From an uncultured bacterium (GTDB lineage Bacteria; Chloroflexota; UBA5177; JANWHV01): a stretch of DNA of 64,000 nucleotides. The notes below the pieces were generated by a model. The model did no database searches. It had not been told where the DNA came from and was given only the letters and a program-made list of their open reading frames with translations. This document shows, in pieces, positions 1-64,000 of the stretch. The DNA lies in assembly GCA_963729625.1 (NCBI GenBank), contig CAVSOU010000010.1, positions 736,001 through 800,000 on the forward strand, in the 5' to 3' direction. The translations under genes and the position numbers were made by a program. Position 1 is the first letter of the stretch. Every line of letters starts with the position of its first letter.

Positions 1-152
1 TCCGCGAGGAAGCGCGGCTTCCAATAATAGAAGGTGCGTCGGCCGACGTGGGCCACCCGACAGGCCTGCGCGACATCGCCCGTGGCTTGCCAGGTTTCGA
101 ACAAGAGTCGCCGTTGCGACGGCGTGGTGAGGGGGAAATAGGTGCGTGCCAT
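1..152 (-). mobile_element. N-terminus of IS-associated helix-turn-helix ORF (runs off window edge)
   Basis: Manual translation MARTYFPLTTPSQRRLLFETWQATGDVAQACRVAHVGRRTFYYWKPRF...; 'A-C-x3-V-x-R-x-T-F-Y-x-W-x2-R-F' is typical of transposase HTHs; absent from the ORF track. Confidence 0.65.
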
Positions 153-489
153 GCGCTTCGCCTTGTGCCTAGCCAGGAATCGTGCCTGTTCCACCTGGTC
201 CGCTCAGCATGGCACATCCGACGCTATGGTGCAACCTGCTCCTGCCCCCAACAGGTTGAATCGCTCTGTTGGCGCCTGGCTCATACACTTGCATACTAAT
301 GACTGCTCTCCCAGTTCGCAGTAGGCTGATGCGCTACCGCCCATACATTGATATACGGAACCCTCAGCCGGTTGGATTGCCAAATACGCTACCATGTTGG
401 TTGAATTGTTTCCGCATGTCGGGTGACGATCGCCACCATGGTACCATGTGCCGAGTCGCAGGACGTAGAGTTCGTGAAGAGGAGATGGC

Positions 490-1392
490 GTGCAATCATC
501 GATCGATCGTTGCCCCGTCTGTGGCCGTATCCACGACGGACCTGAAGGCCGGCGTATCTTCTCCCGCCTGTGGGTGTACACCAACTACGATTGCAATCTC
601 TGCTGCTCCTACTGCCTGGTCTCGTCCACCCCATCCGCGGATCGCCGGCGCTTGTCGCGTGGCGACTTCGAACGGCTGATCGACGAGGCATCGGACATCG
701 GCTTTGACGAGGTGTTTCTCACCGGCGGCGAGCCGGCCCTGTTGCCGGATATCACGGATATGCTTGGCTACGCGCTTCTCCGGATGCCCGTGACGCTGAT
801 GACCAACGGCATGCTCTGGAAAGGTGCGCGCCTGGCGCGACTCGAGTCGCTGTTGCGGATGCCGGAGAGCACCGATTTGACCTTGCAGACCAGTCTGGAC
901 AGCGGCAGTCCGGAGATCCATGATCGCAATCGCGGCGCGGGAACCTGGGCCAAGACGGTCGCAGGTATTCGGCGGTTGCAGGAGCGCGGCTTCCGTGTGC
1001 GCGTTGCCGCGACAACGTTGGCGCAGAACCAGCACGACCTTGAGGAATGGTCCTCATTCCTTGAGACGCAGGGTGTCACATCCGAGTATCGGCTCGTGCG
1101 CGATCTGGTGGCGCGGGGCGAGTCGAGCGAGGGAGCCGTGCTCACGGGCGAGGACATCGTGCCGGAAATGACGGTCGACGTGAGCGGCGTCTATTGGCAC
1201 CCAATCATGGGCGAGGATCTGCGCCTAACGGAGACCGTCTTCCCGCTTCGGAGTGCCGCCGAGCAGCTTGCTCGACTCTGGCATACGATCAGCGGCAAGG
1301 ACAGAGCTTCGGTGTTCCGCTGTGGCCCTGATCGAGCGGCAGCCGAGGAAGCAGACGGCGACATCTCGCTGCTGAAGATCGCATCTCATTGA
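490..1392 (+). CDS. Radical SAM protein, Rv1681/MoeX-like
   Basis: LWVYTNYDCNLCCSYC (CxxxCxxC), TGGEP, TNG motifs; AGGAG RBS before GTG; resembles the Rv1681-family N-terminus. Confidence 0.8.
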   Translation: MQSSIDRCPVCGRIHDGPEGRRIFSRLWVYTNYDCNLCCSYCLVSSTPSADRRRLSRGDFERLIDEASDIGFDEVFLTGGEPALLPDITDMLGYALLRMPVTLMTNGMLWKGARLARLESLLRMPESTDLTLQTSLDSGSPEIHDRNRGAGTWAKTVAGIRRLQERGFRVRVAATTLAQNQHDLEEWSSFLETQGVTSEYRLVRDLVARGESSEGAVLTGEDIVPEMTVDVSGVYWHPIMGEDLRLTETVFPLRSAAEQLARLWHTISGKDRASVFRCGPDRAAAEEADGDISLLKIASH

Positions 1393-1776
1393 CGTTGCCG
1401 CGATGTCACCTGCACCAGCATCGCTCACCACCCTTGGGAATGCACGGGTGCTCGCGCGTGCAGCGGCGAGCGCGCACACTGCAATCCTGGGCGTCGCGGC
1501 GTCAAGGTGCCGGCAGACGCCAAGGTATTCAGCGGAAGGAGTGAGCGATTGCAGCTTGTTCCTGGTCGCTGCCCATAGGGACGTTGCCGTCCGTCCACCC
1601 GGCGTTATGCGTCGACGCACCAACACGCGTATTTTGTCCGCAGTCCCGGTCGGCGGATTGGCGTCAGCGAGGCCACGATAGCAGCGAGTTCGGCACGGTC
1701 GCGCGGCGGCCCGCGGAACAGCCAGGCCCGTAGCAGAAGTGCGCCCACACGATACGCGGCCGCGGTCCCAAGAGAG

Positions 1777-2940
1777 TCACCCAGTGATCGTCAAGCTTAC
1801 GTGCTGGTAGGGCTGGTTCTCGAGGCAATTCTCCATGGCGCCAAAGAAGGAGAAGTCATAGGTGCCAGGCTTAACGCCCGCCGGGACCAGCCAGGTGCCC
1901 CGGTAGACATCGCTGCCCGCATGCGCAAGTAGCACGGAAAAGCCGAGCGGGCCGTTCACTGCGAACTCCTCTGCCGACAATGGCCCGCCCTTTCCGGGAC
2001 TGATGTGCGCCGAGAAGGTGATCGTATCCCCGGACTTGGCAGTCGTTGCTGAGATGGCGGCGCCGGTGACCGTGGGCAGGAGATCCTTGGGGAAGGTTTC
2101 TCGCGGCATCTTGAAGGAGTATTCGGTTACTTGCCCGGCCCTGATCGGAATTGGATGCCCATGATAGTACACGTAGCCCTGGGCGAAGCCGTAGGCGTCG
2201 GTCAGCGACACGGGCTTGAGGTGGTCGATGCGGTAGTGTCCGGACGAATCCGTCTCGCCGACACGCTTGAGCGTGGTCCATCCAAGCACCATGAAGGCGT
2301 GGGCGATGGGCTTGCCGCTGGTCGCGTCGGTCACGGTCCCCTGGACGGCGCCCATTGTGCCGTCGCCGGCGATAGGCATGGTCATCACGGACGTTCCCGT
2401 CGAGCTGCTACCCACCGTCAGCTGGGAGGCGGTGGACACAGTATCCACCTTGAACACGTCCCACATGCCGCCGACGGCATGCCCCGGCACGCCACACACA
2501 ATTGCGTAGGTGCCCACTTTTCCGGCCACGAACGAGAAGACCTCGGGCACCTTGAGATTGGCGACGCCGGCACTTGGATTCGGGCTTGCTGAGCCGGGGA
2601 AGGCGGGTGGGAACGGCCCGACCTGAGTTCGCAGGGCGTATGAGGTGATCACCACGCTGTGCCGCACGGCGGATCGGTTAGTATACGACACAACCACCTT
2701 CGCGCCTACCGGCACCGTGATGGTCAGATGTCCCATGTTGTAGCCGTCGAAATTGAAGCCGGAGCCGACCTGATTATAGGCGGCGGCGATCGTCAGGCTC
2801 GCCGTCTTGCTTCCGGGATCCCAACGCACCCAGACGGGTTCGGCGGCGCGTGCCTGTCGCGCCGGAATCGCGAGACCCGGCAATAGAGCGAGGCCCAGCA
2901 ACACACACGTCCCCGCCTGGACGAGCGACCGTCGTTTCAT
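1777..2940 (-). CDS. Secreted sulfocyanin-like blue copper protein fused to carboxypeptidase-regulatory/Ig-like domains
   Basis: MKRRSL signal peptide; FNFDG, HSVVI and CGVPGHAVGGMW type-1 Cu ligands; C-terminal GTVTDATSGKPI...TDSSGHY domain. Confidence 0.8.
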   Translation of the reverse strand: MKRRSLVQAGTCVLLGLALLPGLAIPARQARAAEPVWVRWDPGSKTASLTIAAAYNQVGSGFNFDGYNMGHLTITVPVGAKVVVSYTNRSAVRHSVVITSYALRTQVGPFPPAFPGSASPNPSAGVANLKVPEVFSFVAGKVGTYAIVCGVPGHAVGGMWDVFKVDTVSTASQLTVGSSSTGTSVMTMPIAGDGTMGAVQGTVTDATSGKPIAHAFMVLGWTTLKRVGETDSSGHYRIDHLKPVSLTDAYGFAQGYVYYHGHPIPIRAGQVTEYSFKMPRETFPKDLLPTVTGAAISATTAKSGDTITFSAHISPGKGGPLSAEEFAVNGPLGFSVLLAHAGSDVYRGTWLVPAGVKPGTYDFSFFGAMENCLENQPYQHVSLTITG

Positions 2941-3097
2941 GTGGTGTCCCCTTTCGTGTTTGCGATTCTTGCCACTGCACCCGACAGGGCGCGGGCTCCT
3001 TCCAGTGTAGTGAGACTGAGGCGAATATCGCGCGATTGCTGCGGCGCGGCGCGCTCCCCTACACCTTTCCCCTACGGCTGGCTGCGCAGTCCCGGAT

Positions 3098-3808
3098 TCA
3101 TCGCCCGTCTGCGGAACGGCGGCCGAAGGCATAGCGGACGGTGACGCCCAGGATATAGTAGGTCGCCAGCACGCTGCCCCTGACGGTTCCTGAAATCTTG
3201 GATTGACCGATACGTCGGCGATAGCTGACCGGTACCTCGCTCACACGAGCGCCGCGCCGAGCTGCCTTCACCATCATCTCCGTTGGCCACCCATAGGTCA
3301 TCTCCCGCATCGCCAGGTCGAACAGCAATTCGGCGCGGATGGCGCGGAACGGCCCCAAATCGGTGATCCGCATCCCGTAGAGCAGCCGCATCAGATGGGA
3401 AACCAACCAGTTGCCGAATAGTTGATGGGTCGCCAGAGCACCGGGCTCGCGCCGCCCTCGCAGCCGCGATCCGATCACCAGGTCGGCGGCTCCAGACAGA
3501 ATCGGCTCCAGTACGCGAGTCGCCTCCTCGGGGAAGTCGCTGTAGTCGCCATCCAGAAACAAGAGGATATCGGCTCCGTGCGCCGCGGCGACACCGGCGG
3601 CGCAGGCACGGCCGTAGCCTGGACGCAACTCCGTCACCACCTGCGCCCCTGCTGCCCGCGCCACGGCCGCAGTATTATCCGTGCTCCCATTATCGACCAC
3701 GATCACCTGTGCCACGACGTCGCGTGGCAGCGCGGCGATCACCTTCCCGATCGCCTGCTCCTCGTTCCGGGCCGGAATCACGGCCACTACACGGAGTCGT
3801 GCGTGCAT
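3098..3808 (-). CDS. Glycosyltransferase family 2 (polyprenol-phosphate sugar synthase-like)
   Basis: IPARNEE, VVDNGSTD, FLDGDYSD, DLGPFRAI motifs. Confidence 0.9.
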   Translation of the reverse strand: MHARLRVVAVIPARNEEQAIGKVIAALPRDVVAQVIVVDNGSTDNTAAVARAAGAQVVTELRPGYGRACAAGVAAAHGADILLFLDGDYSDFPEEATRVLEPILSGAADLVIGSRLRGRREPGALATHQLFGNWLVSHLMRLLYGMRITDLGPFRAIRAELLFDLAMREMTYGWPTEMMVKAARRGARVSEVPVSYRRRIGQSKISGTVRGSVLATYYILGVTVRYAFGRRSADGR

Positions 3809-3832
3809 CGCGATACGCCTTTCGTGCCTCGT

Positions 3833-5491
3833 TTATCTTCGCGCATGGCCAACATTACCGGCCGGTGCCGGGTGGGAGGCGGGACATGCCGTAGCACCGC
3901 GCGCAGTCCAGACGAGAGCCGCGGTGAATCGCTCTGGTGCCTGGCCTGCGCAGGCCACAAGCCGTCGCACCCAACTAGGCCACTGCGCTGCGGGCCAGCG
4001 TGGCGGCTGCACGACGACGAAGCGGAGCGGTGCCGGATGACCGCTGAGATGTCCCCCCGCGGCTAGCAGCAGCGCCGAATAAGCGTCGACCGTGTCGTCC
4101 GGGGCGGTGAAGAGCAGGTTGAAGCGTTGACCGCCGGCCTGCAGCACGATGAAGGCACTCACCTGCCGCATTTGCGCAAGAGTGATCAAGTTCGAGCGAT
4201 CGGGCCGTAGCGTGATCTGGAAGCGGTCGGGCAGGAAGCTTGCCTGCCACGTGTGGGCGACGTTGCTCCCGGCCAGAATCAGCGCCAGCACCACCGCTGC
4301 TCCGCGTACCGCTTGCGGCACGATCGTGCGTGGCCCTCCCACCATGTGGAGAGCCGGCAGACGGCCGGCAAGCAGGCCCAGCGCGAGTGCCGGCACCGGG
4401 AACAGCGGCATGGCGTAGTGCGGGCGAAGCTGGGAGCCGAAGAACAGGTACCCTGCCAGGTAGACGCCGCTGTACAGCAGCAGTAGCCGTGCCAACGGGG
4501 CGCCGCCGACTCGCGCGCCGGCGATCGTACTGTGCGCTCGCATGCCACCTGACGGCAGGGTCGCCTTGGCACTGACGCCGAGAAGGAGCACCATGCCGAG
4601 CACGGCCGCTGGACCCGGCTGACGCACGCCCACCAGGCGCTGCAGCAGCAGGAGCACGCGGGCAAGGGTCGGTCCGACCGCGCGCGTGCCACCGTTGCCG
4701 TGGTGGCTATAGGCGAGCCAGGCCCGCGTCTCCACCAGTCCATGCGTGACATCGTGAATGATGGATGGCGCGAAAAGCGCTAGAAGAGCCAGCAGCCCGA
4801 GCAGCGCGTAGCGCCGGCAGCCCAACTGGGGCCTGAACACGTAGAAGTAGAGTGTCAGGAAGGGAAGGAGCAGTACGGCGGTAGGCTGCAGCTGCAGAGC
4901 GATGCCAAGCCAGACTCCCAGTAGCGCCAGGTGATACTGGCGTCCCTCGCTCAGTGCCAGCAAGCTCCAGAACATCAACAACACAAGGCAGGGCAGCATG
5001 TTGGGCCAGAGGAAGCGCGAGTAGTAGACGACCTCCTGCGCGGTGGCCAGCACCAGCGCCCCAACCAGCCCAGCCACGCGCCCCCCGCCGTGGCGCGCCA
5101 GTAGTCCACAGCACAGTCCTACCGCAATGACTTGGCAGACTCCGTTCAGCGCCACCGCGGCCGTGGGATTGAATCCGGACAACCAAAGCGGCAGGGCGAT
5201 CAGGTAGTCGAAGAGCGGGCCCAGGTGTGCACTGCCGACCGCCAGCGCCAGACCGTAGGCGGGGGGCTGATGCTGCAAGACGAGGGCCCGGACAGCCAGG
5301 ACAAGGCTGCCCTCGTCACCGTGAAAACTCTGCAGGCTGTCCAGCCGGTAGAACTGCAGAAATGCCGAGAGGCACAGGATCGACCCTAGCGCCAGCGCGC
5401 CGGAGTGCCGAGCGCGACGCTTCACGACGCCGACGACTTCATTGATACCTGAGGAATCTGCAGCATTCACGCCGGAGACGTCCGAATCCAC
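3833..5491 (-). CDS. ArnT/PMT-family (GT-C) integral membrane glycosyltransferase
   Basis: N-terminal TM helix then HGDE motif, GPLFDYL, about 10 TM helices. Confidence 0.75.
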   Translation of the reverse strand: MDSDVSGVNAADSSGINEVVGVVKRRARHSGALALGSILCLSAFLQFYRLDSLQSFHGDEGSLVLAVRALVLQHQPPAYGLALAVGSAHLGPLFDYLIALPLWLSGFNPTAAVALNGVCQVIAVGLCCGLLARHGGGRVAGLVGALVLATAQEVVYYSRFLWPNMLPCLVLLMFWSLLALSEGRQYHLALLGVWLGIALQLQPTAVLLLPFLTLYFYVFRPQLGCRRYALLGLLALLALFAPSIIHDVTHGLVETRAWLAYSHHGNGGTRAVGPTLARVLLLLQRLVGVRQPGPAAVLGMVLLLGVSAKATLPSGGMRAHSTIAGARVGGAPLARLLLLYSGVYLAGYLFFGSQLRPHYAMPLFPVPALALGLLAGRLPALHMVGGPRTIVPQAVRGAAVVLALILAGSNVAHTWQASFLPDRFQITLRPDRSNLITLAQMRQVSAFIVLQAGGQRFNLLFTAPDDTVDAYSALLLAAGGHLSGHPAPLRFVVVQPPRWPAAQWPSWVRRLVACAGQAPERFTAALVWTARGATACPASHPAPAGNVGHARR

Positions 5492-5839
5492 AGCGGACTA
5501 TGCTCACCGCCGATGTGGCGAACTACCACTCCAGATCGAATCGCTCGGGCACGAGCGGGACCGGACAGCGTCGCTGCGAGGACGAGCAACAGTACAAACC
5601 TGGATGCCACAACTACCCGGCAGCGCTTGTTGGTCACAGCGGCCCCAGTGCGGCGGCCCGGATCGCGAGAGAGAAGGCCGTGGCGTTGTGCCAGTGAGGA
5701 CATGTGGGTACCGCGACGACAAGCCGGGCGATCATACCAGAGTGCCTCCCGCTACAGTATCCTCAATACGCCATCGGAATGGAATTCCCTTCGTCGCACT
5801 CCAGAAACGCGCTACACGCCTACCGAAGGAGGCACGTAT

Positions 5840-6220
5840 TTGGACCGCCCGACTGCGGCACGCGCTGGCCGGCGTGAGGGCGCTGAGACCGCGCGCCGGC
5901 TACTCGTCGTAGCGCTGGTGGCAGCGGTTGTGCTGGCAGGAGGGATCCTCGTGCAGCGTCAGCGGCTGCGGCAGAGCCAGCGCGACTGGCAAGCAGCGGT
6001 CGCGCGTGGCCGTTTCGACTACGCCACGGGCTCGTGCATTTCCTGCCATGCACTCGCTCCGATCTCCTCCGCGGGCGCCGCGATCGACCTCAGCCATGAA
6101 GGGAGTAGGCGTACGTTGACCTGGCTACAACACGAGATTCGCTTTCCAACCTCCATCCGACCGCCTACTCCGGCCGGGCAGGCCAATGATCTGGCGGCGT
6201 TTCTAAGCAGCCTGAAGTAG
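5840..6220 (+). CDS. Membrane-anchored monoheme cytochrome c
   Basis: GAAGGAGG RBS then TTG; TM helix; CISCH; DLSHEGSRR-x3-WL; DLAAFLSSLK end. Confidence 0.8.
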   Translation: MDRPTAARAGRREGAETARRLLVVALVAAVVLAGGILVQRQRLRQSQRDWQAAVARGRFDYATGSCISCHALAPISSAGAAIDLSHEGSRRTLTWLQHEIRFPTSIRPPTPAGQANDLAAFLSSLK

Positions 6221-6459
6221 CGGGAGCGAGGATGGCGTCGTGTTGGTGCGCTACTATGCCATCCCCGAGTTCTCTGTGGTGGATCGCGGCCCAGATTGAC
6301 CCGCTCGTCGAACTTGGCGGGTCGCAGACGTCAGCGTGGCCGGGCAACCTGCCCCGCTGAGCTCGGAGGACTATGCTTGAGAGGGTAAGTCCTGATGCGC
6401 ACATCAGCGACTGTCGCAAAGCACCAGCCCGCTGCACCGGCCAGCTATATCCGCACTGG

Positions 6460-6489
6460 TTGATACCGTACCGGGGTATGGGATATACT
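6460..6489 (+). promoter_or_regulatory. CsoR/CstR-type operator (ATACCGTACCGGGGTAT) inside a sigma70 promoter
   Basis: TTGATA-18-TATACT with ATACC-N7-GGTAT overlapping the -35 and spacer; motif recurs six times. Confidence 0.8.
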
Positions 6490-6561
6490 GTGTGCAGTGA
6501 AATACTTGCATGGTAGGACGCGGCGCGGTGCGCCTCGACCACGCTTGAAAGGAGCAGAACT

Positions 6562-6765
6562 GTGCGACAGCGTTGGGCATGGGCTAACAACCGGGTGGCA
6601 CCGCGCATACGCGTCGCGCTGGGGTTTGCCCTCGTCGCAGTCGGCTTCGCGGTAGGAGGAAGCACAATCGGTGTCGGATTGACGCTGCTCGGCGTCTTGG
6701 TGTTCCGGACGGGTACTTGTGGCCGCTGTGTGTTTGGCTCCTGCCCGCCGAGACGCGCCCGCTAG
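6562..6765 (+). CDS. DUF2892/YgaP-like small membrane protein
   Basis: AAAGGAG RBS; two TM helices, R-x-x-LG, G-x-C motif; precedes a rhodanese. Confidence 0.65.
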   Translation: MRQRWAWANNRVAPRIRVALGFALVAVGFAVGGSTIGVGLTLLGVLVFRTGTCGRCVFGSCPPRRAR

Positions 6766-6848
6766 CAGGTTGTGTTGCACAGTCAGGAGACGGAGGCGCT
6801 GACAGCGGCAGCCGCTGGAGACTTGATGAGGAGAAGAGGAGCAAGCAG

Positions 6849-7202
6849 ATGACTCAGTTCAGGCAATTGACGGGATCGACGGGGCCAACCGGGGCGGCGG
6901 AGGTGGAAGTGACCGCTGCGTACACCCTGCAACAGCAGGGCGCACAGCTGATTGACGTGCGCGAAGCGGATGAGTTTCGTTCGGGCCACGCGGTAGGAGC
7001 ACGGAACATACCTCTGGGCGAGCTACGCAGCCGTCTGCAGGAGCTGCAAGCCGGCGCGACGGTGCTGCTTATCTGCGAGAGCGGCAGCCGCAGCTGGTCG
7101 GCGCAGCTTCAGCTGCAGCACCTTGGCGTGCCCGACGTGCGGAACGTGATCGGCGGCACCAGCGCTTGGCGGTGGGCGCGGTTGCCCACGCGGGCCGGAT
7201 AG
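6849..7202 (+). CDS. Rhodanese-like sulfurtransferase
   Basis: LIDVRE-x2-EF-x2-GH, CESGSRS active loop, GGTSAW. Confidence 0.92.
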   Translation: MTQFRQLTGSTGPTGAAEVEVTAAYTLQQQGAQLIDVREADEFRSGHAVGARNIPLGELRSRLQELQAGATVLLICESGSRSWSAQLQLQHLGVPDVRNVIGGTSAWRWARLPTRAG

Positions 7203-7269
7203 CCTGCGGAGCCGCGCGTCACTTGGCAACGCGCGACAGAGCACGATAGAAGGGAAGACAGGTGAGGCT

Positions 7270-7680
7270 ATGGCGACCGAAATTGCAAGCGCGCTTGGCA
7301 TCGGCAAGCGCTTGAACCTGACCTTTGACACGGCCATGGAGCGGACCCGGGCGGCGCTCACGGCGCAGGGTTTCGGCGTGCTGACGGAAATCGATATTCG
7401 AAAGACGCTGAAGGAGAAGCTGGACGTGGACTTCCGGCGGTACACCATTCTGGGCGCGTGTAATCCGCCGTTTGCCCACCGCGCCCTCTCCGCGGACCTC
7501 GAAGTTGGGCTGCTGCTCCCCTGCAATGTCGTGTTGTATGAAGATGGTGCCGGCACTGTCGTGCGGGCCATGGACCCGCAAGCCGTGCTGGGACTGATGA
7601 CCAATCCGGCGATCACCAGCCTGGCCCGCGAGGTGCGCGACCGCCTGGTGCGCGCCTTCGCCACCCTTGACGACGACTGA
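7270..7680 (+). CDS. DUF302 domain protein
   Basis: GFGVLTEID, YTILGACNP, GLLLPCNVV motifs. Confidence 0.92.
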   Translation: MATEIASALGIGKRLNLTFDTAMERTRAALTAQGFGVLTEIDIRKTLKEKLDVDFRRYTILGACNPPFAHRALSADLEVGLLLPCNVVLYEDGAGTVVRAMDPQAVLGLMTNPAITSLAREVRDRLVRAFATLDDD

Positions 7681-7755
7681 CCACCAGCGCGTGCAGGTGC
7701 CTGCGACGCGGAACGATTGCCTACTGACAGCCGAACGCGCTGTCGAAAGGAGGAG

Positions 7756-8208
7756 TTGGCCCTGACACGCGCCAAGGCTGTGTTGCTGCTCTCGATTGCA
7801 CTTCTCGCGTGCGGTCTCCTGGTGCCGGCCTCTGCCGCCGGCGCGAGCCAGACGATCACCGGCGCCAAGGTCAGCGTGCCGGGAGGCAGCTATCGCGCCG
7901 TTACGCCGCGCGAGCTGGCGACGATGCTGGCCCACAAGAACTTCCTGCTGGTGAACGTGCACTACCCCTATGCCGGCGAACTGCCACATACCGATCGCTT
8001 CCTGCCTTACGACACGATCGGCCAGCACCTTTTGTCCCTGCCCGCGAACAAGCATGCCATGGTCGTACTGTACTGCCGCAGCGGGCGCATGAGCGATATC
8101 GCGGCGCGCACACTCGTCCGGCTCGGTTTCAACAACGTCTGGCATCTGGCGGGCGGCATGGATGCCTGGCAGCAGCAGGGCTACAAGCTACTCTTTCTCT
8201 TCCGCTGA
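7756..8208 (+). CDS. Secreted rhodanese-like protein
   Basis: Signal peptide ending ASA-A; YCRSGRMS, LAGGMDAW; start could be TTG 7756 or CTG 7762. Confidence 0.85.
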   Translation: MALTRAKAVLLLSIALLACGLLVPASAAGASQTITGAKVSVPGGSYRAVTPRELATMLAHKNFLLVNVHYPYAGELPHTDRFLPYDTIGQHLLSLPANKHAMVVLYCRSGRMSDIAARTLVRLGFNNVWHLAGGMDAWQQQGYKLLFLFR

Positions 8209-8260
8209 CCGGTCGTAACGACGGTCCGCTCCGCACGCCTGCACGCGAAAGGATCTTACC

Positions 8261-8680
8261 GTGAAGCTCCTATCCGGACTATCACTTGTCGCCCTGCTGA
8301 GGGCGCTCTCGGCACAAATCGTTTCCCATCCAACCGCGGTCCCGTGCATACCACGCGCCCGCTTTCTCACCGTTGCCGATTTGGCGGATCTCGACGAATG
8401 CTTTGCGCGCTCTCAGCAGCGGCCGGTCGTCCTGTTCCTCCACGATCCTGGCTGCCCGATCAGTGACGCAGCCTATCGGCAGGTGTCCGGACTCGATGCC
8501 GAGGTCAGGCTGGTCGACGTGCGCACCGGGAGGTCGATCACGCGCGCTGTGGAAGACCGCACCGGCGTGCGCCACGAATCGCCGCAGGTCCTCGTGCTCA
8601 AGAGTGGTCAGGCACTATGGTCGGCATCCCACTACGCCATCACCTCCCGCGCTGTCGAGGCGGCAATACTCGGGACCTGA
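8261..8680 (+). CDS. brxC: Monothiol bacilliredoxin BrxC/YtxJ (DUF2847)
   Basis: H-x3-CPIS and VRHESPQ, SH-x2-IT motifs; true start may be further downstream. Confidence 0.8.
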   Translation: MKLLSGLSLVALLRALSAQIVSHPTAVPCIPRARFLTVADLADLDECFARSQQRPVVLFLHDPGCPISDAAYRQVSGLDAEVRLVDVRTGRSITRAVEDRTGVRHESPQVLVLKSGQALWSASHYAITSRAVEAAILGT

Positions 8681-8888
8681 CAGGCGGGCCGGCACGGCCA
8701 GGTCCTGGGAACGTTGTTATATATGCCGCACTGCGCCGGTTCGAAGAGGTACGCGTACGCGCTGGCTCCTACGCCTCTAGCCCCCCACCATTTGCATCTT
8801 GCATGTATCGGCGTCAAAGCTTTGGATCGTAGTAGCTCGCAGCCAGCGCGTCGAGGTCGATCGGCGAGACGACACGCCCCTCGGACTG

Positions 8889-8936
8889 TTGACATGTAAC
8901 AAATACCATGTATATATAATACATGGTATTTGTTAC
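8889..8936 (+). promoter_or_regulatory. Strong promoter-like sequence with perfect 18-bp inverted repeat (likely TetR operator)
   Basis: TTGACA at 8889; GTAACAAATACCATGTAT-atata-ATACATGGTATTTGTTAC; TATAAT within the repeat. Confidence 0.7.
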
Positions 8937-9028
8937 CGCGGCGCTGTGCTTGCGCGTGCTGCCGGCGGCGTCTCGACAAGGTCGGTCCATGCCTGCGCTC
9001 ATCGAAGGGCTGCGGCAACCGTCACTGC

Positions 9029-9346
9029 ATGAATCCGGACGCCCACCGCGTAGAGCCACGGAAGATGGAAAGGACCGCCACACGGGATGAAACGCTTGAT
9101 GCGAGGGAAGCGATCTATGAGCTGCTCTCCACAGACGGCCACACTTATGTGCTGCAGAGCTATGCCCTGATCGTCGATCCCGGCTTGACCCAGGCTGCAC
9201 TGCCCACGCTATCTGGCCGCCTCACGCTGCCGAAGGGATGGCGGTACCGGATGGTCGTTCCGGCGCAGGACCTCGTGCTGAAAGTCACAGGCAAAGCTAC
9301 TGTCCTGCAGGACAGCCTGGACGATACCTATCAGCTGGTGAAGTAG
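9029..9346 (+). pseudogene. C-terminal fragment of a conserved hypothetical protein
   Basis: YEL-x3-DG-x2-YVLQSY...LPKGWRY...VLQD-x3-DTY looks protein-like; N-terminus not coding-like and no RBS. Confidence 0.5.
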
Positions 9347-9478
9347 CGTGGGGTTGGTCGCCTCCCTCCCCAGGCCACACCGTGGACACGGCGGTATGTG
9401 GCGCAGGACACCGAACATAGGAAGCAAACGGGCTCGTTCAGCAGTACGTGGCCGGTAAGAGTAAGAGGAGGACTGCTG

Positions 9479-10237
9479 TTGCCTCGACCACCTCTGAGCG
9501 AAGCGCAGCTCCAAGCCATGCGCACGCGCATTCTCGACGCCGCGCTCGACATCCTGCTCAAGGAAGGCCCACACGGTCTGACGTCGCGGGCGATCGCGCG
9601 TGCTCTGGGTATTGCTCATATGACCTTGTTCACCTACTTCGAGAACCAGGCAGCCCTCCTCGCGGCGCTGGCAGAGCGGGAAATGGCTCCCATTCGGACA
9701 GACCAGCAGCGTCTCGAACGCCAGGCGGAGGATGGTGATATCGTGCGGGTGATGCGCGACGCACTCGCGCTGTATCCGCGCTTCGCCGCCGAGCACTCCA
9801 GGCTCTTCCAGCTGGCCATGGCGGGCCCCCAGCTCGAAGGCGGCAGCGCTGACCGGGCTCGTGCCCGCTCCCAAACGCACGTCACGCACCTGGCGCGGCT
9901 GGTGCAGGTGGGCATCGCCCGCGGCACGTTTCACCCCCACGATCCCGTGCTGGCTGCTAGCGCGGTCATGGGCATGGTCGCGATGCCGCTGTTGCTGTTT
10001 GCCACCGGCCGTATCGCCTCCGAGGATCAGCGTGATGCGCTGGTGGCCGAGATGCTGGAGGCGGCGCTGCTGTATCTCACCGTCCCACCAGCGGCAGCGG
10101 AAGCGCACGGCGAGCACTGGAATCGACAAGCCGGTTCAAGAACAACCGGTGAACGTCCGCTGAGTCCGGAGGTCAAACCACTGCATGAGCCTGCACGTCG
10201 GGCCGTGGGTCAGAGAAGGACCGGGCCCGACCAGTAG
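9479..10237 (+). CDS. TetR/AcrR family transcriptional regulator
   Basis: GAGGAGG RBS then TTG; ILDAA...TSRAIARALGIAHMTLFTYFEN HTH. Confidence 0.9.
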   Translation: MPRPPLSEAQLQAMRTRILDAALDILLKEGPHGLTSRAIARALGIAHMTLFTYFENQAALLAALAEREMAPIRTDQQRLERQAEDGDIVRVMRDALALYPRFAAEHSRLFQLAMAGPQLEGGSADRARARSQTHVTHLARLVQVGIARGTFHPHDPVLAASAVMGMVAMPLLLFATGRIASEDQRDALVAEMLEAALLYLTVPPAAAEAHGEHWNRQAGSRTTGERPLSPEVKPLHEPARRAVGQRRTGPDQ

Positions 10238-10269
10238 TTGGGCCACCATTCACCAGAAAGAGAGACATC

Positions 10270-12553
10270 ATGGCCTGGGTCGGTCGGTTCGTCGTTCGCT
10301 TCCGCTATCCGGTGATCGCCGTCTGGATACTGGCAACCGTGTTCTGCATTCGTGCTTTTCCCTCACTCGGCAGCGTTGTCAACAGCGACAACAGCTCGTT
10401 CCTGCAGAGCAGTGCTCCCAGCAAACAGGCTGCACAGTTGACCACCGCGTTCCAGCCCGGCAACACCTACACGTCCGTTATCGTGGCCGCGCGGGATGGC
10501 GGGCCCCTGACGCCGGCAGACCAGGCGGCGATCACGCGAGCCGAAACCGCCGCCGGTGCCGTAAAGCACGTGCGCTTCGTCCACGATCAGGGGGTCTCCG
10601 CCGACGGTCATGCGCGCAAGGCCCTGGTCGGCATCGACGTCTCTCCCTCCGACAGCCGAGCAGGCGGCGTGGTCGATCGGTTGCGTTCCGAACTCAGCAC
10701 TTCTGGCGCGCCTGCCGGCTTGCAGCTGCACCTCACCGGCGCCGTCGCATCGAACGTGGACAACAGCCGCGCCGCAGCCGACGCGAACAAGCTGACGTCG
10801 ATACTCACCAACGTCGTCATTCTGATCATGCTGGTGGTCGTCTTCCGAGCGGTGCTGGCACCTCTCGTCACGCTGTTCCCCGCGGTGCTCGTATTGTTGC
10901 TTGCGGGTCCCGTGATCGCCCAGGCCTCGTCGCTAGGCTTCCAGGTATCGAGCTTCACGCAGGTCATCTTGACGGTGCTGGTCTTGGGAGCGGGCACCGA
11001 CTACGGCCTCTTCCTGATCCTGCGAGTGCGCGAAGAGCTGGGACGCGGGCACTCTCCAAGGGATGCAGTGATCGAGGCTGTGGACAAAGTGGGCGAGTCA
11101 ATCTCCTTTTCAGGCGGGACGGTGATAGGCGCCCTCTTGTGCCTGCTGCTGGCCAGCTTTGGGGTCTACCGTGGTCTCGGCCCGGGCCTGGCGATCGGCA
11201 TCGCCTTGATGCTGCTGGCCGCGTTGACCCTGCTGCCCGCCATGCTCAGTGTCCTTGGCCATGCTATCTTCTGGCCGCTCCGCGTCGAGCCGGGAGAGGC
11301 GAAAGTCGGCGCCTGGGGGCGGATCGCGGTTGCCATCGTGCAGCGCCCCATCACCACGCTCGTCGCAGGAGTGGTGTTCTTTGGCCTGCTCGCAGCCCTG
11401 GCGACCGGCTACGTGGCCGGTGGCTTCGCCAGCAGCTCGAGCGGCCCGAGCGGCAGCGACTCCTTGCAGGGTTCAACCGCAATCGCCGCGCATTATCCGC
11501 CTGCGGTGGTCAATCCCACCACGGTGATACTGGTGTTTCCCGCCTCGGTTTGGAACGATCTCGACCTGGTGCAGAGCGCTGAGCGCGCGCTGAGCCAACA
11601 ACCCGTCTTTCGGTCCGTCAGCGGCCTGCTGGACCCCAACGGCACGTCGATCCAGTCCACGCAGCTATCTGAGCTACACGCGCAGCTTGGCGACCCGTCG
11701 AAGCTGCCGCCGTCGGAACCGGCAGCCGTTGCCGCCCAGGTGCCGCTCGCAGACTACAACGCCTACAGGTCGACGGCACAGTTTGTCAGCTCCGACGGTC
11801 GCACCGTGCAGTTCTACACCACCCTCACTGCCGGCGACCCCGCCAGCTACAACGGCGCTGCAGGCGATCCCCTCCATTCGCCGGTCAGCCTCCTCAGTCG
11901 CCCGCGCCTCGGGAGCGAGTGCCAGCGGTGTGGTAGGGCAAGCCGCTTCAGGCTACGACGTCAGCAGTGCATCCAACTCGGACCTGCTGCACATCGTGCC
12001 GGTCGTGCTCCTGCTGATAGCCGTGTTGCTCGGCCTTGTCCTGCGCAGCCTTGTGGCGCCCCTCTACCTGGTGCTGAGCGTCGTCTTCTCCTATTTCGCT
12101 GCGTTGGGCGTGGCGGTGCTGGTGTTTATGCACGGCAAGGGCGACGCTGGGTTGAACTTTGTCCTGCCGTTTCTGATGTTCGTGTTCCTGATGGCGCTCG
12201 GCTCCGACTACAACATTCTGGTGATGAGCCGCATCCGGGAAGAGTCGTTCAAACGATTGCTGCACGACGCGATTGCCCAGGCATTGAATGCAACTGGAAG
12301 CACAGTGACCTCAGCGGGCATGATTCTGGCCGCCACATTCGCGGTCGTGGCGGTGACCGGATCAACAGATCAGGTTCGCCAGCTGGGAGTCGGTATCTCC
12401 ACGGGCGTCTTGCTGGATACCTTCCTGGTACGCACACTGCTCGTGCCGTCGATCGTCGTGCTGCTCGGGCGCTGGAACTGGTGGCCGTCATCCCTGGCGC
12501 ACGGCACATCGCCGGCAGCAGAGCCCGGGCGCCTGAACGCGGCAACAGCGTGA
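10270..12553 (+). pseudogene. MMPL/RND family transporter with +1 frameshift near 11848
   Basis: GAGTDYGLFL in ORF 10270; ALGSDYNILVMSRIREE and DTFLVRTLLVP in ORF 11687..12553. Confidence 0.85.
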
Positions 12554-12806
12554 CGAGACGGTCGGCATCGCATCGGGGCGTGCGACTACCGTGCAGGATG
12601 ACCGGGAGCAGACGGCTGACGGGAGCGCAGGTGCACCGTGCCGATCAGGTGTGCCTGTGCAGATACTCGTCGGGCGACTCCAGGTGCTGGGCTCGGGGTC
12701 CGGGTAACCGCACGATACACAGGTGATCAATTTGGGAAGACACGACAGCGCGCCGAAGCGCGAAACTGTGCTTCGGCGCGCCGGATGGCCAGTGGCTGGT
12801 TGGGCG

Positions 12807-13151
12807 TCAGTGGGCTGAGACGGCTCCCAGGACCTTGTCCAGCGCTCCCGCCAGCTCGGCCTTTGGGCGAACCCCGACGAACCGCTTCACCTCACGCCCC
12901 TGCTGGAACAACGCCAACGTGGGGATGCCCTGGATGCCGTAGCGCTGCGCCACAGCCGGGCTCTCGTCGACGTTGACCTTCACCGTCCGCACGCGGCCGT
13001 CGTAGGCTTGGGCCAGCTGCTCCACGATGGGGGCCACCATGTGGCAGGGGCCGCACCAGGGCGCCCAGAAGTCGACCAGCACCGGGACCGCGGCCTGCAG
13101 CACCGCGCGATCGAAGCCGCGCTCGTCGGTTGAGATAATGTTTGCGTTCAT
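12807..13151 (-). CDS. trxA: Thioredoxin
   Basis: VDFWAPWCGPC, GIPTL; AAGGAG RBS. Confidence 0.95.
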   Translation of the reverse strand: MNANIISTDERGFDRAVLQAAVPVLVDFWAPWCGPCHMVAPIVEQLAQAYDGRVRTVKVNVDESPAVAQRYGIQGIPTLALFQQGREVKRFVGVRPKAELAGALDKVLGAVSAH

Positions 13152-13192
13152 GCTCTTCTCCTTGCTGATAGCTTCTTGCATCTGATACCAGG

Positions 13193-13222
13193 ATTATACC
13201 ATACCCCCCTATGGTATATAAA
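13193..13222 (-). promoter_or_regulatory. CsoR/CstR-type operator and promoter of trxA
   Basis: ATACCATAGGGGGGTATGGTATAAT on minus strand; identical over 25 nt to the site at 26151-26175. Confidence 0.85.
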
Positions 13223-13286
13223 GGCATGACCCAGGACTCGCCCATGTCACGTACAGCAGTGCCATACAGCGTGCAAGACGTCAGGT

Positions 13287-13883
13287 TTGGCGAACCGCCT
13301 GCCGCGTCAGCCAACCATCAGCAACATCGCCCAAGATGCCGACGACGCGCCGCTGGTCACCCCGCTGACGCCGCCGGGTCCGGCCGACGTCGTGGTGGTG
13401 ACGGCGAAGGCACCTACTGCCCCATCAGGCGACCATCCCGTGCTCTGGCCGGCGCCGGCCGAGGACCTGCGCTACTGGTCCCTGTGCACCCTTGTGGGCA
13501 CGGTGGAGCTGCCTACGGTGGTGAACCGCTTGCCGAACGGCACCACTGACTACGGGTGCCGCGACAACGACGCGACCGCGGTCGATGCCGCCGGCTACTA
13601 CTTCTACGTCGTCGGTCGCGAGTCGCAACGCGCCGCCATTGCGCAGCTGCCCCACGTCACGTTTCTGCCGTTCTCGGCTATCGCGCCGACGGCAATCCAT
13701 TTCCTGTATCTGCGTAACAAACTGGCCAATCCCGACTTCGCCAATGCGGCACAGCGGGTGACGCAGTACAGCAATCCCGCCGCGGCGGCAGCGGCGATGG
13801 GTCCCTACTACCCGCGCGCCGCGGTGTGCGCGCTGAGCACACTCACGAGCAAAGGCGTGCAGGCCTGCCTTGCCCATCCCTGA
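13287..13883 (+). pseudogene. C-terminal fragment of a conserved hypothetical protein
   Basis: LRYWSLC...GC-x-D...GYYFYVVG...MGPYYP is protein-like; no RBS or clear start. Confidence 0.5.
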
Positions 13884-14040
13884 GCAGGTCGGGACAGGTG
13901 GTGCTGTCGGCCGGCTGCTTACAGGTGAAGGGGGGGTAGAGACACCACGAAGGACAAGGGGAGTCAGACGAAGCTTTCTGCGACCTTCACAGACTCTTCG
14001 ATCCGGTTCGTGTGTTGCTCGCTCTCCACCCTACTGGTCC

Positions 14041-14853
14041 TCAGGCGCTCCCGAGCAGCAAGCGGAGCCCGACCAGCCCGAGGGCCAGGGCCAGGAGCCT
14101 GATAATACGCGGCCCCTTGAGGCGGTTGGACAGGGCAGCACCGGCCTGGGCACCCGGAATCACGCCGATGGCCAGGGCGACCGTCTGGCCCACCACCCCG
14201 TGGAAGTCACCTCGCGCGGCGTGCACGAGGGAACCGGCGCCCGAGGTCATGGCCAGGATGAAGTGCGAGGTCGCGGTCGCCACGTGCGGGGGAATGCCGA
14301 GCAGCTGCACCATCGCCGGCACATGGATAATGCCGCCGCCGATACCTAGCAGGCTGGAGAGGAAGCCGACCGCGCCGCTCAGGCCCAGACCGAGCCATCG
14401 GTTGTAGGTATAGGTGTAGGTCGTGCCCGTCGCGTCGACCAGCGTGCGCTGGGTCAGCCCACTTGTACTCCCTGCCGGCCTGGCCTCAGTTTGGGGACGG
14501 AGCACGAGCCAGAGCGCGATCAGGATCAACAGCGCGCCGAGCAGCTTGTCGAATGGCCCGCGACTGAAGAGTCCGGTGGCAAACACGCCGATCACGGCGC
14601 CGGGAATGGTCGCCAGGGCGAAAAGGCGGCCAGTCTGGTAGTCGATGCGCCGCATGCGCGCGTAAGCCAGGCTGCCTGAGACGGCGTTGGCACAGACCAC
14701 GGCCAGCGAGATGGTGGTGATGGTCAGCGGTGACTCGTGCGGGTAGAGCAAGAGCAACGCGGGAACCAGCACAAACCCGCCGCCCGCCCCGATCAAGGTG
14801 CCGTAGGCGCCCACGCCGATGCCTAGCAGGATCAGCAGCAGCACCTGCATCAT
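14041..14853 (-). CDS. Sulfite exporter TauE/SafE family protein
   Basis: GTLIGAGGGFVLVP and duplicated LLGIGGGIIHVP; ATATSHF. Confidence 0.9.
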   Translation of the reverse strand: MMQVLLLILLGIGVGAYGTLIGAGGGFVLVPALLLLYPHESPLTITTISLAVVCANAVSGSLAYARMRRIDYQTGRLFALATIPGAVIGVFATGLFSRGPFDKLLGALLILIALWLVLRPQTEARPAGSTSGLTQRTLVDATGTTYTYTYNRWLGLGLSGAVGFLSSLLGIGGGIIHVPAMVQLLGIPPHVATATSHFILAMTSGAGSLVHAARGDFHGVVGQTVALAIGVIPGAQAGAALSNRLKGPRIIRLLALALGLVGLRLLLGSA

Positions 14854-14879
14854 GTACGATGCCAGTCGAGCATCACACG

Positions 14880-15341
14880 ACGCCGGCCAGGTGCTGCAAG
14901 AGAAGGCTCTGCGTGGCCGGCGCTGGCGCCGAAGCTGTAGCCTGCGGCCACCACCGACGGCGTATCGTTGATGGCCGTGCCCGCCCACGGCCCAAAGCCG
15001 TGCGCCGAGAAGCCGGACAGCCGGCCGATGGGCGGGAAGATCAGCACGCCCGCCACGTTGAGCAGGAAGATGGTGTTACGGAGCACGATGCCGAGCAGAA
15101 TGGCGATCGCCGCTGCGCCGACGACTGGCGCCAGGTAGCCGAGCGCGGTCGCGGCACCGGCAAGGCCGGCGCACAGCGCTACCCTAGGCAGAGAACGGGC
15201 GAGCAGTGCACGGGTCTTTCGCGCTGGGCGTTGGTCTCGGCCAGCAGGCGGGGTGGTCTTCGCCGACACGCTAGTGCTGGGCGAGCTGAAGCTGGCCGAA
15301 GAGTGGGAGGGGGAAGACCTCGCCGGGCGGTGTTTCAACAT
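14880..15341 (-). pseudogene. YeiH/UPF0324 putative sulfate exporter remnant, internally deleted and truncated
   Basis: AILLGIVLRN joined directly to TIFLLN...FG-x-WAGTAINDT-x-SVVAAGY; only about 160 aa. Confidence 0.75.
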
Positions 15342-15414
15342 ACCCTGACAATACAGCCTGCGCTAAGCTTCGTCCAAGTATATTTCGTTCTCATGTTAGT
15401 AAGTCAGAGTTCTG

Positions 15415-15870
15415 ATGAGCGTTACGCTGGTGCGGCTGGAAACGTTCTCACGGGTGGCACGGCTGCAGAACTACACGAGGGTGGCAGAGGAGCTGCATCT
15501 TACACAGCCGGGCGTGGGCCAGCAGGTGCGCGCGCTGGAGAAGCACTTCGGTGTGCGCCTTGTGGGCATCGTCCGGCGCCGTCCGGTGCTCACAGATGCC
15601 GGCTGGTTCCTGGCCGCGTGCGCAGGGGACCTGCTGGGAACAATGGCGCGCACCTTGCGACTCGTGACCGTGCGCGGTCGAACCCTGTCACCGGCCGCGC
15701 GGGCCTTCCGCGCCCTGTTGCTTGACGCCGCCGGCAACTTACGACTCGCGTCAGCAGCCACCACCCAATCGGTTCGCTGGCTGGTGCGCGATGGTCAGAC
15801 GCTGACCACGCTACCACTGCCGTACGATATACAGCGACAGGCACTCTTCCCGCTGGGTCTGGGGCAGTAG
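15415..15870 (+). pseudogene. LysR-family regulator (YeiE/CysL-like) lacking most of its effector domain
   Basis: HTH AEELHLTQPGVGQQVRALE then straight to C-terminal LSPAARAF; divergent from the yeiH remnant. Confidence 0.75.
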
Positions 15871-15982
15871 ACCGCCGGCAGTTGCTCATACCGCGGAGCG
15901 TATCGCGAGCGAGTCAGGTTCCGGCGTAGGCCCGCGCTGTCATGTAGGCACCTGACGTAGCAGCCGCCCGCCGCGATACGGG

Positions 15983-16219
15983 TTATCCACAGGTGTTGCA
16001 GGAACAGGAGCCACCGCTGCATGCACTGTAGTCACTGGCGGAATCGCCGGCTGCGTAGCTGTCCCCAGCTGAGCCAACGCTCGCGAACGAGGAGACAAGC
16101 TTGCGCACCTTTGGACTGCGACAGTGCCGGCACACAACAGCATCAGACAACTTGCGCTGCTGAACGAACAGTTCGAACCGCTGCGAACAATCGCTGCAAG
16201 TATACTCGTAGACTGGCAT
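15983..16219 (-). CDS. FmdB-family zinc-ribbon protein with Cys-rich tail
   Basis: MPVYEYTCSDC...CRHC...KLVSSF...CSGGSCSCNTCG; AGGAGG RBS. Confidence 0.9.
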   Translation of the reverse strand: MPVYEYTCSDCSQRFELFVQQRKLSDAVVCRHCRSPKVRKLVSSFASVGSAGDSYAAGDSASDYSACSGGSCSCNTCG

Positions 16220-16427
16220 GTTGACCTCCTGGCGCCGGCTCTACTTGGTCAGCGCTGCGAACTCCACCGCCATATCAGGGTTCCCAGTGGGCGGATAGCA
16301 CTGGGTCTCGCACATTCAGGACGTCCGGCGCCCGTGATACAGGCAAGGTGGGCCAGTCGTCGATCGTTCAGCCGATTCCTCGCAGTTCCATGGCGCGAAC
16401 CGCTCCGTCAGTTGTGTCGCTGCATTC

Positions 16428-16456
16428 AGCATACCATACCTACCTACGGTATACAA
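16428..16456 (-). promoter_or_regulatory. CsoR/CstR-type operator in promoter
   Basis: TTGTAT-17-TATGCT containing ATACCGTAGGTAGGTAT. Confidence 0.75.
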
Positions 16457-16577
16457 ATCCCCCGTGCGCTTCGGCCAGCGAACAGCTCGGCTGCTCAAGA
16501 AGCATCAGGCTGCCGGAAGGGCGCGTCTCGCGCGCCGGCCGATGTCCAGCCGTTGAGGCACGCCACCTTTGCCGAAT

Positions 16578-16599
16578 ATACCATACCATGGTATGGTAT
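16578..16599. promoter_or_regulatory. Perfect 22-bp palindrome ATACCATACCATGGTATGGTAT (two overlapping ATACC-N7-GGTAT boxes)
   Basis: Read directly; lies between the divergent zinc-ribbon and PIG-L genes. Confidence 0.8.
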
Positions 16600-16719
16600 T
16601 AGGTAGTGCGGTGCGGGTTGGGCACGACGTCGCTGATCGCTTCGGTCGGTGCCCCTGCGAAAGTAGGCGAGCAGGTGGGTTCCCTGTCGCGCAAACAGCA
16701 CCGCCGGGGGAGAGCGACC

Positions 16720-17439
16720 GTGAAGACGCTGTTACCGCCGGCACGAAGTGTGCTCGCCGTGTGTGCTCATCCTGACGATGAGTCCTTTGGTCTGGGCGCG
16801 ATCCTGGCCCGTTTTCAACAGGACGGCACGCGGACGGCCGTGCTGTGCTTCACCCAGGGCGAAGCGTCGACCCTGGGTGCCGGCGATAGCGATCTGGCGG
16901 TCGTCCGCAAGGGAGAGCTAGAGGCCGCCGCCCAGTTGCTGGGCATCGAGCGCACGCAGCTCCTTGCCTACCCGGACGGCGCCCTGGCTGACTCGCCCCT
17001 CGACGAGCTGTCCGCGCACGTCGCGCACATGGCGACGACCGTCGCGGCGGACCTGCTGCTGGTGTTCGACGAGGGAGGGATCACCGGGCACCCCGACCAC
17101 AGGCGCGCCACCGAGGCCGCTCTGGTCATCGGCCTGTCTGCCGAGCTGCCGGTGCTTGCCTGGGCTCTGCCTCGTGCCGCGTCCACTGCACTCAACACGG
17201 AATTCGGCACCACGTTTTTCGGCCGTGCTCCGCGCGACCTGGACATCGCCCTCACGGTCGATCGATCGGTGCAGCTGCAGGCCATCGCCCGACACGTCAG
17301 CCAGACAGGGGACAATCCTGTACTGTGGCGGCGGCTCGAATTGCTGGGCTCGGCCGAATATCTGCGGTATCTGCACCGTGCCGCCGACGGGGGAGGCGCG
17401 CCGGCGGAACGCAGAAGAGATAGTGCCCCGGGAGGATGA
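16720..17439 (+). CDS. PIG-L family deacetylase (MshB/BshB/Mca/Bca superfamily)
   Basis: AHPDDESFG, T-x-GE, GITGHPDH motifs. Confidence 0.9.
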   Translation: MKTLLPPARSVLAVCAHPDDESFGLGAILARFQQDGTRTAVLCFTQGEASTLGAGDSDLAVVRKGELEAAAQLLGIERTQLLAYPDGALADSPLDELSAHVAHMATTVAADLLLVFDEGGITGHPDHRRATEAALVIGLSAELPVLAWALPRAASTALNTEFGTTFFGRAPRDLDIALTVDRSVQLQAIARHVSQTGDNPVLWRRLELLGSAEYLRYLHRAADGGGAPAERRRDSAPGG

Positions 17440-17499
17440 AACCTCCTGATACGCGGTCGTTGGAAGCCTCAGTTCGTGGCAGGATTCTCTTGCGCCGAG

Positions 17500-17742
17500 G
17501 TGCCATCAACACCGACAACGCTCGTGAGAACTGCCTGCGGCCGTTGCACGCCGGTCCTGCTGCCCGCGCGGCTCTCGCTCGTCGGCTTCTCGGGCACTCG
17601 CATCCTCTCGGTCAATTTGACCGTCCATCGCTACTTCGTCCCGTTGGCATTGCTGGGAACGATGCTCCTGGCCTTCTCCATCGCTTCCTCAGCCGCCGCG
17701 CTGTCCGCCACCTGCGCTGTGCCGCGGCATGCACAAAACTGA
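17500..17742 (+). pseudogene. Degenerate membrane protein fragment
   Basis: CTPVLLP-x2-LSLVGFSG...hydrophobic helix...TCAV; no RBS or start. Confidence 0.3.
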
Positions 17743-17820
17743 ACCGTCGCGCAGTCTGCCGATACCAGGTCACGCCTCCAGCGGCCTCAACTCCCCTGTA
17801 GGTGACATTACATCCAGTAC

Positions 17821-17850
17821 TTGCTACCATACGGGGGTATGGTATATACT
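17821..17850 (+). promoter_or_regulatory. CsoR/CstR-type operator in promoter
   Basis: TTGCTA-18-TATACT with CTACCATACGGGGGTAT. Confidence 0.8.
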
Positions 17851-17931
17851 GTAAGCGGTGAAACAAAGGCACTCGAAATCCTCGCCGCGCTTGGCGGCGA
17901 CACTGGCCCGGTTTCACGCAAGGGAGATGGC

Positions 17932-18138
17932 ATGATGAATCAGTTGGTAGCGTTCATGAATGGTCAGGCCGGTCGAGGACTGCGCGGCGTGCTCGGCCTG
18001 GCGCTCATAGTGGTCGGGCTTGCGGGTGTGCACGGAACCGGCGGCGCCGTATTGGCCGTCATTGGCGTGGTACCGCTGGCCATGGGTGCCTGGGGACGCT
18101 GCTTGTTCGAGCCGTTCGCCGCGCATCGTCCCGCCTGA
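17932..18138 (+). CDS. DUF2892/YgaP-like membrane protein
   Basis: FMNGQAGRGLRGVLG...GVVPLAMGAWGRCLF. Confidence 0.85.
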   Translation: MMNQLVAFMNGQAGRGLRGVLGLALIVVGLAGVHGTGGAVLAVIGVVPLAMGAWGRCLFEPFAAHRPA

Positions 18139-18279
18139 TCGGTTGGCGATCGACTCCTCCGTGCAACCGGAGCCTGCGACACGCATCCCGTCCGAGAGAC
18201 CGAACCGCCCGAGTGCTTGCAGAGCCACTCGATCCACCAACAAGACGCACATCAGCAGACGGTGAGAAAGGAATCACAC

Positions 18280-18627
18280 ATGTTCAAGCAGCTTCTGTCA
18301 TCCCTGGTTGGTACCCAGGATTCCACCATGAATGTCGACGTCGCACAGGCTCATGCCCTGCAGCAGGAGGGCGCGCAGCTCATCGACGTGCGGGAAACGA
18401 GTGAATTCCGCTCCGGCCACGCCAAGGGTGCCCGCAGTATTCCGCTCAGCCAGCTGCAGCAGCGCTTCGGCGAGATCAAGTCCGACAGGCCGGCGCTCGT
18501 GATCTGCCAGAGCGGCAGTCGCAGCCGGTCCGCGCAATCGATTCTGTTGCAGAAGCAGCTCACGGACGTACGCAACGTGCTCGGCGGCACGAGCGCCTGG
18601 CGGCGCGCCGGGCTACCAATGCAGTAG
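18280..18627 (+). CDS. Rhodanese-like sulfurtransferase (paralog of 6849..7202)
   Basis: LIDVRETSEFRSGH, CQSGSRS, GGTSAW. Confidence 0.92.
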   Translation: MFKQLLSSLVGTQDSTMNVDVAQAHALQQEGAQLIDVRETSEFRSGHAKGARSIPLSQLQQRFGEIKSDRPALVICQSGSRSRSAQSILLQKQLTDVRNVLGGTSAWRRAGLPMQ

Positions 18628-18716
18628 AGCGCGACAACATGCGTTCACCACGTCGTGCTACGATGCAATCCGGTGAGGACCGCCATGACTCTGTTCTCGT
18701 GTGAGGGGCTGCCATC

Positions 18717-19694
18717 GTGACCGCGCAGGATGTGTGGGCTGGTGCCCTTGCCGAGTGGTCCATCCCTAAGGTCATTCTGGCCGCGGCGCCTGCATCTCCC
18801 TGGGATCTCTTGGTGGACCAGTTTGCCGAGAAGGCCGCGCGCGCCGTGCGCAATCCAACGCCATCCCACGATCGCGCGCGCGAAGCGCTGCCGGCCGGTG
18901 GCTCCGTCCTCGACGTGGGGTGCGGCGCCGGCGCCGCCTCCCTGCCCCTGCAGGATCGCGCGGGTCGGGTGATGGGGATCGATCCCTCGCCGGAGATGCT
19001 GTACGCTTTTCGCTCCTTGGCGGGTGCGCGGGGGGTGTCGGTGGCCACTGTCGCCGGCACCTGGCCGGAATCGTCCACGCACGTGGATCAGGCCGACGTC
19101 GTGGTCTGCCACCACGTCGCCTATAACGTGCCCGATCTCGGGTCGTTCGCTCTCGCACTGGGCGAGCATGCCCGGCATCGTGTGGTCCTGGAGCTGACGG
19201 TCGAGCATCCGCTGCACCATCTCAACGAACTCTGGCTGCGCTTCCACGACCTCAAACGACCCGACCGGCCCACAGTCGACGACGCGCTCGCCCTCCTGCG
19301 CGAAACCGGAATCAAGCCGCACTGGGAGTCCTGGCAGGGGCCGCCGGGCCCGTGGTTCTGGCGACGGCAGGACCTCGTCACCTGGGTCCGGACGCGCGTC
19401 TGCCTGAAAAAAGACCAGGACGCGGAGCTTGATGCCGCGCTGGACGCTGAAATCACACGCGACGACGATGGACGTTGGTGCCTGCCCGGCAGGGCAGTTG
19501 CGACCGTTTGGTGGGATCGCCCACATTGGTCCGCGCAGTTGAGCGGTCAATCTCTTCATGACGGTGTGCTCTTGGCGCTCGGCGGATATGCACCGATCAT
19601 GGCGGTCACACGATACCTTGCTGAGCTGCCTTATCCTGCCCGCACACTGTCGCATGTAAAGAAAGGTCCCCCATGTCTGATTCTCTTCGCCTAG
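18717..19694 (+). CDS. Class I SAM-dependent methyltransferase
   Basis: VLDVGCGAG, GIDPS-x2-ML, DVVVCHHV-x-YNV; the last ~55 aa are probably read-through. Confidence 0.85.
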   Translation: MTAQDVWAGALAEWSIPKVILAAAPASPWDLLVDQFAEKAARAVRNPTPSHDRAREALPAGGSVLDVGCGAGAASLPLQDRAGRVMGIDPSPEMLYAFRSLAGARGVSVATVAGTWPESSTHVDQADVVVCHHVAYNVPDLGSFALALGEHARHRVVLELTVEHPLHHLNELWLRFHDLKRPDRPTVDDALALLRETGIKPHWESWQGPPGPWFWRRQDLVTWVRTRVCLKKDQDAELDAALDAEITRDDDGRWCLPGRAVATVWWDRPHWSAQLSGQSLHDGVLLALGGYAPIMAVTRYLAELPYPARTLSHVKKGPPCLILFA

Positions 19695-21373
19695 TGATCG
19701 TCGGCGGCGTCGCCGGCGGCGCCAGCGCCGCGGCCCGCGCGCGCAGGCTCTCCGAGGACGCCAGCATCGTGCTCTTCGAGCGCAGCCCCCATGTCTCCTT
19801 CGCCAACTGCGGGCTGCCTTACCATATCGGTGGCGTGATCGAGGAGCGAGAACGCTTGCTGATCCAGACGCCCGAGAGTCTGTACCAGCGCTTCAACATC
19901 GACGTCCGGGTGAACACCGAGGTGGTGTCCATCGATACCGCGGCGCAGGTGGTGGTGGCCAGGAACCTGAAGACGGGGGAGGAAACCCGGGAGCCCTATG
20001 ACGCGCTCGTGCTGAGCCCGGGCGCGTCCCCGATCGTGCCACCTATCCCAGGCGTTGACGACAGGCGCATCTTCACCCTGCGGAATATCGAGGACATGGA
20101 TGGCATCCTTGGCGCTCTCGCCACCCCAGGCATGGCTCGGGCTCTCGTGGTGGGGGCTGGCTACATCGGGCTGGAATTGGCGGAACAGCTCCGGCACCGG
20201 GGTCTGGCTGTGGCCGTGGTCGAACGGTTGCCTCACGTGTTGGGCGTGGCGGACGCGGAGATGACCTTCCCCCTGCAGGAGGAGTTGGTCCGGCAGGGGG
20301 TGGATTTGCGCCTGAACCAGGCCGTGACCGCCTTCCAGAGGGAGGGTGACGGATTGATAGCGATCCTGAACAACGGCGATCGTATTGCCTGCGATATGGC
20401 CGTGATGAGCGTGGGTGTGCGTCCGGAAACGCGACTGGCGCGAGAAGCGGGACTCGCGCTCGGCAGGACCGGCGGCATTCTGGTGGACGACCAGATGCGT
20501 ACCAGCATGCAGAATATATACGCCGTGGGTGACGCGGTGGAGATAAGAGACTTCGTGAGCGGCGATCAGGCGCTGATCCCGCTGGCCGGGCCCGCTAATC
20601 GTCAGGGCCGCATAGCGGCGGAGGTGATCTTTGGCCGCGCCAGCCGGTACAAAGCGACCCAGGGCACGGCTATCTGCAAGGTCTTCGACCTCACGTTCGC
20701 CATGACCGGGCTGTCTGAAGCCTCATTGCAACGCAAGGGCTTACCCTACCGCCGCATCTACGTGCATCCCGCCGACCACGCGACCTACTACCCCGGCGCG
20801 CACGCCATCTCGCTCAAGCTCCTCTTCGACCCGGAGAGCGGACGGATCCTCGGGGCACAGGCGGTGGGCGAGGCGGGTGTCGACAAGAGAATTGACGTCC
20901 TCGCGGTGGCGCAGCGCGCCGGCATGACCGTCTTCGATCTGGAGGATCTCGAGCTCTGCTATGCTCCGCCCTTCGGCAGCGCCAAGGATGTGGTGAACAT
21001 GGCAGGCTTCGTGGCGTCCAACGTGCTTCGCGGCGATGTGGCGCTCTGGGAGCCGGAGGAACTGGCCTCACTGACCGATCACCAGACGCTGTTGGACGTG
21101 CGCAGTGTCCGGGAGTATGCGCTTGGCACGATCCCCGGTGCCACCTGCTTGCCGGTGGACGACCTGAGGGATCACCTGGACGACCTGCCGAAGGACAAGG
21201 AATTGCTCGTCCTCTGCCAGGTGGGTCTGCGCGGCTATGTGGCAGCCCGTCTGCTGACCCAACATGGGTTCACCGTGCGCAATCTCTCTGGCGGCTATCG
21301 CCGGTACACCATGTGGAAAGGCACTCAGGCCGTGCAGCCCATACGTGAAGCTGCGCTCGCGAGCGCGGTTTGA
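19673..21373 (+). CDS. CoA-disulfide/persulfide reductase with C-terminal rhodanese domain (CoADR-RHD)
   Basis: GGVAGGAS, SFANCGLPY, GAGYIG, YAPPF, C-terminal LDVR...CQVGLRG. Confidence 0.93.
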   Translation: MSDSLRLVIVGGVAGGASAAARARRLSEDASIVLFERSPHVSFANCGLPYHIGGVIEERERLLIQTPESLYQRFNIDVRVNTEVVSIDTAAQVVVARNLKTGEETREPYDALVLSPGASPIVPPIPGVDDRRIFTLRNIEDMDGILGALATPGMARALVVGAGYIGLELAEQLRHRGLAVAVVERLPHVLGVADAEMTFPLQEELVRQGVDLRLNQAVTAFQREGDGLIAILNNGDRIACDMAVMSVGVRPETRLAREAGLALGRTGGILVDDQMRTSMQNIYAVGDAVEIRDFVSGDQALIPLAGPANRQGRIAAEVIFGRASRYKATQGTAICKVFDLTFAMTGLSEASLQRKGLPYRRIYVHPADHATYYPGAHAISLKLLFDPESGRILGAQAVGEAGVDKRIDVLAVAQRAGMTVFDLEDLELCYAPPFGSAKDVVNMAGFVASNVLRGDVALWEPEELASLTDHQTLLDVRSVREYALGTIPGATCLPVDDLRDHLDDLPKDKELLVLCQVGLRGYVAARLLTQHGFTVRNLSGGYRRYTMWKGTQAVQPIREAALASAV

Positions 21374-21794
21374 GGCTAGGCGATCTATAGCAATTCACCT
21401 ATCCCAGCGCCGTCTCACGCCACCAGAGAGAATGTGCCCCATGCACACTTCCACTCCCAACCAGATCAGTGAGTGGGCAACCTTGACGGCAAGCAATGGC
21501 GAGGCTCTGACATTATCGCATTCCGCTAGGCCGACGATGGCTTGGTTTGCGATTGCAGTCGCATCGCGGCACTCGCGTGGCTGCGGCAGTCCAAGGAGCT
21601 TCGGACAACGCATACCGCCAAGGAAGCCGCGCAAGGCCGCTGGAGGGAGGTCATCAGAGCTACGAATGTCAGACGCCACGTTCACGCGCCCATCTCTGTT
21701 TGCCGCAACATTGCTCGGCCTTTCGCATCAGTATTTGTTGCCGGCAAGGATGCGATTCTGCTGGCGTGACGCAAGTCACAGCCACCGAGTGTGC

Positions 21795-22751
21795 CTAGAG
21801 TGACAGCGTCGTGCCCACGCTGTTGGCGACGAATGCGTCGGGCATCGTCCGAGCAATCTGGTGCGTGGCGATCCAGCCTGTGCAGTGCCCGGGCATCACA
21901 AATCTCGGGCCAATAGCCTGCAGCGCCGCGATCGTCGGCGGAATACGCGACTCGAACATGGCGCCGCTGAGATGGAAGCCGCCAACCACCGCGTATATCG
22001 CCGGAACACCAGTCAACAGCTGAGCGTTCCGGATCACGTTGATGATGCCGGAATGTCCGCAGCCTGTCACGATGACCAGGCCCTTGTCGCGCACGTTGGC
22101 AATAGCACACTGATCATCCATGATCAAGGGGTCGGGCTCCCAGACACCCTGACGCCTGGCTTGATGGATCGGAAAGCCCGTCTCGAACCGGGTGGTGCGG
22201 GCTACCTCGCCCGAGACGAGTAGCATGTCGTCCACCAGCATCGAGGGGCCAGCCTCCTCGATCAGCGCGATGTGCTCTCGCTCCAGGTCCGATTTTCGGG
22301 GCGGAGGCAGGCGCTGCAACTCCTCGCCCGTGGGCAGGATCACGCGTCGTTCGAGATACGCGTCGGGGTGCAGGATCAGGGGAACGTTGCGCGAGCCGAG
22401 GCGATCAATCAGGCCGGGGAGACCCATGGCGTGGTCGGCATGGCCGTGACTGAGGACTATCGCCTGAATATCGCGCGCGTTGATCCCCAGCACATCCAGG
22501 TTGCGCAGGATGCCCGTCCGGCTCACTCCGGTGTCGAACAGGACGACACCCGTGCGACCATCACGTTCCACCTCGATCAGGGCTGAGAAGCCGTGTTCGG
22601 CGAGCGGCGTCTCATGTTCAAAGAAATCGAGACGCAGCGGAAAACGCCGGACCACCTCGTTTCCGGCCATCAAGACGTCAAACGTGTTGTCCATGACCAG
22701 CGTGACGCGGACGGCGTCGACCGGAGACAGGGAAATCGTTTGCTGAGGCAT
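21795..22751 (-). CDS. MBL-fold metallo-hydrolase
   Basis: AEHGFS, FDTG, SHGHADH, TGCGHSG, GGFHL, PGHCTG. Confidence 0.9.
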   Translation of the reverse strand: MPQQTISLSPVDAVRVTLVMDNTFDVLMAGNEVVRRFPLRLDFFEHETPLAEHGFSALIEVERDGRTGVVLFDTGVSRTGILRNLDVLGINARDIQAIVLSHGHADHAMGLPGLIDRLGSRNVPLILHPDAYLERRVILPTGEELQRLPPPRKSDLEREHIALIEEAGPSMLVDDMLLVSGEVARTTRFETGFPIHQARRQGVWEPDPLIMDDQCAIANVRDKGLVIVTGCGHSGIINVIRNAQLLTGVPAIYAVVGGFHLSGAMFESRIPPTIAALQAIGPRFVMPGHCTGWIATHQIARTMPDAFVANSVGTTLSL

Positions 22752-22922
22752 TGCATTGCTCCTCCGGACTTCACATGATCCTTTGTCCACAGCATAGCGA
22801 ATCAACCGCAAGCCTCATATCCGGCACCGTAGAAGCGCCTCTGCATGGCTAGGACATGCCGGGGCGCTGCAACCAAGACCGCCTGTCGGAGCTTGTCGCC
22901 TGTTCCCACAAGGTGCCGCACG

Positions 22923-22971
22923 TTGACGTCGCGCGGGCGTAGCCTGTACAGTTGTAATTGGCATATGCCAA
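22923..22971 (+). promoter_or_regulatory. Promoter with palindrome TTGGCATATGCCAA upstream of the DUF134 gene
   Basis: TTGACG-18-TACAGT; perfect 14-bp palindrome at 22958-22971. Confidence 0.55.
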
Positions 22972-22989
22972 GAACCTGGGGGGTTGGTT

Positions 22990-23316
22990 ATGGCTCGCCC
23001 GATCATGTGTCGCAGGATCAACTGCTCGCCTGCCGCCCGCTATTTCAAGCCGCGAGGCATTCCCATGACGGAGCTTGAAGAGGTGTTATTGACACTGGAC
23101 GAGCTCGAAGCAGTGCGACTGGCCGATCGCCATGGCCTCTATCAAGAAGCGGCCGCCGCGCAGATGGGCGTGTCGCGCCAGACGTTCGGCAACATCCTGA
23201 CCAGCGCCCATCGCAAGGTGGCGGAGGCGTTGCTCGACGGTAAGGCGCTTCGCATCGCGGATGCACCGCACTGGCCCCCCTCGATCGCTCGTCAACCCAA
23301 TCTGGAGGAGTCATGA
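22990..23316 (+). CDS. DUF134 domain DNA-binding protein
   Basis: MARP-x2-CRRI...YFKPRG...LTLDELEAVRLAD...MGVSRQTF. Confidence 0.92.
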   Translation: MARPIMCRRINCSPAARYFKPRGIPMTELEEVLLTLDELEAVRLADRHGLYQEAAAAQMGVSRQTFGNILTSAHRKVAEALLDGKALRIADAPHWPPSIARQPNLEES

Positions 23317-23690
23317 AAGTCTGTTTCCCTGTGCTGCATCCCCAAGGTCTGGACTCGGTCATCAGTCGCCACTTCGGTACGGCACCCCACTTCATGGTGT
23401 ACGACACCGATAGACAGGAACCGTCCGTCGTGTCGGCTGAAGGCGACGGCTCCTGCCAGTGCGGATCGCCGCTGCTAACAAACCTCGACGTCGACGCCGT
23501 GGTCTGCGGAGGCATCGGTGCCGGTGCCATAAAGCGGCTGTCCGCACGCGGTATCAAGGTCTATGCAACCGAAGCCGCGACGGTGGCTCTGTCGTTGGGT
23601 CTGCTCACACAGGGTCTGCTCACAGAGGTGATCGACGGCACCTGCCACGCCGATCACGGCCAAAGCACTCACGGCTGCCATGCGCAGTGA
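23313..23690 (+). CDS. NifB/NifX-family Fe-Mo cofactor-binding domain protein
   Basis: HFGTAPHF, CGGIGAGA, His/Cys tail; ATGA overlap with DUF134. Confidence 0.88.
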   Translation: MKVCFPVLHPQGLDSVISRHFGTAPHFMVYDTDRQEPSVVSAEGDGSCQCGSPLLTNLDVDAVVCGGIGAGAIKRLSARGIKVYATEAATVALSLGLLTQGLLTEVIDGTCHADHGQSTHGCHAQ

Positions 23691-24002
23691 GAGCACGCAA
23701 CGCGCTGGTTGTTGCGTGGTACGGGCCCACGCCGCTGGTCAAGAACCCAGCCGCCTGGTTTTGGTGCTGGGGAGAGGCCGGACGCGTCGCGGGGTACGAA
23801 CAAGGGCCAGCGGCTGGATGTGCAGGGACCGACTGAGCTCGCTTCCGAGGATCGATTGCGTTGCACGCCTCGGTCGTACGGTGGAACAGTGGTTTCTAAC
23901 TGCACTGAGCGTACAAACTAGTTCAGCCCATCGGGCTTGCTGCGCGTCGCCGATGGGCCTCGTGGAGAGGCAGGCGGCGCGCTGAAAGATGATGAAGGAC
24001 AG

Positions 24003-24995
24003 ATGGCCAAGATCGATGAGCGCGGCACAACTACCCCAACACGACAAGATCGAACTCAGGCTGAATCCCCATCAACCCGAGATAGTCGCGGGAAAGCACG
24101 ACAAGCGCACCAAGATGGCCAGGCGGCCCAAACTGGTCGCGGCAAACAGCGTCGTGAGGCGATGAGACGCGCCACGCAGCCGTGGTGGCGGCGCCGTGTG
24201 GCGATCGGTGGCGGGGGGATCGTGGTTCTCGCGATCGTGGTCACCGTCTTCGTCGCCTTCTCCCATCAAGGTGGCTCAACTGGTGACACGCAGATAGGCA
24301 CCCTCGCGCCGACCGACCTCGTGCAGAAAGTGGCGACGACCAATCCAGTTATCATCGCGGCGGTTGGCGGCGGCAAGCTGCCGACGGGTGACACGCTGCC
24401 TCCGCCAATCCACGCAATCGCAGGCCCTGCGCTCACGGCAAACGGCAAGCCTGAGTTGCTTTTCATCGGCGGTGAATACTGCTCGCACTGCGCTGGCCTG
24501 CGCTGGAGCGTGATCAACGCTCTGGGCCGGTTCGGTACTTTCTCCAATCTGCAGTACATGCGCACGTCGGATGACTATGGCGACCTGGCGACGCTCGACT
24601 TCTACTACAGCGCCTACAGCAGCCCGTACGTGAGTTTCGTGCCGGTGGAGAACAGAGACCGCGCCGCGAATGAGCTTCAGCCCCTCACCACCGACCAAGC
24701 GCAGCTGCTCGACACGGTTGGCGGCAGCACATACCCACTGCTGGACATCGCCGGCCAGTATACGAACGACGCGAAAGGTGCCTATGGAGGCGGCTATGAC
24801 TTCAGTGTCCTGGATGGGAAGGACTGGTCGCAGATTGTAGGCGCCTTGAGCACTGCCGGCGATCCGATCACGGAAGGAATAGTCGGCACCGGGAACTACA
24901 TCACCGCTGCCCTCTGCCGAGCGACCCACGACCAGCCGAGCAGCGCGTGCAATGCTCCCACGATCCAACGGCTGAAGAAGCAGCTGGCACCGTAG
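24003..24995 (+). CDS. DUF929 family membrane-anchored thioredoxin-like protein
   Basis: TM helix; KPELLFIGGEYCSHCAGLRW...ALGRFGTFSNL; ITAALC. Confidence 0.85.
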   Translation: MAKIDERGTTTPTRQDRTQAESPSTRDSRGKARQAHQDGQAAQTGRGKQRREAMRRATQPWWRRRVAIGGGGIVVLAIVVTVFVAFSHQGGSTGDTQIGTLAPTDLVQKVATTNPVIIAAVGGGKLPTGDTLPPPIHAIAGPALTANGKPELLFIGGEYCSHCAGLRWSVINALGRFGTFSNLQYMRTSDDYGDLATLDFYYSAYSSPYVSFVPVENRDRAANELQPLTTDQAQLLDTVGGSTYPLLDIAGQYTNDAKGAYGGGYDFSVLDGKDWSQIVGALSTAGDPITEGIVGTGNYITAALCRATHDQPSSACNAPTIQRLKKQLAP

Positions 24996-25236
24996 CCGTG
25001 CGATGGCGGCGACCCGGCTATGCATGCCACGCCGATCTCAACTGCACGCACGCGTACGGCGCCACGGGAGCCCTGATGAGACGGCACGCGACTGGATAGC
25101 GCTCGCACTGCAGCCGGGGATAGAGGACAAGCGTGCGAGACCCGTTGTACGCTGCTACGACGCTCAAGACAACTGGCGCAAGACGTGTGTTCGGGCTGGA
25201 CAGATCGACATACCACCAATCGGGTAGCCCAAGGGC

Positions 25237-25593
25237 TCACGGAGAAGCTGTCATGCCCGCCAACACAGTGGATAAGGCGTCGACGCCGCCCTGATAGTAG
25301 GCGACCCATTGCACCGGCGGGTGCTCTTGCTGCTGGGACGCGGCAAGGTGGCCGCCCCAATCAGCCACCAGGGCCTCCACGCCGACACGAAGGTCGCGTG
25401 CATCCCGGGCTCGCGCGAGGCGCTTTGCCGCCAGGAGGGCGTACAGCTGCCCTTCGTCATACTTGAGGCCGCCGGTCATTCGTCCGCTCTTCTGCAGCTG
25501 GCAGAGCGCGACGCCCCCGGTCTTGCCCGCAAACGATCGCTCGACTGCTGCAACTCGTTCCTCGATGAACAACTGGACGGCGTGTGTCTCCAT
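25237..25593 (-). CDS. Hypothetical protein downstream of the CsoR-family gene
   Basis: 118-aa helical ORF, single Cys, KYDEG motif; GAGGGA RBS-like sequence. Confidence 0.6.
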   Translation of the reverse strand: METHAVQLFIEERVAAVERSFAGKTGGVALCQLQKSGRMTGGLKYDEGQLYALLAAKRLARARDARDLRVGVEALVADWGGHLAASQQQEHPPVQWVAYYQGGVDALSTVLAGMTASP

Positions 25594-25848
25594 GAGGCCG
25601 TCCCTCGCCATTCTCCGCCGGAGCAGTGTGTGAGCGTAACTGCGCGGTGCCCGACACTTACGCGCTCTTGGACCGTGCCGTAGCCGCAGGTACGTCGGCA
25701 TGTCGTCCTCTCACGTGGTGGGGTGCGCAGGCGGAACGGTGTCACCCGCAGCCTATGGGGCCCGAGGTCCGCCTTCGTCTTGTTCTACATCGTCGGGGTA
25801 GCGCTCAGCAGGCTGCGAGCCAGCGCGGAAGCCCGATAGCCCTGGACG

Positions 25849-26115
25849 CTAGATGTGGGTCAGCAAAGCGATGCTGCCGGCAATCGCGCGCCGCTCCTTC
25901 TCGGGCACGGAGACGAGGCACTCGTCCACGCTGTCAGCTACCACCGCGGCGGCGACCTTCTCCAGTGCCGCGCGCGCTGCCAGTATCTGGGTGAGAATCT
26001 GGTCGCACTGGCGTCCCTCGCGTACCATCTTGCCGATGCCGTGCACTTGCCCCTCAACACGAGCGAGGCGATCCAGGACGCTGTCGTTGGCCTCCCTCCT
26101 TGATCGTTCTTCCAT
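25849..26115 (-). CDS. CsoR/RcnR-family repressor, CstR-like (Cys-Cys without Cu-binding His)
   Basis: RLARVEGQVHGI-x2-M...C-x2-ILTQI-x-A-x3-AL...DSVDEC. Confidence 0.9.
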   Translation of the reverse strand: MEERSRREANDSVLDRLARVEGQVHGIGKMVREGRQCDQILTQILAARAALEKVAAAVVADSVDECLVSVPEKERRAIAGSIALLTHI

Positions 26116-26150
26116 GACCTTGCCTTCCTTTCAGCCGTGCTTACGCCGCT

Positions 26151-26179
26151 ATTATACCATACCCCCCTATGGTATTCAA
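26151..26179 (-). promoter_or_regulatory. Autoregulatory operator and promoter of the CsoR-family gene
   Basis: TTGAAT-17-TATAAT containing ATACCATAGGGGGGTAT. Confidence 0.88.
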
Positions 26180-26319
26180 GTGGCTTAGCCTCTGGGCGCA
26201 TCCCGTTGGTCGGCCTGGGCTTCGCAGCCGCTACTCCCGCCGGCCGCGACAGGTAGCGCGAGATCGGCGCGAGGCGCAAGGCACCGCCGACGAGTTGCCG
26301 GCCCGCAACCCCGTTCATC

Positions 26320-26520
26320 GCTGCCGCCGCGCCCCGATCGCCGCCGGCCGCCTGGGCGCCGCGCTCCATCGTCTGCAGGCGGGCCTCGGTCTGCGCCAGA
26401 TGCAATCCATATCGTTCCCCCAGGGCAAGTGCCAGTCGTATATCTTTGGCCATGTTCTCAAGCGTGAACCGAGGCGCGAAGTCCCCAGCAGCCATGAGAC
26501 CGGCTTTGCCAACCATCAGC
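26320..26520 (-). pseudogene. C-terminal remnant of 3-hydroxyisobutyrate-dehydrogenase-type oxidoreductase
   Basis: GDFAPRFTLENMAKDIRLAL motif only. Confidence 0.6.
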
Positions 26521-26544
26521 CGCTCGGGCAGACGCGAGTCGGTG

Positions 26545-26758
26545 CACCTGCTTCACCGATCCAAAGGGGGTGCTTCGGGCCATGCTGTACTACCCGCTGA
26601 GCACCGAACGCAACGTCGACGAGCTGCTCCGGGTGGTCGATGCGTTGCAGACGACCGACGCACACGGCGTGTCGATGCCGGCTAATTGTCGCCCAGGCGA
26701 CAGCGTCGTCGTACCGGCTCCTGTCACGATGGAGCCACTCGACACCGAAGAAGCCTAG
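26545..26758 (+). pseudogene. Peroxiredoxin (Prx6-type) C-terminal remnant
   Basis: DPKGVLRAMLYYPLST-x-RNVDELLRVVDALQTTD...PAN-x-RPGD. Confidence 0.8.
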
Positions 26759-26804
26759 AAGCAGGACTCCGACTACAAGCGGTGGAACTTGAGCTCAGGA
26801 AGAT

Positions 26805-26966
26805 TTAGTGCTTTCTCACCATGCGCAGCATCTTGAAGTTGATGACCACGAATCGGAAGAATTGCCAGACCGGATTTGTGCGCATCGCCCGAGTAAGAGG
26901 CAGCGGAACCGGCGGATAGTAAGTCTGCTCGTAGGGTTGGCGCTCGCCGTGAGGTAAATCGGACAT
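26805..26966 (-). CDS. Small 53-aa protein downstream of sqr
   Basis: GGGAGG RBS; MSDLPHGERQPYEQTYYPPVPLPLTRAMRTNPVWQFFRFVVINFKMLRMVRKH; below the ORF-track size cutoff. Confidence 0.75.
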   Translation of the reverse strand: MSDLPHGERQPYEQTYYPPVPLPLTRAMRTNPVWQFFRFVVINFKMLRMVRKH

Positions 26967-27039
26967 TAGCGATTCCTCCCGTTAGCTGGGGTCGAGGCGT
27001 ACTCCTTACATCGATGAAGTGCTTCTAGAGAAACGTGCG

Positions 27040-28497
27040 TCATTCTGGAACAATGCGCCAGAGCGGATTGGCCTTTGCTTTGTAGATGAAGGCATAATGG
27101 AGCAACCGCTTGATCCAGTGACCTGCCAGGCCTATCTCTCCAGACGTGTACCGGAGATTGCGCCCTGTTTGGGGAAAGCGCTGATAGTCTGGCACGATCG
27201 GATACATCGTCATCGAGACCGCTGTTCCGTTGATGAAGTTGGAGCCGGTAGACGCGATACAGGCTGCGCCCATCTTTGCCAGCGACGCCTGGCGTGTCGG
27301 CACAGCGCTCTTCCCCTTGATCATGTCCACGATGTTCAGCGCTACCTGTCTGGCCATGACACCGGACGGCATGCCGGTCCGCGGCGGAGCAGAGAAGATC
27401 GGCGTTCCTGCCGGGCTCTTCATCGGTTTGGAAATAGCGTGCGGCGGCGCGAACGCAATCCCGACCGCGAATACGTTGCCATACTTCGGGCTCTGATACG
27501 TCTTCGGCCAATCCTCCGGCGACCACTCCTCGTACGGTTTGGGCTCGTACGCCCCATCCACGAGCATGAAGCCGCTCTTGGCAAACAGCGTGCTGGTGAT
27601 GTCCGTGCCATCCCTGGCAATTGCCGTGAGCCCCACGCCGGCAAACGGCGGCAGGAGCATGGAGAAGTCTGTCTGCAGGGTCCGTTCCTCACCATCGAGG
27701 TTCTCGTAGGAGATCGAGTTCTTCTCGACTTCTTTCACATGCGCACGGGTGATCCAGCGAATGCCGCGCTCCGTGTAGAGTGACTCCGTGAAGATGCGTG
27801 AGTGGGTGACATAGCCGCCTCGCTTGATATGCATCCCACCGATGCCGAAGTCCCCAAGCTCGTGCTCATTGGAAATCCAGACGATGTCCGCCCTATCTCG
27901 AACTTTTCTGCGCACCAGCTCGTGCTCGACATTGAACAGGTACTCGAATGCGGCTCCCTGGCAGGTACACGTCCCGTGACCGGTGCCAATGACGAGCGTC
28001 TTCTTCTCACCGCGCTTCATGCGCTCGACAAGCTCATCCAGAGCCCTGGAGGTCTGTGCCGCGTGGTCGTAGGTGCACACGGAGTAACTATTGTGTTTGG
28101 GGCCCAGGCCCACCGTCGCCTCGAAGTTGAGCTTCGGGCCGGTAGCATTGATCAGGTAGTCGTAGCCGACCGTATCCTGCTGCCCCTTCTTCTCTGGTGA
28201 GGTGAATTCTACGGTCACAAACGGCTGCGCGTGGGTGGCATCCCCTTCAGGATGGATACTGACGGCCTTCGCCTGGTGATAGGTAATGCCCGTCTTCTTG
28301 TACACCGGTGCCAGCGGAAAGGTAACCTGCTCGGGCTTCATCAACCCGACGCCCACCCAAATATTCGAGGGGATCCAGTTCCAGAGGCTGTTTGGCGTGA
28401 CGACGATTACCTCATGGCCGCGCTTCAGATGCATCTTGGCATAGAGTGCAGCCGTCTGACCGGCGATCCCTCCACCGAGAATCACGACACGCGCCAT
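27040..28497 (-). CDS. sqr: Sulfide:quinone oxidoreductase
   Basis: GGGIAG FAD motif, WIPSNIWVGVG, INATGP, SVCT, CTCQGAAFEY, PPRTGMPS, ACIAS. Confidence 0.88.
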   Translation of the reverse strand: MARVVILGGGIAGQTAALYAKMHLKRGHEVIVVTPNSLWNWIPSNIWVGVGLMKPEQVTFPLAPVYKKTGITYHQAKAVSIHPEGDATHAQPFVTVEFTSPEKKGQQDTVGYDYLINATGPKLNFEATVGLGPKHNSYSVCTYDHAAQTSRALDELVERMKRGEKKTLVIGTGHGTCTCQGAAFEYLFNVEHELVRRKVRDRADIVWISNEHELGDFGIGGMHIKRGGYVTHSRIFTESLYTERGIRWITRAHVKEVEKNSISYENLDGEERTLQTDFSMLLPPFAGVGLTAIARDGTDITSTLFAKSGFMLVDGAYEPKPYEEWSPEDWPKTYQSPKYGNVFAVGIAFAPPHAISKPMKSPAGTPIFSAPPRTGMPSGVMARQVALNIVDMIKGKSAVPTRQASLAKMGAACIASTGSNFINGTAVSMTMYPIVPDYQRFPQTGRNLRYTSGEIGLAGHWIKRLLHYAFIYKAKANPLWRIVPE

Positions 28498-28736
28498 ATA
28501 CTCCTCCTCACGCTTGGCCTAAGAGCTCATGGCTAAAGTATCAGCGCATCGGACGATAGCGGCTCACCGGTGCGCGCGTACCTGCCTCACGCATGCCTCA
28601 CTCTACCACGCCACCGAGTGCTTGGCATCTTCACAACTCAGACTCCATCGAGTCGTCCGTTCTTCTCCGAGACCTGCAGTCGACGTGAAGCTTTGCAAGT
28701 AACCAGGCAAATGGCTACATAAACCACGAATCGGTG

Positions 28737-28913
28737 TCACACCCCCAGGTTCTTTAGGAATCTCAAATAGAAGGCTGCAAACACCACGACAATGCCGATG
28801 TTCACTATCAGACGTTCCCAGAATCGATTCTTGAAGAACAGTAAATCTACACTAACGACGACGGCAATCAACACGACAAGGTAAGGCACGACAGACATCT
28901 TCCTTATCGGCAT
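28737..28913 (-). CDS. Small two-TM hypothetical protein (58 aa)
   Basis: GAAAGGAG RBS; MPIRKMSVVPYLVVLIAVVVSVDLLFFKNRFWERLIVNIGIVVVFAAFYLRFLKNLGV. Confidence 0.7.
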   Translation of the reverse strand: MPIRKMSVVPYLVVLIAVVVSVDLLFFKNRFWERLIVNIGIVVVFAAFYLRFLKNLGV

Positions 28914-29420
28914 GGATTGCTCCTTTCACCCCTGCATGAGGGCCGGCGACGATGCGAGCGCGGGTGACCGACAGCGCTCCAGCGTGCATGACCCAGGGCG
29001 CCGGTATCATCATAGCGCAATCAGCGCCAGCCGCTCGTGCTGAAGCATCCAGGTAGATCAGCAGAGCCTATCGCGTGATAAGTGCGCATGCCGTTGATCG
29101 CAATGATCCACCTCGGTTTTAAGGACACCTGCTTGTTTATTGTCAAATGGCCCAGTGCGACACGACGTCGCACCATTCGACTGGAGCGTGACAGAAACGG
29201 CGCTCCCAAGTCAGTATCCGGGACTTGTCCCCACCTTCTCCGTCACCCTCTCGCAGCCGCCACGACTGGCCCACTCCGGCAGACGTGCTGTTGCTCGCTG
29301 CCGACACCACCGTTCGCCGATTCGGAAATGCGACCCCTTGTCCTGACTGTAGACGAGCGACCCAGCGCCGCCGATGATTATGGCCACGGTGCGCACGCTC
29401 GTTCTTATCAAATACGCGTG

Positions 29421-29867
29421 CTACTCCGGTGCCAACACTGTGGATAGTGGGACCCGATCGATCAAATCTGCTTCGATTCGTGCCTTGATCGCGTCGCGCA
29501 CAGTGCGATAGGCCGCAAGCTGCTCGTCCTCGCTGCCGGACGCTTTCGAGGGGTCCGGAAAGCTCCAGTGCAGCCGTTCGCGGGCTCCGGAAAAATACGG
29601 GCACGCCTCCGCCGCGTCGTCGCAGACGGTGATCACGCGATCGAATTGCTCGTGCAGATAGCGCTGCAGTGTCTTGCTCTCCTGTCCCGAGATGTCGATG
29701 CCGATCTCACCCATGGCGCGGAGAGCCAGGGCCCGCACGTGCGTGGCTTCGGTGCCGGCCGAGAAGGCCTCGAAGCGATCGCCGGCAAGCGACCGCAGCA
29801 GCCCTTCGGCCATCTGGCTGCGCGCCGAATTGTGTGTGCAGAGAAAGAGCACGCGTTTCTTGCTCAT
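29421..29867 (-). CDS. arsC: Arsenate reductase, thioredoxin-coupled LMW-PTPase fold
   Basis: CTHNSARSQMAE P-loop; C-x6-C resolving pair (TVCDDAAEAC); HWSFPDP. Confidence 0.92.
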   Translation of the reverse strand: MSKKRVLFLCTHNSARSQMAEGLLRSLAGDRFEAFSAGTEATHVRALALRAMGEIGIDISGQESKTLQRYLHEQFDRVITVCDDAAEACPYFSGARERLHWSFPDPSKASGSEDEQLAAYRTVRDAIKARIEADLIDRVPLSTVLAPE

Positions 29868-29949
29868 GAGGTCCTCCCACTTCCTGCCGAGCAGGCAAGC
29901 TCAGCTGATGAATCAGATTAGGGCCGGCGCCGGCATGCACAGCATCTCG

Positions 29950-30741
29950 CTACGAGCTTCGCCGCAGCTGTACGGCATCCCCGACGACACGCAGGAAGTG
30001 CTCGATTCGCAACTCAAGCTCCGTCACGACGCTGGAGAATGCCAGCTGTCGGTCGGCATCGTCCTCGATCATTGACGGATCCGGGATACTCCAGTGCAGG
30101 CGCATGGGGTCACCGAGAAAGGATGGGCACACCTCTCGTATGCGATCGCAGACCGTCACCACGTAGTCGAAGGCCTGCTCGGTGAACTCGGAGAGCGGCT
30201 TGGCCCGGTAGCCGGTCGTATCCACGCCGCGCGCCTGCAGCAGAGCGAGAACCTCGGGAAGAACGGCGGTCGGGTGACTCCCGGCACTGTACGGGGCGAT
30301 CCGACCACCGCCGCACACATGGGCGAGTCCTTCCGCCAGTTGTGACCTCGCGCTGTTGTGGGTGCAGAGAAAGAGCACGCGAAGCGGCCGGTCCAGTGAC
30401 GGCTGTGACTGCTCGTCGGGCAGCGACTCACGCGCTACCTCCAAGGCATCGCCCAAGGTGGTATAGAACCGTCGCAAGCGCGGCAAGTCGAGATGATAGT
30501 AGATGTCGCGCGCGTCGGCACTGCTGCGGTGGTCCGCCACCAAACCCATGTCGCGCAGGTACTTGAGGTGGTACGACACTGCGTTCTGTGACATCTCAAG
30601 CCACTTGACCATGTCACCGCCGCGCAAATCGGTCAACGTGAGCCTGCGGAGAATGGCAAGACGCGTCTCGTCGCCCAGTGTTCGGCAGAACTGCACCATC
30701 TCAGACGTGGATGCGACGCCGGCGAGCGTGTTGGTACTCAT
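29950..30741 (-). CDS. ArsR-ArsC fusion protein
   Basis: N-terminal ArsR HTH (LGDETRL...QNAVSYHLKYL); C-terminal CTHNSARSQ domain. Confidence 0.9.
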   Translation of the reverse strand: MSTNTLAGVASTSEMVQFCRTLGDETRLAILRRLTLTDLRGGDMVKWLEMSQNAVSYHLKYLRDMGLVADHRSSADARDIYYHLDLPRLRRFYTTLGDALEVARESLPDEQSQPSLDRPLRVLFLCTHNSARSQLAEGLAHVCGGGRIAPYSAGSHPTAVLPEVLALLQARGVDTTGYRAKPLSEFTEQAFDYVVTVCDRIREVCPSFLGDPMRLHWSIPDPSMIEDDADRQLAFSSVVTELELRIEHFLRVVGDAVQLRRSS

Positions 30742-31790
30742 TACTGCACCATGCCAAGGATCATCGTTGCCTGCTCCTGAATGTCATACGGTAGAGGTAT
30801 CGTATTCTGCTGCTGGCCATTCATCACCAGCCAGCGGAACAGTTGGATCAGCGCCTGGTCATGCGCTTTGGGGTGTTCCGGCAGTAGCACCCAGGAGTAG
30901 CCGGCGATGGGATAGCTTCCCACTCCGAGCGCGTTCACGATCGAGAAGTCCGTGGCGCTGATGTACGGGCGCTGTGCCGCCGCCGTGCGCACAGTGGCGA
31001 CTGTCGGCAGCACGAAGTAGCCGAAGCGATTCTTGATCTTGGCGTACGAGATGTGATTGCTCAAGGCGTAGTCCAACTCAATGTAGCCGAGGGCGCCGGG
31101 ATGTTGTTGGATGGCCGCGGCGACGCCAGCGTTGCCGTTCCCGCCCAGGCCGCTGGGCCAGGGGACCGACTTGGCCGTGCCGATGGCGGTCTGCCAGGAG
31201 GAACTCACCGTGCTGAGGTAGTCCGTCGTGATGTAGGTGGTGCCGCTGCTATCGGAGCGGTGCACAGGGATGATCGGGAGCTTGGGTAGTGACAGCGATG
31301 GATTCAGTTTCGCGATCGCGGCATCATTCCAGACGGTGATCTTGCCCATGAAGATCGCCGCCAGAGTCGATCCGTCCAGTTGCACGGGTACCGTGATGCC
31401 CGGCAAATTGTAGGCGATGGCGACGCCGCCAAGGGCGATGGGAGCCTGGACCACCGGGCCGACGACGGCCTGGGCCGCCTGCAGCTCGGTGTCGTTCATC
31501 GGCACGTCGCTGGCACCGAAGTCGACCTGCCCCTTGCTGAACTGCTCGATGCCTGCCCCCGACCCGACCGCGCGGTACGTAATAGCCGCCGGATTGTGGG
31601 CCGAGTAGTCGGCAAAGGCCTTTGCGAAGAACGGCGCGTCAAAGGTTGAACCGGCGCCAAGCAAATGCACGACGGCATGGGCTCCGCCTCTACTGGCCGC
31701 GCGCACCGGCGCCGGCACCACCGCCGTAGCCATGCTCGCGAGACACAACGTTGTGAGGATCAGTTGTTGCCGATGAGTTGTGGTCTGCAT
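30741..31790 (-). CDS. pstS: Phosphate ABC transporter substrate-binding protein
   Basis: GAGSTF, GSGAG, DFGASD, HRSDSSGTT, YPIAGYSW. Confidence 0.93.
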   Translation of the reverse strand: MQTTTHRQQLILTTLCLASMATAVVPAPVRAASRGGAHAVVHLLGAGSTFDAPFFAKAFADYSAHNPAAITYRAVGSGAGIEQFSKGQVDFGASDVPMNDTELQAAQAVVGPVVQAPIALGGVAIAYNLPGITVPVQLDGSTLAAIFMGKITVWNDAAIAKLNPSLSLPKLPIIPVHRSDSSGTTYITTDYLSTVSSSWQTAIGTAKSVPWPSGLGGNGNAGVAAAIQQHPGALGYIELDYALSNHISYAKIKNRFGYFVLPTVATVRTAAAQRPYISATDFSIVNALGVGSYPIAGYSWVLLPEHPKAHDQALIQLFRWLVMNGQQQNTIPLPYDIQEQATMILGMVQ

Positions 31791-31883
31791 TCGAATTACC
31801 CCTTTCGGAGGCCTGCCGCGTTGCTGTGGCGCATTTTCACCTCTGCCACGTGTCGGTCACCCGTGTCAATGCCGGTTAGTGCA

Positions 31884-31904
31884 TCAACAGGAATTGCATC
31901 AATA
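31884..31904. promoter_or_regulatory. ArsR-type operator upstream of pstS
   Basis: TCAACaggAATTGCATCAaTA matches the reverse complement of the arsD upstream site. Confidence 0.6.
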
Positions 31905-31932
31905 TCGTCAGTACTAGTATGCCTATCAGGCG

Positions 31933-33348
31933 CTATGGGCCAAGATGGCGGCGGTCGATCAGATTTCTATCCCCGTGCGGGCCCCGGTCCTCCCGCGCCG
32001 CGCTCGTCCATGCCTGCGCGGCCAGCTGCACCGGGTCCCACGGACTGGAAAGCGGCGGCGTGTAGCTCAGGTCCAGATCGCTCAGCTCCTCCACGCGCAT
32101 GCGATGAAAGAGCGCGGAGGCGAAGACGTCAATGCGCTTGGCCACGCTGGCCCGCCAGTGGCCCAGTATCTGCGCGCCGAGGAGCTGACCCGTGCTCCGG
32201 TCGCCGATGACGCGGAGATGCAAGTCGCGCGCCCCCGGATAGTACGCCTTGTGGTCCGGCACCGCCAACGAGACGGTCAGCGCGTCGTACCCGGCGGCTC
32301 GCGCCGCCACCTCGCCCAGGCCGGTGCCGGCGATGGCCAGATCGAACACTTTCACGACCTGCGTGCCCAGGGAACCGGCGAACAGGGCGTGACCGCCGGC
32401 AGCGTTCTCCCCCGCCACACGTCCCTGCTTGTGGGCGGTGGTGCCCAGCGGCAGGTAGACAGGACGTTCGAGCAGTCGGTGCCAGGTCTCCACACAGTCG
32501 CCGGCGGCAAAGACATCCGGCAGGCTGGTCTCCATGGCGTGGTTCACGTGCAAGGCGCCGCGCTCACCCAGTGTGGCGCCGCCAGCCTTGGCAAGCTCGG
32601 TGGACGGCCGCACACCCGCTGCCACCAGCATGAGATCCGCCGCGGCCGTGAAGTCCGGCGTACCCGTGACCCGCAGCCCGTGCGTTCCTTCGCCGATCAC
32701 AGTGATGGCGACGCTCGTATGCACCGTGACCCCATGGCGTCTGAGCTCGGCCGCGACGTCCTCACCCAGCGGCGGATCGGCCGTTGGCATGACGGTGGGT
32801 GTCATCTCCACCAGGGTGACCGCCAGGCCGCGATGCCTGAGGGCATCGGCCATCTCCAGACCGATGTAGCCGCCACCGATGATCAGGGCGGAGCGCGACT
32901 CCTCGCGGGCGAGTCGCTCGTGCAGAGCGAAGGAGTCATCCATCGTATGCAGCATAAAGACACCGGGAAGATCGAGACCAGCGATAGGCGGGCGAAGCGG
33001 CGCGGCGCCGGTGGCGATCACCAGGCGGTCATAGGCGAGTGTTATAGCGTCGCCAACCCGCGGCGTCGCAGATACGGCGTGGGCAGCGGGATCGATGCGT
33101 GTGGCCGTGTGGTCAAGGAGCAGTCGCACGCCGCGCGCCTCCAGATCGACGCTGGTGCGATGGGCCAGCTGAGGCCACTCCTTGACCTCACCCGAGAGGT
33201 AGAAGGGCAGCCCACAGATGCTGAAGTTCGGGAAGCGGTCGGCGACGAGCACGGTGACGTCTGATAGGGGAGCGACCTCTCGCGCCCGCAGCGCGGCGCT
33301 GATGCCGGCATCACTGCCGCCAATGACCAGCAGTCGGGTGGCAGCCAT
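31933..33348 (-). CDS. FAD-dependent pyridine nucleotide-disulfide oxidoreductase (CoADR-like)
   Basis: GGSDAG, NFSICGLPFY, GGGYIG, LSYTPP. Confidence 0.9.
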   Translation of the reverse strand: MAATRLLVIGGSDAGISAALRAREVAPLSDVTVLVADRFPNFSICGLPFYLSGEVKEWPQLAHRTSVDLEARGVRLLLDHTATRIDPAAHAVSATPRVGDAITLAYDRLVIATGAAPLRPPIAGLDLPGVFMLHTMDDSFALHERLAREESRSALIIGGGYIGLEMADALRHRGLAVTLVEMTPTVMPTADPPLGEDVAAELRRHGVTVHTSVAITVIGEGTHGLRVTGTPDFTAAADLMLVAAGVRPSTELAKAGGATLGERGALHVNHAMETSLPDVFAAGDCVETWHRLLERPVYLPLGTTAHKQGRVAGENAAGGHALFAGSLGTQVVKVFDLAIAGTGLGEVAARAAGYDALTVSLAVPDHKAYYPGARDLHLRVIGDRSTGQLLGAQILGHWRASVAKRIDVFASALFHRMRVEELSDLDLSYTPPLSSPWDPVQLAAQAWTSAAREDRGPHGDRNLIDRRHLGP

Positions 33349-33351
33349 AGC

Positions 33352-34026
33352 TCACGCCCCGTGCCGGAAATGCAGCTTCTCCGTGACAGTGGCGAGCGTC
33401 TGCGTCACGCCACTGGGTTGGGGAGCCTGCTGTGTCTCGGTCTTGTCCGTCATGCCCGCCAGCGATTCGGGCCGCCCGCGCCGCCCGCTGGCCGGATGGG
33501 GCATGTTCAGCAGGTGGCCAATGCGCGTGTTCAGCTCCAGCCATAGGGTGCTGAGCGCGCGCGCGCGGGCCGTTTTGTCTTCAATGAGGGACGGGTCGGG
33601 AAAGCTCCAGTGGATGCGTATCGGGTCGCCGGGGAAGGCCGGGCACTGGTCGCGAACGCTGTCGCACAGGGTGATGATGTAGTCGAACGACTGGCCCACG
33701 AACTCGTCCATGGACTTGGAGCGGTGCTGGCTCACGTCGATACCGTGCTCCTCCAGGAGCGCGGCGGCCATCGGGTGCACGCTTGTGGGGTGACTGCCGG
33801 CGCTGAACGCTTGCACGCGCGGCCCGCCCCGCACGCGAAGGATGGCTTCCGCCACCTGCGAGCAGGCGCTGTTATGCGTGCAGAGGAAGAGCACGCGGAT
33901 ACGCTCGTCTCGGTCCGTCGACTCGGTAGGTGTGGCCGCGTACGTCGTTGGCGTCTCGCTCGCCTCAAGGGCTGTCGGAACCTGATCGTCCGAACGGTTA
34001 GGCTGGGTATCGGTGTCGCTACGCAT
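33352..34026 (-). CDS. arsC: ArsC-like protein with P-loop Arg->Cys change and N/C extensions
   Basis: CTHNSACSQ; TLCDSVRDQCP; HWSFPDP. Confidence 0.8.
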   Translation of the reverse strand: MRSDTDTQPNRSDDQVPTALEASETPTTYAATPTESTDRDERIRVLFLCTHNSACSQVAEAILRVRGGPRVQAFSAGSHPTSVHPMAAALLEEHGIDVSQHRSKSMDEFVGQSFDYIITLCDSVRDQCPAFPGDPIRIHWSFPDPSLIEDKTARARALSTLWLELNTRIGHLLNMPHPASGRRGRPESLAGMTDKTETQQAPQPSGVTQTLATVTEKLHFRHGA

Positions 34027-34256
34027 TGTCTTGTCTCCTCGGATACTACTTCTACGAACATGCAATCGAAGGCCGCTTGCGATCCAAGCGCGTCACGAAC
34101 ACATCACGGCATCATGTGGGGTGTCCTTATGCCGGGCCAGGCGGTTCGGCCAGGTGCATACGCCGCCAGCTGGAAGGATGCGGTAGGAGCAGCAGATAGC
34201 TGATGAGTTCGACTCATCGTCCGCGACCCCATTGCCCTGCCTCTCAGGTTATTACA

Positions 34257-34270
34257 TCAATGGAATTTGA
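34257..34270. promoter_or_regulatory. ArsR-type box TCAA-N6-TTGA
   Basis: TCAAtggaatTTGA in the divergent intergenic region. Confidence 0.65.
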
Positions 34271-34438
34271 TTCAATCTCTACTGTAGTGTGACAGGAGCG
34301 CGCCAGGAAGTCAATTGGAGCAGGCTGGAGCTTGACAATCGCTCAGGTCGGTGCCGTACGCGCCAATGACGGTGTGTCGGCGTTCATCCTCACACCCGAC
34401 TCGCCGCCCACTCGTAGTAGGAGGATAGGTCCAGCTTC

Positions 34439-34705
34439 ATGAGCCTTCAGCACACCCTCTTCATTCCGGCCCTGCTTGTGCCCCTGGCTATGGACACGTT
34501 CGTACTTGCAACTGCATTGGGGCTTACCGGGCTACCAGAAGAGCAACGGGCTCGAACAAGTATCGTGTTCGCCGGCTTTGAGGCTGGCATGCCGGTCGTG
34601 GGTGTTCTCGTCGGAAGCGGCATCGGCAGCGTTCTCGGTCAGTTCGCAGGCCATGTGGCAGCCGTGGTGATCGGCATGGCTGGCGTGCTGCTTTTGCGCC
34701 CGAGA
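34439..34705 (+). pseudogene. MntP-family manganese efflux pump, N-terminal half only
   Basis: PLAMDTF...FEAGMPVVGVLVG...; second repeat absent. Confidence 0.7.
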
Positions 34706-34843
34706 GCGTGGGGGGTCAGGCTTGCGACTCCGACAGGCCCGGGCGCGGCACCACTCCGTGCCATGCGGCCCCCACAACGCAGGCCGTTGGGCCCTGGCGG
34801 GAGCGAACCAATCCGGCGTCTACTACAAGCGAAAGGTACATCA

Positions 34844-35206
34844 ATGGCTATTGAACTAACAATCAGAGCCGTCGACGTCGAGCCGCCTGCCGCGGACTTC
34901 CTGAAGCTGCTCGCCGACCCCACGCGGCGCCAGATCTTTCTCCTGCTGATGCGCGGTGAGATCTGCAACTGCGAACTTGCCGTCGAGCTAGATCTGCCGC
35001 AGAACCTGATCTCGCACCACATTCGGAAGCTGCGGGAAGCCGGGCTCGTACACGAGCATCGCGATCCGCATGATGGGCGCTGGATCCACTATACGGTGGG
35101 CGTGGAGGCGCTGGCCGCCGCTTGGCAGGCGTTGATGGCGGCCTTCGACCCCGCGCATCTCGGATCGCGCGTGCCGCCGTGCCGCAGCACCACGCTTGAG
35201 CCATAG
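34844..35206 (+). CDS. arsR: ArsR/SmtB family repressor
   Basis: LADPTR, EICNCEL, QNLISHH; TCAAtggctaTTGA overlaps the start codon. Confidence 0.88.
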   Translation: MAIELTIRAVDVEPPAADFLKLLADPTRRQIFLLLMRGEICNCELAVELDLPQNLISHHIRKLREAGLVHEHRDPHDGRWIHYTVGVEALAAAWQALMAAFDPAHLGSRVPPCRSTTLEP

Positions 35207-35253
35207 GGCGCGGCGGACGGGAGCCACTGTTCTTTTTTCGTGTGGGATATACA

Positions 35254-35267
35254 TCAATAAGAGTTGA
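35254..35267. promoter_or_regulatory. ArsR-type box TCAA-N6-TTGA
   Basis: TCAAtaagagTTGA just upstream of the permease. Confidence 0.65.
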
Positions 35268-35273
35268 ACTAGC

Positions 35274-36377
35274 ATGATTGTCGAACGTCAGCGCGCCAGC
35301 AAGCAAGAGCAGGATGGTGCGTACAGCTTCGTGTTGGCCGACCCGGCCGCCGCTTCCCCAGGACATCCGAACCGCTGGCTAGGCCTGCGTATCGCCGTCG
35401 CGGTGGTCGTCTGGGTGTATCTCTACAGCCAGCTCGACGCCTTCGCCGGCTGGCTGAGCTACGACATACTCCGTCTGCAGCGCGGCACGCACCTCGGTGA
35501 CGCGGTGGACTTCTGGGTTACCGACGTGCCCAAGATCTTCCTCCTTCTCTCCGGTATCGTCACCGTGGTCACGATTATCCGCAGCTACTTCCCACCTGAG
35601 CGGGTGAAGAAAGCCCTGGCCGGCAAGGGCGAATTCATGGCCACGGTGCTGGCGGCACTGCTAGGGACGATCACCCCCTTCTGCTCCTGCTCGGCGGTAC
35701 CACTCTTCATCGGCTTTGTGGAATCCGGCCTGCCACTGGCCGTCACCTTTGGCTTCCTGATCGCTGCACCGGTGGTTAATGAGGTGGCCCTCGTGATGCT
35801 GGCCGGGCTGTTCGGCTGGAAGATCGCGCTTTTCTATGTGGGCATGGGGCTGGTGGTCGCGGCAGTGGGCGGCACGGTGATCGGTCACCTGCACCTGGAG
35901 GATCAGGTAGAAGACTACGTCTATCGGATCAAGGTGGGTGAGGGGGAGACAGCGCGCCTGACCTTCGCCCAGCGTCTCGACGATGGGATCGCCTATACGA
36001 AGGATATTTTGCGCCGGGTCTTCCCCTGGGTCCTGGGTGGCATCTCCATCGGAGCGCTGATCCACGGCTATGCGCCGACGGACTTCGTGGTGCAGTATGC
36101 CGGGCGCGGCAATCCGCTAGCGGTGCCGCTCGTGGTGCTGATCGCTGTCCCGCTCTATTCGAACGCCGCCGGCACCATCCCCATTGTCCAGGCACTGATG
36201 GAGAAGGGGTTGCCGATGGGCACCACGCTGGCCTTCATGATGGCGATCACGGCCATCTCGGCGCCCGAGATGATCATCCTGCGCAAGGTCATCAAGCCGA
36301 AGCTGATTGCCGTCTTCATCACGGTCGTCACCCTGGCAATCATCCTGATCGGCTACGTCTTCAACGCGATTGTTTAG
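35274..36377 (+). CDS. arsP: ArsP/DUF318 permease
   Basis: TPFCSCSAVP, PLYSNAAG, ISAPEMIIL. Confidence 0.9.
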   Translation: MIVERQRASKQEQDGAYSFVLADPAAASPGHPNRWLGLRIAVAVVVWVYLYSQLDAFAGWLSYDILRLQRGTHLGDAVDFWVTDVPKIFLLLSGIVTVVTIIRSYFPPERVKKALAGKGEFMATVLAALLGTITPFCSCSAVPLFIGFVESGLPLAVTFGFLIAAPVVNEVALVMLAGLFGWKIALFYVGMGLVVAAVGGTVIGHLHLEDQVEDYVYRIKVGEGETARLTFAQRLDDGIAYTKDILRRVFPWVLGGISIGALIHGYAPTDFVVQYAGRGNPLAVPLVVLIAVPLYSNAAGTIPIVQALMEKGLPMGTTLAFMMAITAISAPEMIILRKVIKPKLIAVFITVVTLAIILIGYVFNAIV

Positions 36378-36437
36378 CACGCAATGCAGCCCGGAGCGGG
36401 CAGACTGAACCGTTGGCAGCAAAGAAGGAGAGACACC

Positions 36438-36683
36438 GTGGACGTCAAGATTCTGGGAACCGGCTGCTCGAACTGCAAGCGGCTGGAAGCACTGGTACGG
36501 GAGGTGGCCGCGACAGAACACCTTCAACCCGCGATCGACAAGGTGACCGACATCCCCGCCATTATGGCCTACGGCATCATGCACACACCCGGCCTGGTGA
36601 TCGACGGCGAGGTCAAGGCTAGCGGGCGTATTCCGTCAAAGGCTGAAGTCGCGGGCTGGCTGCTGGCCGCGGCTGCCAAGTAA
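36438..36683 (+). CDS. Small redox-active disulfide protein (MTH895-like thioredoxin family)
   Basis: KILGTGCSNC, TPGLVIDG, GRIP. Confidence 0.9.
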   Translation: MDVKILGTGCSNCKRLEALVREVAATEHLQPAIDKVTDIPAIMAYGIMHTPGLVIDGEVKASGRIPSKAEVAGWLLAAAAK

Positions 36684-36767
36684 GCAAGGGCCAGGAACGA
36701 GCGGCGGCGCGGCTCGAGGACCCGGAGGCACGCCGCCTACCCTCTTCCCTTGAAGGAGAAAACGTCC

Positions 36768-37500
36768 ATGTCAACCGTGATGACTGTGAAGAGCCCAGTT
36801 CTCGAGCCGCCTCGCCCTCCTGCTCAATCATGGCTTAGCCGCTTCCATACCGGCTGGTTCGCCGCCGTCATGGGCACGGTGGTGATCGGCGTGGTGGCCA
36901 ACACGAATCCCGGGAACCAGCCGGCACTGAAGGATGCCTGCGAGGCGCTCGCCGTGGCGATGGTCGCGCTGGCACGCTTCTTGCTTGTCGCCAGCTACGC
37001 GGCCTGGGGCATGGGCTTCTTCCTCTTCCTATTGACCGCCGCCCTGCTCTACGCGCGGTATGTCTACAACCCGCTGCCCAAGGCACCCATGGCGCCCGCC
37101 TTCGGGATTGGCCTGGGCCCGATCGGCGTGGGCGGCCTGACCCTGCTGCGCATGGCCCAGGCCTCAGGGGTCGTCTGGCACAGGGCGAACGTAACGGCCG
37201 TGAGCCAGCTCTCCTCGCTGGCCGCCACCGCCTTCCGGGGGCTTCGGCCTCTGGTGGCTGCCCATGGCACCCATGCTCCTGGCGCGCTACCGGCGTGCAG
37301 GCCGCCTACCGTACGGCGTCGGCTGGCGGGCCTTCGCGTTCCCGCTCGGCGCCTACACGACGTTGACGCGCGCGCTCTCACGTGCCTGGAACCTCGGTGT
37401 CATTGAGGTGCTCGGCGCCGCGTTCGCCTGCTTGCTCGCGGCATTCTGGCTCGTAGTCACCACCTACACGCTCGTGCATATGCGAACCGGCCTAGCCTGA
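36768..37500 (+). pseudogene. TDT/SLAC1-family anion transporter, internally deleted and frameshifted
   Basis: GWFAAVMGT...IGLGPIGVG; second frame AFAFPLGAY; shift in G-run 37237-37241. Confidence 0.75.
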
Positions 37501-37690
37501 AGACGCTGATGTGCCGGCGTGAAGATCCGATGGGCGCGGGTCAATGAGCGGCGAACACGACCACGCCCACGGCATGACGCGCAACACGACGCCCCAATAG
37601 TTTCGCTATCCCTGCCGGCGCGTGCGTCTCGGTCGCGCGTTGAATCGTTGAGGTCGTCCTAGACTGAGGGTGTATCGCGCTGATATCATT

Positions 37691-37704
37691 TCAATGTAGG
37701 TTGA
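37691..37704. promoter_or_regulatory. ArsR-type box TCAA-N6-TTGA
   Basis: TCAAtgtaggTTGA upstream of arsR. Confidence 0.65.
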
Positions 37705-37742
37705 TATATATCTACGATGGTTGCGGAGAAAGAGGCAGGGGA

Positions 37743-38162
37743 ATGGCGAGGTCGGTGATCGCGGCTCGGTCCTCGGGATTGGAGACCGAGGCGCAACTTG
37801 GGGATGTGCTGCGGGTGCTCGCAGACCCCACACGGCTGCGAATCTTCCGCCTGCTGCGTGCGGGGGAAGCCTGTGTCTGCGAGATGGCGGCCGAGCTGAA
37901 GCTGGCTGAGAATCTCGTCTCCCATCACCTGCGTGCGCTCCGCGAGGTCGGACTGGTCCACGATCGGCGTGACCGCTCGGATGCGCGGTGGGTTTACTAT
38001 CACCTGAGCACGCCCGCGCTCGCTCGGATACGTGCAGAACTTGGCGCTCTGTTCGATCCGTTTACCCTCGGCGTGCGCACGCCGACCTGCGGTCCCGCCG
38101 CGCTCATTCAGGTAGGAGCGAGCGGCGCGGAGCGCGCGGCGGAGATGTGCTGCACGAGGTGA
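37743..38162 (+). CDS. arsR: ArsR family arsenic-responsive repressor
   Basis: LADPTRL, EACVCEM, C-terminal CC. Confidence 0.9.
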   Translation: MARSVIAARSSGLETEAQLGDVLRVLADPTRLRIFRLLRAGEACVCEMAAELKLAENLVSHHLRALREVGLVHDRRDRSDARWVYYHLSTPALARIRAELGALFDPFTLGVRTPTCGPAALIQVGASGAERAAEMCCTR

Positions 38163-38201
38163 ATTGGGGCATGGCGTGGCGATCTTGGTGTGTCCAGGAT
38201 A

Positions 38202-38230
38202 TCAATAGCTACTGATGCAATTGTAGTTGA
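38202..38230. promoter_or_regulatory. Tandem ArsR-type boxes upstream of arsD
   Basis: TCAAtagctaCTGA-t-GCAAttgtagTTGA. Confidence 0.65.
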
Positions 38231-38300
38231 GCTATGAAGCCGTGAGTGCGAGGGATGTACCCGCAGCCGCGTGCAAAGTTGCCATGAAGGGAAGAGAACG

Positions 38301-38966
38301 ATGACCAAAATACAGGTGTATGACCCACCGATGTGTTGCTCGACGGGTGTCTGTGGCCCAAACCCGGATCCCGTGCTGCCCCGCTTCGCGTCCGACCTGC
38401 AGTGGCTCGTCGGCCAGGGGGTGGTCGTCGAGCGCTACAACCTTTCCCAGCAGCCGCAGGCCTTCGTCGCGAATCCGGTGGTCAAAGCCGCGCTGACTGA
38501 GCAAGGTAACCAGTGTCTCCCGCTCCTCTTGGTCGACGGCGATGTCGTGAGCCGCGGAACCTATCCTGTACGAGAGGCGCTCGCACGCTTCACCAGCCTT
38601 CAGGAAAAGGACCTGTCGAGCCTATATACGCCTGCGGTGGCCGAGCTTGTCGCCATCGGCGCCGCCATCGCCGCAAATTGCGAGCCCTGCTTCAGATTCC
38701 ACTTTGAACAGGCCCGCACGCTCGGGGTCTCCACCGAAGACCTGGCCAGCGCCGTGAAGACAGCGCAGACGGTCAAGGACACGCCCGCGCAGTCGATCTT
38801 CGATCTGGCGCAACGCTTCTTGCGACCGAAGGCGGCACCGCTAGGCTTGCCCGTGCTGCAAGCGAGCTGCTGCGCTTCAGATGATGCCTCGTCCTCCGAC
38901 AGCTCAGGGTGCTGCTGCGCTTCGGATGAGACCTCGTCGCCCAGCGGTTCAGGCTGCTGCGCATGA
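38301..38966 (+). CDS. arsD: Arsenite metallochaperone ArsD fused to AhpD/CMD-like domain and Cys-rich tail
   Basis: YDPPMCCSTGVCG; ELVAIGAAIAANCEPC-x3-H; CC...CCC...CC tail. Confidence 0.9.
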   Translation: MTKIQVYDPPMCCSTGVCGPNPDPVLPRFASDLQWLVGQGVVVERYNLSQQPQAFVANPVVKAALTEQGNQCLPLLLVDGDVVSRGTYPVREALARFTSLQEKDLSSLYTPAVAELVAIGAAIAANCEPCFRFHFEQARTLGVSTEDLASAVKTAQTVKDTPAQSIFDLAQRFLRPKAAPLGLPVLQASCCASDDASSSDSSGCCCASDETSSPSGSGCCA

Positions 38967-40754
38967 TCGGCGTGGCGCATTTTCTCGACCACGCTACGCG
39001 GATCCTATTCTTTACCGGCAAGGGTGGGGTCGGCAAGACCTCGCTGTCGTGTGCCACGGCCATCGCCCTCGCGCGGCGCGGTAAGCGGGTGCTCCTGGTG
39101 AGCACCGATCCGGCCTCGAATCTCGACGAAGTGCTCGGCGTCCGGCTGTCCGGCGTGCCAACAGACGTGCCGGGTATCTCCGGCCTCGCCGCGCTGAATA
39201 TCGACCCGGAAGCCGCGGCACGCGTCTACCGGGAGCGGGTTGTCGGTCCGTATCGCGGCGTGCTGCCGGAAGCGACGGTAGCCAGCATGGAGGAGCAGCT
39301 TTCCGGGGCCTGCACCGTGGAGATTCGCCGCCTTCGACGAGTTCACCATGTTGCTGGGGGACAAGCAAGCCACAACCGCTTTCGACTACCTCATCTTCGA
39401 CACGGCGCCGACCGGGCACACCCTGCGACTGCTGAAGCTGCCTGCGGCCTGGACCGGGTTCATCGCCGAGAACACCACGGGGACATCCTGCCTGGGACCG
39501 CTGTCCGGCCTGCAGGCACAGCAGGCCCTGTACGAGGCGAGCTTCCGGACCCTTGGCGACCCCACGACGACGACGCTCGTGCTGGTCAGTCGGCCGGAGA
39601 CCTCCGCGCTGGCCGAAGCGGAGCGCACGCGGGCCGAGCTTGCTGCCATGGGGCTCACGAGCCAGTACCTGTTCCTCAATGCCGTCTTCACGGCATCGGA
39701 CACCACCGACGCCGCCGCATGCGCGCTGGAGGCCCGTGGTCTCGATGCGCACCAAAGTATGCCGGAATTGCTCGCCGCCCTGCCGCGTGTGGAGGTACCG
39801 TTACTTCCCTTTGCGCCTATGGGCGTCGCCAATCTCGGGCGTGTCTTCGGCGCGGACCCATCCGCGTCCGATCCTGCGGCCCCGATGCAGAGGGAGGCGC
39901 CCGATGTCACGGGATCGCTCGCTAAGCTGATCGACGCTATCGAGCAGCTGGGTCACGGCGTGGTAATGACCATGGGCAAGGGCGGCGTGGGCAAGACAAC
40001 GGTCGCGGCGGCCATCGCCGTCGAGCTGGCGCATCGCGGCCATCGGGTGCATTTGAGCACCACGGACCCTGCCGCACACGTGGCCGCGACCGTCGATGGC
40101 GGCGTGACAGGGCTTCAGGTCAGCCGCATCGACCCGGCGGCCGAGACGCGGCGGTATGCCGAGGAAGTCCTGGCCAGGTCGGCCCCCTATCTGGACGAGC
40201 AGGGCAAGGCGGTGCTGGAAGAAGATCTGCGCTCACCCTGCACGGAGGAGATCGCGGTCTTTCGCGCCTTCGCGGACATCGTAGCCTCCGGAGAGGACGG
40301 CCTCGTCGTGCTGGACACGGCGCCGACCGGCCACACGCTCTTGCTGCTCGACGCGGCCGAAGCGTACCACCGGGAGGTACTGCGTTCGATGAGCGACACG
40401 ACGGACGCCGTGCGGAACCTCCTGCCGCGCCTGCGCGACCCAGAGTTCTCCCGCGTGCTGCTGGTCACGCTGCCTGAAGCGACGCCGGTGCACGAGGCGG
40501 GTTCGCTCCAGGAAGACCTGCTGCGCGCCGGCATCACCCCCTTTGCCTGGGTGATCAACCAGAGTTTCTCCGGCAACGGCTTCCGCGACCCCATCCTGGT
40601 CGCGCGCGGTGTGCGCGAGCTTCCCTTCATCGAGGAGGTCGGCGCGCACCTGGCGTCCCGGCTGGCCCTGGTGCCGTGGAACGCCGAGGCACCGGTGGGA
40701 CCGGTGCGGCTCAGACGACTCGCCCAGGCCGAGCATGAGAAAGTGAGTGTGTGA
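38963..40754 (+). pseudogene. arsA: Arsenical pump-driving ATPase with +1 frameshift near 39326
   Basis: Two GKGGVGKT, two DTAPTGHT, SGACTVEI/AAFDEF split across frames. Confidence 0.9.
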
Positions 40755-40757
40755 CCG

Positions 40758-41894
40758 ATGGAACATACTTCCGCAGCGGAACGCGTCGCGACGAAGCGTC
40801 TGCAACAAGGTCACACGAAGAAGAAGCTTGGCGCCTTCGAACGCTACTTGACTGTGTGGGTGGCTCTCTGCATGGTCGCCGGCGTGCTCCTGGGCAAGGC
40901 CCTCCCCGGTATCGTCGACAACGTGCGAGGCATGGAGTTTGGCGGTGGCAGCCAGATCAGCGTGCCGATTGCCGTCCTGATCTGGCTGATGATCGTCCCC
41001 ATGATGATGCGCGTGGACTTCGCGGCCATTCGTGAGGTTGGGAAGCGGCCGCGCGGACTCTTCGTCACCCTCTTCGTCAACTGGCTGATCAAGCCGTTCT
41101 CCATGGCCCTGCTGGCCTGGCTGTTCTTCCGCTTCATCTTCTCAGCCTGGATCTCCACAGCCGATGCCGACCAGTACATCGCGGGTACCATCATCCTGGC
41201 CGCCGCGCCCTGCACTGCCATGGTCTTCGTCTGGAGCTACCTGACGGACGGCGACCCGGCCTATACACTGGTGCAGGTCTCCGTGAACGATCTGATCATG
41301 CTGGTGCTCTTCGCCCCCATCGTGCGCTTCCTGGTGAGTGGCGCCTCCAACCTGGCGGTGCCCTTCAACGTGCTGCTCTACGCGGTGGCCATCTACATCG
41401 TGATCCCGCTCACCGCCGGCGTGCTCTTGCGCCGCTGGTTCGTGGGCCGGCACGGCAAAGCTTGGTTCGAACAGCAGCTCCTGCCGCGCTTCGCACCGGT
41501 GACCATGGCCGCGCTGCTGGCGACCCTCGTACTGATCTTTGGCTTCCAAGCCGACAACATCACCGGCAAGTTTCAGGACGTGGTGCTGATCGCCATCCCT
41601 CTGGTGATTCAGGTCTACTTCAATTCGTCGCTCACCTACGGGCTGATGCGCGTGTTCAAGGTCGAGTATGCTGTGGCGGCACCCGGCGCCCTGATCGGAG
41701 CCAGCAACTTCTTCGAGCTGGCGGTGGCCACGGCGATCGCTCTCTACGGTCCGGGCTCCGGAGCCGCCCTGGCCACGGTCGTCGGCGTGCTCGTGGAGGT
41801 TCCGGTCATGCTATCGGTCTGCTCGGTCTGCAATCGCACACAGGGCTGGTTCCCGGCCCCGGCGCACGCTCGCTTCGGAAAGGAGGTTTCATAG
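40758..41894 (+). CDS. acr3: ACR3 family arsenite efflux transporter
   Basis: FERYLTVWV, NWLIKPFSM, APCTAMVFVW, GASNFFELAVA. Confidence 0.95.
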   Translation: MEHTSAAERVATKRLQQGHTKKKLGAFERYLTVWVALCMVAGVLLGKALPGIVDNVRGMEFGGGSQISVPIAVLIWLMIVPMMMRVDFAAIREVGKRPRGLFVTLFVNWLIKPFSMALLAWLFFRFIFSAWISTADADQYIAGTIILAAAPCTAMVFVWSYLTDGDPAYTLVQVSVNDLIMLVLFAPIVRFLVSGASNLAVPFNVLLYAVAIYIVIPLTAGVLLRRWFVGRHGKAWFEQQLLPRFAPVTMAALLATLVLIFGFQADNITGKFQDVVLIAIPLVIQVYFNSSLTYGLMRVFKVEYAVAAPGALIGASNFFELAVATAIALYGPGSGAALATVVGVLVEVPVMLSVCSVCNRTQGWFPAPAHARFGKEVS

Positions 41895-42087
41895 GGCATA
41901 TCCGCACCTGGTTGTCGGGGTTGTCACGCACCGGTGACGTTGCAGCGAAGGAATTTCAGCCGTGTTTTGCTCACTTGCTCCCAGGCTCCGGCTGCCGGCA
42001 CTGATTGCAGGGCTGGGTGGCTTCGCTCGCGTCGCGCGCATGAACCCCAACGCGCCCTCGATCGTCAGCGCTGGCTTCAATCCCATC

Positions 42088-42183
42088 GGTAGCGACGCCC
42101 AGGGCGAGCGTGTACAGTCTGATCACCCACTGGACGTCGCTGGTCGACGCTACATGCTTCTCCTGCAAGGCCCGCAGCGCCAC
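42088..42183 (-). repeat. 96-bp diverged copy of an internal segment of the MFS gene (63571-63666)
   Basis: VALRALQEKHVASTSDVQWVIRLYTLALGVAT vs VALRALQEKFVASTSDVQWVISLYTLALGVAT. Confidence 0.85.
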
Positions 42184-42325
42184 GAGTTCCTGCGATGCGC
42201 AGCTCATGGTGGTAGCAACCTACCTGCGAGGTGTGAGGCCTTGCTAGCCAGACCACTCACGTGGGCACGAGGATGGCCAGGCGGGCGGCAGCGGGTCAGC
42301 CGGCCGCCTGGTTACCGACTGCGCC

Positions 42326-42612
42326 CTACATGCCGTTCGACCTGGGGTCGTCGTCCAGCACGACCGCGCTGAGCTTCAGCGCGCCCGTGCCCTTGAATAG
42401 CCCAATGGCAACCACGGTGTAGTCATGGTCGGCCTTGAGCTGTACGCCACTCACCGTCAACACGGTGGTGGTGTCCGCACCGGCCGGATGAACCAGCACG
42501 GTATAGGTGCCGGTCGGTGCGCTGACCGGAGACATGGCGCGATTGGGGAAGGAGACGTCCTTGAAGATCAGCCCCGCCCCCTTGCCTCGATGTCCACGGC
42601 CGGCGCGAGAAG
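42326..42612 (-). pseudogene. DUF4397-like domain remnant
   Basis: APAVDI (shifted frame)...GTYTVLVHPAG...YTVVAIG. Confidence 0.55.
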
Positions 42613-42618
42613 AATTGC

Positions 42619-43680
42619 TCAGGCCCGTATCACCTCCATGTTGTCGTAGTCTTTCCAGCGGTAGATCGAGGTGGAAGTGATCCACGCCAAGGCGAAGATG
42701 GCGAGAATCACGAAGCCCATCTTGTTCAGGTCGATGTTGTTGGCGATGAACTTCCAGAATGGCCCGCCCAGGTCCATCTCCTGACCGATTACCTGCAGCG
42801 CCTCCAAGGCGCCGATCATCAGGGCCACGAGCACCGAGACCAGCGTGATGTTCAGGTTGTAGTAGAGCTTGCGGATTGGCTTGACGAAGGCCCAACCATA
42901 CGCGCCGAGCATCAAAATCGAATCGGTGGTATCGATCACCGTCATCCCGGCCAGGAACAGCAGGGGAAAGACCATGATAAAGAACACCGGTAGGTGCGTG
43001 GAGCCGCTGGTGGCCACGATGCCTAGCAGGCCAACCTCGGTTGCGGTGTCAAAGCCGAGCCCGAACAGCACCCCTACCGGGTACATCTTCCAGGAGGAGT
43101 CGACCTGACGGATGATGGGACGGAACAACCGCGCCAGCAGACCCCGACTTTGCAGATAGTCCTCTACCTTCTGCTCCTCATAGACGCCGCCCTGGGCCAC
43201 CTGCCGCCACATCTTGTAGATGTCGATCAGGACCAGGATGTTGATCGCGGCAATGAGGAGCAGGAACAGCGCCGAGACCGCGGTGCCAATCACCCCGATG
43301 TGGTTGGCAAGGTTGCCGCTGTTGACGTTGTCCCGTACCACCTTGAGCGAGAGAGCCAGCAGGAAGGAGATCACCAGCACGATGGTGGAATGGCCCAGGG
43401 AGAAGAAGACGCCCACCCCAACCGGTCGCTTGCCGTCCTGCATCAGCTTGCGCGTCACGTTGTCTATGGCGGCGATGTGGTCGGCGTCCACGGCATGGCG
43501 CAGGCCAAAGGTGTAGGCAGTGACGGCGGAGGCCAGAAAGAACGAGTATTGTGCCGAGGCCACGAAGGCAACCGCCCAGGCCGCCACATTCAGCAGCGCC
43601 AGGCCGCTGTAAAGCAACACGACCCGTCGCTTCGCGTCGGGCGGCAGGGCAGTAAAGACAGTGGCAAAGTTCTTGAGCAT
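42619..43680 (-). CDS. HoxN/HupN/NixA (NiCoT) nickel/cobalt transporter
   Basis: GLRHAVDADHIAAID, FFSLGHST, LFGLGFDTATE. Confidence 0.95.
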   Translation of the reverse strand: MLKNFATVFTALPPDAKRRVVLLYSGLALLNVAAWAVAFVASAQYSFFLASAVTAYTFGLRHAVDADHIAAIDNVTRKLMQDGKRPVGVGVFFSLGHSTIVLVISFLLALSLKVVRDNVNSGNLANHIGVIGTAVSALFLLLIAAINILVLIDIYKMWRQVAQGGVYEEQKVEDYLQSRGLLARLFRPIIRQVDSSWKMYPVGVLFGLGFDTATEVGLLGIVATSGSTHLPVFFIMVFPLLFLAGMTVIDTTDSILMLGAYGWAFVKPIRKLYYNLNITLVSVLVALMIGALEALQVIGQEMDLGGPFWKFIANNIDLNKMGFVILAIFALAWITSTSIYRWKDYDNMEVIRA

Positions 43681-43806
43681 GGATTCGATACCCTTCTGTT
43701 TCTTTGAAACGTCGCATGTGCCAAGCTATGCCTGGCTCGATGGGTGGCTGTTCCGACGTTGGCTCCACGAGTCCGCATGGTGCGTCCACCGTATCACCTT
43801 CTGGTT

Positions 43807-45150
43807 TCACCCGGTCGGTGTTTTCGCGCGCGTCCAGGACGTCCCGGCAGGTGTGTCCGCGATCACATAGCCCAGTCGCTCGAGCTGCTCGCGCACCCGA
43901 TCGGCCTCGGCCCACTGGCGACTGTCCCGGACAACGGCACGAGTCGAGACCAGCAGGTCCACCAGCAGCTGCGATTCCTGCCGCGCCTTCTCCGCGCCGT
44001 CTATGGCTTCAAGGAGCCGAACCAGGCCGGGGAGCGTTCCCTGCAGTGCCTGCACCGCCAGCTCAGCCCGGCCTGGCAGGGACTGCTCAAATCCGGAGCC
44101 GGCCAGCAAACTCAAAGCGATCAGGCCGTGCACGGCCTCGGGGATATCGCGCCTGGCAAAGGCTTGCTCCACGCGCACACGCGTGGCGAGAATATCGGCA
44201 TCCTGCGCGGCTTCGCCGTTCTCACGTGGCGGAACGACCATGGCCTGGTGGCTCACTGGGACTGCCTCTTCATCCGTGTGTGGGTGATGAAGAGCGAGAT
44301 GGTCACCGCGTGCGTAGACAGATTGGCGACCCGCAGTACGCAGAGTGACCCGGCCGGACCCAAGCACCTCGGCGTCCCGGTCAGGTCGAATGAACAGTGC
44401 GCTGTATTCGTCCAGGCCGAGGACGAGCGCGTCGGCGGGTAGCTGCTGCTCGAGCGTCTCGAAACGCGCTGCTCCCATGTAGCAGTAGCGCGTGTCGTGT
44501 TCGCCGCTCGCATTGTTCCAATGGGGCACCACAGCGAGCCGACGTTGGCCGGCAGCACCCAGCAGGTTCAACCCCTCAATCCACTCCGGGTCGTATCCGG
44601 CCTTGTAGATCTCATAGACGGGTATGGCCCAGGTCCCCACGCTGAGCGCGGCCGCGCTTGCGAACACCAGGAGCGCTCCCGCGCGCCAGCGTGCGACGAC
44701 CGCCTGCCAGACCGGGCTCTCGCGCAACACACGGATGGCGTAACTCGGGCTTCCTGGCCCGGCCAGAATGTAATTGGCCTGGCCGATCGCGCGCAGCGCA
44801 GCGCCCACGTCTTCGGCGCTTTCGCGACCGGAACGGTAGCGCGCAACTTCCAAGCTCAATCCGAAGTTGCGCCGAAAATACTCGACTGCCTTGTGGTCGA
44901 TGGCATCAATGTTAGACTCGAAGCCGGCCGGCGTATCGAGGAACACCGGCCGTACCGGGCTTTCGAGTCGTGCCATGAGCGCGCGGTGCGTCTCGGCCAT
45001 CGCATCGGCCAATTCACCGGACCCAATCAGGGCGATGGCACCGGAACCCTGCGTGAGTCGCGTGTCCGTGACGACCGGCAGGCGAGAGAGCTCGGGCGCG
45101 CCGTCACCAACCTCCGAAGCGCCCTCGAGATGCGGATGCTTGGTCACCAC
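43807..45150 (-). CDS. Peptidase S51/cyanophycinase-like protein with CysS-type C-terminal domain
   Basis: LIGSGE, GPGSPSY, ASAAA, VPHWNN, GLDE; tail R-x3-QWAEADRVREQL-x3-G-x3-DTP-x-GTSW. Confidence 0.75.
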   Translation of the reverse strand: MVTKHPHLEGASEVGDGAPELSRLPVVTDTRLTQGSGAIALIGSGELADAMAETHRALMARLESPVRPVFLDTPAGFESNIDAIDHKAVEYFRRNFGLSLEVARYRSGRESAEDVGAALRAIGQANYILAGPGSPSYAIRVLRESPVWQAVVARWRAGALLVFASAAALSVGTWAIPVYEIYKAGYDPEWIEGLNLLGAAGQRRLAVVPHWNNASGEHDTRYCYMGAARFETLEQQLPADALVLGLDEYSALFIRPDRDAEVLGSGRVTLRTAGRQSVYARGDHLALHHPHTDEEAVPVSHQAMVVPPRENGEAAQDADILATRVRVEQAFARRDIPEAVHGLIALSLLAGSGFEQSLPGRAELAVQALQGTLPGLVRLLEAIDGAEKARQESQLLVDLLVSTRAVVRDSRQWAEADRVREQLERLGYVIADTPAGTSWTRAKTPTG

Positions 45151-45312
45151 TCACATATCCTTCTGAATCGTCAACCTAGCGCGATGCGAGCGCGGCCGTG
45201 TCATTGCCAGGCGATGGCACGGCTGCTCGCTGAAAGAGTACCTGCGCTGCTCGGCGCCACATCCGGAGGCGCCGTAGGCGGGCTGCCAGCGAAGCTAGCC
45301 CGGCTCAGGCTG

Positions 45313-47469
45313 CTAGGCCGCCTCACCTTCCGCCACGAGGTCATCTTCCTCAGACAGATCCGCGGCGCCACGCGACGGCTGCACCCGCAGGAGCCGCGCC
45401 GGAAGGGACGGCAGCCACCAGTTCCACTGCCCAAACAGCGAGACCAGGGCGGGAACCAGCAGCATCCGAACCACGGTGGCGTCGAGTAGGACACCGGCTG
45501 CCAGGCCGGTGGCGAAGATCTTGATCGTCGTTTCGGGGCCGGAGCCGAGGGCGGCGAAAGCCAGGAAAAGAATCAGGGCGGCGCTCGTTACCAGCCTGCC
45601 CGTAGTGCCTACACCCCGCACCACCGCTCCGTTGGTCCGGCCGGTGGCGTTGTACTCCTCCCGCACCCGGGCCAGGATGAACACCTCGTAGTCCATGGAG
45701 ATGCCGAAGAGGAAGGCGAAGACCATCAGGGGGACGAAGCTGGTGATCGATCCGGTGGCCTGAATACCCCAGATGGCCTGTGAGCCGAATCCATCCTGCC
45801 AGACCAGCACCAGGATGCCCCAGGAGGCCGCCACCGAAACCAGCACAAGCACGACGGCCTTCAGGGGCAGAAGGATCGAGCGGAAGGCACGTGCAAGCAG
45901 GACGAACGTGACGAGCACAATCAAGCCGATCATCAGAGGGAAGCTGCCGTAGACCGCGGAGATGAAGTCGGCGTTCTCCGCACCGGCACCGCCAATGCTC
46001 ACGCTGCTGGATTCAGCGCGCGCCACCTGGCGCATCCGATCCAGCGTGCTCCGTCCGGCGTTGGAGCTGCCGTCCGCGGTTGGCAGGGCCACAACGAGCG
46101 AGGTGCCGCCTTGGCGCCACGCCGGACCTCCCGGCGCCACGGCGCCGCGGACCCCTGATGTCTGGCCAACCCTGAGAGCCACCGTCTGTGGGTTGGCGTT
46201 CGCTACCAGGATCTCGAAAGGATTGAGAGCGCCAGGCCCGATGCCGGCCTGTTCCAGGGCGGACAGACCCTGATAGGCCTCGCCTGCCTTGGCCAGTGAA
46301 TTCGCTTTCGGGTCGCCGATGTTGAGCGAGAGGGCGGGAATGGCCAGCGCGGCCAGGACACCGATCGCCAGCCCCGCCGCCAGCCACCGGCGGCGCACCA
46401 CCAGTGTGCCCCAGGCCGTCCAGAAGCGGTTCGTGCGCGGTTTGCTGCGCCGCGGCCAGTCGATGCGCGGTCCTACCGTCTTCAATACAACCGGCAGCAG
46501 GGTGGTGGCCACCAGCACGCTGACGAGCGGGATCAGCATGCCGCCGTAGCCGACGCTGCGCAGGAAGGGCAAGGGCAGTACCACCAGAGCCAGCAGGCCG
46601 ACTGCCACCGTCGTGCCGCTGAAGATCACGGCCGTCCCGGCAGTCTCCATGGCCCGCTGGACTGCCGCCGTGTTGTCGAGCCCACCAGCGCGCTCTTCGC
46701 GCCACCGCATCACGATGAGCAGCGAGTAGTCTATGGCGATGCCCAGCCCGATCAGCGCGACGAGGAATTCGACGATGAAAGACACATCGGTGACTCTGGT
46801 CAGACCCCAGATGAGCAGGAAGGTGGAGGGAATGGCGACGATTGCCATGACGATGGGCACAAGGGCCAGGAACGAGCCGAAGACGACGGCCAGCACGATC
46901 AGCGCCCCGATACCGCCCAGCATCGCCTCCACAAGCACGCTTGGGCCGCCGCCACCGCCACCGCTTTCCAGCGCGCTCGTGCCGGTGACGGCGAAGTGCG
47001 CGCCGGCAACGGTGAAGCGCGACAGTATGTGGCGGACGGTAGGTAGCGTCGCATCGGGCGCGAAGCCGACCGGCTGCGGTCCGTAGATGAGGCCGAAGGT
47101 GGTGTGCCCATCGGCGGAGACAAACAGCCTGCTGCCGGTCGACGCGTAGGAAACCACACGCGTACGACGTAACGCGGCCTGCACGGCGTCGAAGGCGGCG
47201 CTCAGCTGAGCGCGCACGCCCGGGCTGTCGACTGTCACGGAGGACGGCAATGTGATGACCGGGACAAGCGGAGGGGTCTGGCCGCCATTGTCGTATGTCT
47301 GCAGGATGCGTTGGTTCGTCTGATACCCTGCCCCGCCGGGGACGGAGAACTGGTAGGATAGCGCGTTGTTGGCCGACTGCAACGACAGGATCGCGGCGAC
47401 CGCGACGAGCAGCCAGAATATGGCGACAAACCTGCTGTGCGTGAGCATCCAGCGTGTGAATATGGCCAC
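45313..47469 (-). CDS. MMPL/RND family transporter
   Basis: GLGIAIDYSLL, FGISMDYEVF, DATVVRMLLVP; AAAGGAG RBS then GTG. Confidence 0.92.
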   Translation of the reverse strand: MAIFTRWMLTHSRFVAIFWLLVAVAAILSLQSANNALSYQFSVPGGAGYQTNQRILQTYDNGGQTPPLVPVITLPSSVTVDSPGVRAQLSAAFDAVQAALRRTRVVSYASTGSRLFVSADGHTTFGLIYGPQPVGFAPDATLPTVRHILSRFTVAGAHFAVTGTSALESGGGGGGPSVLVEAMLGGIGALIVLAVVFGSFLALVPIVMAIVAIPSTFLLIWGLTRVTDVSFIVEFLVALIGLGIAIDYSLLIVMRWREERAGGLDNTAAVQRAMETAGTAVIFSGTTVAVGLLALVVLPLPFLRSVGYGGMLIPLVSVLVATTLLPVVLKTVGPRIDWPRRSKPRTNRFWTAWGTLVVRRRWLAAGLAIGVLAALAIPALSLNIGDPKANSLAKAGEAYQGLSALEQAGIGPGALNPFEILVANANPQTVALRVGQTSGVRGAVAPGGPAWRQGGTSLVVALPTADGSSNAGRSTLDRMRQVARAESSSVSIGGAGAENADFISAVYGSFPLMIGLIVLVTFVLLARAFRSILLPLKAVVLVLVSVAASWGILVLVWQDGFGSQAIWGIQATGSITSFVPLMVFAFLFGISMDYEVFILARVREEYNATGRTNGAVVRGVGTTGRLVTSAALILFLAFAALGSGPETTIKIFATGLAAGVLLDATVVRMLLVPALVSLFGQWNWWLPSLPARLLRVQPSRGAADLSEEDDLVAEGEAA

Positions 47470-47593
47470 GTGAGCCCTTCTCCTTTGTGATCTGAGTCCG
47501 TAATTGGGCCGGCCTGACGCGCTTCGTGCCGCGTTGCCTTGTACGCGACGGTAGCAAGTGCCCGTGACGGCCGCCATCAACATTTCTAGGATC

Positions 47594-47622
47594 ATGATAG
47601 TTGACTAAGTTTTATTAGTCAA
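47594..47622 (-). promoter_or_regulatory. mmpL promoter with palindrome TTGACTAA-N6-TTAGTCAA
   Basis: TTGACT-17-TATCAT on minus strand; perfect 8-bp inverted repeat. Confidence 0.7.
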
Positions 47623-47766
47623 GCCTTCCAAGGTTCTAGAAGGTCGCAGCGTGCGCGTCCTATCCCGGTGTGACGGCCGCGGATGCTACAGGGCACGGAG
47701 AGCAGCCGCGTGCGCAGGAAGGAAGGGTTTCACCTGCCGGGCCGGCTTGGCCTTCGCGGCGCACCT

Positions 47767-49239
47767 TCAGTTGGGTCTGCGAGGGGGCGAGGCAGTGCGA
47801 GATGTCGATGCCACAGTGCGGGCCGCGACGAACATGGCCATGGCGCGCCGGCGTCGCTCGCCGTGATCGACTATTGGCGCCGGATACGTCTTGCCAAGGA
47901 CGAAGCCGAGACGCGCGGACTCGGCCGAGGGGAGCGTCCAGGGCGAGTGCACGTGCTCGTCCGGCAGGGCAGCCAGCTCGGGCACGTAGCGGCGCACGTA
48001 GGCGCCGCCCGGATCGTAGCGCCGTCCCTGCGTCACCGGGTTGAAGACGCGGAAGTACGGCTGCGCGTCCATGCCCACCGACGCGCTCCACTGCCAGCCT
48101 CCCACGTTGGCGGGCTTGTCGGCATCGATCAGATGTTGCCAGAAGTACGCTTCTCCCCAACGCCAATCGATCAGCAGATCTTTGCACAGGAAGCTTGCCG
48201 TGATCATGCGCACACGGTTGTGCATCCAGCCCTCGGCGTTGAGCTGGCGCATTCCCGCATCGACGATCGGATAGCCGGTCAGGCCGTGACACCAGGCAGC
48301 AAAGAGATCGCCGGAGTTCTCGTAGGGCATCGCGTCGTAGCGCCTCTCGAATGCCTGAGCAATCACCTCCGGAAAGTGGTACATCCAGGCGAAGTAGAAT
48401 TCGCGCCAGGCCAGCTCGCTCTCCCAGGCATCGGGTCCCTTCTGACGATCCTCCGGGGCGTCGTGCCGTGCGCGCTCCGCGGCGGCGAATGCCGCGCGTG
48501 GCGAGATTGTGCCGAAGCGCAGGTGAGCTGAGAGATGGCTGGTGCCGAGCTGAGCCGGCAGGTTGCGTGCCGTGGCGTAGGCGTGGATGGGAGCGTGCGG
48601 GGCACAGGTGAACTGTTCAAGCTGGCGCAATCCCTCGTCCTCGCCACCATGCTGGGTGCCGGCCGCGCGTGTCCAACCCAGCTCTTCCGCCGTCGGGATC
48701 GCATGGCCCTGGAGCGCGGGCGTAGAGAGCGGTCGTTCCAACGCGGCAAACGGCAACGCATGGGGCCGTGCCGACCAGGCCCGCCGGTAGGGCGTGTAGA
48801 CCCGGTAGGGCTGCCGGTCCTGCGTAAGCAGCTCATCGGGCTCCACGAGCACGAGATCCTTGAAATCGCGGTACAGGAAGCCGGCCGCCTCCACTGCACG
48901 GCGCACGCGCGCGTCGCGCCGCATACCGGGAGCAACGTAGTCGCGGTTGACGTAGACGCCTTCGGCGCCGCTCTCCCGCAGCGTGGCCAGGAGAACCTGT
49001 GCTGGGTCACCGCGACGTACCAGCAGATAACTGCCGTGGTGGCGCAGATTGGTATCGAGCACGCGCAGGCTGTCCAGCAGGAAGGTGATGCGTGGGCCGT
49101 TAGCGTGGGGCGCGGTGATCAGTGAGGGGTCGAGGATGAACAGCGGAATCACCCGCGCCGCATCACGCACCGCGTGGTACAGCGCCGCATGATCGCGCGT
49201 GCGGAGGTCGCGCCGGAACCAGCAGACGAGGGTGCGCAT
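47767..49239 (-). CDS. phrB: Deoxyribodipyrimidine photolyase (class I)
   Basis: WFRRDLR, TSHLSAHLRFG, TGYPIVDAGMRQL, WMHNRVRM, NVGGWQW. Confidence 0.95.
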   Translation of the reverse strand: MRTLVCWFRRDLRTRDHAALYHAVRDAARVIPLFILDPSLITAPHANGPRITFLLDSLRVLDTNLRHHGSYLLVRRGDPAQVLLATLRESGAEGVYVNRDYVAPGMRRDARVRRAVEAAGFLYRDFKDLVLVEPDELLTQDRQPYRVYTPYRRAWSARPHALPFAALERPLSTPALQGHAIPTAEELGWTRAAGTQHGGEDEGLRQLEQFTCAPHAPIHAYATARNLPAQLGTSHLSAHLRFGTISPRAAFAAAERARHDAPEDRQKGPDAWESELAWREFYFAWMYHFPEVIAQAFERRYDAMPYENSGDLFAAWCHGLTGYPIVDAGMRQLNAEGWMHNRVRMITASFLCKDLLIDWRWGEAYFWQHLIDADKPANVGGWQWSASVGMDAQPYFRVFNPVTQGRRYDPGGAYVRRYVPELAALPDEHVHSPWTLPSAESARLGFVLGKTYPAPIVDHGERRRRAMAMFVAARTVASTSRTASPPRRPN

Positions 49240-49244
49240 CGGCC

Positions 49245-50732
49245 CTATGGCTGTCCGAGTTCCAGGCGGATGCGCTGTGCTACGAGTCGAGCACCAATGA
49301 TCACCATCGGTACGCCGCCGCCCGGCACCGTTCCGGCACCCACGAAGTACAGGCGATCCAGGGCCCTGGCCTTGTTGTGGGGCCGCATGTAGCCGACCTG
49401 GAAGAAGTCATGCGCCAGGCCGAACGTGGCGCCGTGGCGCAGGTGATACGATTCGGCCCAGTCGGCCGGCGTGACCATCTTTTCCACCACGATGTGCTGC
49501 CGTATGTCCGGCGCCGCCAGCGACTCGACCTTGTCGAGCACCAGCTCCCGGTAGCGCGGCCCCTCAGTAGCCCAGTCCATGCCCTCGTAGATGCGCGGCA
49601 CGGGCACGAGGACATAGACACAGTCCGCACCAGCGGGCGCCATGGCCGGATCCGTGCGGGTGACGCAGTGCACGTAGAACGAAGGGTCCGAAGGCAGGCG
49701 ATGCTGTTTGAAGATTTCGACGAAGTTCCTGTCGCTGTCTTGGGCGAGGAACACATTGTGGTGGAACAGGTCGTCATAGACCTTGTCGACGCCGAGGTAG
49801 AGCATGAAAGCCGAACATCCGTAGCGCAGGCGATCCAGCCGCCCGCCCGCGTACGGCGCGCGGAACTGAGGTGGCAGCAGAGATCGGTAACTGTAGGGGA
49901 GGTCCGCGTTGCACACGACGACGTCTGCTGCCATCTCGGTGCCGTTCGTCAAGCGCACTCCGGCGGCGCGGCCATTTCGGACGATGATCTCCTCGGCCTC
50001 ACACGCAAGGCGGACTTCTCCGCCCAATTCCGTGAGAACCCGTACGAGCGCGCGCGGAATGCTGTACATACCGCCCATGGGGTACCAGATGCCGTCGTGG
50101 ATCTCGGTATAGGGCAGTAACGAGTAGATCGCCGGCGCGTCGGCCGGAGCCAGGCCAAGATACATAGTCTGGAAGGTGAAGGCGACACGTAGCCGCGGGT
50201 CCTTGAAGTACCGGGCGGCGAACTTGGCGAGCGACGTCAAGGCGTTGAGACGCAGCACATAGTAGAGGTTCAAAGGCGTGAAGAATTCCGCCCAACTGCG
50301 AAAGTTGCGATCGGTGAAGCGCTGCCGCGACACACGGTACTTGTATTCGGCGTCGGCGAGAAAGCGCCGATATTGGTCGCCTGCTCCTGGCTCGATGGCC
50401 TCGAGCTGGCGGCAGAGGGCCGCCTCATCACTCGACAGATCCAGGTGCGTGCCGTCGCCAAAGCGGATCCGGTAGTTGAAGGGCAGCCGGACCAGCTCCA
50501 GGTACTCGCGGATGTCCCTGCCGACCGACCTGAACAGCTCGCGCAATGTGTCCACCATCAGAAGAATCGAGGGACCTGTATCGAAGGTGAAGCCGGCCTC
50601 CGCGTAGGTGTTGCAGCGTCCGCCTGGTGCTGCATTCTTCTCCAGCACGGTGACGTCGTAACCCTGGTGCTGCAGTCGAACCGACGTTGCCAGGCCCCCG
50701 ATCCCAGCGCCAATCACAATCGCGCGTTTCAT
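49245..50732 (-). CDS. crtI: Phytoene desaturase
   Basis: GAGIGGLA, FDTGPS, WYPMGG, VGAGT-x-PGGGVP. Confidence 0.9.
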   Translation of the reverse strand: MKRAIVIGAGIGGLATSVRLQHQGYDVTVLEKNAAPGGRCNTYAEAGFTFDTGPSILLMVDTLRELFRSVGRDIREYLELVRLPFNYRIRFGDGTHLDLSSDEAALCRQLEAIEPGAGDQYRRFLADAEYKYRVSRQRFTDRNFRSWAEFFTPLNLYYVLRLNALTSLAKFAARYFKDPRLRVAFTFQTMYLGLAPADAPAIYSLLPYTEIHDGIWYPMGGMYSIPRALVRVLTELGGEVRLACEAEEIIVRNGRAAGVRLTNGTEMAADVVVCNADLPYSYRSLLPPQFRAPYAGGRLDRLRYGCSAFMLYLGVDKVYDDLFHHNVFLAQDSDRNFVEIFKQHRLPSDPSFYVHCVTRTDPAMAPAGADCVYVLVPVPRIYEGMDWATEGPRYRELVLDKVESLAAPDIRQHIVVEKMVTPADWAESYHLRHGATFGLAHDFFQVGYMRPHNKARALDRLYFVGAGTVPGGGVPMVIIGARLVAQRIRLELGQP

Positions 50733-50783
50733 TGCCGTCCTGCCTCTTCTCCGGCAGATGCCGGAATCTCGCCAAACACGTGC

Positions 50784-51128
50784 TCAGCCAGGATCGTCGT
50801 TGCCCGCGTGCTGTCGCTTCAACACATAGTGCCGAAGGAGCAGTACGGTCTGCACGACCATCAGGTCGGTAAGCAGAAAGAAAACAGTCTCCTCGATCGG
50901 CACATCGGCAACCGCGAATCCGACGATGTGGTCGGCGTGCAGCACCCAAATGCCGGAATGAATCGCCACGCCGTCCGCGCACGAGAGATATACGGTCGGC
51001 AGGCTCGCGGCAACCGCAATCAGGCCCAGCCGCGGCAACAGCACCTGCCGGCCAACCAACCAGTGCCCGATTAGCACAGGCGCCGCCCAGCCCAGCTCGA
51101 AGATGAGATACGTTGCGTGACCAAACAC
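50784..51128 (-). CDS. crtYd: Heterodimeric lycopene cyclase subunit
   Basis: D-x2-AI-x2-G-x-W, PIEE motif. Confidence 0.8.
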   Translation of the reverse strand: MFGHATYLIFELGWAAPVLIGHWLVGRQVLLPRLGLIAVAASLPTVYLSCADGVAIHSGIWVLHADHIVGFAVADVPIEETVFFLLTDLMVVQTVLLLRHYVLKRQHAGNDDPG

Positions 51129-51131
51129 AGG

Positions 51132-51446
51132 CTACCGCATCCTTGTAGTCTGCCGCTGCAGCAGCCAGATCGTGAAGAGGCCCGTGAGCACAACCTGCAG
51201 CACGTAGAACACGTACTCTTCTACCGGTACGACGCCCAAGACGACGCCGACGACATGGGCGGGATCGAACGACCACACGCCGTTCCGTATGAGCGCGTTA
51301 TCCCACGGCGCGGTGTAGGCCAGGGCCACCAGCGTCGTGAATGCCGCCGTGGGCCACGCCCAGCCCGGCACGCATCCGCGCAGTGCAACGAGCAGACCGC
51401 CAATGGGCAGAACAAGAAACAAGGCCAGGAAGGCGAAATAGCTCAT
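51132..51446 (-). CDS. crtYc: Heterodimeric lycopene cyclase subunit
   Basis: YTAPWDN, GVW, PVEEYVFY. Confidence 0.8.
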   Translation of the reverse strand: MSYFAFLALFLVLPIGGLLVALRGCVPGWAWPTAAFTTLVALAYTAPWDNALIRNGVWSFDPAHVVGVVLGVVPVEEYVFYVLQVVLTGLFTIWLLQRQTTRMR

Positions 51447-51527
51447 GCTCTGGGCTTCTATTCAAGAAATGACGTTGCGGCACGTCACCATCACCGTAAG
51501 CCGGCATCTCAGTATGCCCAAGCCAAT

Positions 51528-52268
51528 CTACCTCCCTGCGCGACGTATGGCTTTCAGCATGATGTGGTAGGAAACGCGGCCACAGCGAAGCCTATCCTCC
51601 GCGATGTAGGCCCCATAATACAGATAGGCCAGGCGATCGTACAGCGCCTGGCTGCGGAGCAGGCCCTTGCCGAGCGACAGCATCGCCAGGTTCAGCAACT
51701 CGACCAGGCCCAAGCCGGTGCGCTCGACGTGCTCCACGAGGAACTGCGGCGAGAGCAGGCGTCGCAGGTCGGCTTCGGCGTAGTGACGATGAAAGGGATA
51801 TCCTCCCTCAATCACCTCCTCTGGAGGATGGGATCCGCCGCCGGCAAGAAAATCCCACACATTCAGCGAATCCAGCCACTGCAAGACACCCTTGTGCGGG
51901 ACGCTGAGGACCAGCGTGCCGCCCGGGCGCAGCACCCTGGCGATCTCGGCGAGCACCGGTTGCTCGCGTCGCACGTGTTCCAGCACGTCGAGCAGGAGCA
52001 CGGCGTCGAAATACGCATCCGCAAACGGCAGGGATTCGGCAGAAGCAACCTGAAAGGGAATCTGCGGGTGACGGCGCCGCGCACGCTCAATGAAGGTGGC
52101 CGACGCGTCCACGCCATACACTTCGTGCCGGCGCGCGATCATGGCGGTGCCGTAGCCGAAGGCACAGCCGAGATCGAGCACGCGGCCACCCTCCGGCAAA
52201 AGCCGCAGAGCCCGCTGCCAGCGTGCCATGCGCCTAACCTCCTCCGCCTGCCACAGCGGTGTATGCAT
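51528..52268 (-). CDS. Class I SAM-dependent methyltransferase
   Basis: VLDLGCAFG, DVLEHV, RVLRPGG. Confidence 0.88.
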   Translation of the reverse strand: MHTPLWQAEEVRRMARWQRALRLLPEGGRVLDLGCAFGYGTAMIARRHEVYGVDASATFIERARRRHPQIPFQVASAESLPFADAYFDAVLLLDVLEHVRREQPVLAEIARVLRPGGTLVLSVPHKGVLQWLDSLNVWDFLAGGGSHPPEEVIEGGYPFHRHYAEADLRRLLSPQFLVEHVERTGLGLVELLNLAMLSLGKGLLRSQALYDRLAYLYYGAYIAEDRLRCGRVSYHIMLKAIRRAGR

Positions 52269-53168
52269 GCGCGGTCTCTGTCGCGTCTCCGACCGGTGCT
52301 CGGGCGAGCCTGCTTCAGGTGAGAAGTTCCGTCTTCGGTCGCGCGATCCCCTGATGCGCTCTCAAGCCCCGGCGCGTCGTACGCACCGCGAAGCCGCGGC
52401 GGCAGGAGCGCGGCGATCCGGCACATGGCACAAGACCTCGCCCACGCGTCAAGCGCCCCGCCGGCAGGCGCGGATAGGAGGTCAGGCGTCCACGGCGCGC
52501 CAAACCGCGCCTGCAGAGTCCCTCCGGCTTCCCACACGGCGGCCGGCACGACCGCGACGCCGGAGCGATGCAGCCGCAGGAGCAGCGCGCCGGTACCGGG
52601 GAGCGCTTCGCGCAGGCCGGCGGTGGTGCCCGCCGTTCCCTCGGGGAACAGCACGATCGGCTCACCCCGGCCACGGGGCGCCGGCAGGGCAAGCCGAAAG
52701 AGCTGCCGGAGCGCCGCGGCCCGGCCGGCGACCGCGCGCGGATCGGTGGGCAGCGAGACCATGCTCCAGATACGAGCGACACGTCCCAGCAGGAGTCCGG
52801 ACCCGGGTATCACTCGCCCGCGCACACGTATGTCACCAATCACGGCAAAGTGCACGCGGGCGTGATCCGGCCGGGCACGACGGATCTCTCGCGCCAGTAT
52901 GCCGCCGGCAAAGCCGATCCACAGGCCGCGCCGCTGGTAGTGGTTGGCGACGATCACCATGGCACCGGCCGGAGGAATATGCTCTCGGCTGTGGACAATG
53001 CGGCTGGCGCGGCCACGCGGCGAGCACGCGCTCGGCATCCTCCTCAACCGGCCTGCGGGCGCCGTCGAACAGACTGCGCGTCAAGTCCAGCCACAGCCAA
53101 GACGGGAGCGTGTACTGGCGCGTCCCTCCCAGGCGATAGCCGCGTCGAAGCGTCGGTGCGATGGCCAT
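52139..53168 (-). pseudogene. PlsC-like acyltransferase, frameshift near 53000
   Basis: N-terminus in ORF 52833..53168; ANHYQ and LFPEG in ORF 52139..53047; 3' end uncertain. Confidence 0.7.
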
Positions 53169-53210
53169 GTCAGCGAACCTTTACTGTCATCGTGCAACTG
53201 GCTCCAGCAA

Positions 53211-54353
53211 TCAGCGGTCGACTGAATAGACGCGGCCTTTCCACGGCGCGCCCCGCCGGGTCAGGGTCCGTGCGGCCGAATACAAAGCGATGGCCTGGAA
53301 CACCAACGCCGAGATAGGGTAGGTGAGCGCGCCAAGCCGGCCCGCCTGGAACTGGCGCTGCCAAAAGGCCAGGCCACGCGCCACGACGACATACAACGCC
53401 AGCACGCTCAGCCGGCGGATGCGTCCGCCGTGCCGCCAGGCGTGCCAGGCCAGCATGGGCAAGGCGGTATCGGCGATGACGCTCGCGGCAGTAATGGCGC
53501 CCCCGATGGGGTCTGCCGCCACGAAGCGGAAGGAGTTCTTCCCGAACCCGGCCCAGATGGCGCCAAAGCCATCGTACATGCGCACGCTTGCCAGTTCTTC
53601 CCCGCGGGCCAGGGGCAGGTTGAGGCCCGCGCGCCGGCACTGCTGTGCCAGCGCCACATCCTCGATCAGGCTGCCACGCACGCCCTCATGGCCCCCGCAG
53701 CGCGCGTAGCCCTTGACGCTCATGAGTATCCACTGGCCGTTCGCCCGCGGCGACGAGGGCCGCGCTCCGGCGAAGTAGCGAGCGTAGGCGTACGGCAGCA
53801 GCAGCCGCTCCCAGACGGTGAGGCAGCGCTGCTGCAAGAGCAGCGACAACCCGTCGAGCGAGTGGTCGATCACGTATCTGTAGCTGACACGCAATGCCTG
53901 CGGAGACAGCTCGGTGTCGGCGTCGAGAAACAGCAGCCAGGGCTGGGTCGCCGCGTCCGCGCCCAAATGGCAGGCGAAGGTCTTGCCGGTCCATCCAGAA
54001 GGCGGCCCCTGGCAGCGGATCACGGTCACCCCGGCCTTTTCGGCAATGGCGGCCGTCCCGTCCTCGGACTGGTCGTCGACGACGATGATCTGTGCTGCCT
54101 TCAGCGACTGCGCGGCAAGTGACGAGAGCAGCGTAGGCAGGTTGTGCGCTTCGTTACGCGCGGGGATGATCGCCGAGATGGGCGCCGGGCCGTCTCCGCC
54201 GGCGTCTCCTTGCGCCTCGCTACCGTGCACCATGGGCAGTCGCGCGTAGTTGTGTCGCGCCAAGTAGAAGGTCAGCATCTCCCAGGCGATGAAGCCTGGC
54301 AGAAGAAGCCGCTCCCAGTTGGCTACGAATCGAGCGTTGCTGCTGTTTCCCAT
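53211..54353 (-). CDS. GT2 glycosyltransferase, carotenoid glycosyltransferase (CruC/CrtQ)-like
   Basis: IPARNE, GWTGK-x2-AC, FLDADT, ANGQ, IEDVALA, VRMY...GFGKN. Confidence 0.85.
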   Translation of the reverse strand: MGNSSNARFVANWERLLLPGFIAWEMLTFYLARHNYARLPMVHGSEAQGDAGGDGPAPISAIIPARNEAHNLPTLLSSLAAQSLKAAQIIVVDDQSEDGTAAIAEKAGVTVIRCQGPPSGWTGKTFACHLGADAATQPWLLFLDADTELSPQALRVSYRYVIDHSLDGLSLLLQQRCLTVWERLLLPYAYARYFAGARPSSPRANGQWILMSVKGYARCGGHEGVRGSLIEDVALAQQCRRAGLNLPLARGEELASVRMYDGFGAIWAGFGKNSFRFVAADPIGGAITAASVIADTALPMLAWHAWRHGGRIRRLSVLALYVVVARGLAFWQRQFQAGRLGALTYPISALVFQAIALYSAARTLTRRGAPWKGRVYSVDR

Positions 54354-54365
54354 CGTCAGTGAGCC

Positions 54366-55884
54366 TCAGACATCGACGATAATCCGGTGATATCCCGTCG
54401 CGCCGGCCGGGTAGATATCGCTCTCGTGCTCGGTCTGCGGCGCTCCCGTCCCGTCGAAGGCGCGCGCCTCCAGGGTCAGATGACCGTGCACCGGCAGGAT
54501 AACCCGCCATTGCACCCAGGTGAGCCGGGACAGCGCTGGCACCTGCAGGGCGGCATCGACCCAGGGACCGCTCCCCGTCCGCACCTGAACCCGTCGGATC
54601 CCGCGGCTGCCCGCGAAGGCCACGCCCGCGACAAGCGTGCCGCCGGCAGCCTGTCTCGCAATATCGATGCGCGCCGTCGTGTGCACCACGGCACTGTCGG
54701 TCCAACCCAATTCCTGCCAGCTGCCCTTGAATGCCTGGTCGACGAGTTCGATGTGTTCAACCCACTTGATGCCTTTGAACCCGTAGCTGCCGGGAATCAG
54801 CATGCGAGCGGGATAGCCATGCCGCCGGTCCAGGTACTGACCGTTCATGCCGTAGGCAATGAGCACCGCGGGATCGAGGGCCAGGTCAAGCGGGATGCTG
54901 TCCGCCAAACCGTCCGGCGCGCGCATGACGACCTTGGCGTCGGTTCTCAAGGGGCCGGCCGCCGCGAGCAGCGCGCGAAGCGGCACGCCGGTGAACAGGG
55001 CGCAGCTCATCAGCGAGCCGCCAACCGGATTGCTGACGCACTCTTGGGTGACGTAGTGCGACGTTGAGGGTAGAGCAAGGAGCGTGTCGAAGGTGTAGAC
55101 GTAGGGGCGTTTGACCAGGCCGTCGACGCGTAGGCTCCAGCTCACGTCGCTCAGATCGGGGTCGACGAGGTTCTTGCTCAGGTAGTAGAAGTTGTCGCTA
55201 GCCGTGACTTCCGGCGTGATGCCTGGGATCTCGAAGCCCTGTCGTCGCGGTCTTGGCGCGCTGAAACCAAACAATCTGCCGCCACGCATCAGCACGGTGC
55301 GCGACTTATACCAGGGTTCAACCAGAAGCAACGCGGTCAGGACCATGGCGGCGCGCACGATGCGCATGCTGTCGGAGATGAACGCTTGACGTGGCCGCTT
55401 CTGCCCTGCCCGCTCCGCGCGCGGACCGCGAGGTGCAGTGATATGGCGCCACCCCAGCACCACCGCGTACAGCCCTACCAGGATGGCGGGAGGCACGAGG
55501 ATCAAGGGGTGGAAACACGATAAAGAGAGCGATGCAGAGCAGGAACAGTGCCGCCAGGGGCAGTACAAAACCGGGCAGCCTCCCGCGTGGGCTGGCGGCG
55601 ACTGCTCCCGCCAGCCCGCCCAGCACGAGACAGACGGCAAACCCTCCCAGGAGCGCGAGCGGGCGCGCGGCAGGACCGAGATGCAGGATCAACTGCTGCG
55701 CAAGATCGACCGGAGTCGCCAGCATTACTTTCTCGGACACCGGTTCCAGCGCCCAGGTCCAATTGAACAACAGGCTCGGTATGCTGGCAAGCACCACGGC
55801 CAGCGCCATCGCCAGCATGCCGTTTCTGTAGCCTTCTAGCAGCTTCGTCGCCGTCCTATCTCTCGTGATCGATGCACCCACCAT
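54366..55884 (-). pseudogene. Membrane-anchored sulfite-oxidase-family molybdopterin oxidoreductase, frameshift near 55506-55509
   Basis: TM N-terminus in ORF 55318..55944; ECVSNPVGG, AYGMNG, HGYPAR, KWV in ORF 54366..55640. Confidence 0.8.
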
Positions 55885-55947
55885 GCAGAGACGGTTCCCT
55901 CTTCGAAGGAATGCCTGTACAGGGCAACAAACTGCGCTCTCCACTGC

Positions 55948-56454
55948 CTACGTGTGCAGGGGAGTCGCCTCCAGGGACCGCACGACCTTGAGCGCTTCCT
56001 GAACGTGGTGCCGCACGCGCAACTGGGATGAGAACGAGTAGCGGACAACACCTGCACTGTCGATGACATAGGTGACCCTGCCGGGTAGAAGGCCAAATGC
56101 CGTCGTCGCACCATAGGCTTTGCGCACGCTGCCGTCGACATCCGACAGCAGCGTGAACGGCAGCCTGTGCTTGGCCGCGAACTGCTCATGCCGTGACGAG
56201 GCATCCGCGCTGATGCCGACGACCTCAGCGCCGGCTTCTCTGAAGTCCTCGTAGTTGTCGCGGAAGCTGCAGGCCTGGGCCGTACAGCCGGCTGAGTCGT
56301 CTTTTGGATAGAAGTACAGCACAATGGTACCGGAGCCGAGCATGTCGTGCAGGGAAACCGTCGCCCCATCGGCGGCGGGAAGAGTGAAGTCGGGTGCCAG
56401 ATCGCCGACTTCTACTGGGCCCGAATGTCGTGGATTCTCAGTCAATTCAGTCAT
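55948..56454 (-). CDS. bcp: Peroxiredoxin BCP/PrxQ
   Basis: FYPKDDSAGCTAQACSFRD, GRVTYVID. Confidence 0.9.
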   Translation of the reverse strand: MTELTENPRHSGPVEVGDLAPDFTLPAADGATVSLHDMLGSGTIVLYFYPKDDSAGCTAQACSFRDNYEDFREAGAEVVGISADASSRHEQFAAKHRLPFTLLSDVDGSVRKAYGATTAFGLLPGRVTYVIDSAGVVRYSFSSQLRVRHHVQEALKVVRSLEATPLHT

Positions 56455-56654
56455 CCTCTCGACAGATGGTACCCCATCACCCGCGCGGATCGGCGGGCTT
56501 TCAGGGTACGTCGTCGGAGGAGCACACAAGCGTCGCACCGGGAGCGCAATCGCCACAAGCGTTGGCACTCTGCCTGCCGGCTACCAGCCCAGCCGCCGCG
56601 TTGGTCGCACCGCCGACGACGTATCTACCATCACCATAGCTGAGTTTGTTGGAT

Positions 56655-56684
56655 TTGACTAATCTTTATTATTCAGTTTACACT
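56655..56684 (+). promoter_or_regulatory. carH promoter with imperfect TTGACTAA-N6-TTAtTCAg box
   Basis: TTGACT-18-TACACT; resembles the 47601 palindrome. Confidence 0.6.
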
Positions 56685-56737
56685 GGATCGTAGAGATGAG
56701 GCACGCGGCTCAGAGTGGGCCGCGAACGAAAGAGAAG

Positions 56738-57652
56738 ATGCACAGCAAGCAAGACAGTCCTCAAGGCGGATCCAGCTTGTTCCCGATTGGGACGGTCGCG
56801 CGACTGACCGGGGTGCCGGAGATGACCTTGCGGAATTGGGAGAAGCGGTATGGCATGCCCAGTCCGGGCCGCGACGGCTCGGGCGGACGGCGTCTGTATA
56901 CCGGCGACGAGATCGCCCTGGTCCGCTATCTTGCCCAACGCGTGGCGAGTGGCACGTCGATCCGCAGGGCGGTTGCCGCGGCGGTGGATAACCAGCGAGA
57001 CCCCGATCGCCTTGTGCAGTCACTGCTCATGGCTGCACAGTCGTTGGATGCGGCAGGCGTGGAGCGGAGCCTCTCCGCGGCGACGGCGGCTCTCCCTCCT
57101 GCCGACGCCTGGTCCCGCGTTCTCGTACCAGCGCTGCGCGGGCTGGGCGATCGCTGGGAGGCGGGCGATGACGTGATCGCCGCGGAGCACCTTGCCAGCA
57201 GTGCCATCGCGGCGTGGCTACGGGCAGTGATCGCGGGCATCCCGGCCGGCACAGGACATCCGCGAGCAGCTGCGGCGTGCGGTCCCGACGAGCAGCACGA
57301 GCTGGGCACGATGGCCCTGGTGGCGCTGGCATCGACTCGCGGCACCCCGATGGTGTACCTGGGCGCCAACACGCCGCACAGTGCTCTGGAAGATGAGCGA
57401 CGGATCATGGGCCTGCGCGTCCTCTGCATCACGGCCACCCAGCCCGACACAGCCGATCGCGTGGTCGAGATCATCGAGAACCTGGCAAGGCAGCCGGCTG
57501 AGACAGCGCTGGCCTATGGTGGGCCAGGGTTCGCGCAACGCGAGGGCGCGCACGCGCGCCTGACAGGACTCGCCATCTATCTTGGCGTGACGATTGACGA
57601 CGCGGTCGGGCGCATCGAGCAGTTGTGTGCCCAGGCAGCGGGCGGCGCCTGA
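56738..57652 (+). CDS. carH: B12-dependent MerR-family photoreceptor/repressor (CarH/LitR)
   Basis: LRNWEKRYG, W-x9-EH, EQHELG, YLGANTP; adjacent crt genes. Confidence 0.88.
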   Translation: MHSKQDSPQGGSSLFPIGTVARLTGVPEMTLRNWEKRYGMPSPGRDGSGGRRLYTGDEIALVRYLAQRVASGTSIRRAVAAAVDNQRDPDRLVQSLLMAAQSLDAAGVERSLSAATAALPPADAWSRVLVPALRGLGDRWEAGDDVIAAEHLASSAIAAWLRAVIAGIPAGTGHPRAAAACGPDEQHELGTMALVALASTRGTPMVYLGANTPHSALEDERRIMGLRVLCITATQPDTADRVVEIIENLARQPAETALAYGGPGFAQREGAHARLTGLAIYLGVTIDDAVGRIEQLCAQAAGGA

Positions 57653-57707
57653 CGCTCTAGGCTGGCCCTAGGGCGCCACGTGGCGGAAGGCGTGGAGGAA
57701 ACCGTGT

Positions 57708-58730
57708 ATGGATGGTCATGGCCACGACCGCGATGGCAGTGAGGGAGTCGGCGGCGAGATGAATGGATTCGGACGGAGCGATTCGATGCTGGAGCATGCC
57801 AACGCGCATTGCGCCCGTATCATCGCTGCGAAAGCCCGCAGCTTCTCGCTTGCCTCGCGCTTTCTCCCTGCCGGCAAACGGTGCGACGTGAACGCGCTCT
57901 ACGCCTTTTGCCGCACCGTCGACGACATCGCCGACGTGCCAGGAGACGGCGCATCGTTCGCTTCCATCCGGCTCCAGTTGGATGGCTGGCGAGCCTGGCT
58001 GCTCGCCGGGGCCCCATTTGAGGACGAACCGGTTCGCTACGCACTCGCACACGTCATACGAAAATGTTCGCTGCCACTATCGCCGCTGCTTGAGCTGCTT
58101 GACGGCCTGTCCGACGACGTCGAGCCCCGCCAGCTTCCCGATCTTGCCGCCCTTGACCGCTTCTGTTACCGCGTCGCCGGCACGGTGGGCATCGCCATGG
58201 CCGCGCTGCTGGGCGCCCAGGACGCGGCCGCCCTGGATCCGGCGCGAGATCTCGGCATGGCGATGCAGTTGACCAACATCGTGCGCGACGTCGGTGAGGA
58301 TCTGGCGCGGGGACGCATCTATATTCCCGCGGACGCCATGGCGCGGGCCGGCTATCGGCAAGTCGATCTCGAGCAAGGCATCGTCGACGCGCGTTTCGTG
58401 ACTCTGCTTCAGCCACTCATCCAGCGTGCGCGTGACTACTACCGCATGGGTTTGGCCGGGCTCCACTACCTGCCTCGCGACTGCCGGCTGCCCATCGCGA
58501 TTGCCGCGCAGGCCTATGCTGGGATTCTCATTAAGGTCGAGCACGCAGGCTTCGACGTGCTGACGCAGCGAGTGCACACGGGACGGCGCGAGAAGCTGCT
58601 GCTCGTGACGCGGGCCGGCCTCAAGCATCTTGCCACGCGAGGGTTTGCGCGCGGGCCGAACGAATGGCATGGGTTAGACAGCGAACGCCGTGAGCCGCCA
58701 GGAGAACCGACGTGGAAGATATCCCTGTAA
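57708..58730 (+). CDS. crtB: Phytoene synthase
   Basis: SF-x2-AS, LYAFCRTVDDIAD, YRVAGTVG, QLTNIVRDVGED. Confidence 0.93.
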   Translation: MDGHGHDRDGSEGVGGEMNGFGRSDSMLEHANAHCARIIAAKARSFSLASRFLPAGKRCDVNALYAFCRTVDDIADVPGDGASFASIRLQLDGWRAWLLAGAPFEDEPVRYALAHVIRKCSLPLSPLLELLDGLSDDVEPRQLPDLAALDRFCYRVAGTVGIAMAALLGAQDAAALDPARDLGMAMQLTNIVRDVGEDLARGRIYIPADAMARAGYRQVDLEQGIVDARFVTLLQPLIQRARDYYRMGLAGLHYLPRDCRLPIAIAAQAYAGILIKVEHAGFDVLTQRVHTGRREKLLLVTRAGLKHLATRGFARGPNEWHGLDSERREPPGEPTWKISL

Positions 58731-58873
58731 TCCTTGTCAGCGGCGCCACGGGATATATCGGCGGCCGCCTCGTCCCTCGCTTGCTGGCGGACGGCCACAG
58801 CGTGCGCGTCCTCGTGCGCGACCACGATCGCTTGCAGGGCCGTGCCTGGCGCAGGCGGGTGGAGGTTGCCCAG
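58712..58873 (+). pseudogene. NAD(P)-binding SDR/epimerase N-terminal fragment
   Basis: ILVSGATGYIGGRLVPRLL...VEVAQ, then homology stops. Confidence 0.75.
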
Positions 58874-59636
58874 GTTGTCCACCTGCATCACCTTCATCCG
58901 CGCCCACCATCACCAGGCGCACAGGCCGGCTGAAGTGCTCGCGGGCCTGGAGATAGAGGTCGAGCAGCCACAGTTGCCCTTTATGCGTGCCCAGCCGTCC
59001 CACGCAAAGGATCGTGAGTGGCGCACCTGGAACGCTGCCGACGGCCGGCTGGGCGGGCACAGCGGCACCGCAGGGGATGCGGACCAGCTTGCTATGTTGC
59101 GGCCGATATGCCTCAGCGACTCCCCGCCACTCGAGCTTGCGGAGCGCCACGGCGCGTTCCACCTGGCGGCAGATGAGGGTATTCGGCCAGCGCAGCGGTG
59201 CGCGCCAGCCATCGAGATCATGGAACGACGGTGTGAACACGGTGGCAGTATCCCGGGATCGTCGCGCAAGCAGGGGCAGGTGCGCCCAGATCCAGCCATC
59301 ACCGACGAAATGGAGCACGTCAGGCTTGTATGTGTGCAGGATATGGCCGATTTCGCGTGGAGAGAAGTAGGTTACCGGGCAGGAGTAGCGGGGAAACAGC
59401 GGTGCGGGCCGGTGTGGCGCGCAGGTGAGGCGGAATACCTCCAGGCCGCCCCGCTGCACCTCGTGCGCGGCAAGTCCTTCAACGTAGCGGGGAGGGAAGG
59501 CATAGCGCGTGGTGAGCACCGCGCGCCGTTCAATACCGGGTTCTGCTCGAAGCGCCCACGCGAGGCGCTCGATCGCTCGCTCGATCCCACCGAGGTGGGC
59601 AGGCTTGTAATAGGGTGTGACAAGGAGCACGCGCAT
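58874..59636 (-). pseudogene. GT4 glycosyltransferase, C-terminally truncated
   Basis: MRVLLVT...GGIE, PDVLH, VGRL-x2-HKG; lacks the E-x7-E motif. Confidence 0.75.
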
Positions 59637-59640
59637 GGGC

Positions 59641-60363
59641 CTACGCCGCCCCTGTGTCGAGGGTGACTCGCTCACCCTCACGGTACTCGTGCGCACGGCC
59701 CCCCGTATAGACGGTCACCGGTCCAGGCCCTACCACCTCCCACTCAGGGCCGTTGCCGAGCAGCCCAACATGCTCGGGGATGCCCAACACGGCGAATGAG
59801 GGGAACACCTCGCGAGATGCCCGCTCCGCCAGGGTCGCCATCGATCCGGCGCGGCGGGGTGAGTAGTGCGGCATGACCAGCGCATTGGCGACCAAGGCGA
59901 GGGCGGCAACCCATGGGGTGTCGTCTTCATTGCGCCTGCCGGGCAGGAGCGTATGGCTGCACATCACCATCGCGCCGGCACTCGAGCCACCCACCACGCC
60001 ACCTCGCTCGCAGACGCGAAGCGCCGCGGCCCAGGCCGCTGTTCCAGCGAGCACGTCCAGCAGTACATCCGGATCGCCGCCGCCAATGTAGATCAAGGTG
60101 CCGCTCTCGATCAGACCGACGTTCTCAGGCTTCTCGGCATCGTCACGGGTCAGGATCATCGCCACCTCGCAGGGTGCGCCAAGTCGCCCGAAATAGGCTA
60201 CCGCGCCACGTCCGCTCTGATACGGATAGTGGCGGGCTACGGCGGTTGGCAGGAACACCACACGGGCATTGACGCCTCCGGCGGCGCGCAGCACCTGCCG
60301 GTCCATGGTCTCGCAACCCGGTCGAAACTCATCGCCGCCGGCAAGCACGATCTGTCCCGCCAT
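59641..60363 (-). CDS. Peptidase S51 / type 1 glutamine amidotransferase-like protein
   Basis: LAGGDEF, LPTA, GGGDP, GSSAGAM, PHY, GIPE. Confidence 0.85.
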   Translation of the reverse strand: MAGQIVLAGGDEFRPGCETMDRQVLRAAGGVNARVVFLPTAVARHYPYQSGRGAVAYFGRLGAPCEVAMILTRDDAEKPENVGLIESGTLIYIGGGDPDVLLDVLAGTAAWAAALRVCERGGVVGGSSAGAMVMCSHTLLPGRRNEDDTPWVAALALVANALVMPHYSPRRAGSMATLAERASREVFPSFAVLGIPEHVGLLGNGPEWEVVGPGPVTVYTGGRAHEYREGERVTLDTGAA

Positions 60364-60667
60364 GACCCTTCCCTTTCTAGGTTTCCTGCCAGGTTAACTC
60401 GTAGAAGGCAACGCCTTCGGGCGCCAGGCTCTTGCGGGAAGGTAAGGCTGCTTGTAGCCGATGCTGTCAGTCTTAACGCCTATACCGCGCTCGTCAATTC
60501 ACGCTGCCGCTAACACAGCGTGGAGGTTTGAAACTTGATCGACCAGGGTGTCTTGGGCAGAAACAGGTTGCACGTCAGGGTCGGATCTGCCATGCCGGCC
60601 TTGGTGTATACAAATGCAATAGTCAACAGGGCTACCGGGCGGACGTGAAGACACAGGGCGGGAGTCG

Positions 60668-61033
60668 TCAAGAAAGTGGAAGGAGTCGCAGGCGGCTGTG
60701 GCTGGGGTCAATAGTCAGTATGGCTCCGGCTTGCAGCTCCGGCTCCATTTGCTTGACGGCGGCGATAACGTGTGTGCCGATAGTGTCGGGGCTGACATCA
60801 TCGGCGCGAATCCGTATGACACTGGGCTTGTGATCGTGCGTGGCTGCCAGGATTGCGCTGAAGTCTAGATCGTGGGTCAGGACGATGTAGTCATGCTCGA
60901 TGGCAAACGCCATGATCTCGGCATCTGGCGCGTCATGCTTGCCCACTGACGCCCAATGGACTGCCGGTATTCCTTCACCGGCCAGTCGGCCGACCCAGCG
61001 CGGTGAAAGGTTCATGTCGACAAGCAGCTTCAT
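60668..61033 (-). CDS. DUF5615 PIN-like protein (putative toxin)
   Basis: MKLLVDMNLSP...D-x-EI...LTHDLDF. Confidence 0.88.
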   Translation of the reverse strand: MKLLVDMNLSPRWVGRLAGEGIPAVHWASVGKHDAPDAEIMAFAIEHDYIVLTHDLDFSAILAATHDHKPSVIRIRADDVSPDTIGTHVIAAVKQMEPELQAGAILTIDPSHSRLRLLPLS

Positions 61034-61260
61034 GCTTTGGCCAGCTGGATTTCGCGTTCTTCCGCGCGCCACGCAGCGTAGCGAAGCGCCTGCATAATGT
61101 CTTCGAGTTCAACGTATGGGTAGTCGGTCAGGATCTCCTCGATGCTATGGCCGGCACCGATTTGGCCAACAAGCATGCCGACCGTCACTCGCGTTCCCCG
61201 AATGCATGCTTTGCCCCCCATAACCTCAGGTCGTTGGGAAATGCGGTCGAATTGTGTCAT
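61030..61260 (-). CDS. DUF433 protein (putative antitoxin)
   Basis: RI-x3-PEVMGGKACIRGTRVTV...EEILTDYP; ATGA coupled to the PIN gene. Confidence 0.92.
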   Translation of the reverse strand: MTQFDRISQRPEVMGGKACIRGTRVTVGMLVGQIGAGHSIEEILTDYPYVELEDIMQALRYAAWRAEEREIQLAKA

Positions 61261-61388
61261 GTAGCCCTCCTCAGACTTTCTGTCATGATGTTACCCAGAA
61301 GGCAGGCCATGCTGGTCCGTGCGCCCGACGCGATCACCGCGCCGGTGTCCAGATCTTCGTCGATGCGCAGGAGTCGTCGAAAGCCCGG

Positions 61389-61952
61389 TCAGTCTGCGGC
61401 TCTCAGAGCGGCAAGAGCGCCGCTCCAAGCGACCACCTGGTCGAGCATGGCGCTCAGCGAAGCTAGATGGTGGTCGCCCGGCTTGAAGCGCGTGTAGTGC
61501 TCAAAGTCGGCGTGCAGCGACAGGGCGACTTGGGAGCGAACATCGGCCATTTGCAGTTCCCCGGCGATGAGGCGCAGGTGTTCCACCGCCCGCGTGCCAC
61601 CAGCGCTGCCATAGCTGACGAAGCCCACAGCCTTGTTGTTCCATTCCTTATAAAGGAAGTCGATGGCGTTCTTGAGTGCGCCCGAGGTCGAATGGTTGTA
61701 CTCCGGTGTGACGAACACGAAGCCGTCGAAGCTTGCGATCTTGGCTGCCCAGGCAATGGTATGCGCCTTGGAGTACTGCCCGAGCGACGGGGGCATCGGT
61801 TCGTCGAGATGCGGCAAGTGGAAGTCGAGCAGATCGATGAGTTCGTAGTCGGCGTCAGCACGCTGCGATGCGATCGTGTAGACCCACCGTGCCACGGCCT
61901 CGCCATTGCGGCCCGGGCGCGTGCTACCGATGATAATGCCGATTCTGGTCAT
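61389..61952 (-). CDS. NADPH-dependent FMN reductase family protein
   Basis: GSTRPGR, TPEYNHS, LKNAID, SYG-x2-GG-x-RA. Confidence 0.92.
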   Translation of the reverse strand: MTRIGIIIGSTRPGRNGEAVARWVYTIASQRADADYELIDLLDFHLPHLDEPMPPSLGQYSKAHTIAWAAKIASFDGFVFVTPEYNHSTSGALKNAIDFLYKEWNNKAVGFVSYGSAGGTRAVEHLRLIAGELQMADVRSQVALSLHADFEHYTRFKPGDHHLASLSAMLDQVVAWSGALAALRAAD

Positions 61953-62202
61953 TGCTGTACTCCTTTTTGTTACGGGTGTGTGCGTCTCGAAAATTCGGTG
62001 CTGTCTCAGTAGGGACGAGCGATGATGGGACTGGCGTGCTCTGTACTAGGTTGAGCAAGCAGGACGACGGGACCAGAATAACCGCAGCCCGGGGCCGGCG
62101 CGACCGCAGATCCCAGCCGGACTTGGCGTTGGGCGTGCAGGTCGTGCGCAGCTTGCCGGTGAGTCATTTCGTGCCCATGCGAGCGCTTGCCGATATCCCT
62201 GG

Positions 62203-63822
62203 TCATGCCTGCGCACCTTCCGGCCTGCGCGCCTCGAACGGCCGGGGCACGTTCGTCATGGCGGCGCCCGTCGCCAGACCGGACGTGCGGGTCGCGACCG
62301 GGGTCGCGCTTGCCCGGCCAGCCGGCGCCGTGCGACGACTATATGCGCCAGGCCAACCGGGGAGAAAACAGGCTAGGGCAGTGGCGACGATAGAGATGGC
62401 CAGCGCCGCGACGTAGGCATGCTCTAGGCCCGTGAGGTACTTCTGCTGGAATCGTCCGACTGCTGCGGCCGTGGCGCCGACCGACGGCTGACGGAGAGTG
62501 ACCGCCCCAGCGGCGATGGTGGCCAGCAGCGCTACGCCTATCGCCTGCATCGTTTGCTGGAAGGATCTGAGCAGCGGAGTCGCTCGTCTGATGCGAGTGA
62601 ACGGCACGTCGCTCAGTGCTGCAACCTGCGTGGTTTGGATCACCAGCGCTACGCCGATGCCGCGGAGTGCTGCCAAGACGGCGATGAGAGTCAGGCTCGT
62701 GGAGAGGGTGATGTGCGAGAGCTGATAGGTGTTGAAGACCAGGAGCAGGAATCCGACCAGGATCGGTAGGCGCGGCCCGACCCGGTCGGTAATCTTCCCC
62801 GCGAGAGGTGAGACAACCCCCGAGGTCAGGGCGAGGGGAAGCAGGAACAGGCCCGCTTCGAATGCCGTCCGACCGCGCAGGACCTGCAGGTACAGCGGGA
62901 GCAGGAACTCGGCGCCGAACAGGGCGACGCTACCCACCATGCCCACGACTCCGGCCACGGCAAAGCTGCGAATACCCAGGAGGCGCAAGTCGAGCAGCGG
63001 CTCGGGGGCCCGAAGCTCGGCCACGACGAGGGCGAGCAGCGCCGCCAAGCCCAGTCCCAGTCCTGCCAGCACGCGCCAGTCGCCCCAGCCCGCGCCGGGC
63101 TCCCCGGCCACCGAGGCGGCGAAGAGCAGGGCACCGAAACCAAGCGGCGCCAGCACGATGCCTGCAAGGTCGGCACGGGCCGCACGCGCCGGCTCCGCCC
63201 TCAGCAAGCGCCCGGCGATGCCGGCGCCCGCGAGGCCGATCGGCACGTTGATAAAGAATATCCAGGGCACCTGACCTTGGTCCACCAGCCAACCGCCGAG
63301 CAGCGGGCCACTCGCAGGGGCAAAGACCAGCACGATACCGAAAATGCCGAAGGCGAGGCCGCGCTGCTCCGGTGGGAAGGCCCCGAACAATAGGGCAGTG
63401 GCCAGTGGCAGCGCGATGCCGCCGCCGATTCCCTGCAATGCGCGCGCGGCGATCAGCAGGCCCAGATTCGGGGCCAGGCCGCAGAGCGCGGAGCCGAGCA
63501 CGAAGATGAGTAGACCGCCGATGTAGACCCGCTTGGCTCCAAGGCGGTCACCCAGGAATCCGGAGAGTGGGGTGGCGACTCCCAAGGCAAGCGTGTACAG
63601 ACTGATCACCCACTGGACGTCGCTGGTCGACGCCACGAACTTTTCCTGCAAGGCCCGTAGCGCCACATTGACCACCGTCGCGTCGAGGATCACCATGAAC
63701 AGACCCACCACGACCGAGGCCAAGACCTGCCATTTGTAACGATCGGCGCCGACCCCGCCTTCCCTGACGGCGGTCTTCCACGAACCTGGCGTGACCGGGC
63801 GCTCGCCGTGCGAGCTATCCAC
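62203..63822 (-). CDS. DHA2-family MFS efflux transporter
   Basis: LDATVVNVAL, G-x-L-x-DRLG-x-KR, RALQGIGGG, WIFFINVPIG; 14-TM pattern. Confidence 0.92.
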   Translation of the reverse strand: MDSSHGERPVTPGSWKTAVREGGVGADRYKWQVLASVVVGLFMVILDATVVNVALRALQEKFVASTSDVQWVISLYTLALGVATPLSGFLGDRLGAKRVYIGGLLIFVLGSALCGLAPNLGLLIAARALQGIGGGIALPLATALLFGAFPPEQRGLAFGIFGIVLVFAPASGPLLGGWLVDQGQVPWIFFINVPIGLAGAGIAGRLLRAEPARAARADLAGIVLAPLGFGALLFAASVAGEPGAGWGDWRVLAGLGLGLAALLALVVAELRAPEPLLDLRLLGIRSFAVAGVVGMVGSVALFGAEFLLPLYLQVLRGRTAFEAGLFLLPLALTSGVVSPLAGKITDRVGPRLPILVGFLLLVFNTYQLSHITLSTSLTLIAVLAALRGIGVALVIQTTQVAALSDVPFTRIRRATPLLRSFQQTMQAIGVALLATIAAGAVTLRQPSVGATAAAVGRFQQKYLTGLEHAYVAALAISIVATALACFLPGWPGAYSRRTAPAGRASATPVATRTSGLATGAAMTNVPRPFEARRPEGAQA

Positions 63823-64000
63823 TATTCCCCTCCAGCCCTCTGTTCCTGTGCCAAACCATGGACCTCGTGTTCCCGCGATACGGACTTCATCGCCGTAGCA
63901 ACGTGCCCTGACGTCGCTGCCGCTGCGTCCCGACGTAGAGTGCAGCCCTGCTAGACGTCTTCACCGAAGATGGAGCGTAGCGGCGGTGCCTGGTCCGCAC

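Follow-up and report, generated by a model that had tools for sequence, protein, structure and literature searches.

Analysis of the window, that is, the whole 64,000-nucleotide stretch of DNA studied here, reveals a gene for a CsoR-family repressor of 88 residues (25849–26115, minus strand; PF02583, E = 7e-21) and, to one side of it, two operons and three single genes. Operon 1 (6562–8680, plus strand) comprises five genes with Pfam and NCBIfam matches: a YgaP-TM/DUF2892 protein (6562–6765; E = 0.0073, below the cut-off), a rhodanese (ORF 6717–7202, probable start at Met45), a DUF302 protein (7270–7680), a second rhodanese with a signal- or lipobox-like N-terminus (7717–8208), which, judged by eye from its N-terminal hydrophobic stretch, may be secreted, and a monothiol BrxC/YtxJ protein with the motif GCPIS (8261–8680). 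Operon 2 (17821–21373, plus strand) likewise consists of four matched genes, encoding a YgaP-TM/DUF2892 protein (ORF 17821–18138, probable start near 17932), a rhodanese (18217–18627), a class I SAM methyltransferase assigned to generic unannotated families (18717–19694) and a CoA-persulfide-reductase (CoAPR)/Npsr homologue with a C-terminal rhodanese (19673–21373). The latter carries Cys46 in SFANCGLPY as well as Cys515, and matches the PDB entries 3nta (5e-190), 3icr (6e-166) and 8a56, 'Coenzyme A-persulfide reductase' (1e-160). The single genes encode a thioredoxin (12807–13181, minus strand; WCGPC; PF00085, E = 5.5e-32; TIGR01068, 120 bits for a cut-off of 96.8), an FmdB-type zinc-ribbon protein of 78 residues (15983–16219, minus strand; PF09723 Zn_ribbon_8, E = 2.8e-12) and a PIG-L family deacetylase (16606–17439, plus strand; AHPDDE and HPDH motifs; PF02585, E = 3.1e-28), which falls short of the cut-offs for BshB and Mca and reaches 61 bits for TIGR04000 (cut-off 195). 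Pfam and NCBIfam agree with the gene identities given in a preliminary description of this DNA, except that the first DUF2892/YgaP-TM assignment is weak and that a 'hypothetical protein', named there as the sixth target, corresponds to no credible gene. Its ORF (26169–26600) was rejected, being the antisense shadow of a 3-hydroxyisobutyrate-dehydrogenase-like gene remnant; the box at this place faces the repressor gene and is therefore the repressor's own promoter.

The box in question is ATACC-N7-GGTAT, and the occurrences reported earlier are all recovered. A pattern scan of the window finds six exact copies, at 6463, 13201, 16436, 16578, 16583 and 26159, against a mean of 0.03 in shuffled sequences (none of 100 shuffles reaches six), and when one mismatch is allowed those at 17824 and 17829 bring the number to eight (shuffle mean 0.43). 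Ten exact copies exist in the genome (5,411,702 bases), six of them within one 19.7-kb stretch, and the reversed pattern used as a control matches once genome-wide. Counted as distinct loci, five of nine are concentrated in 0.36% of the genome, for which the binomial tail is 8e-11. Read in promoter orientation, the boxes form six sites (S1 to S6) that all have the form ATACC-N7-GGTAT-GGTAT with the -35 element on one side and the -10 element on the other. A position weight matrix (PWM) trained on these six sites gives them 33.5–38.8 bits, as compared with 24.9–30.9 bits for four untrained sites and 18.4 bits for the best background; it detects no further site of at least 7 bits in the window.

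S6 (26151–26179, minus strand), which serves the repressor gene itself as promoter and operator, combines TTGAAT-17-TATAAT, including a TG, with the box ATACCATAGGGGGGTATGGTAT (38.8 bits). S1 (6460–6489, plus strand) is a promoter/operator with TTGATA-18-TATACT and the box ATACCGTACCGGGGTATGGGAT (33.5 bits), and S2 (13193–13222, minus strand) is that of the thioredoxin gene, with TTTATA-18-TATAAT and a TG (38.8 bits). S5 (17821–17850, plus strand) contains TTGCTA-18-TATACT and the box CTACCATACGGGGGTATGGTAT with one core mismatch (36.0 bits). S3 (16431–16452, minus strand; 35.1 bits) has the operator ATACCGTAGGTAGGTATGGTAT and a weaker promoter, TTGTAT-17-TATGCT, directed towards the zinc-ribbon gene about 200 nt downstream, with no intervening ORF in the ORF list. 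S4 (16578–16599) is a perfect 22-nt palindrome, ATACCATACCATGGTATGGTAT, which scores 35.9 bits on both strands and is thus ambiguous as to strand; its -35 element is weak and it ends 7 nt 5' of the first possible PIG-L start codon. A consensus promoter scan of the region 6300–26290, with matches scored out of 12, returned nine promoter-like sites where 2.8 were expected. The three best (10/12) coincide with the boxes at 26179–26151 (minus), 6460–6489 (plus) and 13222–13193 (minus), and the box at 17821–17850 (plus) follows with 9/12; S3 and S4 stay below the pass level of the scan, so that four of the five promoter overlaps originally claimed are objectively backed and these two are weaker.

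Such similarity might also have arisen if one promoter had been copied along with duplicated genes, no repressor being bound to it. Boxed paralogues do occur (two DUF2892-rhodanese operons, two thioredoxin genes, three regulators), and an extended -10 element, TGgTATAAT, shares bases with the second GGTAT. The identity noted previously between the thioredoxin and repressor sites extends, however, over exactly 25 nt (13193–13217 and 26151–26175) and ends at the box, the genes downstream being unrelated; S3 and the promoter of another thioredoxin gene, located on contig C14 (29 of 33 bases matching), have a 33-nt core in common and nothing beyond it. Moreover, a promoter has no need of dyad symmetry such as the 22-nt palindrome of S4, and box and regulator co-occur across genomes. 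We consider the copying of a promoter very improbable.

Two further sulfur-related genes of the window bear no box. A homologue of the TauE/SafE sulfite exporter (14041–14988, minus strand; PF01925, E = 7e-44) has no PWM site of at least 7 bits nearby; its orthologue in the same-genus genome G001 (76% identity) lies directly upstream of the cstR orthologue. A sulfide:quinone reductase (SQR) homologue (27040–28497, minus strand; PDB 3hyv, 1.8e-40, and 3sz0, 1.8e-34) adjoins the repressor gene and lacks a PWM site. A metallo-beta-lactamase (MBL) protein (21795–22811) was considered as a persulfide dioxygenase (PDO) and rejected, as it scores as RNase Z or beta-lactamase-like.

The sensing-site residues of the repressor are Cys37, Ser62 and Cys66, with no histidine. 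In alignments with PDB sensors Ser62 faces the histidine of the Cu/Ni sensors 6ahx, 5fmn and 4m1p, and its position is occupied by asparagine in 7mq1 and 7mq3, which we take to be pneumococcal CstR. Both cysteines are invariant in 28 homologues, none of which has a histidine at position 62. Judged by this fingerprint and its PF02583 match, the protein is a CsoR-family member of the CstR/ScCsoR type, with a C-x-C rather than a C-H-C sensing site, in line with the CstR-like regulator first proposed. Proteins with the x-C-x-C signature (clusters 3, 4 and 10) are described as persulfide sensors, and loss of the histidine at the Y position as uncoupling Cu(I) (PMC8643695). An ordinary Cu(I)-sensing CsoR with boxes serving a copper response would share the family and the operator core found here, and RicR is indeed the best NCBIfam name, with a sub-threshold 49.7 bits for a cut-off of 175. 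Yet the Y-position histidine is missing from the repressor and all 28 homologues, and the Pfam scan finds no copper gene downstream of any box, in agreement with the earlier statement that the targets are not copper genes; they belong to sulfur and thiol metabolism. The same genome also encodes a separate C-H-C paralogue with a different operator of its own (CACCCCACC..GGTGGGG), adjoining an ORF of 876 residues, regarded as CopA-like because of its length and location, whose homologues stand beside 18 C-H-C regulators. A copper response at these sites seems very unlikely.

This division is repeated in a metagenome sample of 80 loci, of which 22 are C-x-C and 57 C-H-C. Homologues of the rhodanese, DUF302, YgaP-TM, SQR or PIG-L genes are present at 10 of the 22 C-x-C loci and at none of the 57 C-H-C loci, whereas the CopA-like ORF has homologues at 0/22 and 18/57, respectively; PWM sites of at least 18 bits occur at 9/22 and 3/57. 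Contrary to what the preliminary description had supposed, the box taken by itself does not mark a CstR regulon: of 54 C-H-C (copper-type) homologues among the metagenome loci, 30 have its 17-nt core in front of them, and this core is common to the CsoR family at large, with the copper sensors among its users. Its assignment as a CsoR-family operator type does stand, given the S. mitis cst operator (PMC8643695) and the ATACCn6GGTAT site of ScCsoR (PMC7533328). The PWM scan of the genome and its relatives, suggested as a check, separates the sites from background and finds them again before the same gene families, namely cstR (the S6 site), rhodanese-DUF302, ygaP-TM and trx genes in G001, G003 and two Ktedonobacteraceae MAG contigs; the boxed thioredoxin orthologue of G001 is 67% identical. 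Boxes exceed the reversed control in genomes bearing a homologue of the repressor (10 v 1 in G000, 6 v 2 in G001, 7 v 0 in G003) and equal it in same-genus genomes without one (2 v 2 and 3 v 3 in G002 and G004). At the thresholds used, homologues of CoAPR, PIG-L and BrxC were found in none of four same-genus genomes, so that the membership of these three is documented in the present genome and, for PIG-L, also at metagenome locus L068, where a homologue (64% identity) and a C-G-C regulator are 1.5 kb apart.

The boxes, their place within promoters, the fingerprint of the sensing site, the gene identities and the conservation in relatives are read directly; DNA binding, the inducer and the pairing of paralogues with sites we infer from them. 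It is probable on these grounds that a repressor lacking the copper-binding histidine governs the switching-on of sulfur-detoxifying genes through six similar promoter sites in this uncultured, soil-type bacterium. The reduced protein, probably a tetramer, would bind ATACC-N7-GGTAT(-GGTAT); as the operator takes up the spacer that separates the -35 from the -10 element, bound repressor is proposed to block RNA polymerase. [quoted passage not shown] Predicted to be induced are the DUF2892-rhodanese operon with DUF302, exported rhodanese and BrxC/YtxJ, that with methyltransferase and CoA-persulfide reductase, thioredoxin, the PIG-L enzyme, the zinc-ribbon protein and the repressor itself. By annotation, the boxed set appears to serve mostly sulfur transfer and reductive removal (rhodaneses, CoAPR, thioredoxin, BrxC), and a role of thioredoxin in sulfane sulfur removal has been described (PMC6831875).

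The C-x-C-like TTHA1953 responds in vitro to oxidation and not to NaHS (PMC10318464), and the fingerprint therefore cannot name the inducer with certainty. The repressor might be a general sensor of thiol oxidation (disulfide or electrophile stress), with a thiol-redox regulon that incidentally includes sulfurtransferases. Thioredoxin, BrxC/YtxJ and PIG-L, a relative of thiol-conjugate amidases, typify disulfide-stress responses; paralogue 3 is accompanied by an OsmC-like peroxidase; TTHA1953 loses DNA binding on disulfide formation (PMC10318464), and tetrathionate, too, reacts with CstRs (PMC8643695). We nevertheless regard this as unlikely, since three rhodaneses and the CoA-persulfide-reductase homologue, whose catalytic cysteines are both present, are directed at persulfides, rhodanese-DUF302 is the conserved core in relatives, ScCsoR and YrkD sense sulfane sulfur (PMC7533328, PMC9918477), and H2O2 and GSSG are reported to be without effect on YrkD (PMC9918477).

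The genome (completeness 87%, contamination 5%) encodes five PF02583 paralogues, three C-x-C and two C-H-C, the second of the latter having an ATACT-N7-AGTAT box. The C-x-C paralogues are the window gene and, elsewhere on the contig, C10:930445-930687 and C10:1058949-1059188; pairwise identity among the three is 52–61%, and all have the stretches RLARIEGQ and AARAALEKVAAA in common, which makes it uncertain which sites belong to the window repressor. Four further high-scoring boxes lie at other loci of the genome by PWM. The regulon, which had been called self-contained, is in consequence not closed: with two further C-x-C paralogues having nearly the same operator, it is probable that three repressors share the six sites or split them between them. 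Taken to its end, this would mean that the sites do not constitute one regulon but an overlapping network instead of a single switch, S1 (6463) answering mainly to paralogue 3 and S5 (17824) perhaps to paralogue 5. Consistent with this are the boxes preceding the paralogues' own operons (30.9 bits for paralogue 5, 29.2 bits for the osmC-paralogue 3 operon), the same box on the second thioredoxin gene of C14, and the distances between sites: S1 differs from the paralogue-3 operator at 1 of 22 positions and from S6 at 4, and S5 from the paralogue-5 operator at 3 of 22 and from S6 at 2. On the other hand, the identity of S2 and S6 ties at least thioredoxin to the repressor's own site, the differences are few and follow no known specificity rule, and the fact that all six sites lie no more than 20 kb from this one repressor points to a local unit. 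We retain such a network as a tentative possibility beside a local unit governed by the window repressor.

Gene sets of a similar kind are already on record for Streptomyces, Enterococcus and Arthrobacter plasmids. The statement that the membership differs from that of the Staphylococcus cst operon is true, yet loses weight given the resemblance to rhdA-coaP-rhdB (PMC8643695) and the SUL module (PMC6305408), and given the TauE and SQR homologues also present, unboxed, in the window. S. aureus cst (tauE-cstR-cstA-cstB-sqr) relies on repression sensing persulfide through a Cys pair, as proposed here (PMC8643695, PMC10318464), and differs by CstA (a multidomain sulfurtransferase) and CstB (a PDO-rhodanese), both absent from the window. 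The CstR of Enterococcus faecalis and Streptococcus mitis (SSN cluster 10) is likewise an x-C-x-C sensor, the S. mitis core operator fits ATACC-N7-GGTAT, and the single-domain rhodaneses and CoA-persulfide reductase of rhdA-coaP-rhdB are matched by window targets, although that system is presented as one operon with one operator region (PMC8643695). The Y position is asparagine in cluster 10 CstR (7mq1 alignment) and serine in the window protein, for which the match to 7mq1 (E = 3.5e-9) indicates a distant relative; it is probably nearer to the actinomycete cluster 3. The Arthrobacter SUL module (CsoR-family regulator, small hypothetical protein, two rhodaneses, DUF302, TauE) resembles operon 1 and the loci of the relatives; in the available account it is an annotation, with no operator or regulon described, and has in addition a sulfur dioxygenase and an MFS transporter, neither of which occurs in the window (PMC6305408). 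Thermus thermophilus TTHA1953 and Bacillus licheniformis YrkD are also cysteine-dependent CsoR-family repressors of sulfur genes (PMC10318464, PMC9918477). Like the regulon proposed for the window, that of TTHA1953 is spread over several separate transcription units, but it involves Sox genes and a motif without a G/C tract, and NaHS elicits no response in vitro (PMC10318464); YrkD is released by elemental sulfur and polysulfide and acts on one 11-gene cluster with SQR and PDO (PMC9918477). In Streptomyces coelicolor, ScCsoR (SCO0620) has, like the window repressor, exactly two cysteines, Cys37 and Cys66, and is an autoregulated, polysulfide-released repressor of a rhodanese gene acting at ATACCn6GGTAT (PMC7533328). 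It represses pdo, tauE, rhod and itself in one four-gene cluster (PDO-rhodanese, TauE, rhodanese, regulator), whereas the window, with no boxed PDO, an unboxed TauE and three paralogous regulators, distributes its boxes over six promoters in 20 kb and adds thioredoxin, BrxC, PIG-L, the zinc ribbon, the methyltransferase and CoAPR to the circuit as described (PMC7533328).

A pattern search of the window, C10:736001–800000 of the host assembly, for ATACC-N7-GGTAT returned exact matches at 6463 (site S1), 13201 (S2), 16436 (S3), 16578 and 16583 (S4), and 26159 (S6), and tolerating one mismatch added 17824/17829 (S5). The six exact matches compare with a mean of 0.03 in 100 dinucleotide-preserving shuffles, so the shared boxes of the preliminary description are real and their frequency is well over background; the whole assembly (5.41 Mb in 21 contigs, 87% complete, 5% contamination) holds just 10 exact matches, six of them within a 19.7-kb stretch of the window, against a single match for the reversed-pattern control. 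The identity of the thioredoxin and repressor sites over 25 nt, noticed earlier, was found again (13193–13217 = 26151–26175). Read in the promoter direction, all six sites have in common a longer asymmetric form, ATACC-N7-GGTAT-GGTAT, that fills the spacer between a TTGnnn −35 element and the −10 element. A consensus promoter scan of positions 6300–26290 gave 9 promoter-like sites vs. 2.8 expected; the three best, each scoring 10/12, are S1 (6460–6489, plus strand), S2 (13222–13193, minus) and S6 (26179–26151, minus), and S5 (17821–17850, plus) scored 9/12. The promoter overlaps claimed earlier thus stand for these four sites and fall short for S3 (16431–16452, minus), where TTGTAT-17-TATGCT can be read by eye, and for S4 (16578–16599), a perfect 22-nt palindrome, both of which failed the scan. 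A PWM trained on the six window sites scores them at 33.5–38.8 bits; nowhere else in the window, the regions before TauE, the MBL gene and SQR included, does a site reach 7 bits. A pseudo-palindrome with a G/C tract, overlapping the promoters of the targets and of the regulator's own gene, is the operator arrangement looked for in CstR-type sensors.

Pfam and NCBIfam confirmed most of the earlier gene calls, with the exception of a 'hypothetical protein' at 26169–26600. Behind S1 follow, in this order, a YgaP-TM/DUF2892 protein (a weak match, E 0.0073), a rhodanese, a DUF302 protein, a second rhodanese with a hydrophobic, lipobox-like N-terminal stretch (by eye), and a BrxC/YtxJ protein with a GCPIS motif, which is barely above the TIGR04019 cut-off (77.5 bits vs. 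77.25) and passes PF11009 (73.6 vs. 24.2). The gene behind S2 encodes a thioredoxin (WCGPC), and an FmdB-type zinc ribbon (PF09723) is located approximately 200 nt from S3. The PIG-L enzyme at S4 scores far under the NCBIfam cut-offs for BshB and Mca (of the two BshB equivalog models, BshB1 and BshB2, one gives 61.2 vs. 195 and the other 56.6 vs. 182.5) and, from its sequence, would be placed among the PIG-L family deacetylases or amidases and no more narrowly. A connection of BrxC and PIG-L with bacillithiol is unsupported because a profile search did not find BshC (PF10079) in the 87% complete host genome, the same search being positive in B. subtilis, Thermus and Deinococcus. Behind S5 stand a YgaP-TM/DUF2892 protein, a rhodanese, a methyltransferase matching generic class I families and no specific one, and a 566-aa CoADR-rhodanese fusion (19673–21373, plus), termed CoAPR here. 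PDB entries matched by this fusion are 3nta (5e-190), which we take to be the Shewanella persulfide reductase, 3icr (6e-166), presumably B. anthracis CoADR-RHD, and 8a56, a 'Coenzyme A-persulfide reductase' (1e-160). The active-site motif of CoA-persulfide reductase/Npsr is SFxNCxLPY; the fusion carries SFANCGLPY, which contains Cys46, and has Cys515 in the loop of its rhodanese domain. Its score for TIGR03385 is below the cut-off (489.9 vs. 578.8).

No copper export gene (copA/copZ), nor any other copper gene, stands behind any of the six boxes according to Pfam, and the earlier view of the targets as non-copper genes is retained. The surroundings of the repressor are those of sulfide and sulfane-sulfur metabolism, with rhodaneses, the CoAPR homologue, TauE and SQR close by; the TauE (14041–14988, minus) and SQR (27040–28497, minus; 3hyv at 1.8e-40) homologues lie in the same stretch without a box. 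The MBL protein at 21795–22811 was considered as a persulfide dioxygenase and set aside, since the NCBIfam models it matches are of the RNase Z and B3 lactamase kinds and their cut-offs are missed by a wide margin.

Several further features of the region were recorded. The roughly 200 nt between S3 and the zinc-ribbon start codon (16220–16430, minus) hold no ORF that reaches 30 aa and are either an extended leader or a small RNA not recognised as such; a structured RNA was rejected there for lack of an Rfam match, and a thioredoxin remnant was discarded since the likeness to the thioredoxin locus of contig C14 ends at the 33-nt promoter. A sub-threshold match to the Vibrio antisense RNA V_AS7 of Rfam (19704–19872, minus; 61.2 bits, gathering score 90, E 1.7e-9) falls in the 5′ part of the CoAPR gene; its likeliest cause is nucleotide sequence that this gene shares with gammaproteobacterial homologues, not an RNA gene. 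A search for sequencing runs containing window positions 16300–21400 found no RNA run and one DNA run with 9% of the sampled words. At 8896–8936, just past a TTGACA, there is a perfect 18-nt inverted repeat (GTAACAAATACCATGTAT / ATACATGGTATTTGTTAC, 5 nt between) upstream of an ORF (8930–9346), a TetR gene (9398–10237) and an MMPL gene (10270–12726); it is no CstR-type box and is probably the TetR operator. A DUF134 (HTH) gene adjoins a gene for a NifX/NifB-type 'Nitro_FeMo-Co' small protein (22984–23690, plus) and is followed by a DUF929 protein (23937–24995); no box was found at these genes (22984–24995).

The regulator itself, an 88-aa protein encoded at 25849–26115 (minus), passes PF02583 (DUF156) with 74.9 bits vs. 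a cut-off of 22.8 (E 7e-21) and matches nine PDB members of the CsoR/RcnR family. Its sensing residues are Cys37, Ser62 and Cys66, which puts Cys at positions X and Z and a residue other than His at Y. In the PDB alignments Ser62 is opposite the metal-binding His of 6ahx, InrS (5fmn) and Geobacillus CsoR (4m1p), and the chains of 7mq1/7mq3, a deposit titled csoR that we assume to be the pneumococcal CstR of Fakhoury et al., have Asn at this position. The C-H-C set of Cu(I) ligands of CsoR is thus broken by the replacement of His by Ser62. Across 28 aligned homologues Cys37 and Cys66 do not vary; S, G, N or Y occupies position 62, and none of the proteins has His there. Together, PF02583 membership and a C-x-C arrangement without His at Y bear out the proposal of a CstR-like repressor. 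An x-C-x-C fingerprint is described as defining three clusters of persulfide sensors (clusters 3, 4 and 10), and loss of the Y-position His as uncoupling Cu(I) from DNA release (PMC8643695). Cys37 and Cys66 are numbered as in ScCsoR of cluster 3 and this, with matches to actinobacterial proteins, is a lead only on cluster membership.

S6 is oriented as the promoter of this repressor gene. The ORF at 26169–26600 (plus), previously listed as the target of S6, has an atypical codon-position GC and runs antisense to a 3-hydroxyisobutyrate-dehydrogenase-like fragment (26181–26552, minus) corresponding to the C-terminal half (NAD_binding_11 profile positions 59–119 of 122). This fragment and the C-terminal piece of a 1-Cys peroxiredoxin (26498–26758, plus) are both situated between the repressor and SQR. 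The ORF, which shadows a gene remnant, was therefore dropped as a target, and S6, which faces the repressor gene, is read as a site of autoregulation. A LysR-family gene divergent from TauE (15415–15870, plus) is only 151 aa long, consists of an HTH domain with no substrate-binding domain downstream in any frame, and is probably a stump; with the two remnants it suggests that the region has been rearranged.

Eighty metagenome loci with repressor homologues were fetched (alignment A1) and sorted into classes according to what they have at the equivalents of positions 37, 62 and 66. A homologue of the rhodanese, DUF302, YgaP-TM, SQR or PIG-L genes was found at 10 of the 22 C-x-C loci and at none of the 57 C-H-C (copper-type) loci. 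Conversely, homologues of an 876-aa ORF that adjoins a C-H-C paralogue on contig C11 of the host genome, and which we regard as CopA-like on no more than size and position, stand beside 18 C-H-C regulators and beside no C-x-C regulator. Because many of the loci are on short contigs, absences of either kind are weak evidence. A PWM site of at least 18 bits within −300 to +150 of the regulator gene was counted at 9 C-x-C and 3 C-H-C loci; the one remaining locus (C-H-A) enters none of these tallies. Matches to 'CoADR_Rhd' at the metagenome loci and in relatives were discounted as CoAPR, being cross-hits of the rhodanese domain only, and no full CoAPR was found at the metagenome loci. Of the 54 C-H-C genes with at least 120 nt of upstream sequence, 30 have the exact 17-nt core in the 250 nt before them; the core is therefore a general operator of the family, and an operator of this kind does not discriminate persulfide sensors. 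This calls for caution in reading the regulon: since copper and persulfide sensors use the ATACC-N7-GGTAT core alike, the fingerprint and the target genes decide, not the box. The indications of a persulfide sensor are confined to the extended form, the fingerprint and the genes nearby.

Orthologues of the repressor are present in two of four genomes of the same genus (G001, 68% identity; G003, 63–64%), and none was found at E ≤ 1e-10 in the other two (G002 and G004). Exact boxes vs. reversed control number 10 vs. 1 in the host genome, 6 vs. 2 in G001 and 7 vs. 0 in G003, as against 2 vs. 2 in G002 and 3 vs. 3 in G004, the two in which no orthologue was found. Over 40 relatives the counts are noisy beyond the genus, with high control counts in G024 and G036, and the comparison was for this reason kept within it. 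The PWM scan of relatives proposed in the preliminary description placed sites, within the fetched regions, before the repressor orthologues of G001, G003 and two MAG contigs, and also before rhodanese-DUF302 operons, a ygaP-TM gene and a thioredoxin orthologue. The repressor gene of G001 has a TauE orthologue (76% identity) directly upstream of it. The four genomes yielded no orthologue of CoAPR at E 1e-40, of PIG-L at 1e-20 or of BrxC at 1e-10, and these three look like additions specific to the host genome, as judged from these searches. In another relative, G031, ATACCGCAACACGGTAT and close variants occur on many contigs (13 exact core matches vs. 0 in the control), which suggests a dispersed repeat and not a set of operators.

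The regulon was described as self-contained, which the host genome contradicts: two further C-x-C paralogues and four further boxes lie outside the window. The host genome has five PF02583 genes, three C-x-C (mutually 52–61% identical) and two C-H-C, and four untrained PWM sites of 24.9–30.9 bits, the best background score being 18.4. The strongest (30.9 bits) precedes C-x-C paralogue 5 (C10:1058949–1066000, locus L007), which is divergent from a cluster of TusA, FlpD/MvhD, HdrA-like and Fe-S proteins; facing this cluster there is also a weak box of 15.3 bits. Another precedes an operon (C10:930445–931450; locus L006, 6443–7451) of an OsmC-like protein, C-x-C paralogue 3 and a 159-aa protein without family; the other two precede a second thioredoxin gene, on contig C14, and, as an orphan at C10:937774, no downstream gene. 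S1 differs from the paralogue-3 operator at 1 of 22 bases and from S6 at 4; S5 differs from the paralogue-5 operator at 3 and from S6 at 2. In the alignment of 28 homologues the clade of the window repressor has His25 where the others have Arg25, which makes this position a candidate for determining specificity. Of the C-H-C paralogues, that at C11:267150–267542 has a CACCCCACC..GGTGGGG operator between a TTGACA −35 and a TATGAT −10, and that at C8:505676–505966 an ATACT-N7-AGTAT dyad; these differing operators may insulate both from the ATACC boxes. We put forward, as a tentative and rather doubtful reading, that the three C-x-C paralogues form a sulfane-sulfur network in which a single operator code, ATACC-N7-GGTAT-GGTAT, slightly varied in its half-sites, is read at ten or more promoters. 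Such a network would comprise CoAPR, two thioredoxins and BrxC for reductive removal of persulfides, rhodaneses, DUF2892 and DUF302 for sulfur transfer, the OsmC protein, and possibly the TusA-MvhD-HdrA-like cluster, and the copper-type paralogues would have moved to different operators, avoiding cross-talk. If true, this would be the first multi-paralogue, multi-operon CstR network, in an uncultured Ktedonobacteria-like Chloroflexota bacterium, and DUF302, DUF2892, the PIG-L enzyme, the FmdB zinc ribbon and the methyltransferase would all take part in the handling of persulfides.

In the mechanism we propose, the reduced tetramer would occupy the predicted operator within the promoter core and shut out RNA polymerase; sulfane sulfur, the presumed inducer, would join Cys37 to Cys66′ and the repressor would leave the DNA. 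A CstR-type sensor is expected to form inter-subunit di-, tri- or tetrasulfide links with persulfide or polysulfide and so to let go of the DNA, and not to do so with Cu(I). The induced rhodaneses, possibly with DUF2892 and DUF302, would then move sulfane sulfur, and CoAPR, thioredoxin and BrxC would reduce it, removal of sulfane sulfur by thioredoxin having a precedent (PMC6831875). Binding, inducer and the assignment of sites to paralogues are all putative.

Full-text searches of a limited literature, on CstR together with thioredoxin and Chloroflexi and on DUF302 together with rhodanese and persulfide, found no account of a regulon of this kind. In S. coelicolor, ScCsoR is reported to sense polysulfide via Cys37 and Cys66, numbered as in the window repressor, and to bind 'ATACCn6GGTAT' in the promoters of pdo, tauE, rhod and its own gene (PMC7533328), and the S. 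mitis cst operator as printed fits the ATACC-N7-GGTAT of the window (PMC8643695). Known precedents of principle are CstR of E. faecalis and S. mitis with rhdA-coaP-rhdB (PMC8643695), cst of S. aureus and YrkD of B. licheniformis (PMC9918477), as well as TTHA1953, with dispersed targets (PMC10318464), and the 'SUL module' of an Arthrobacter plasmid combines a CsoR-family regulator, a small hypothetical protein, two rhodaneses, TauE and DUF302 (PMC6305408). A Cys-pair CsoR-family repressor with its operator inside the promoter and with rhodanese and CoAPR targets is therefore an established principle. What is new is the phylum, how many promoters there are, that three C-x-C paralogues exist side by side with one operator code, and the candidate members thioredoxin, BrxC/YtxJ, PIG-L enzyme, zinc ribbon and methyltransferase. 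The practical value is a functional context for uncharacterised genes, DUF302 and the small DUF2892 membrane protein accompanying rhodaneses behind the same operator in several genomes. With this finding, probable sulfane-sulfur sensing of the CstR/ScCsoR type reaches Chloroflexota, and the predicted regulon exceeds the single operons known from Firmicutes and Streptomyces in both size and dispersion.
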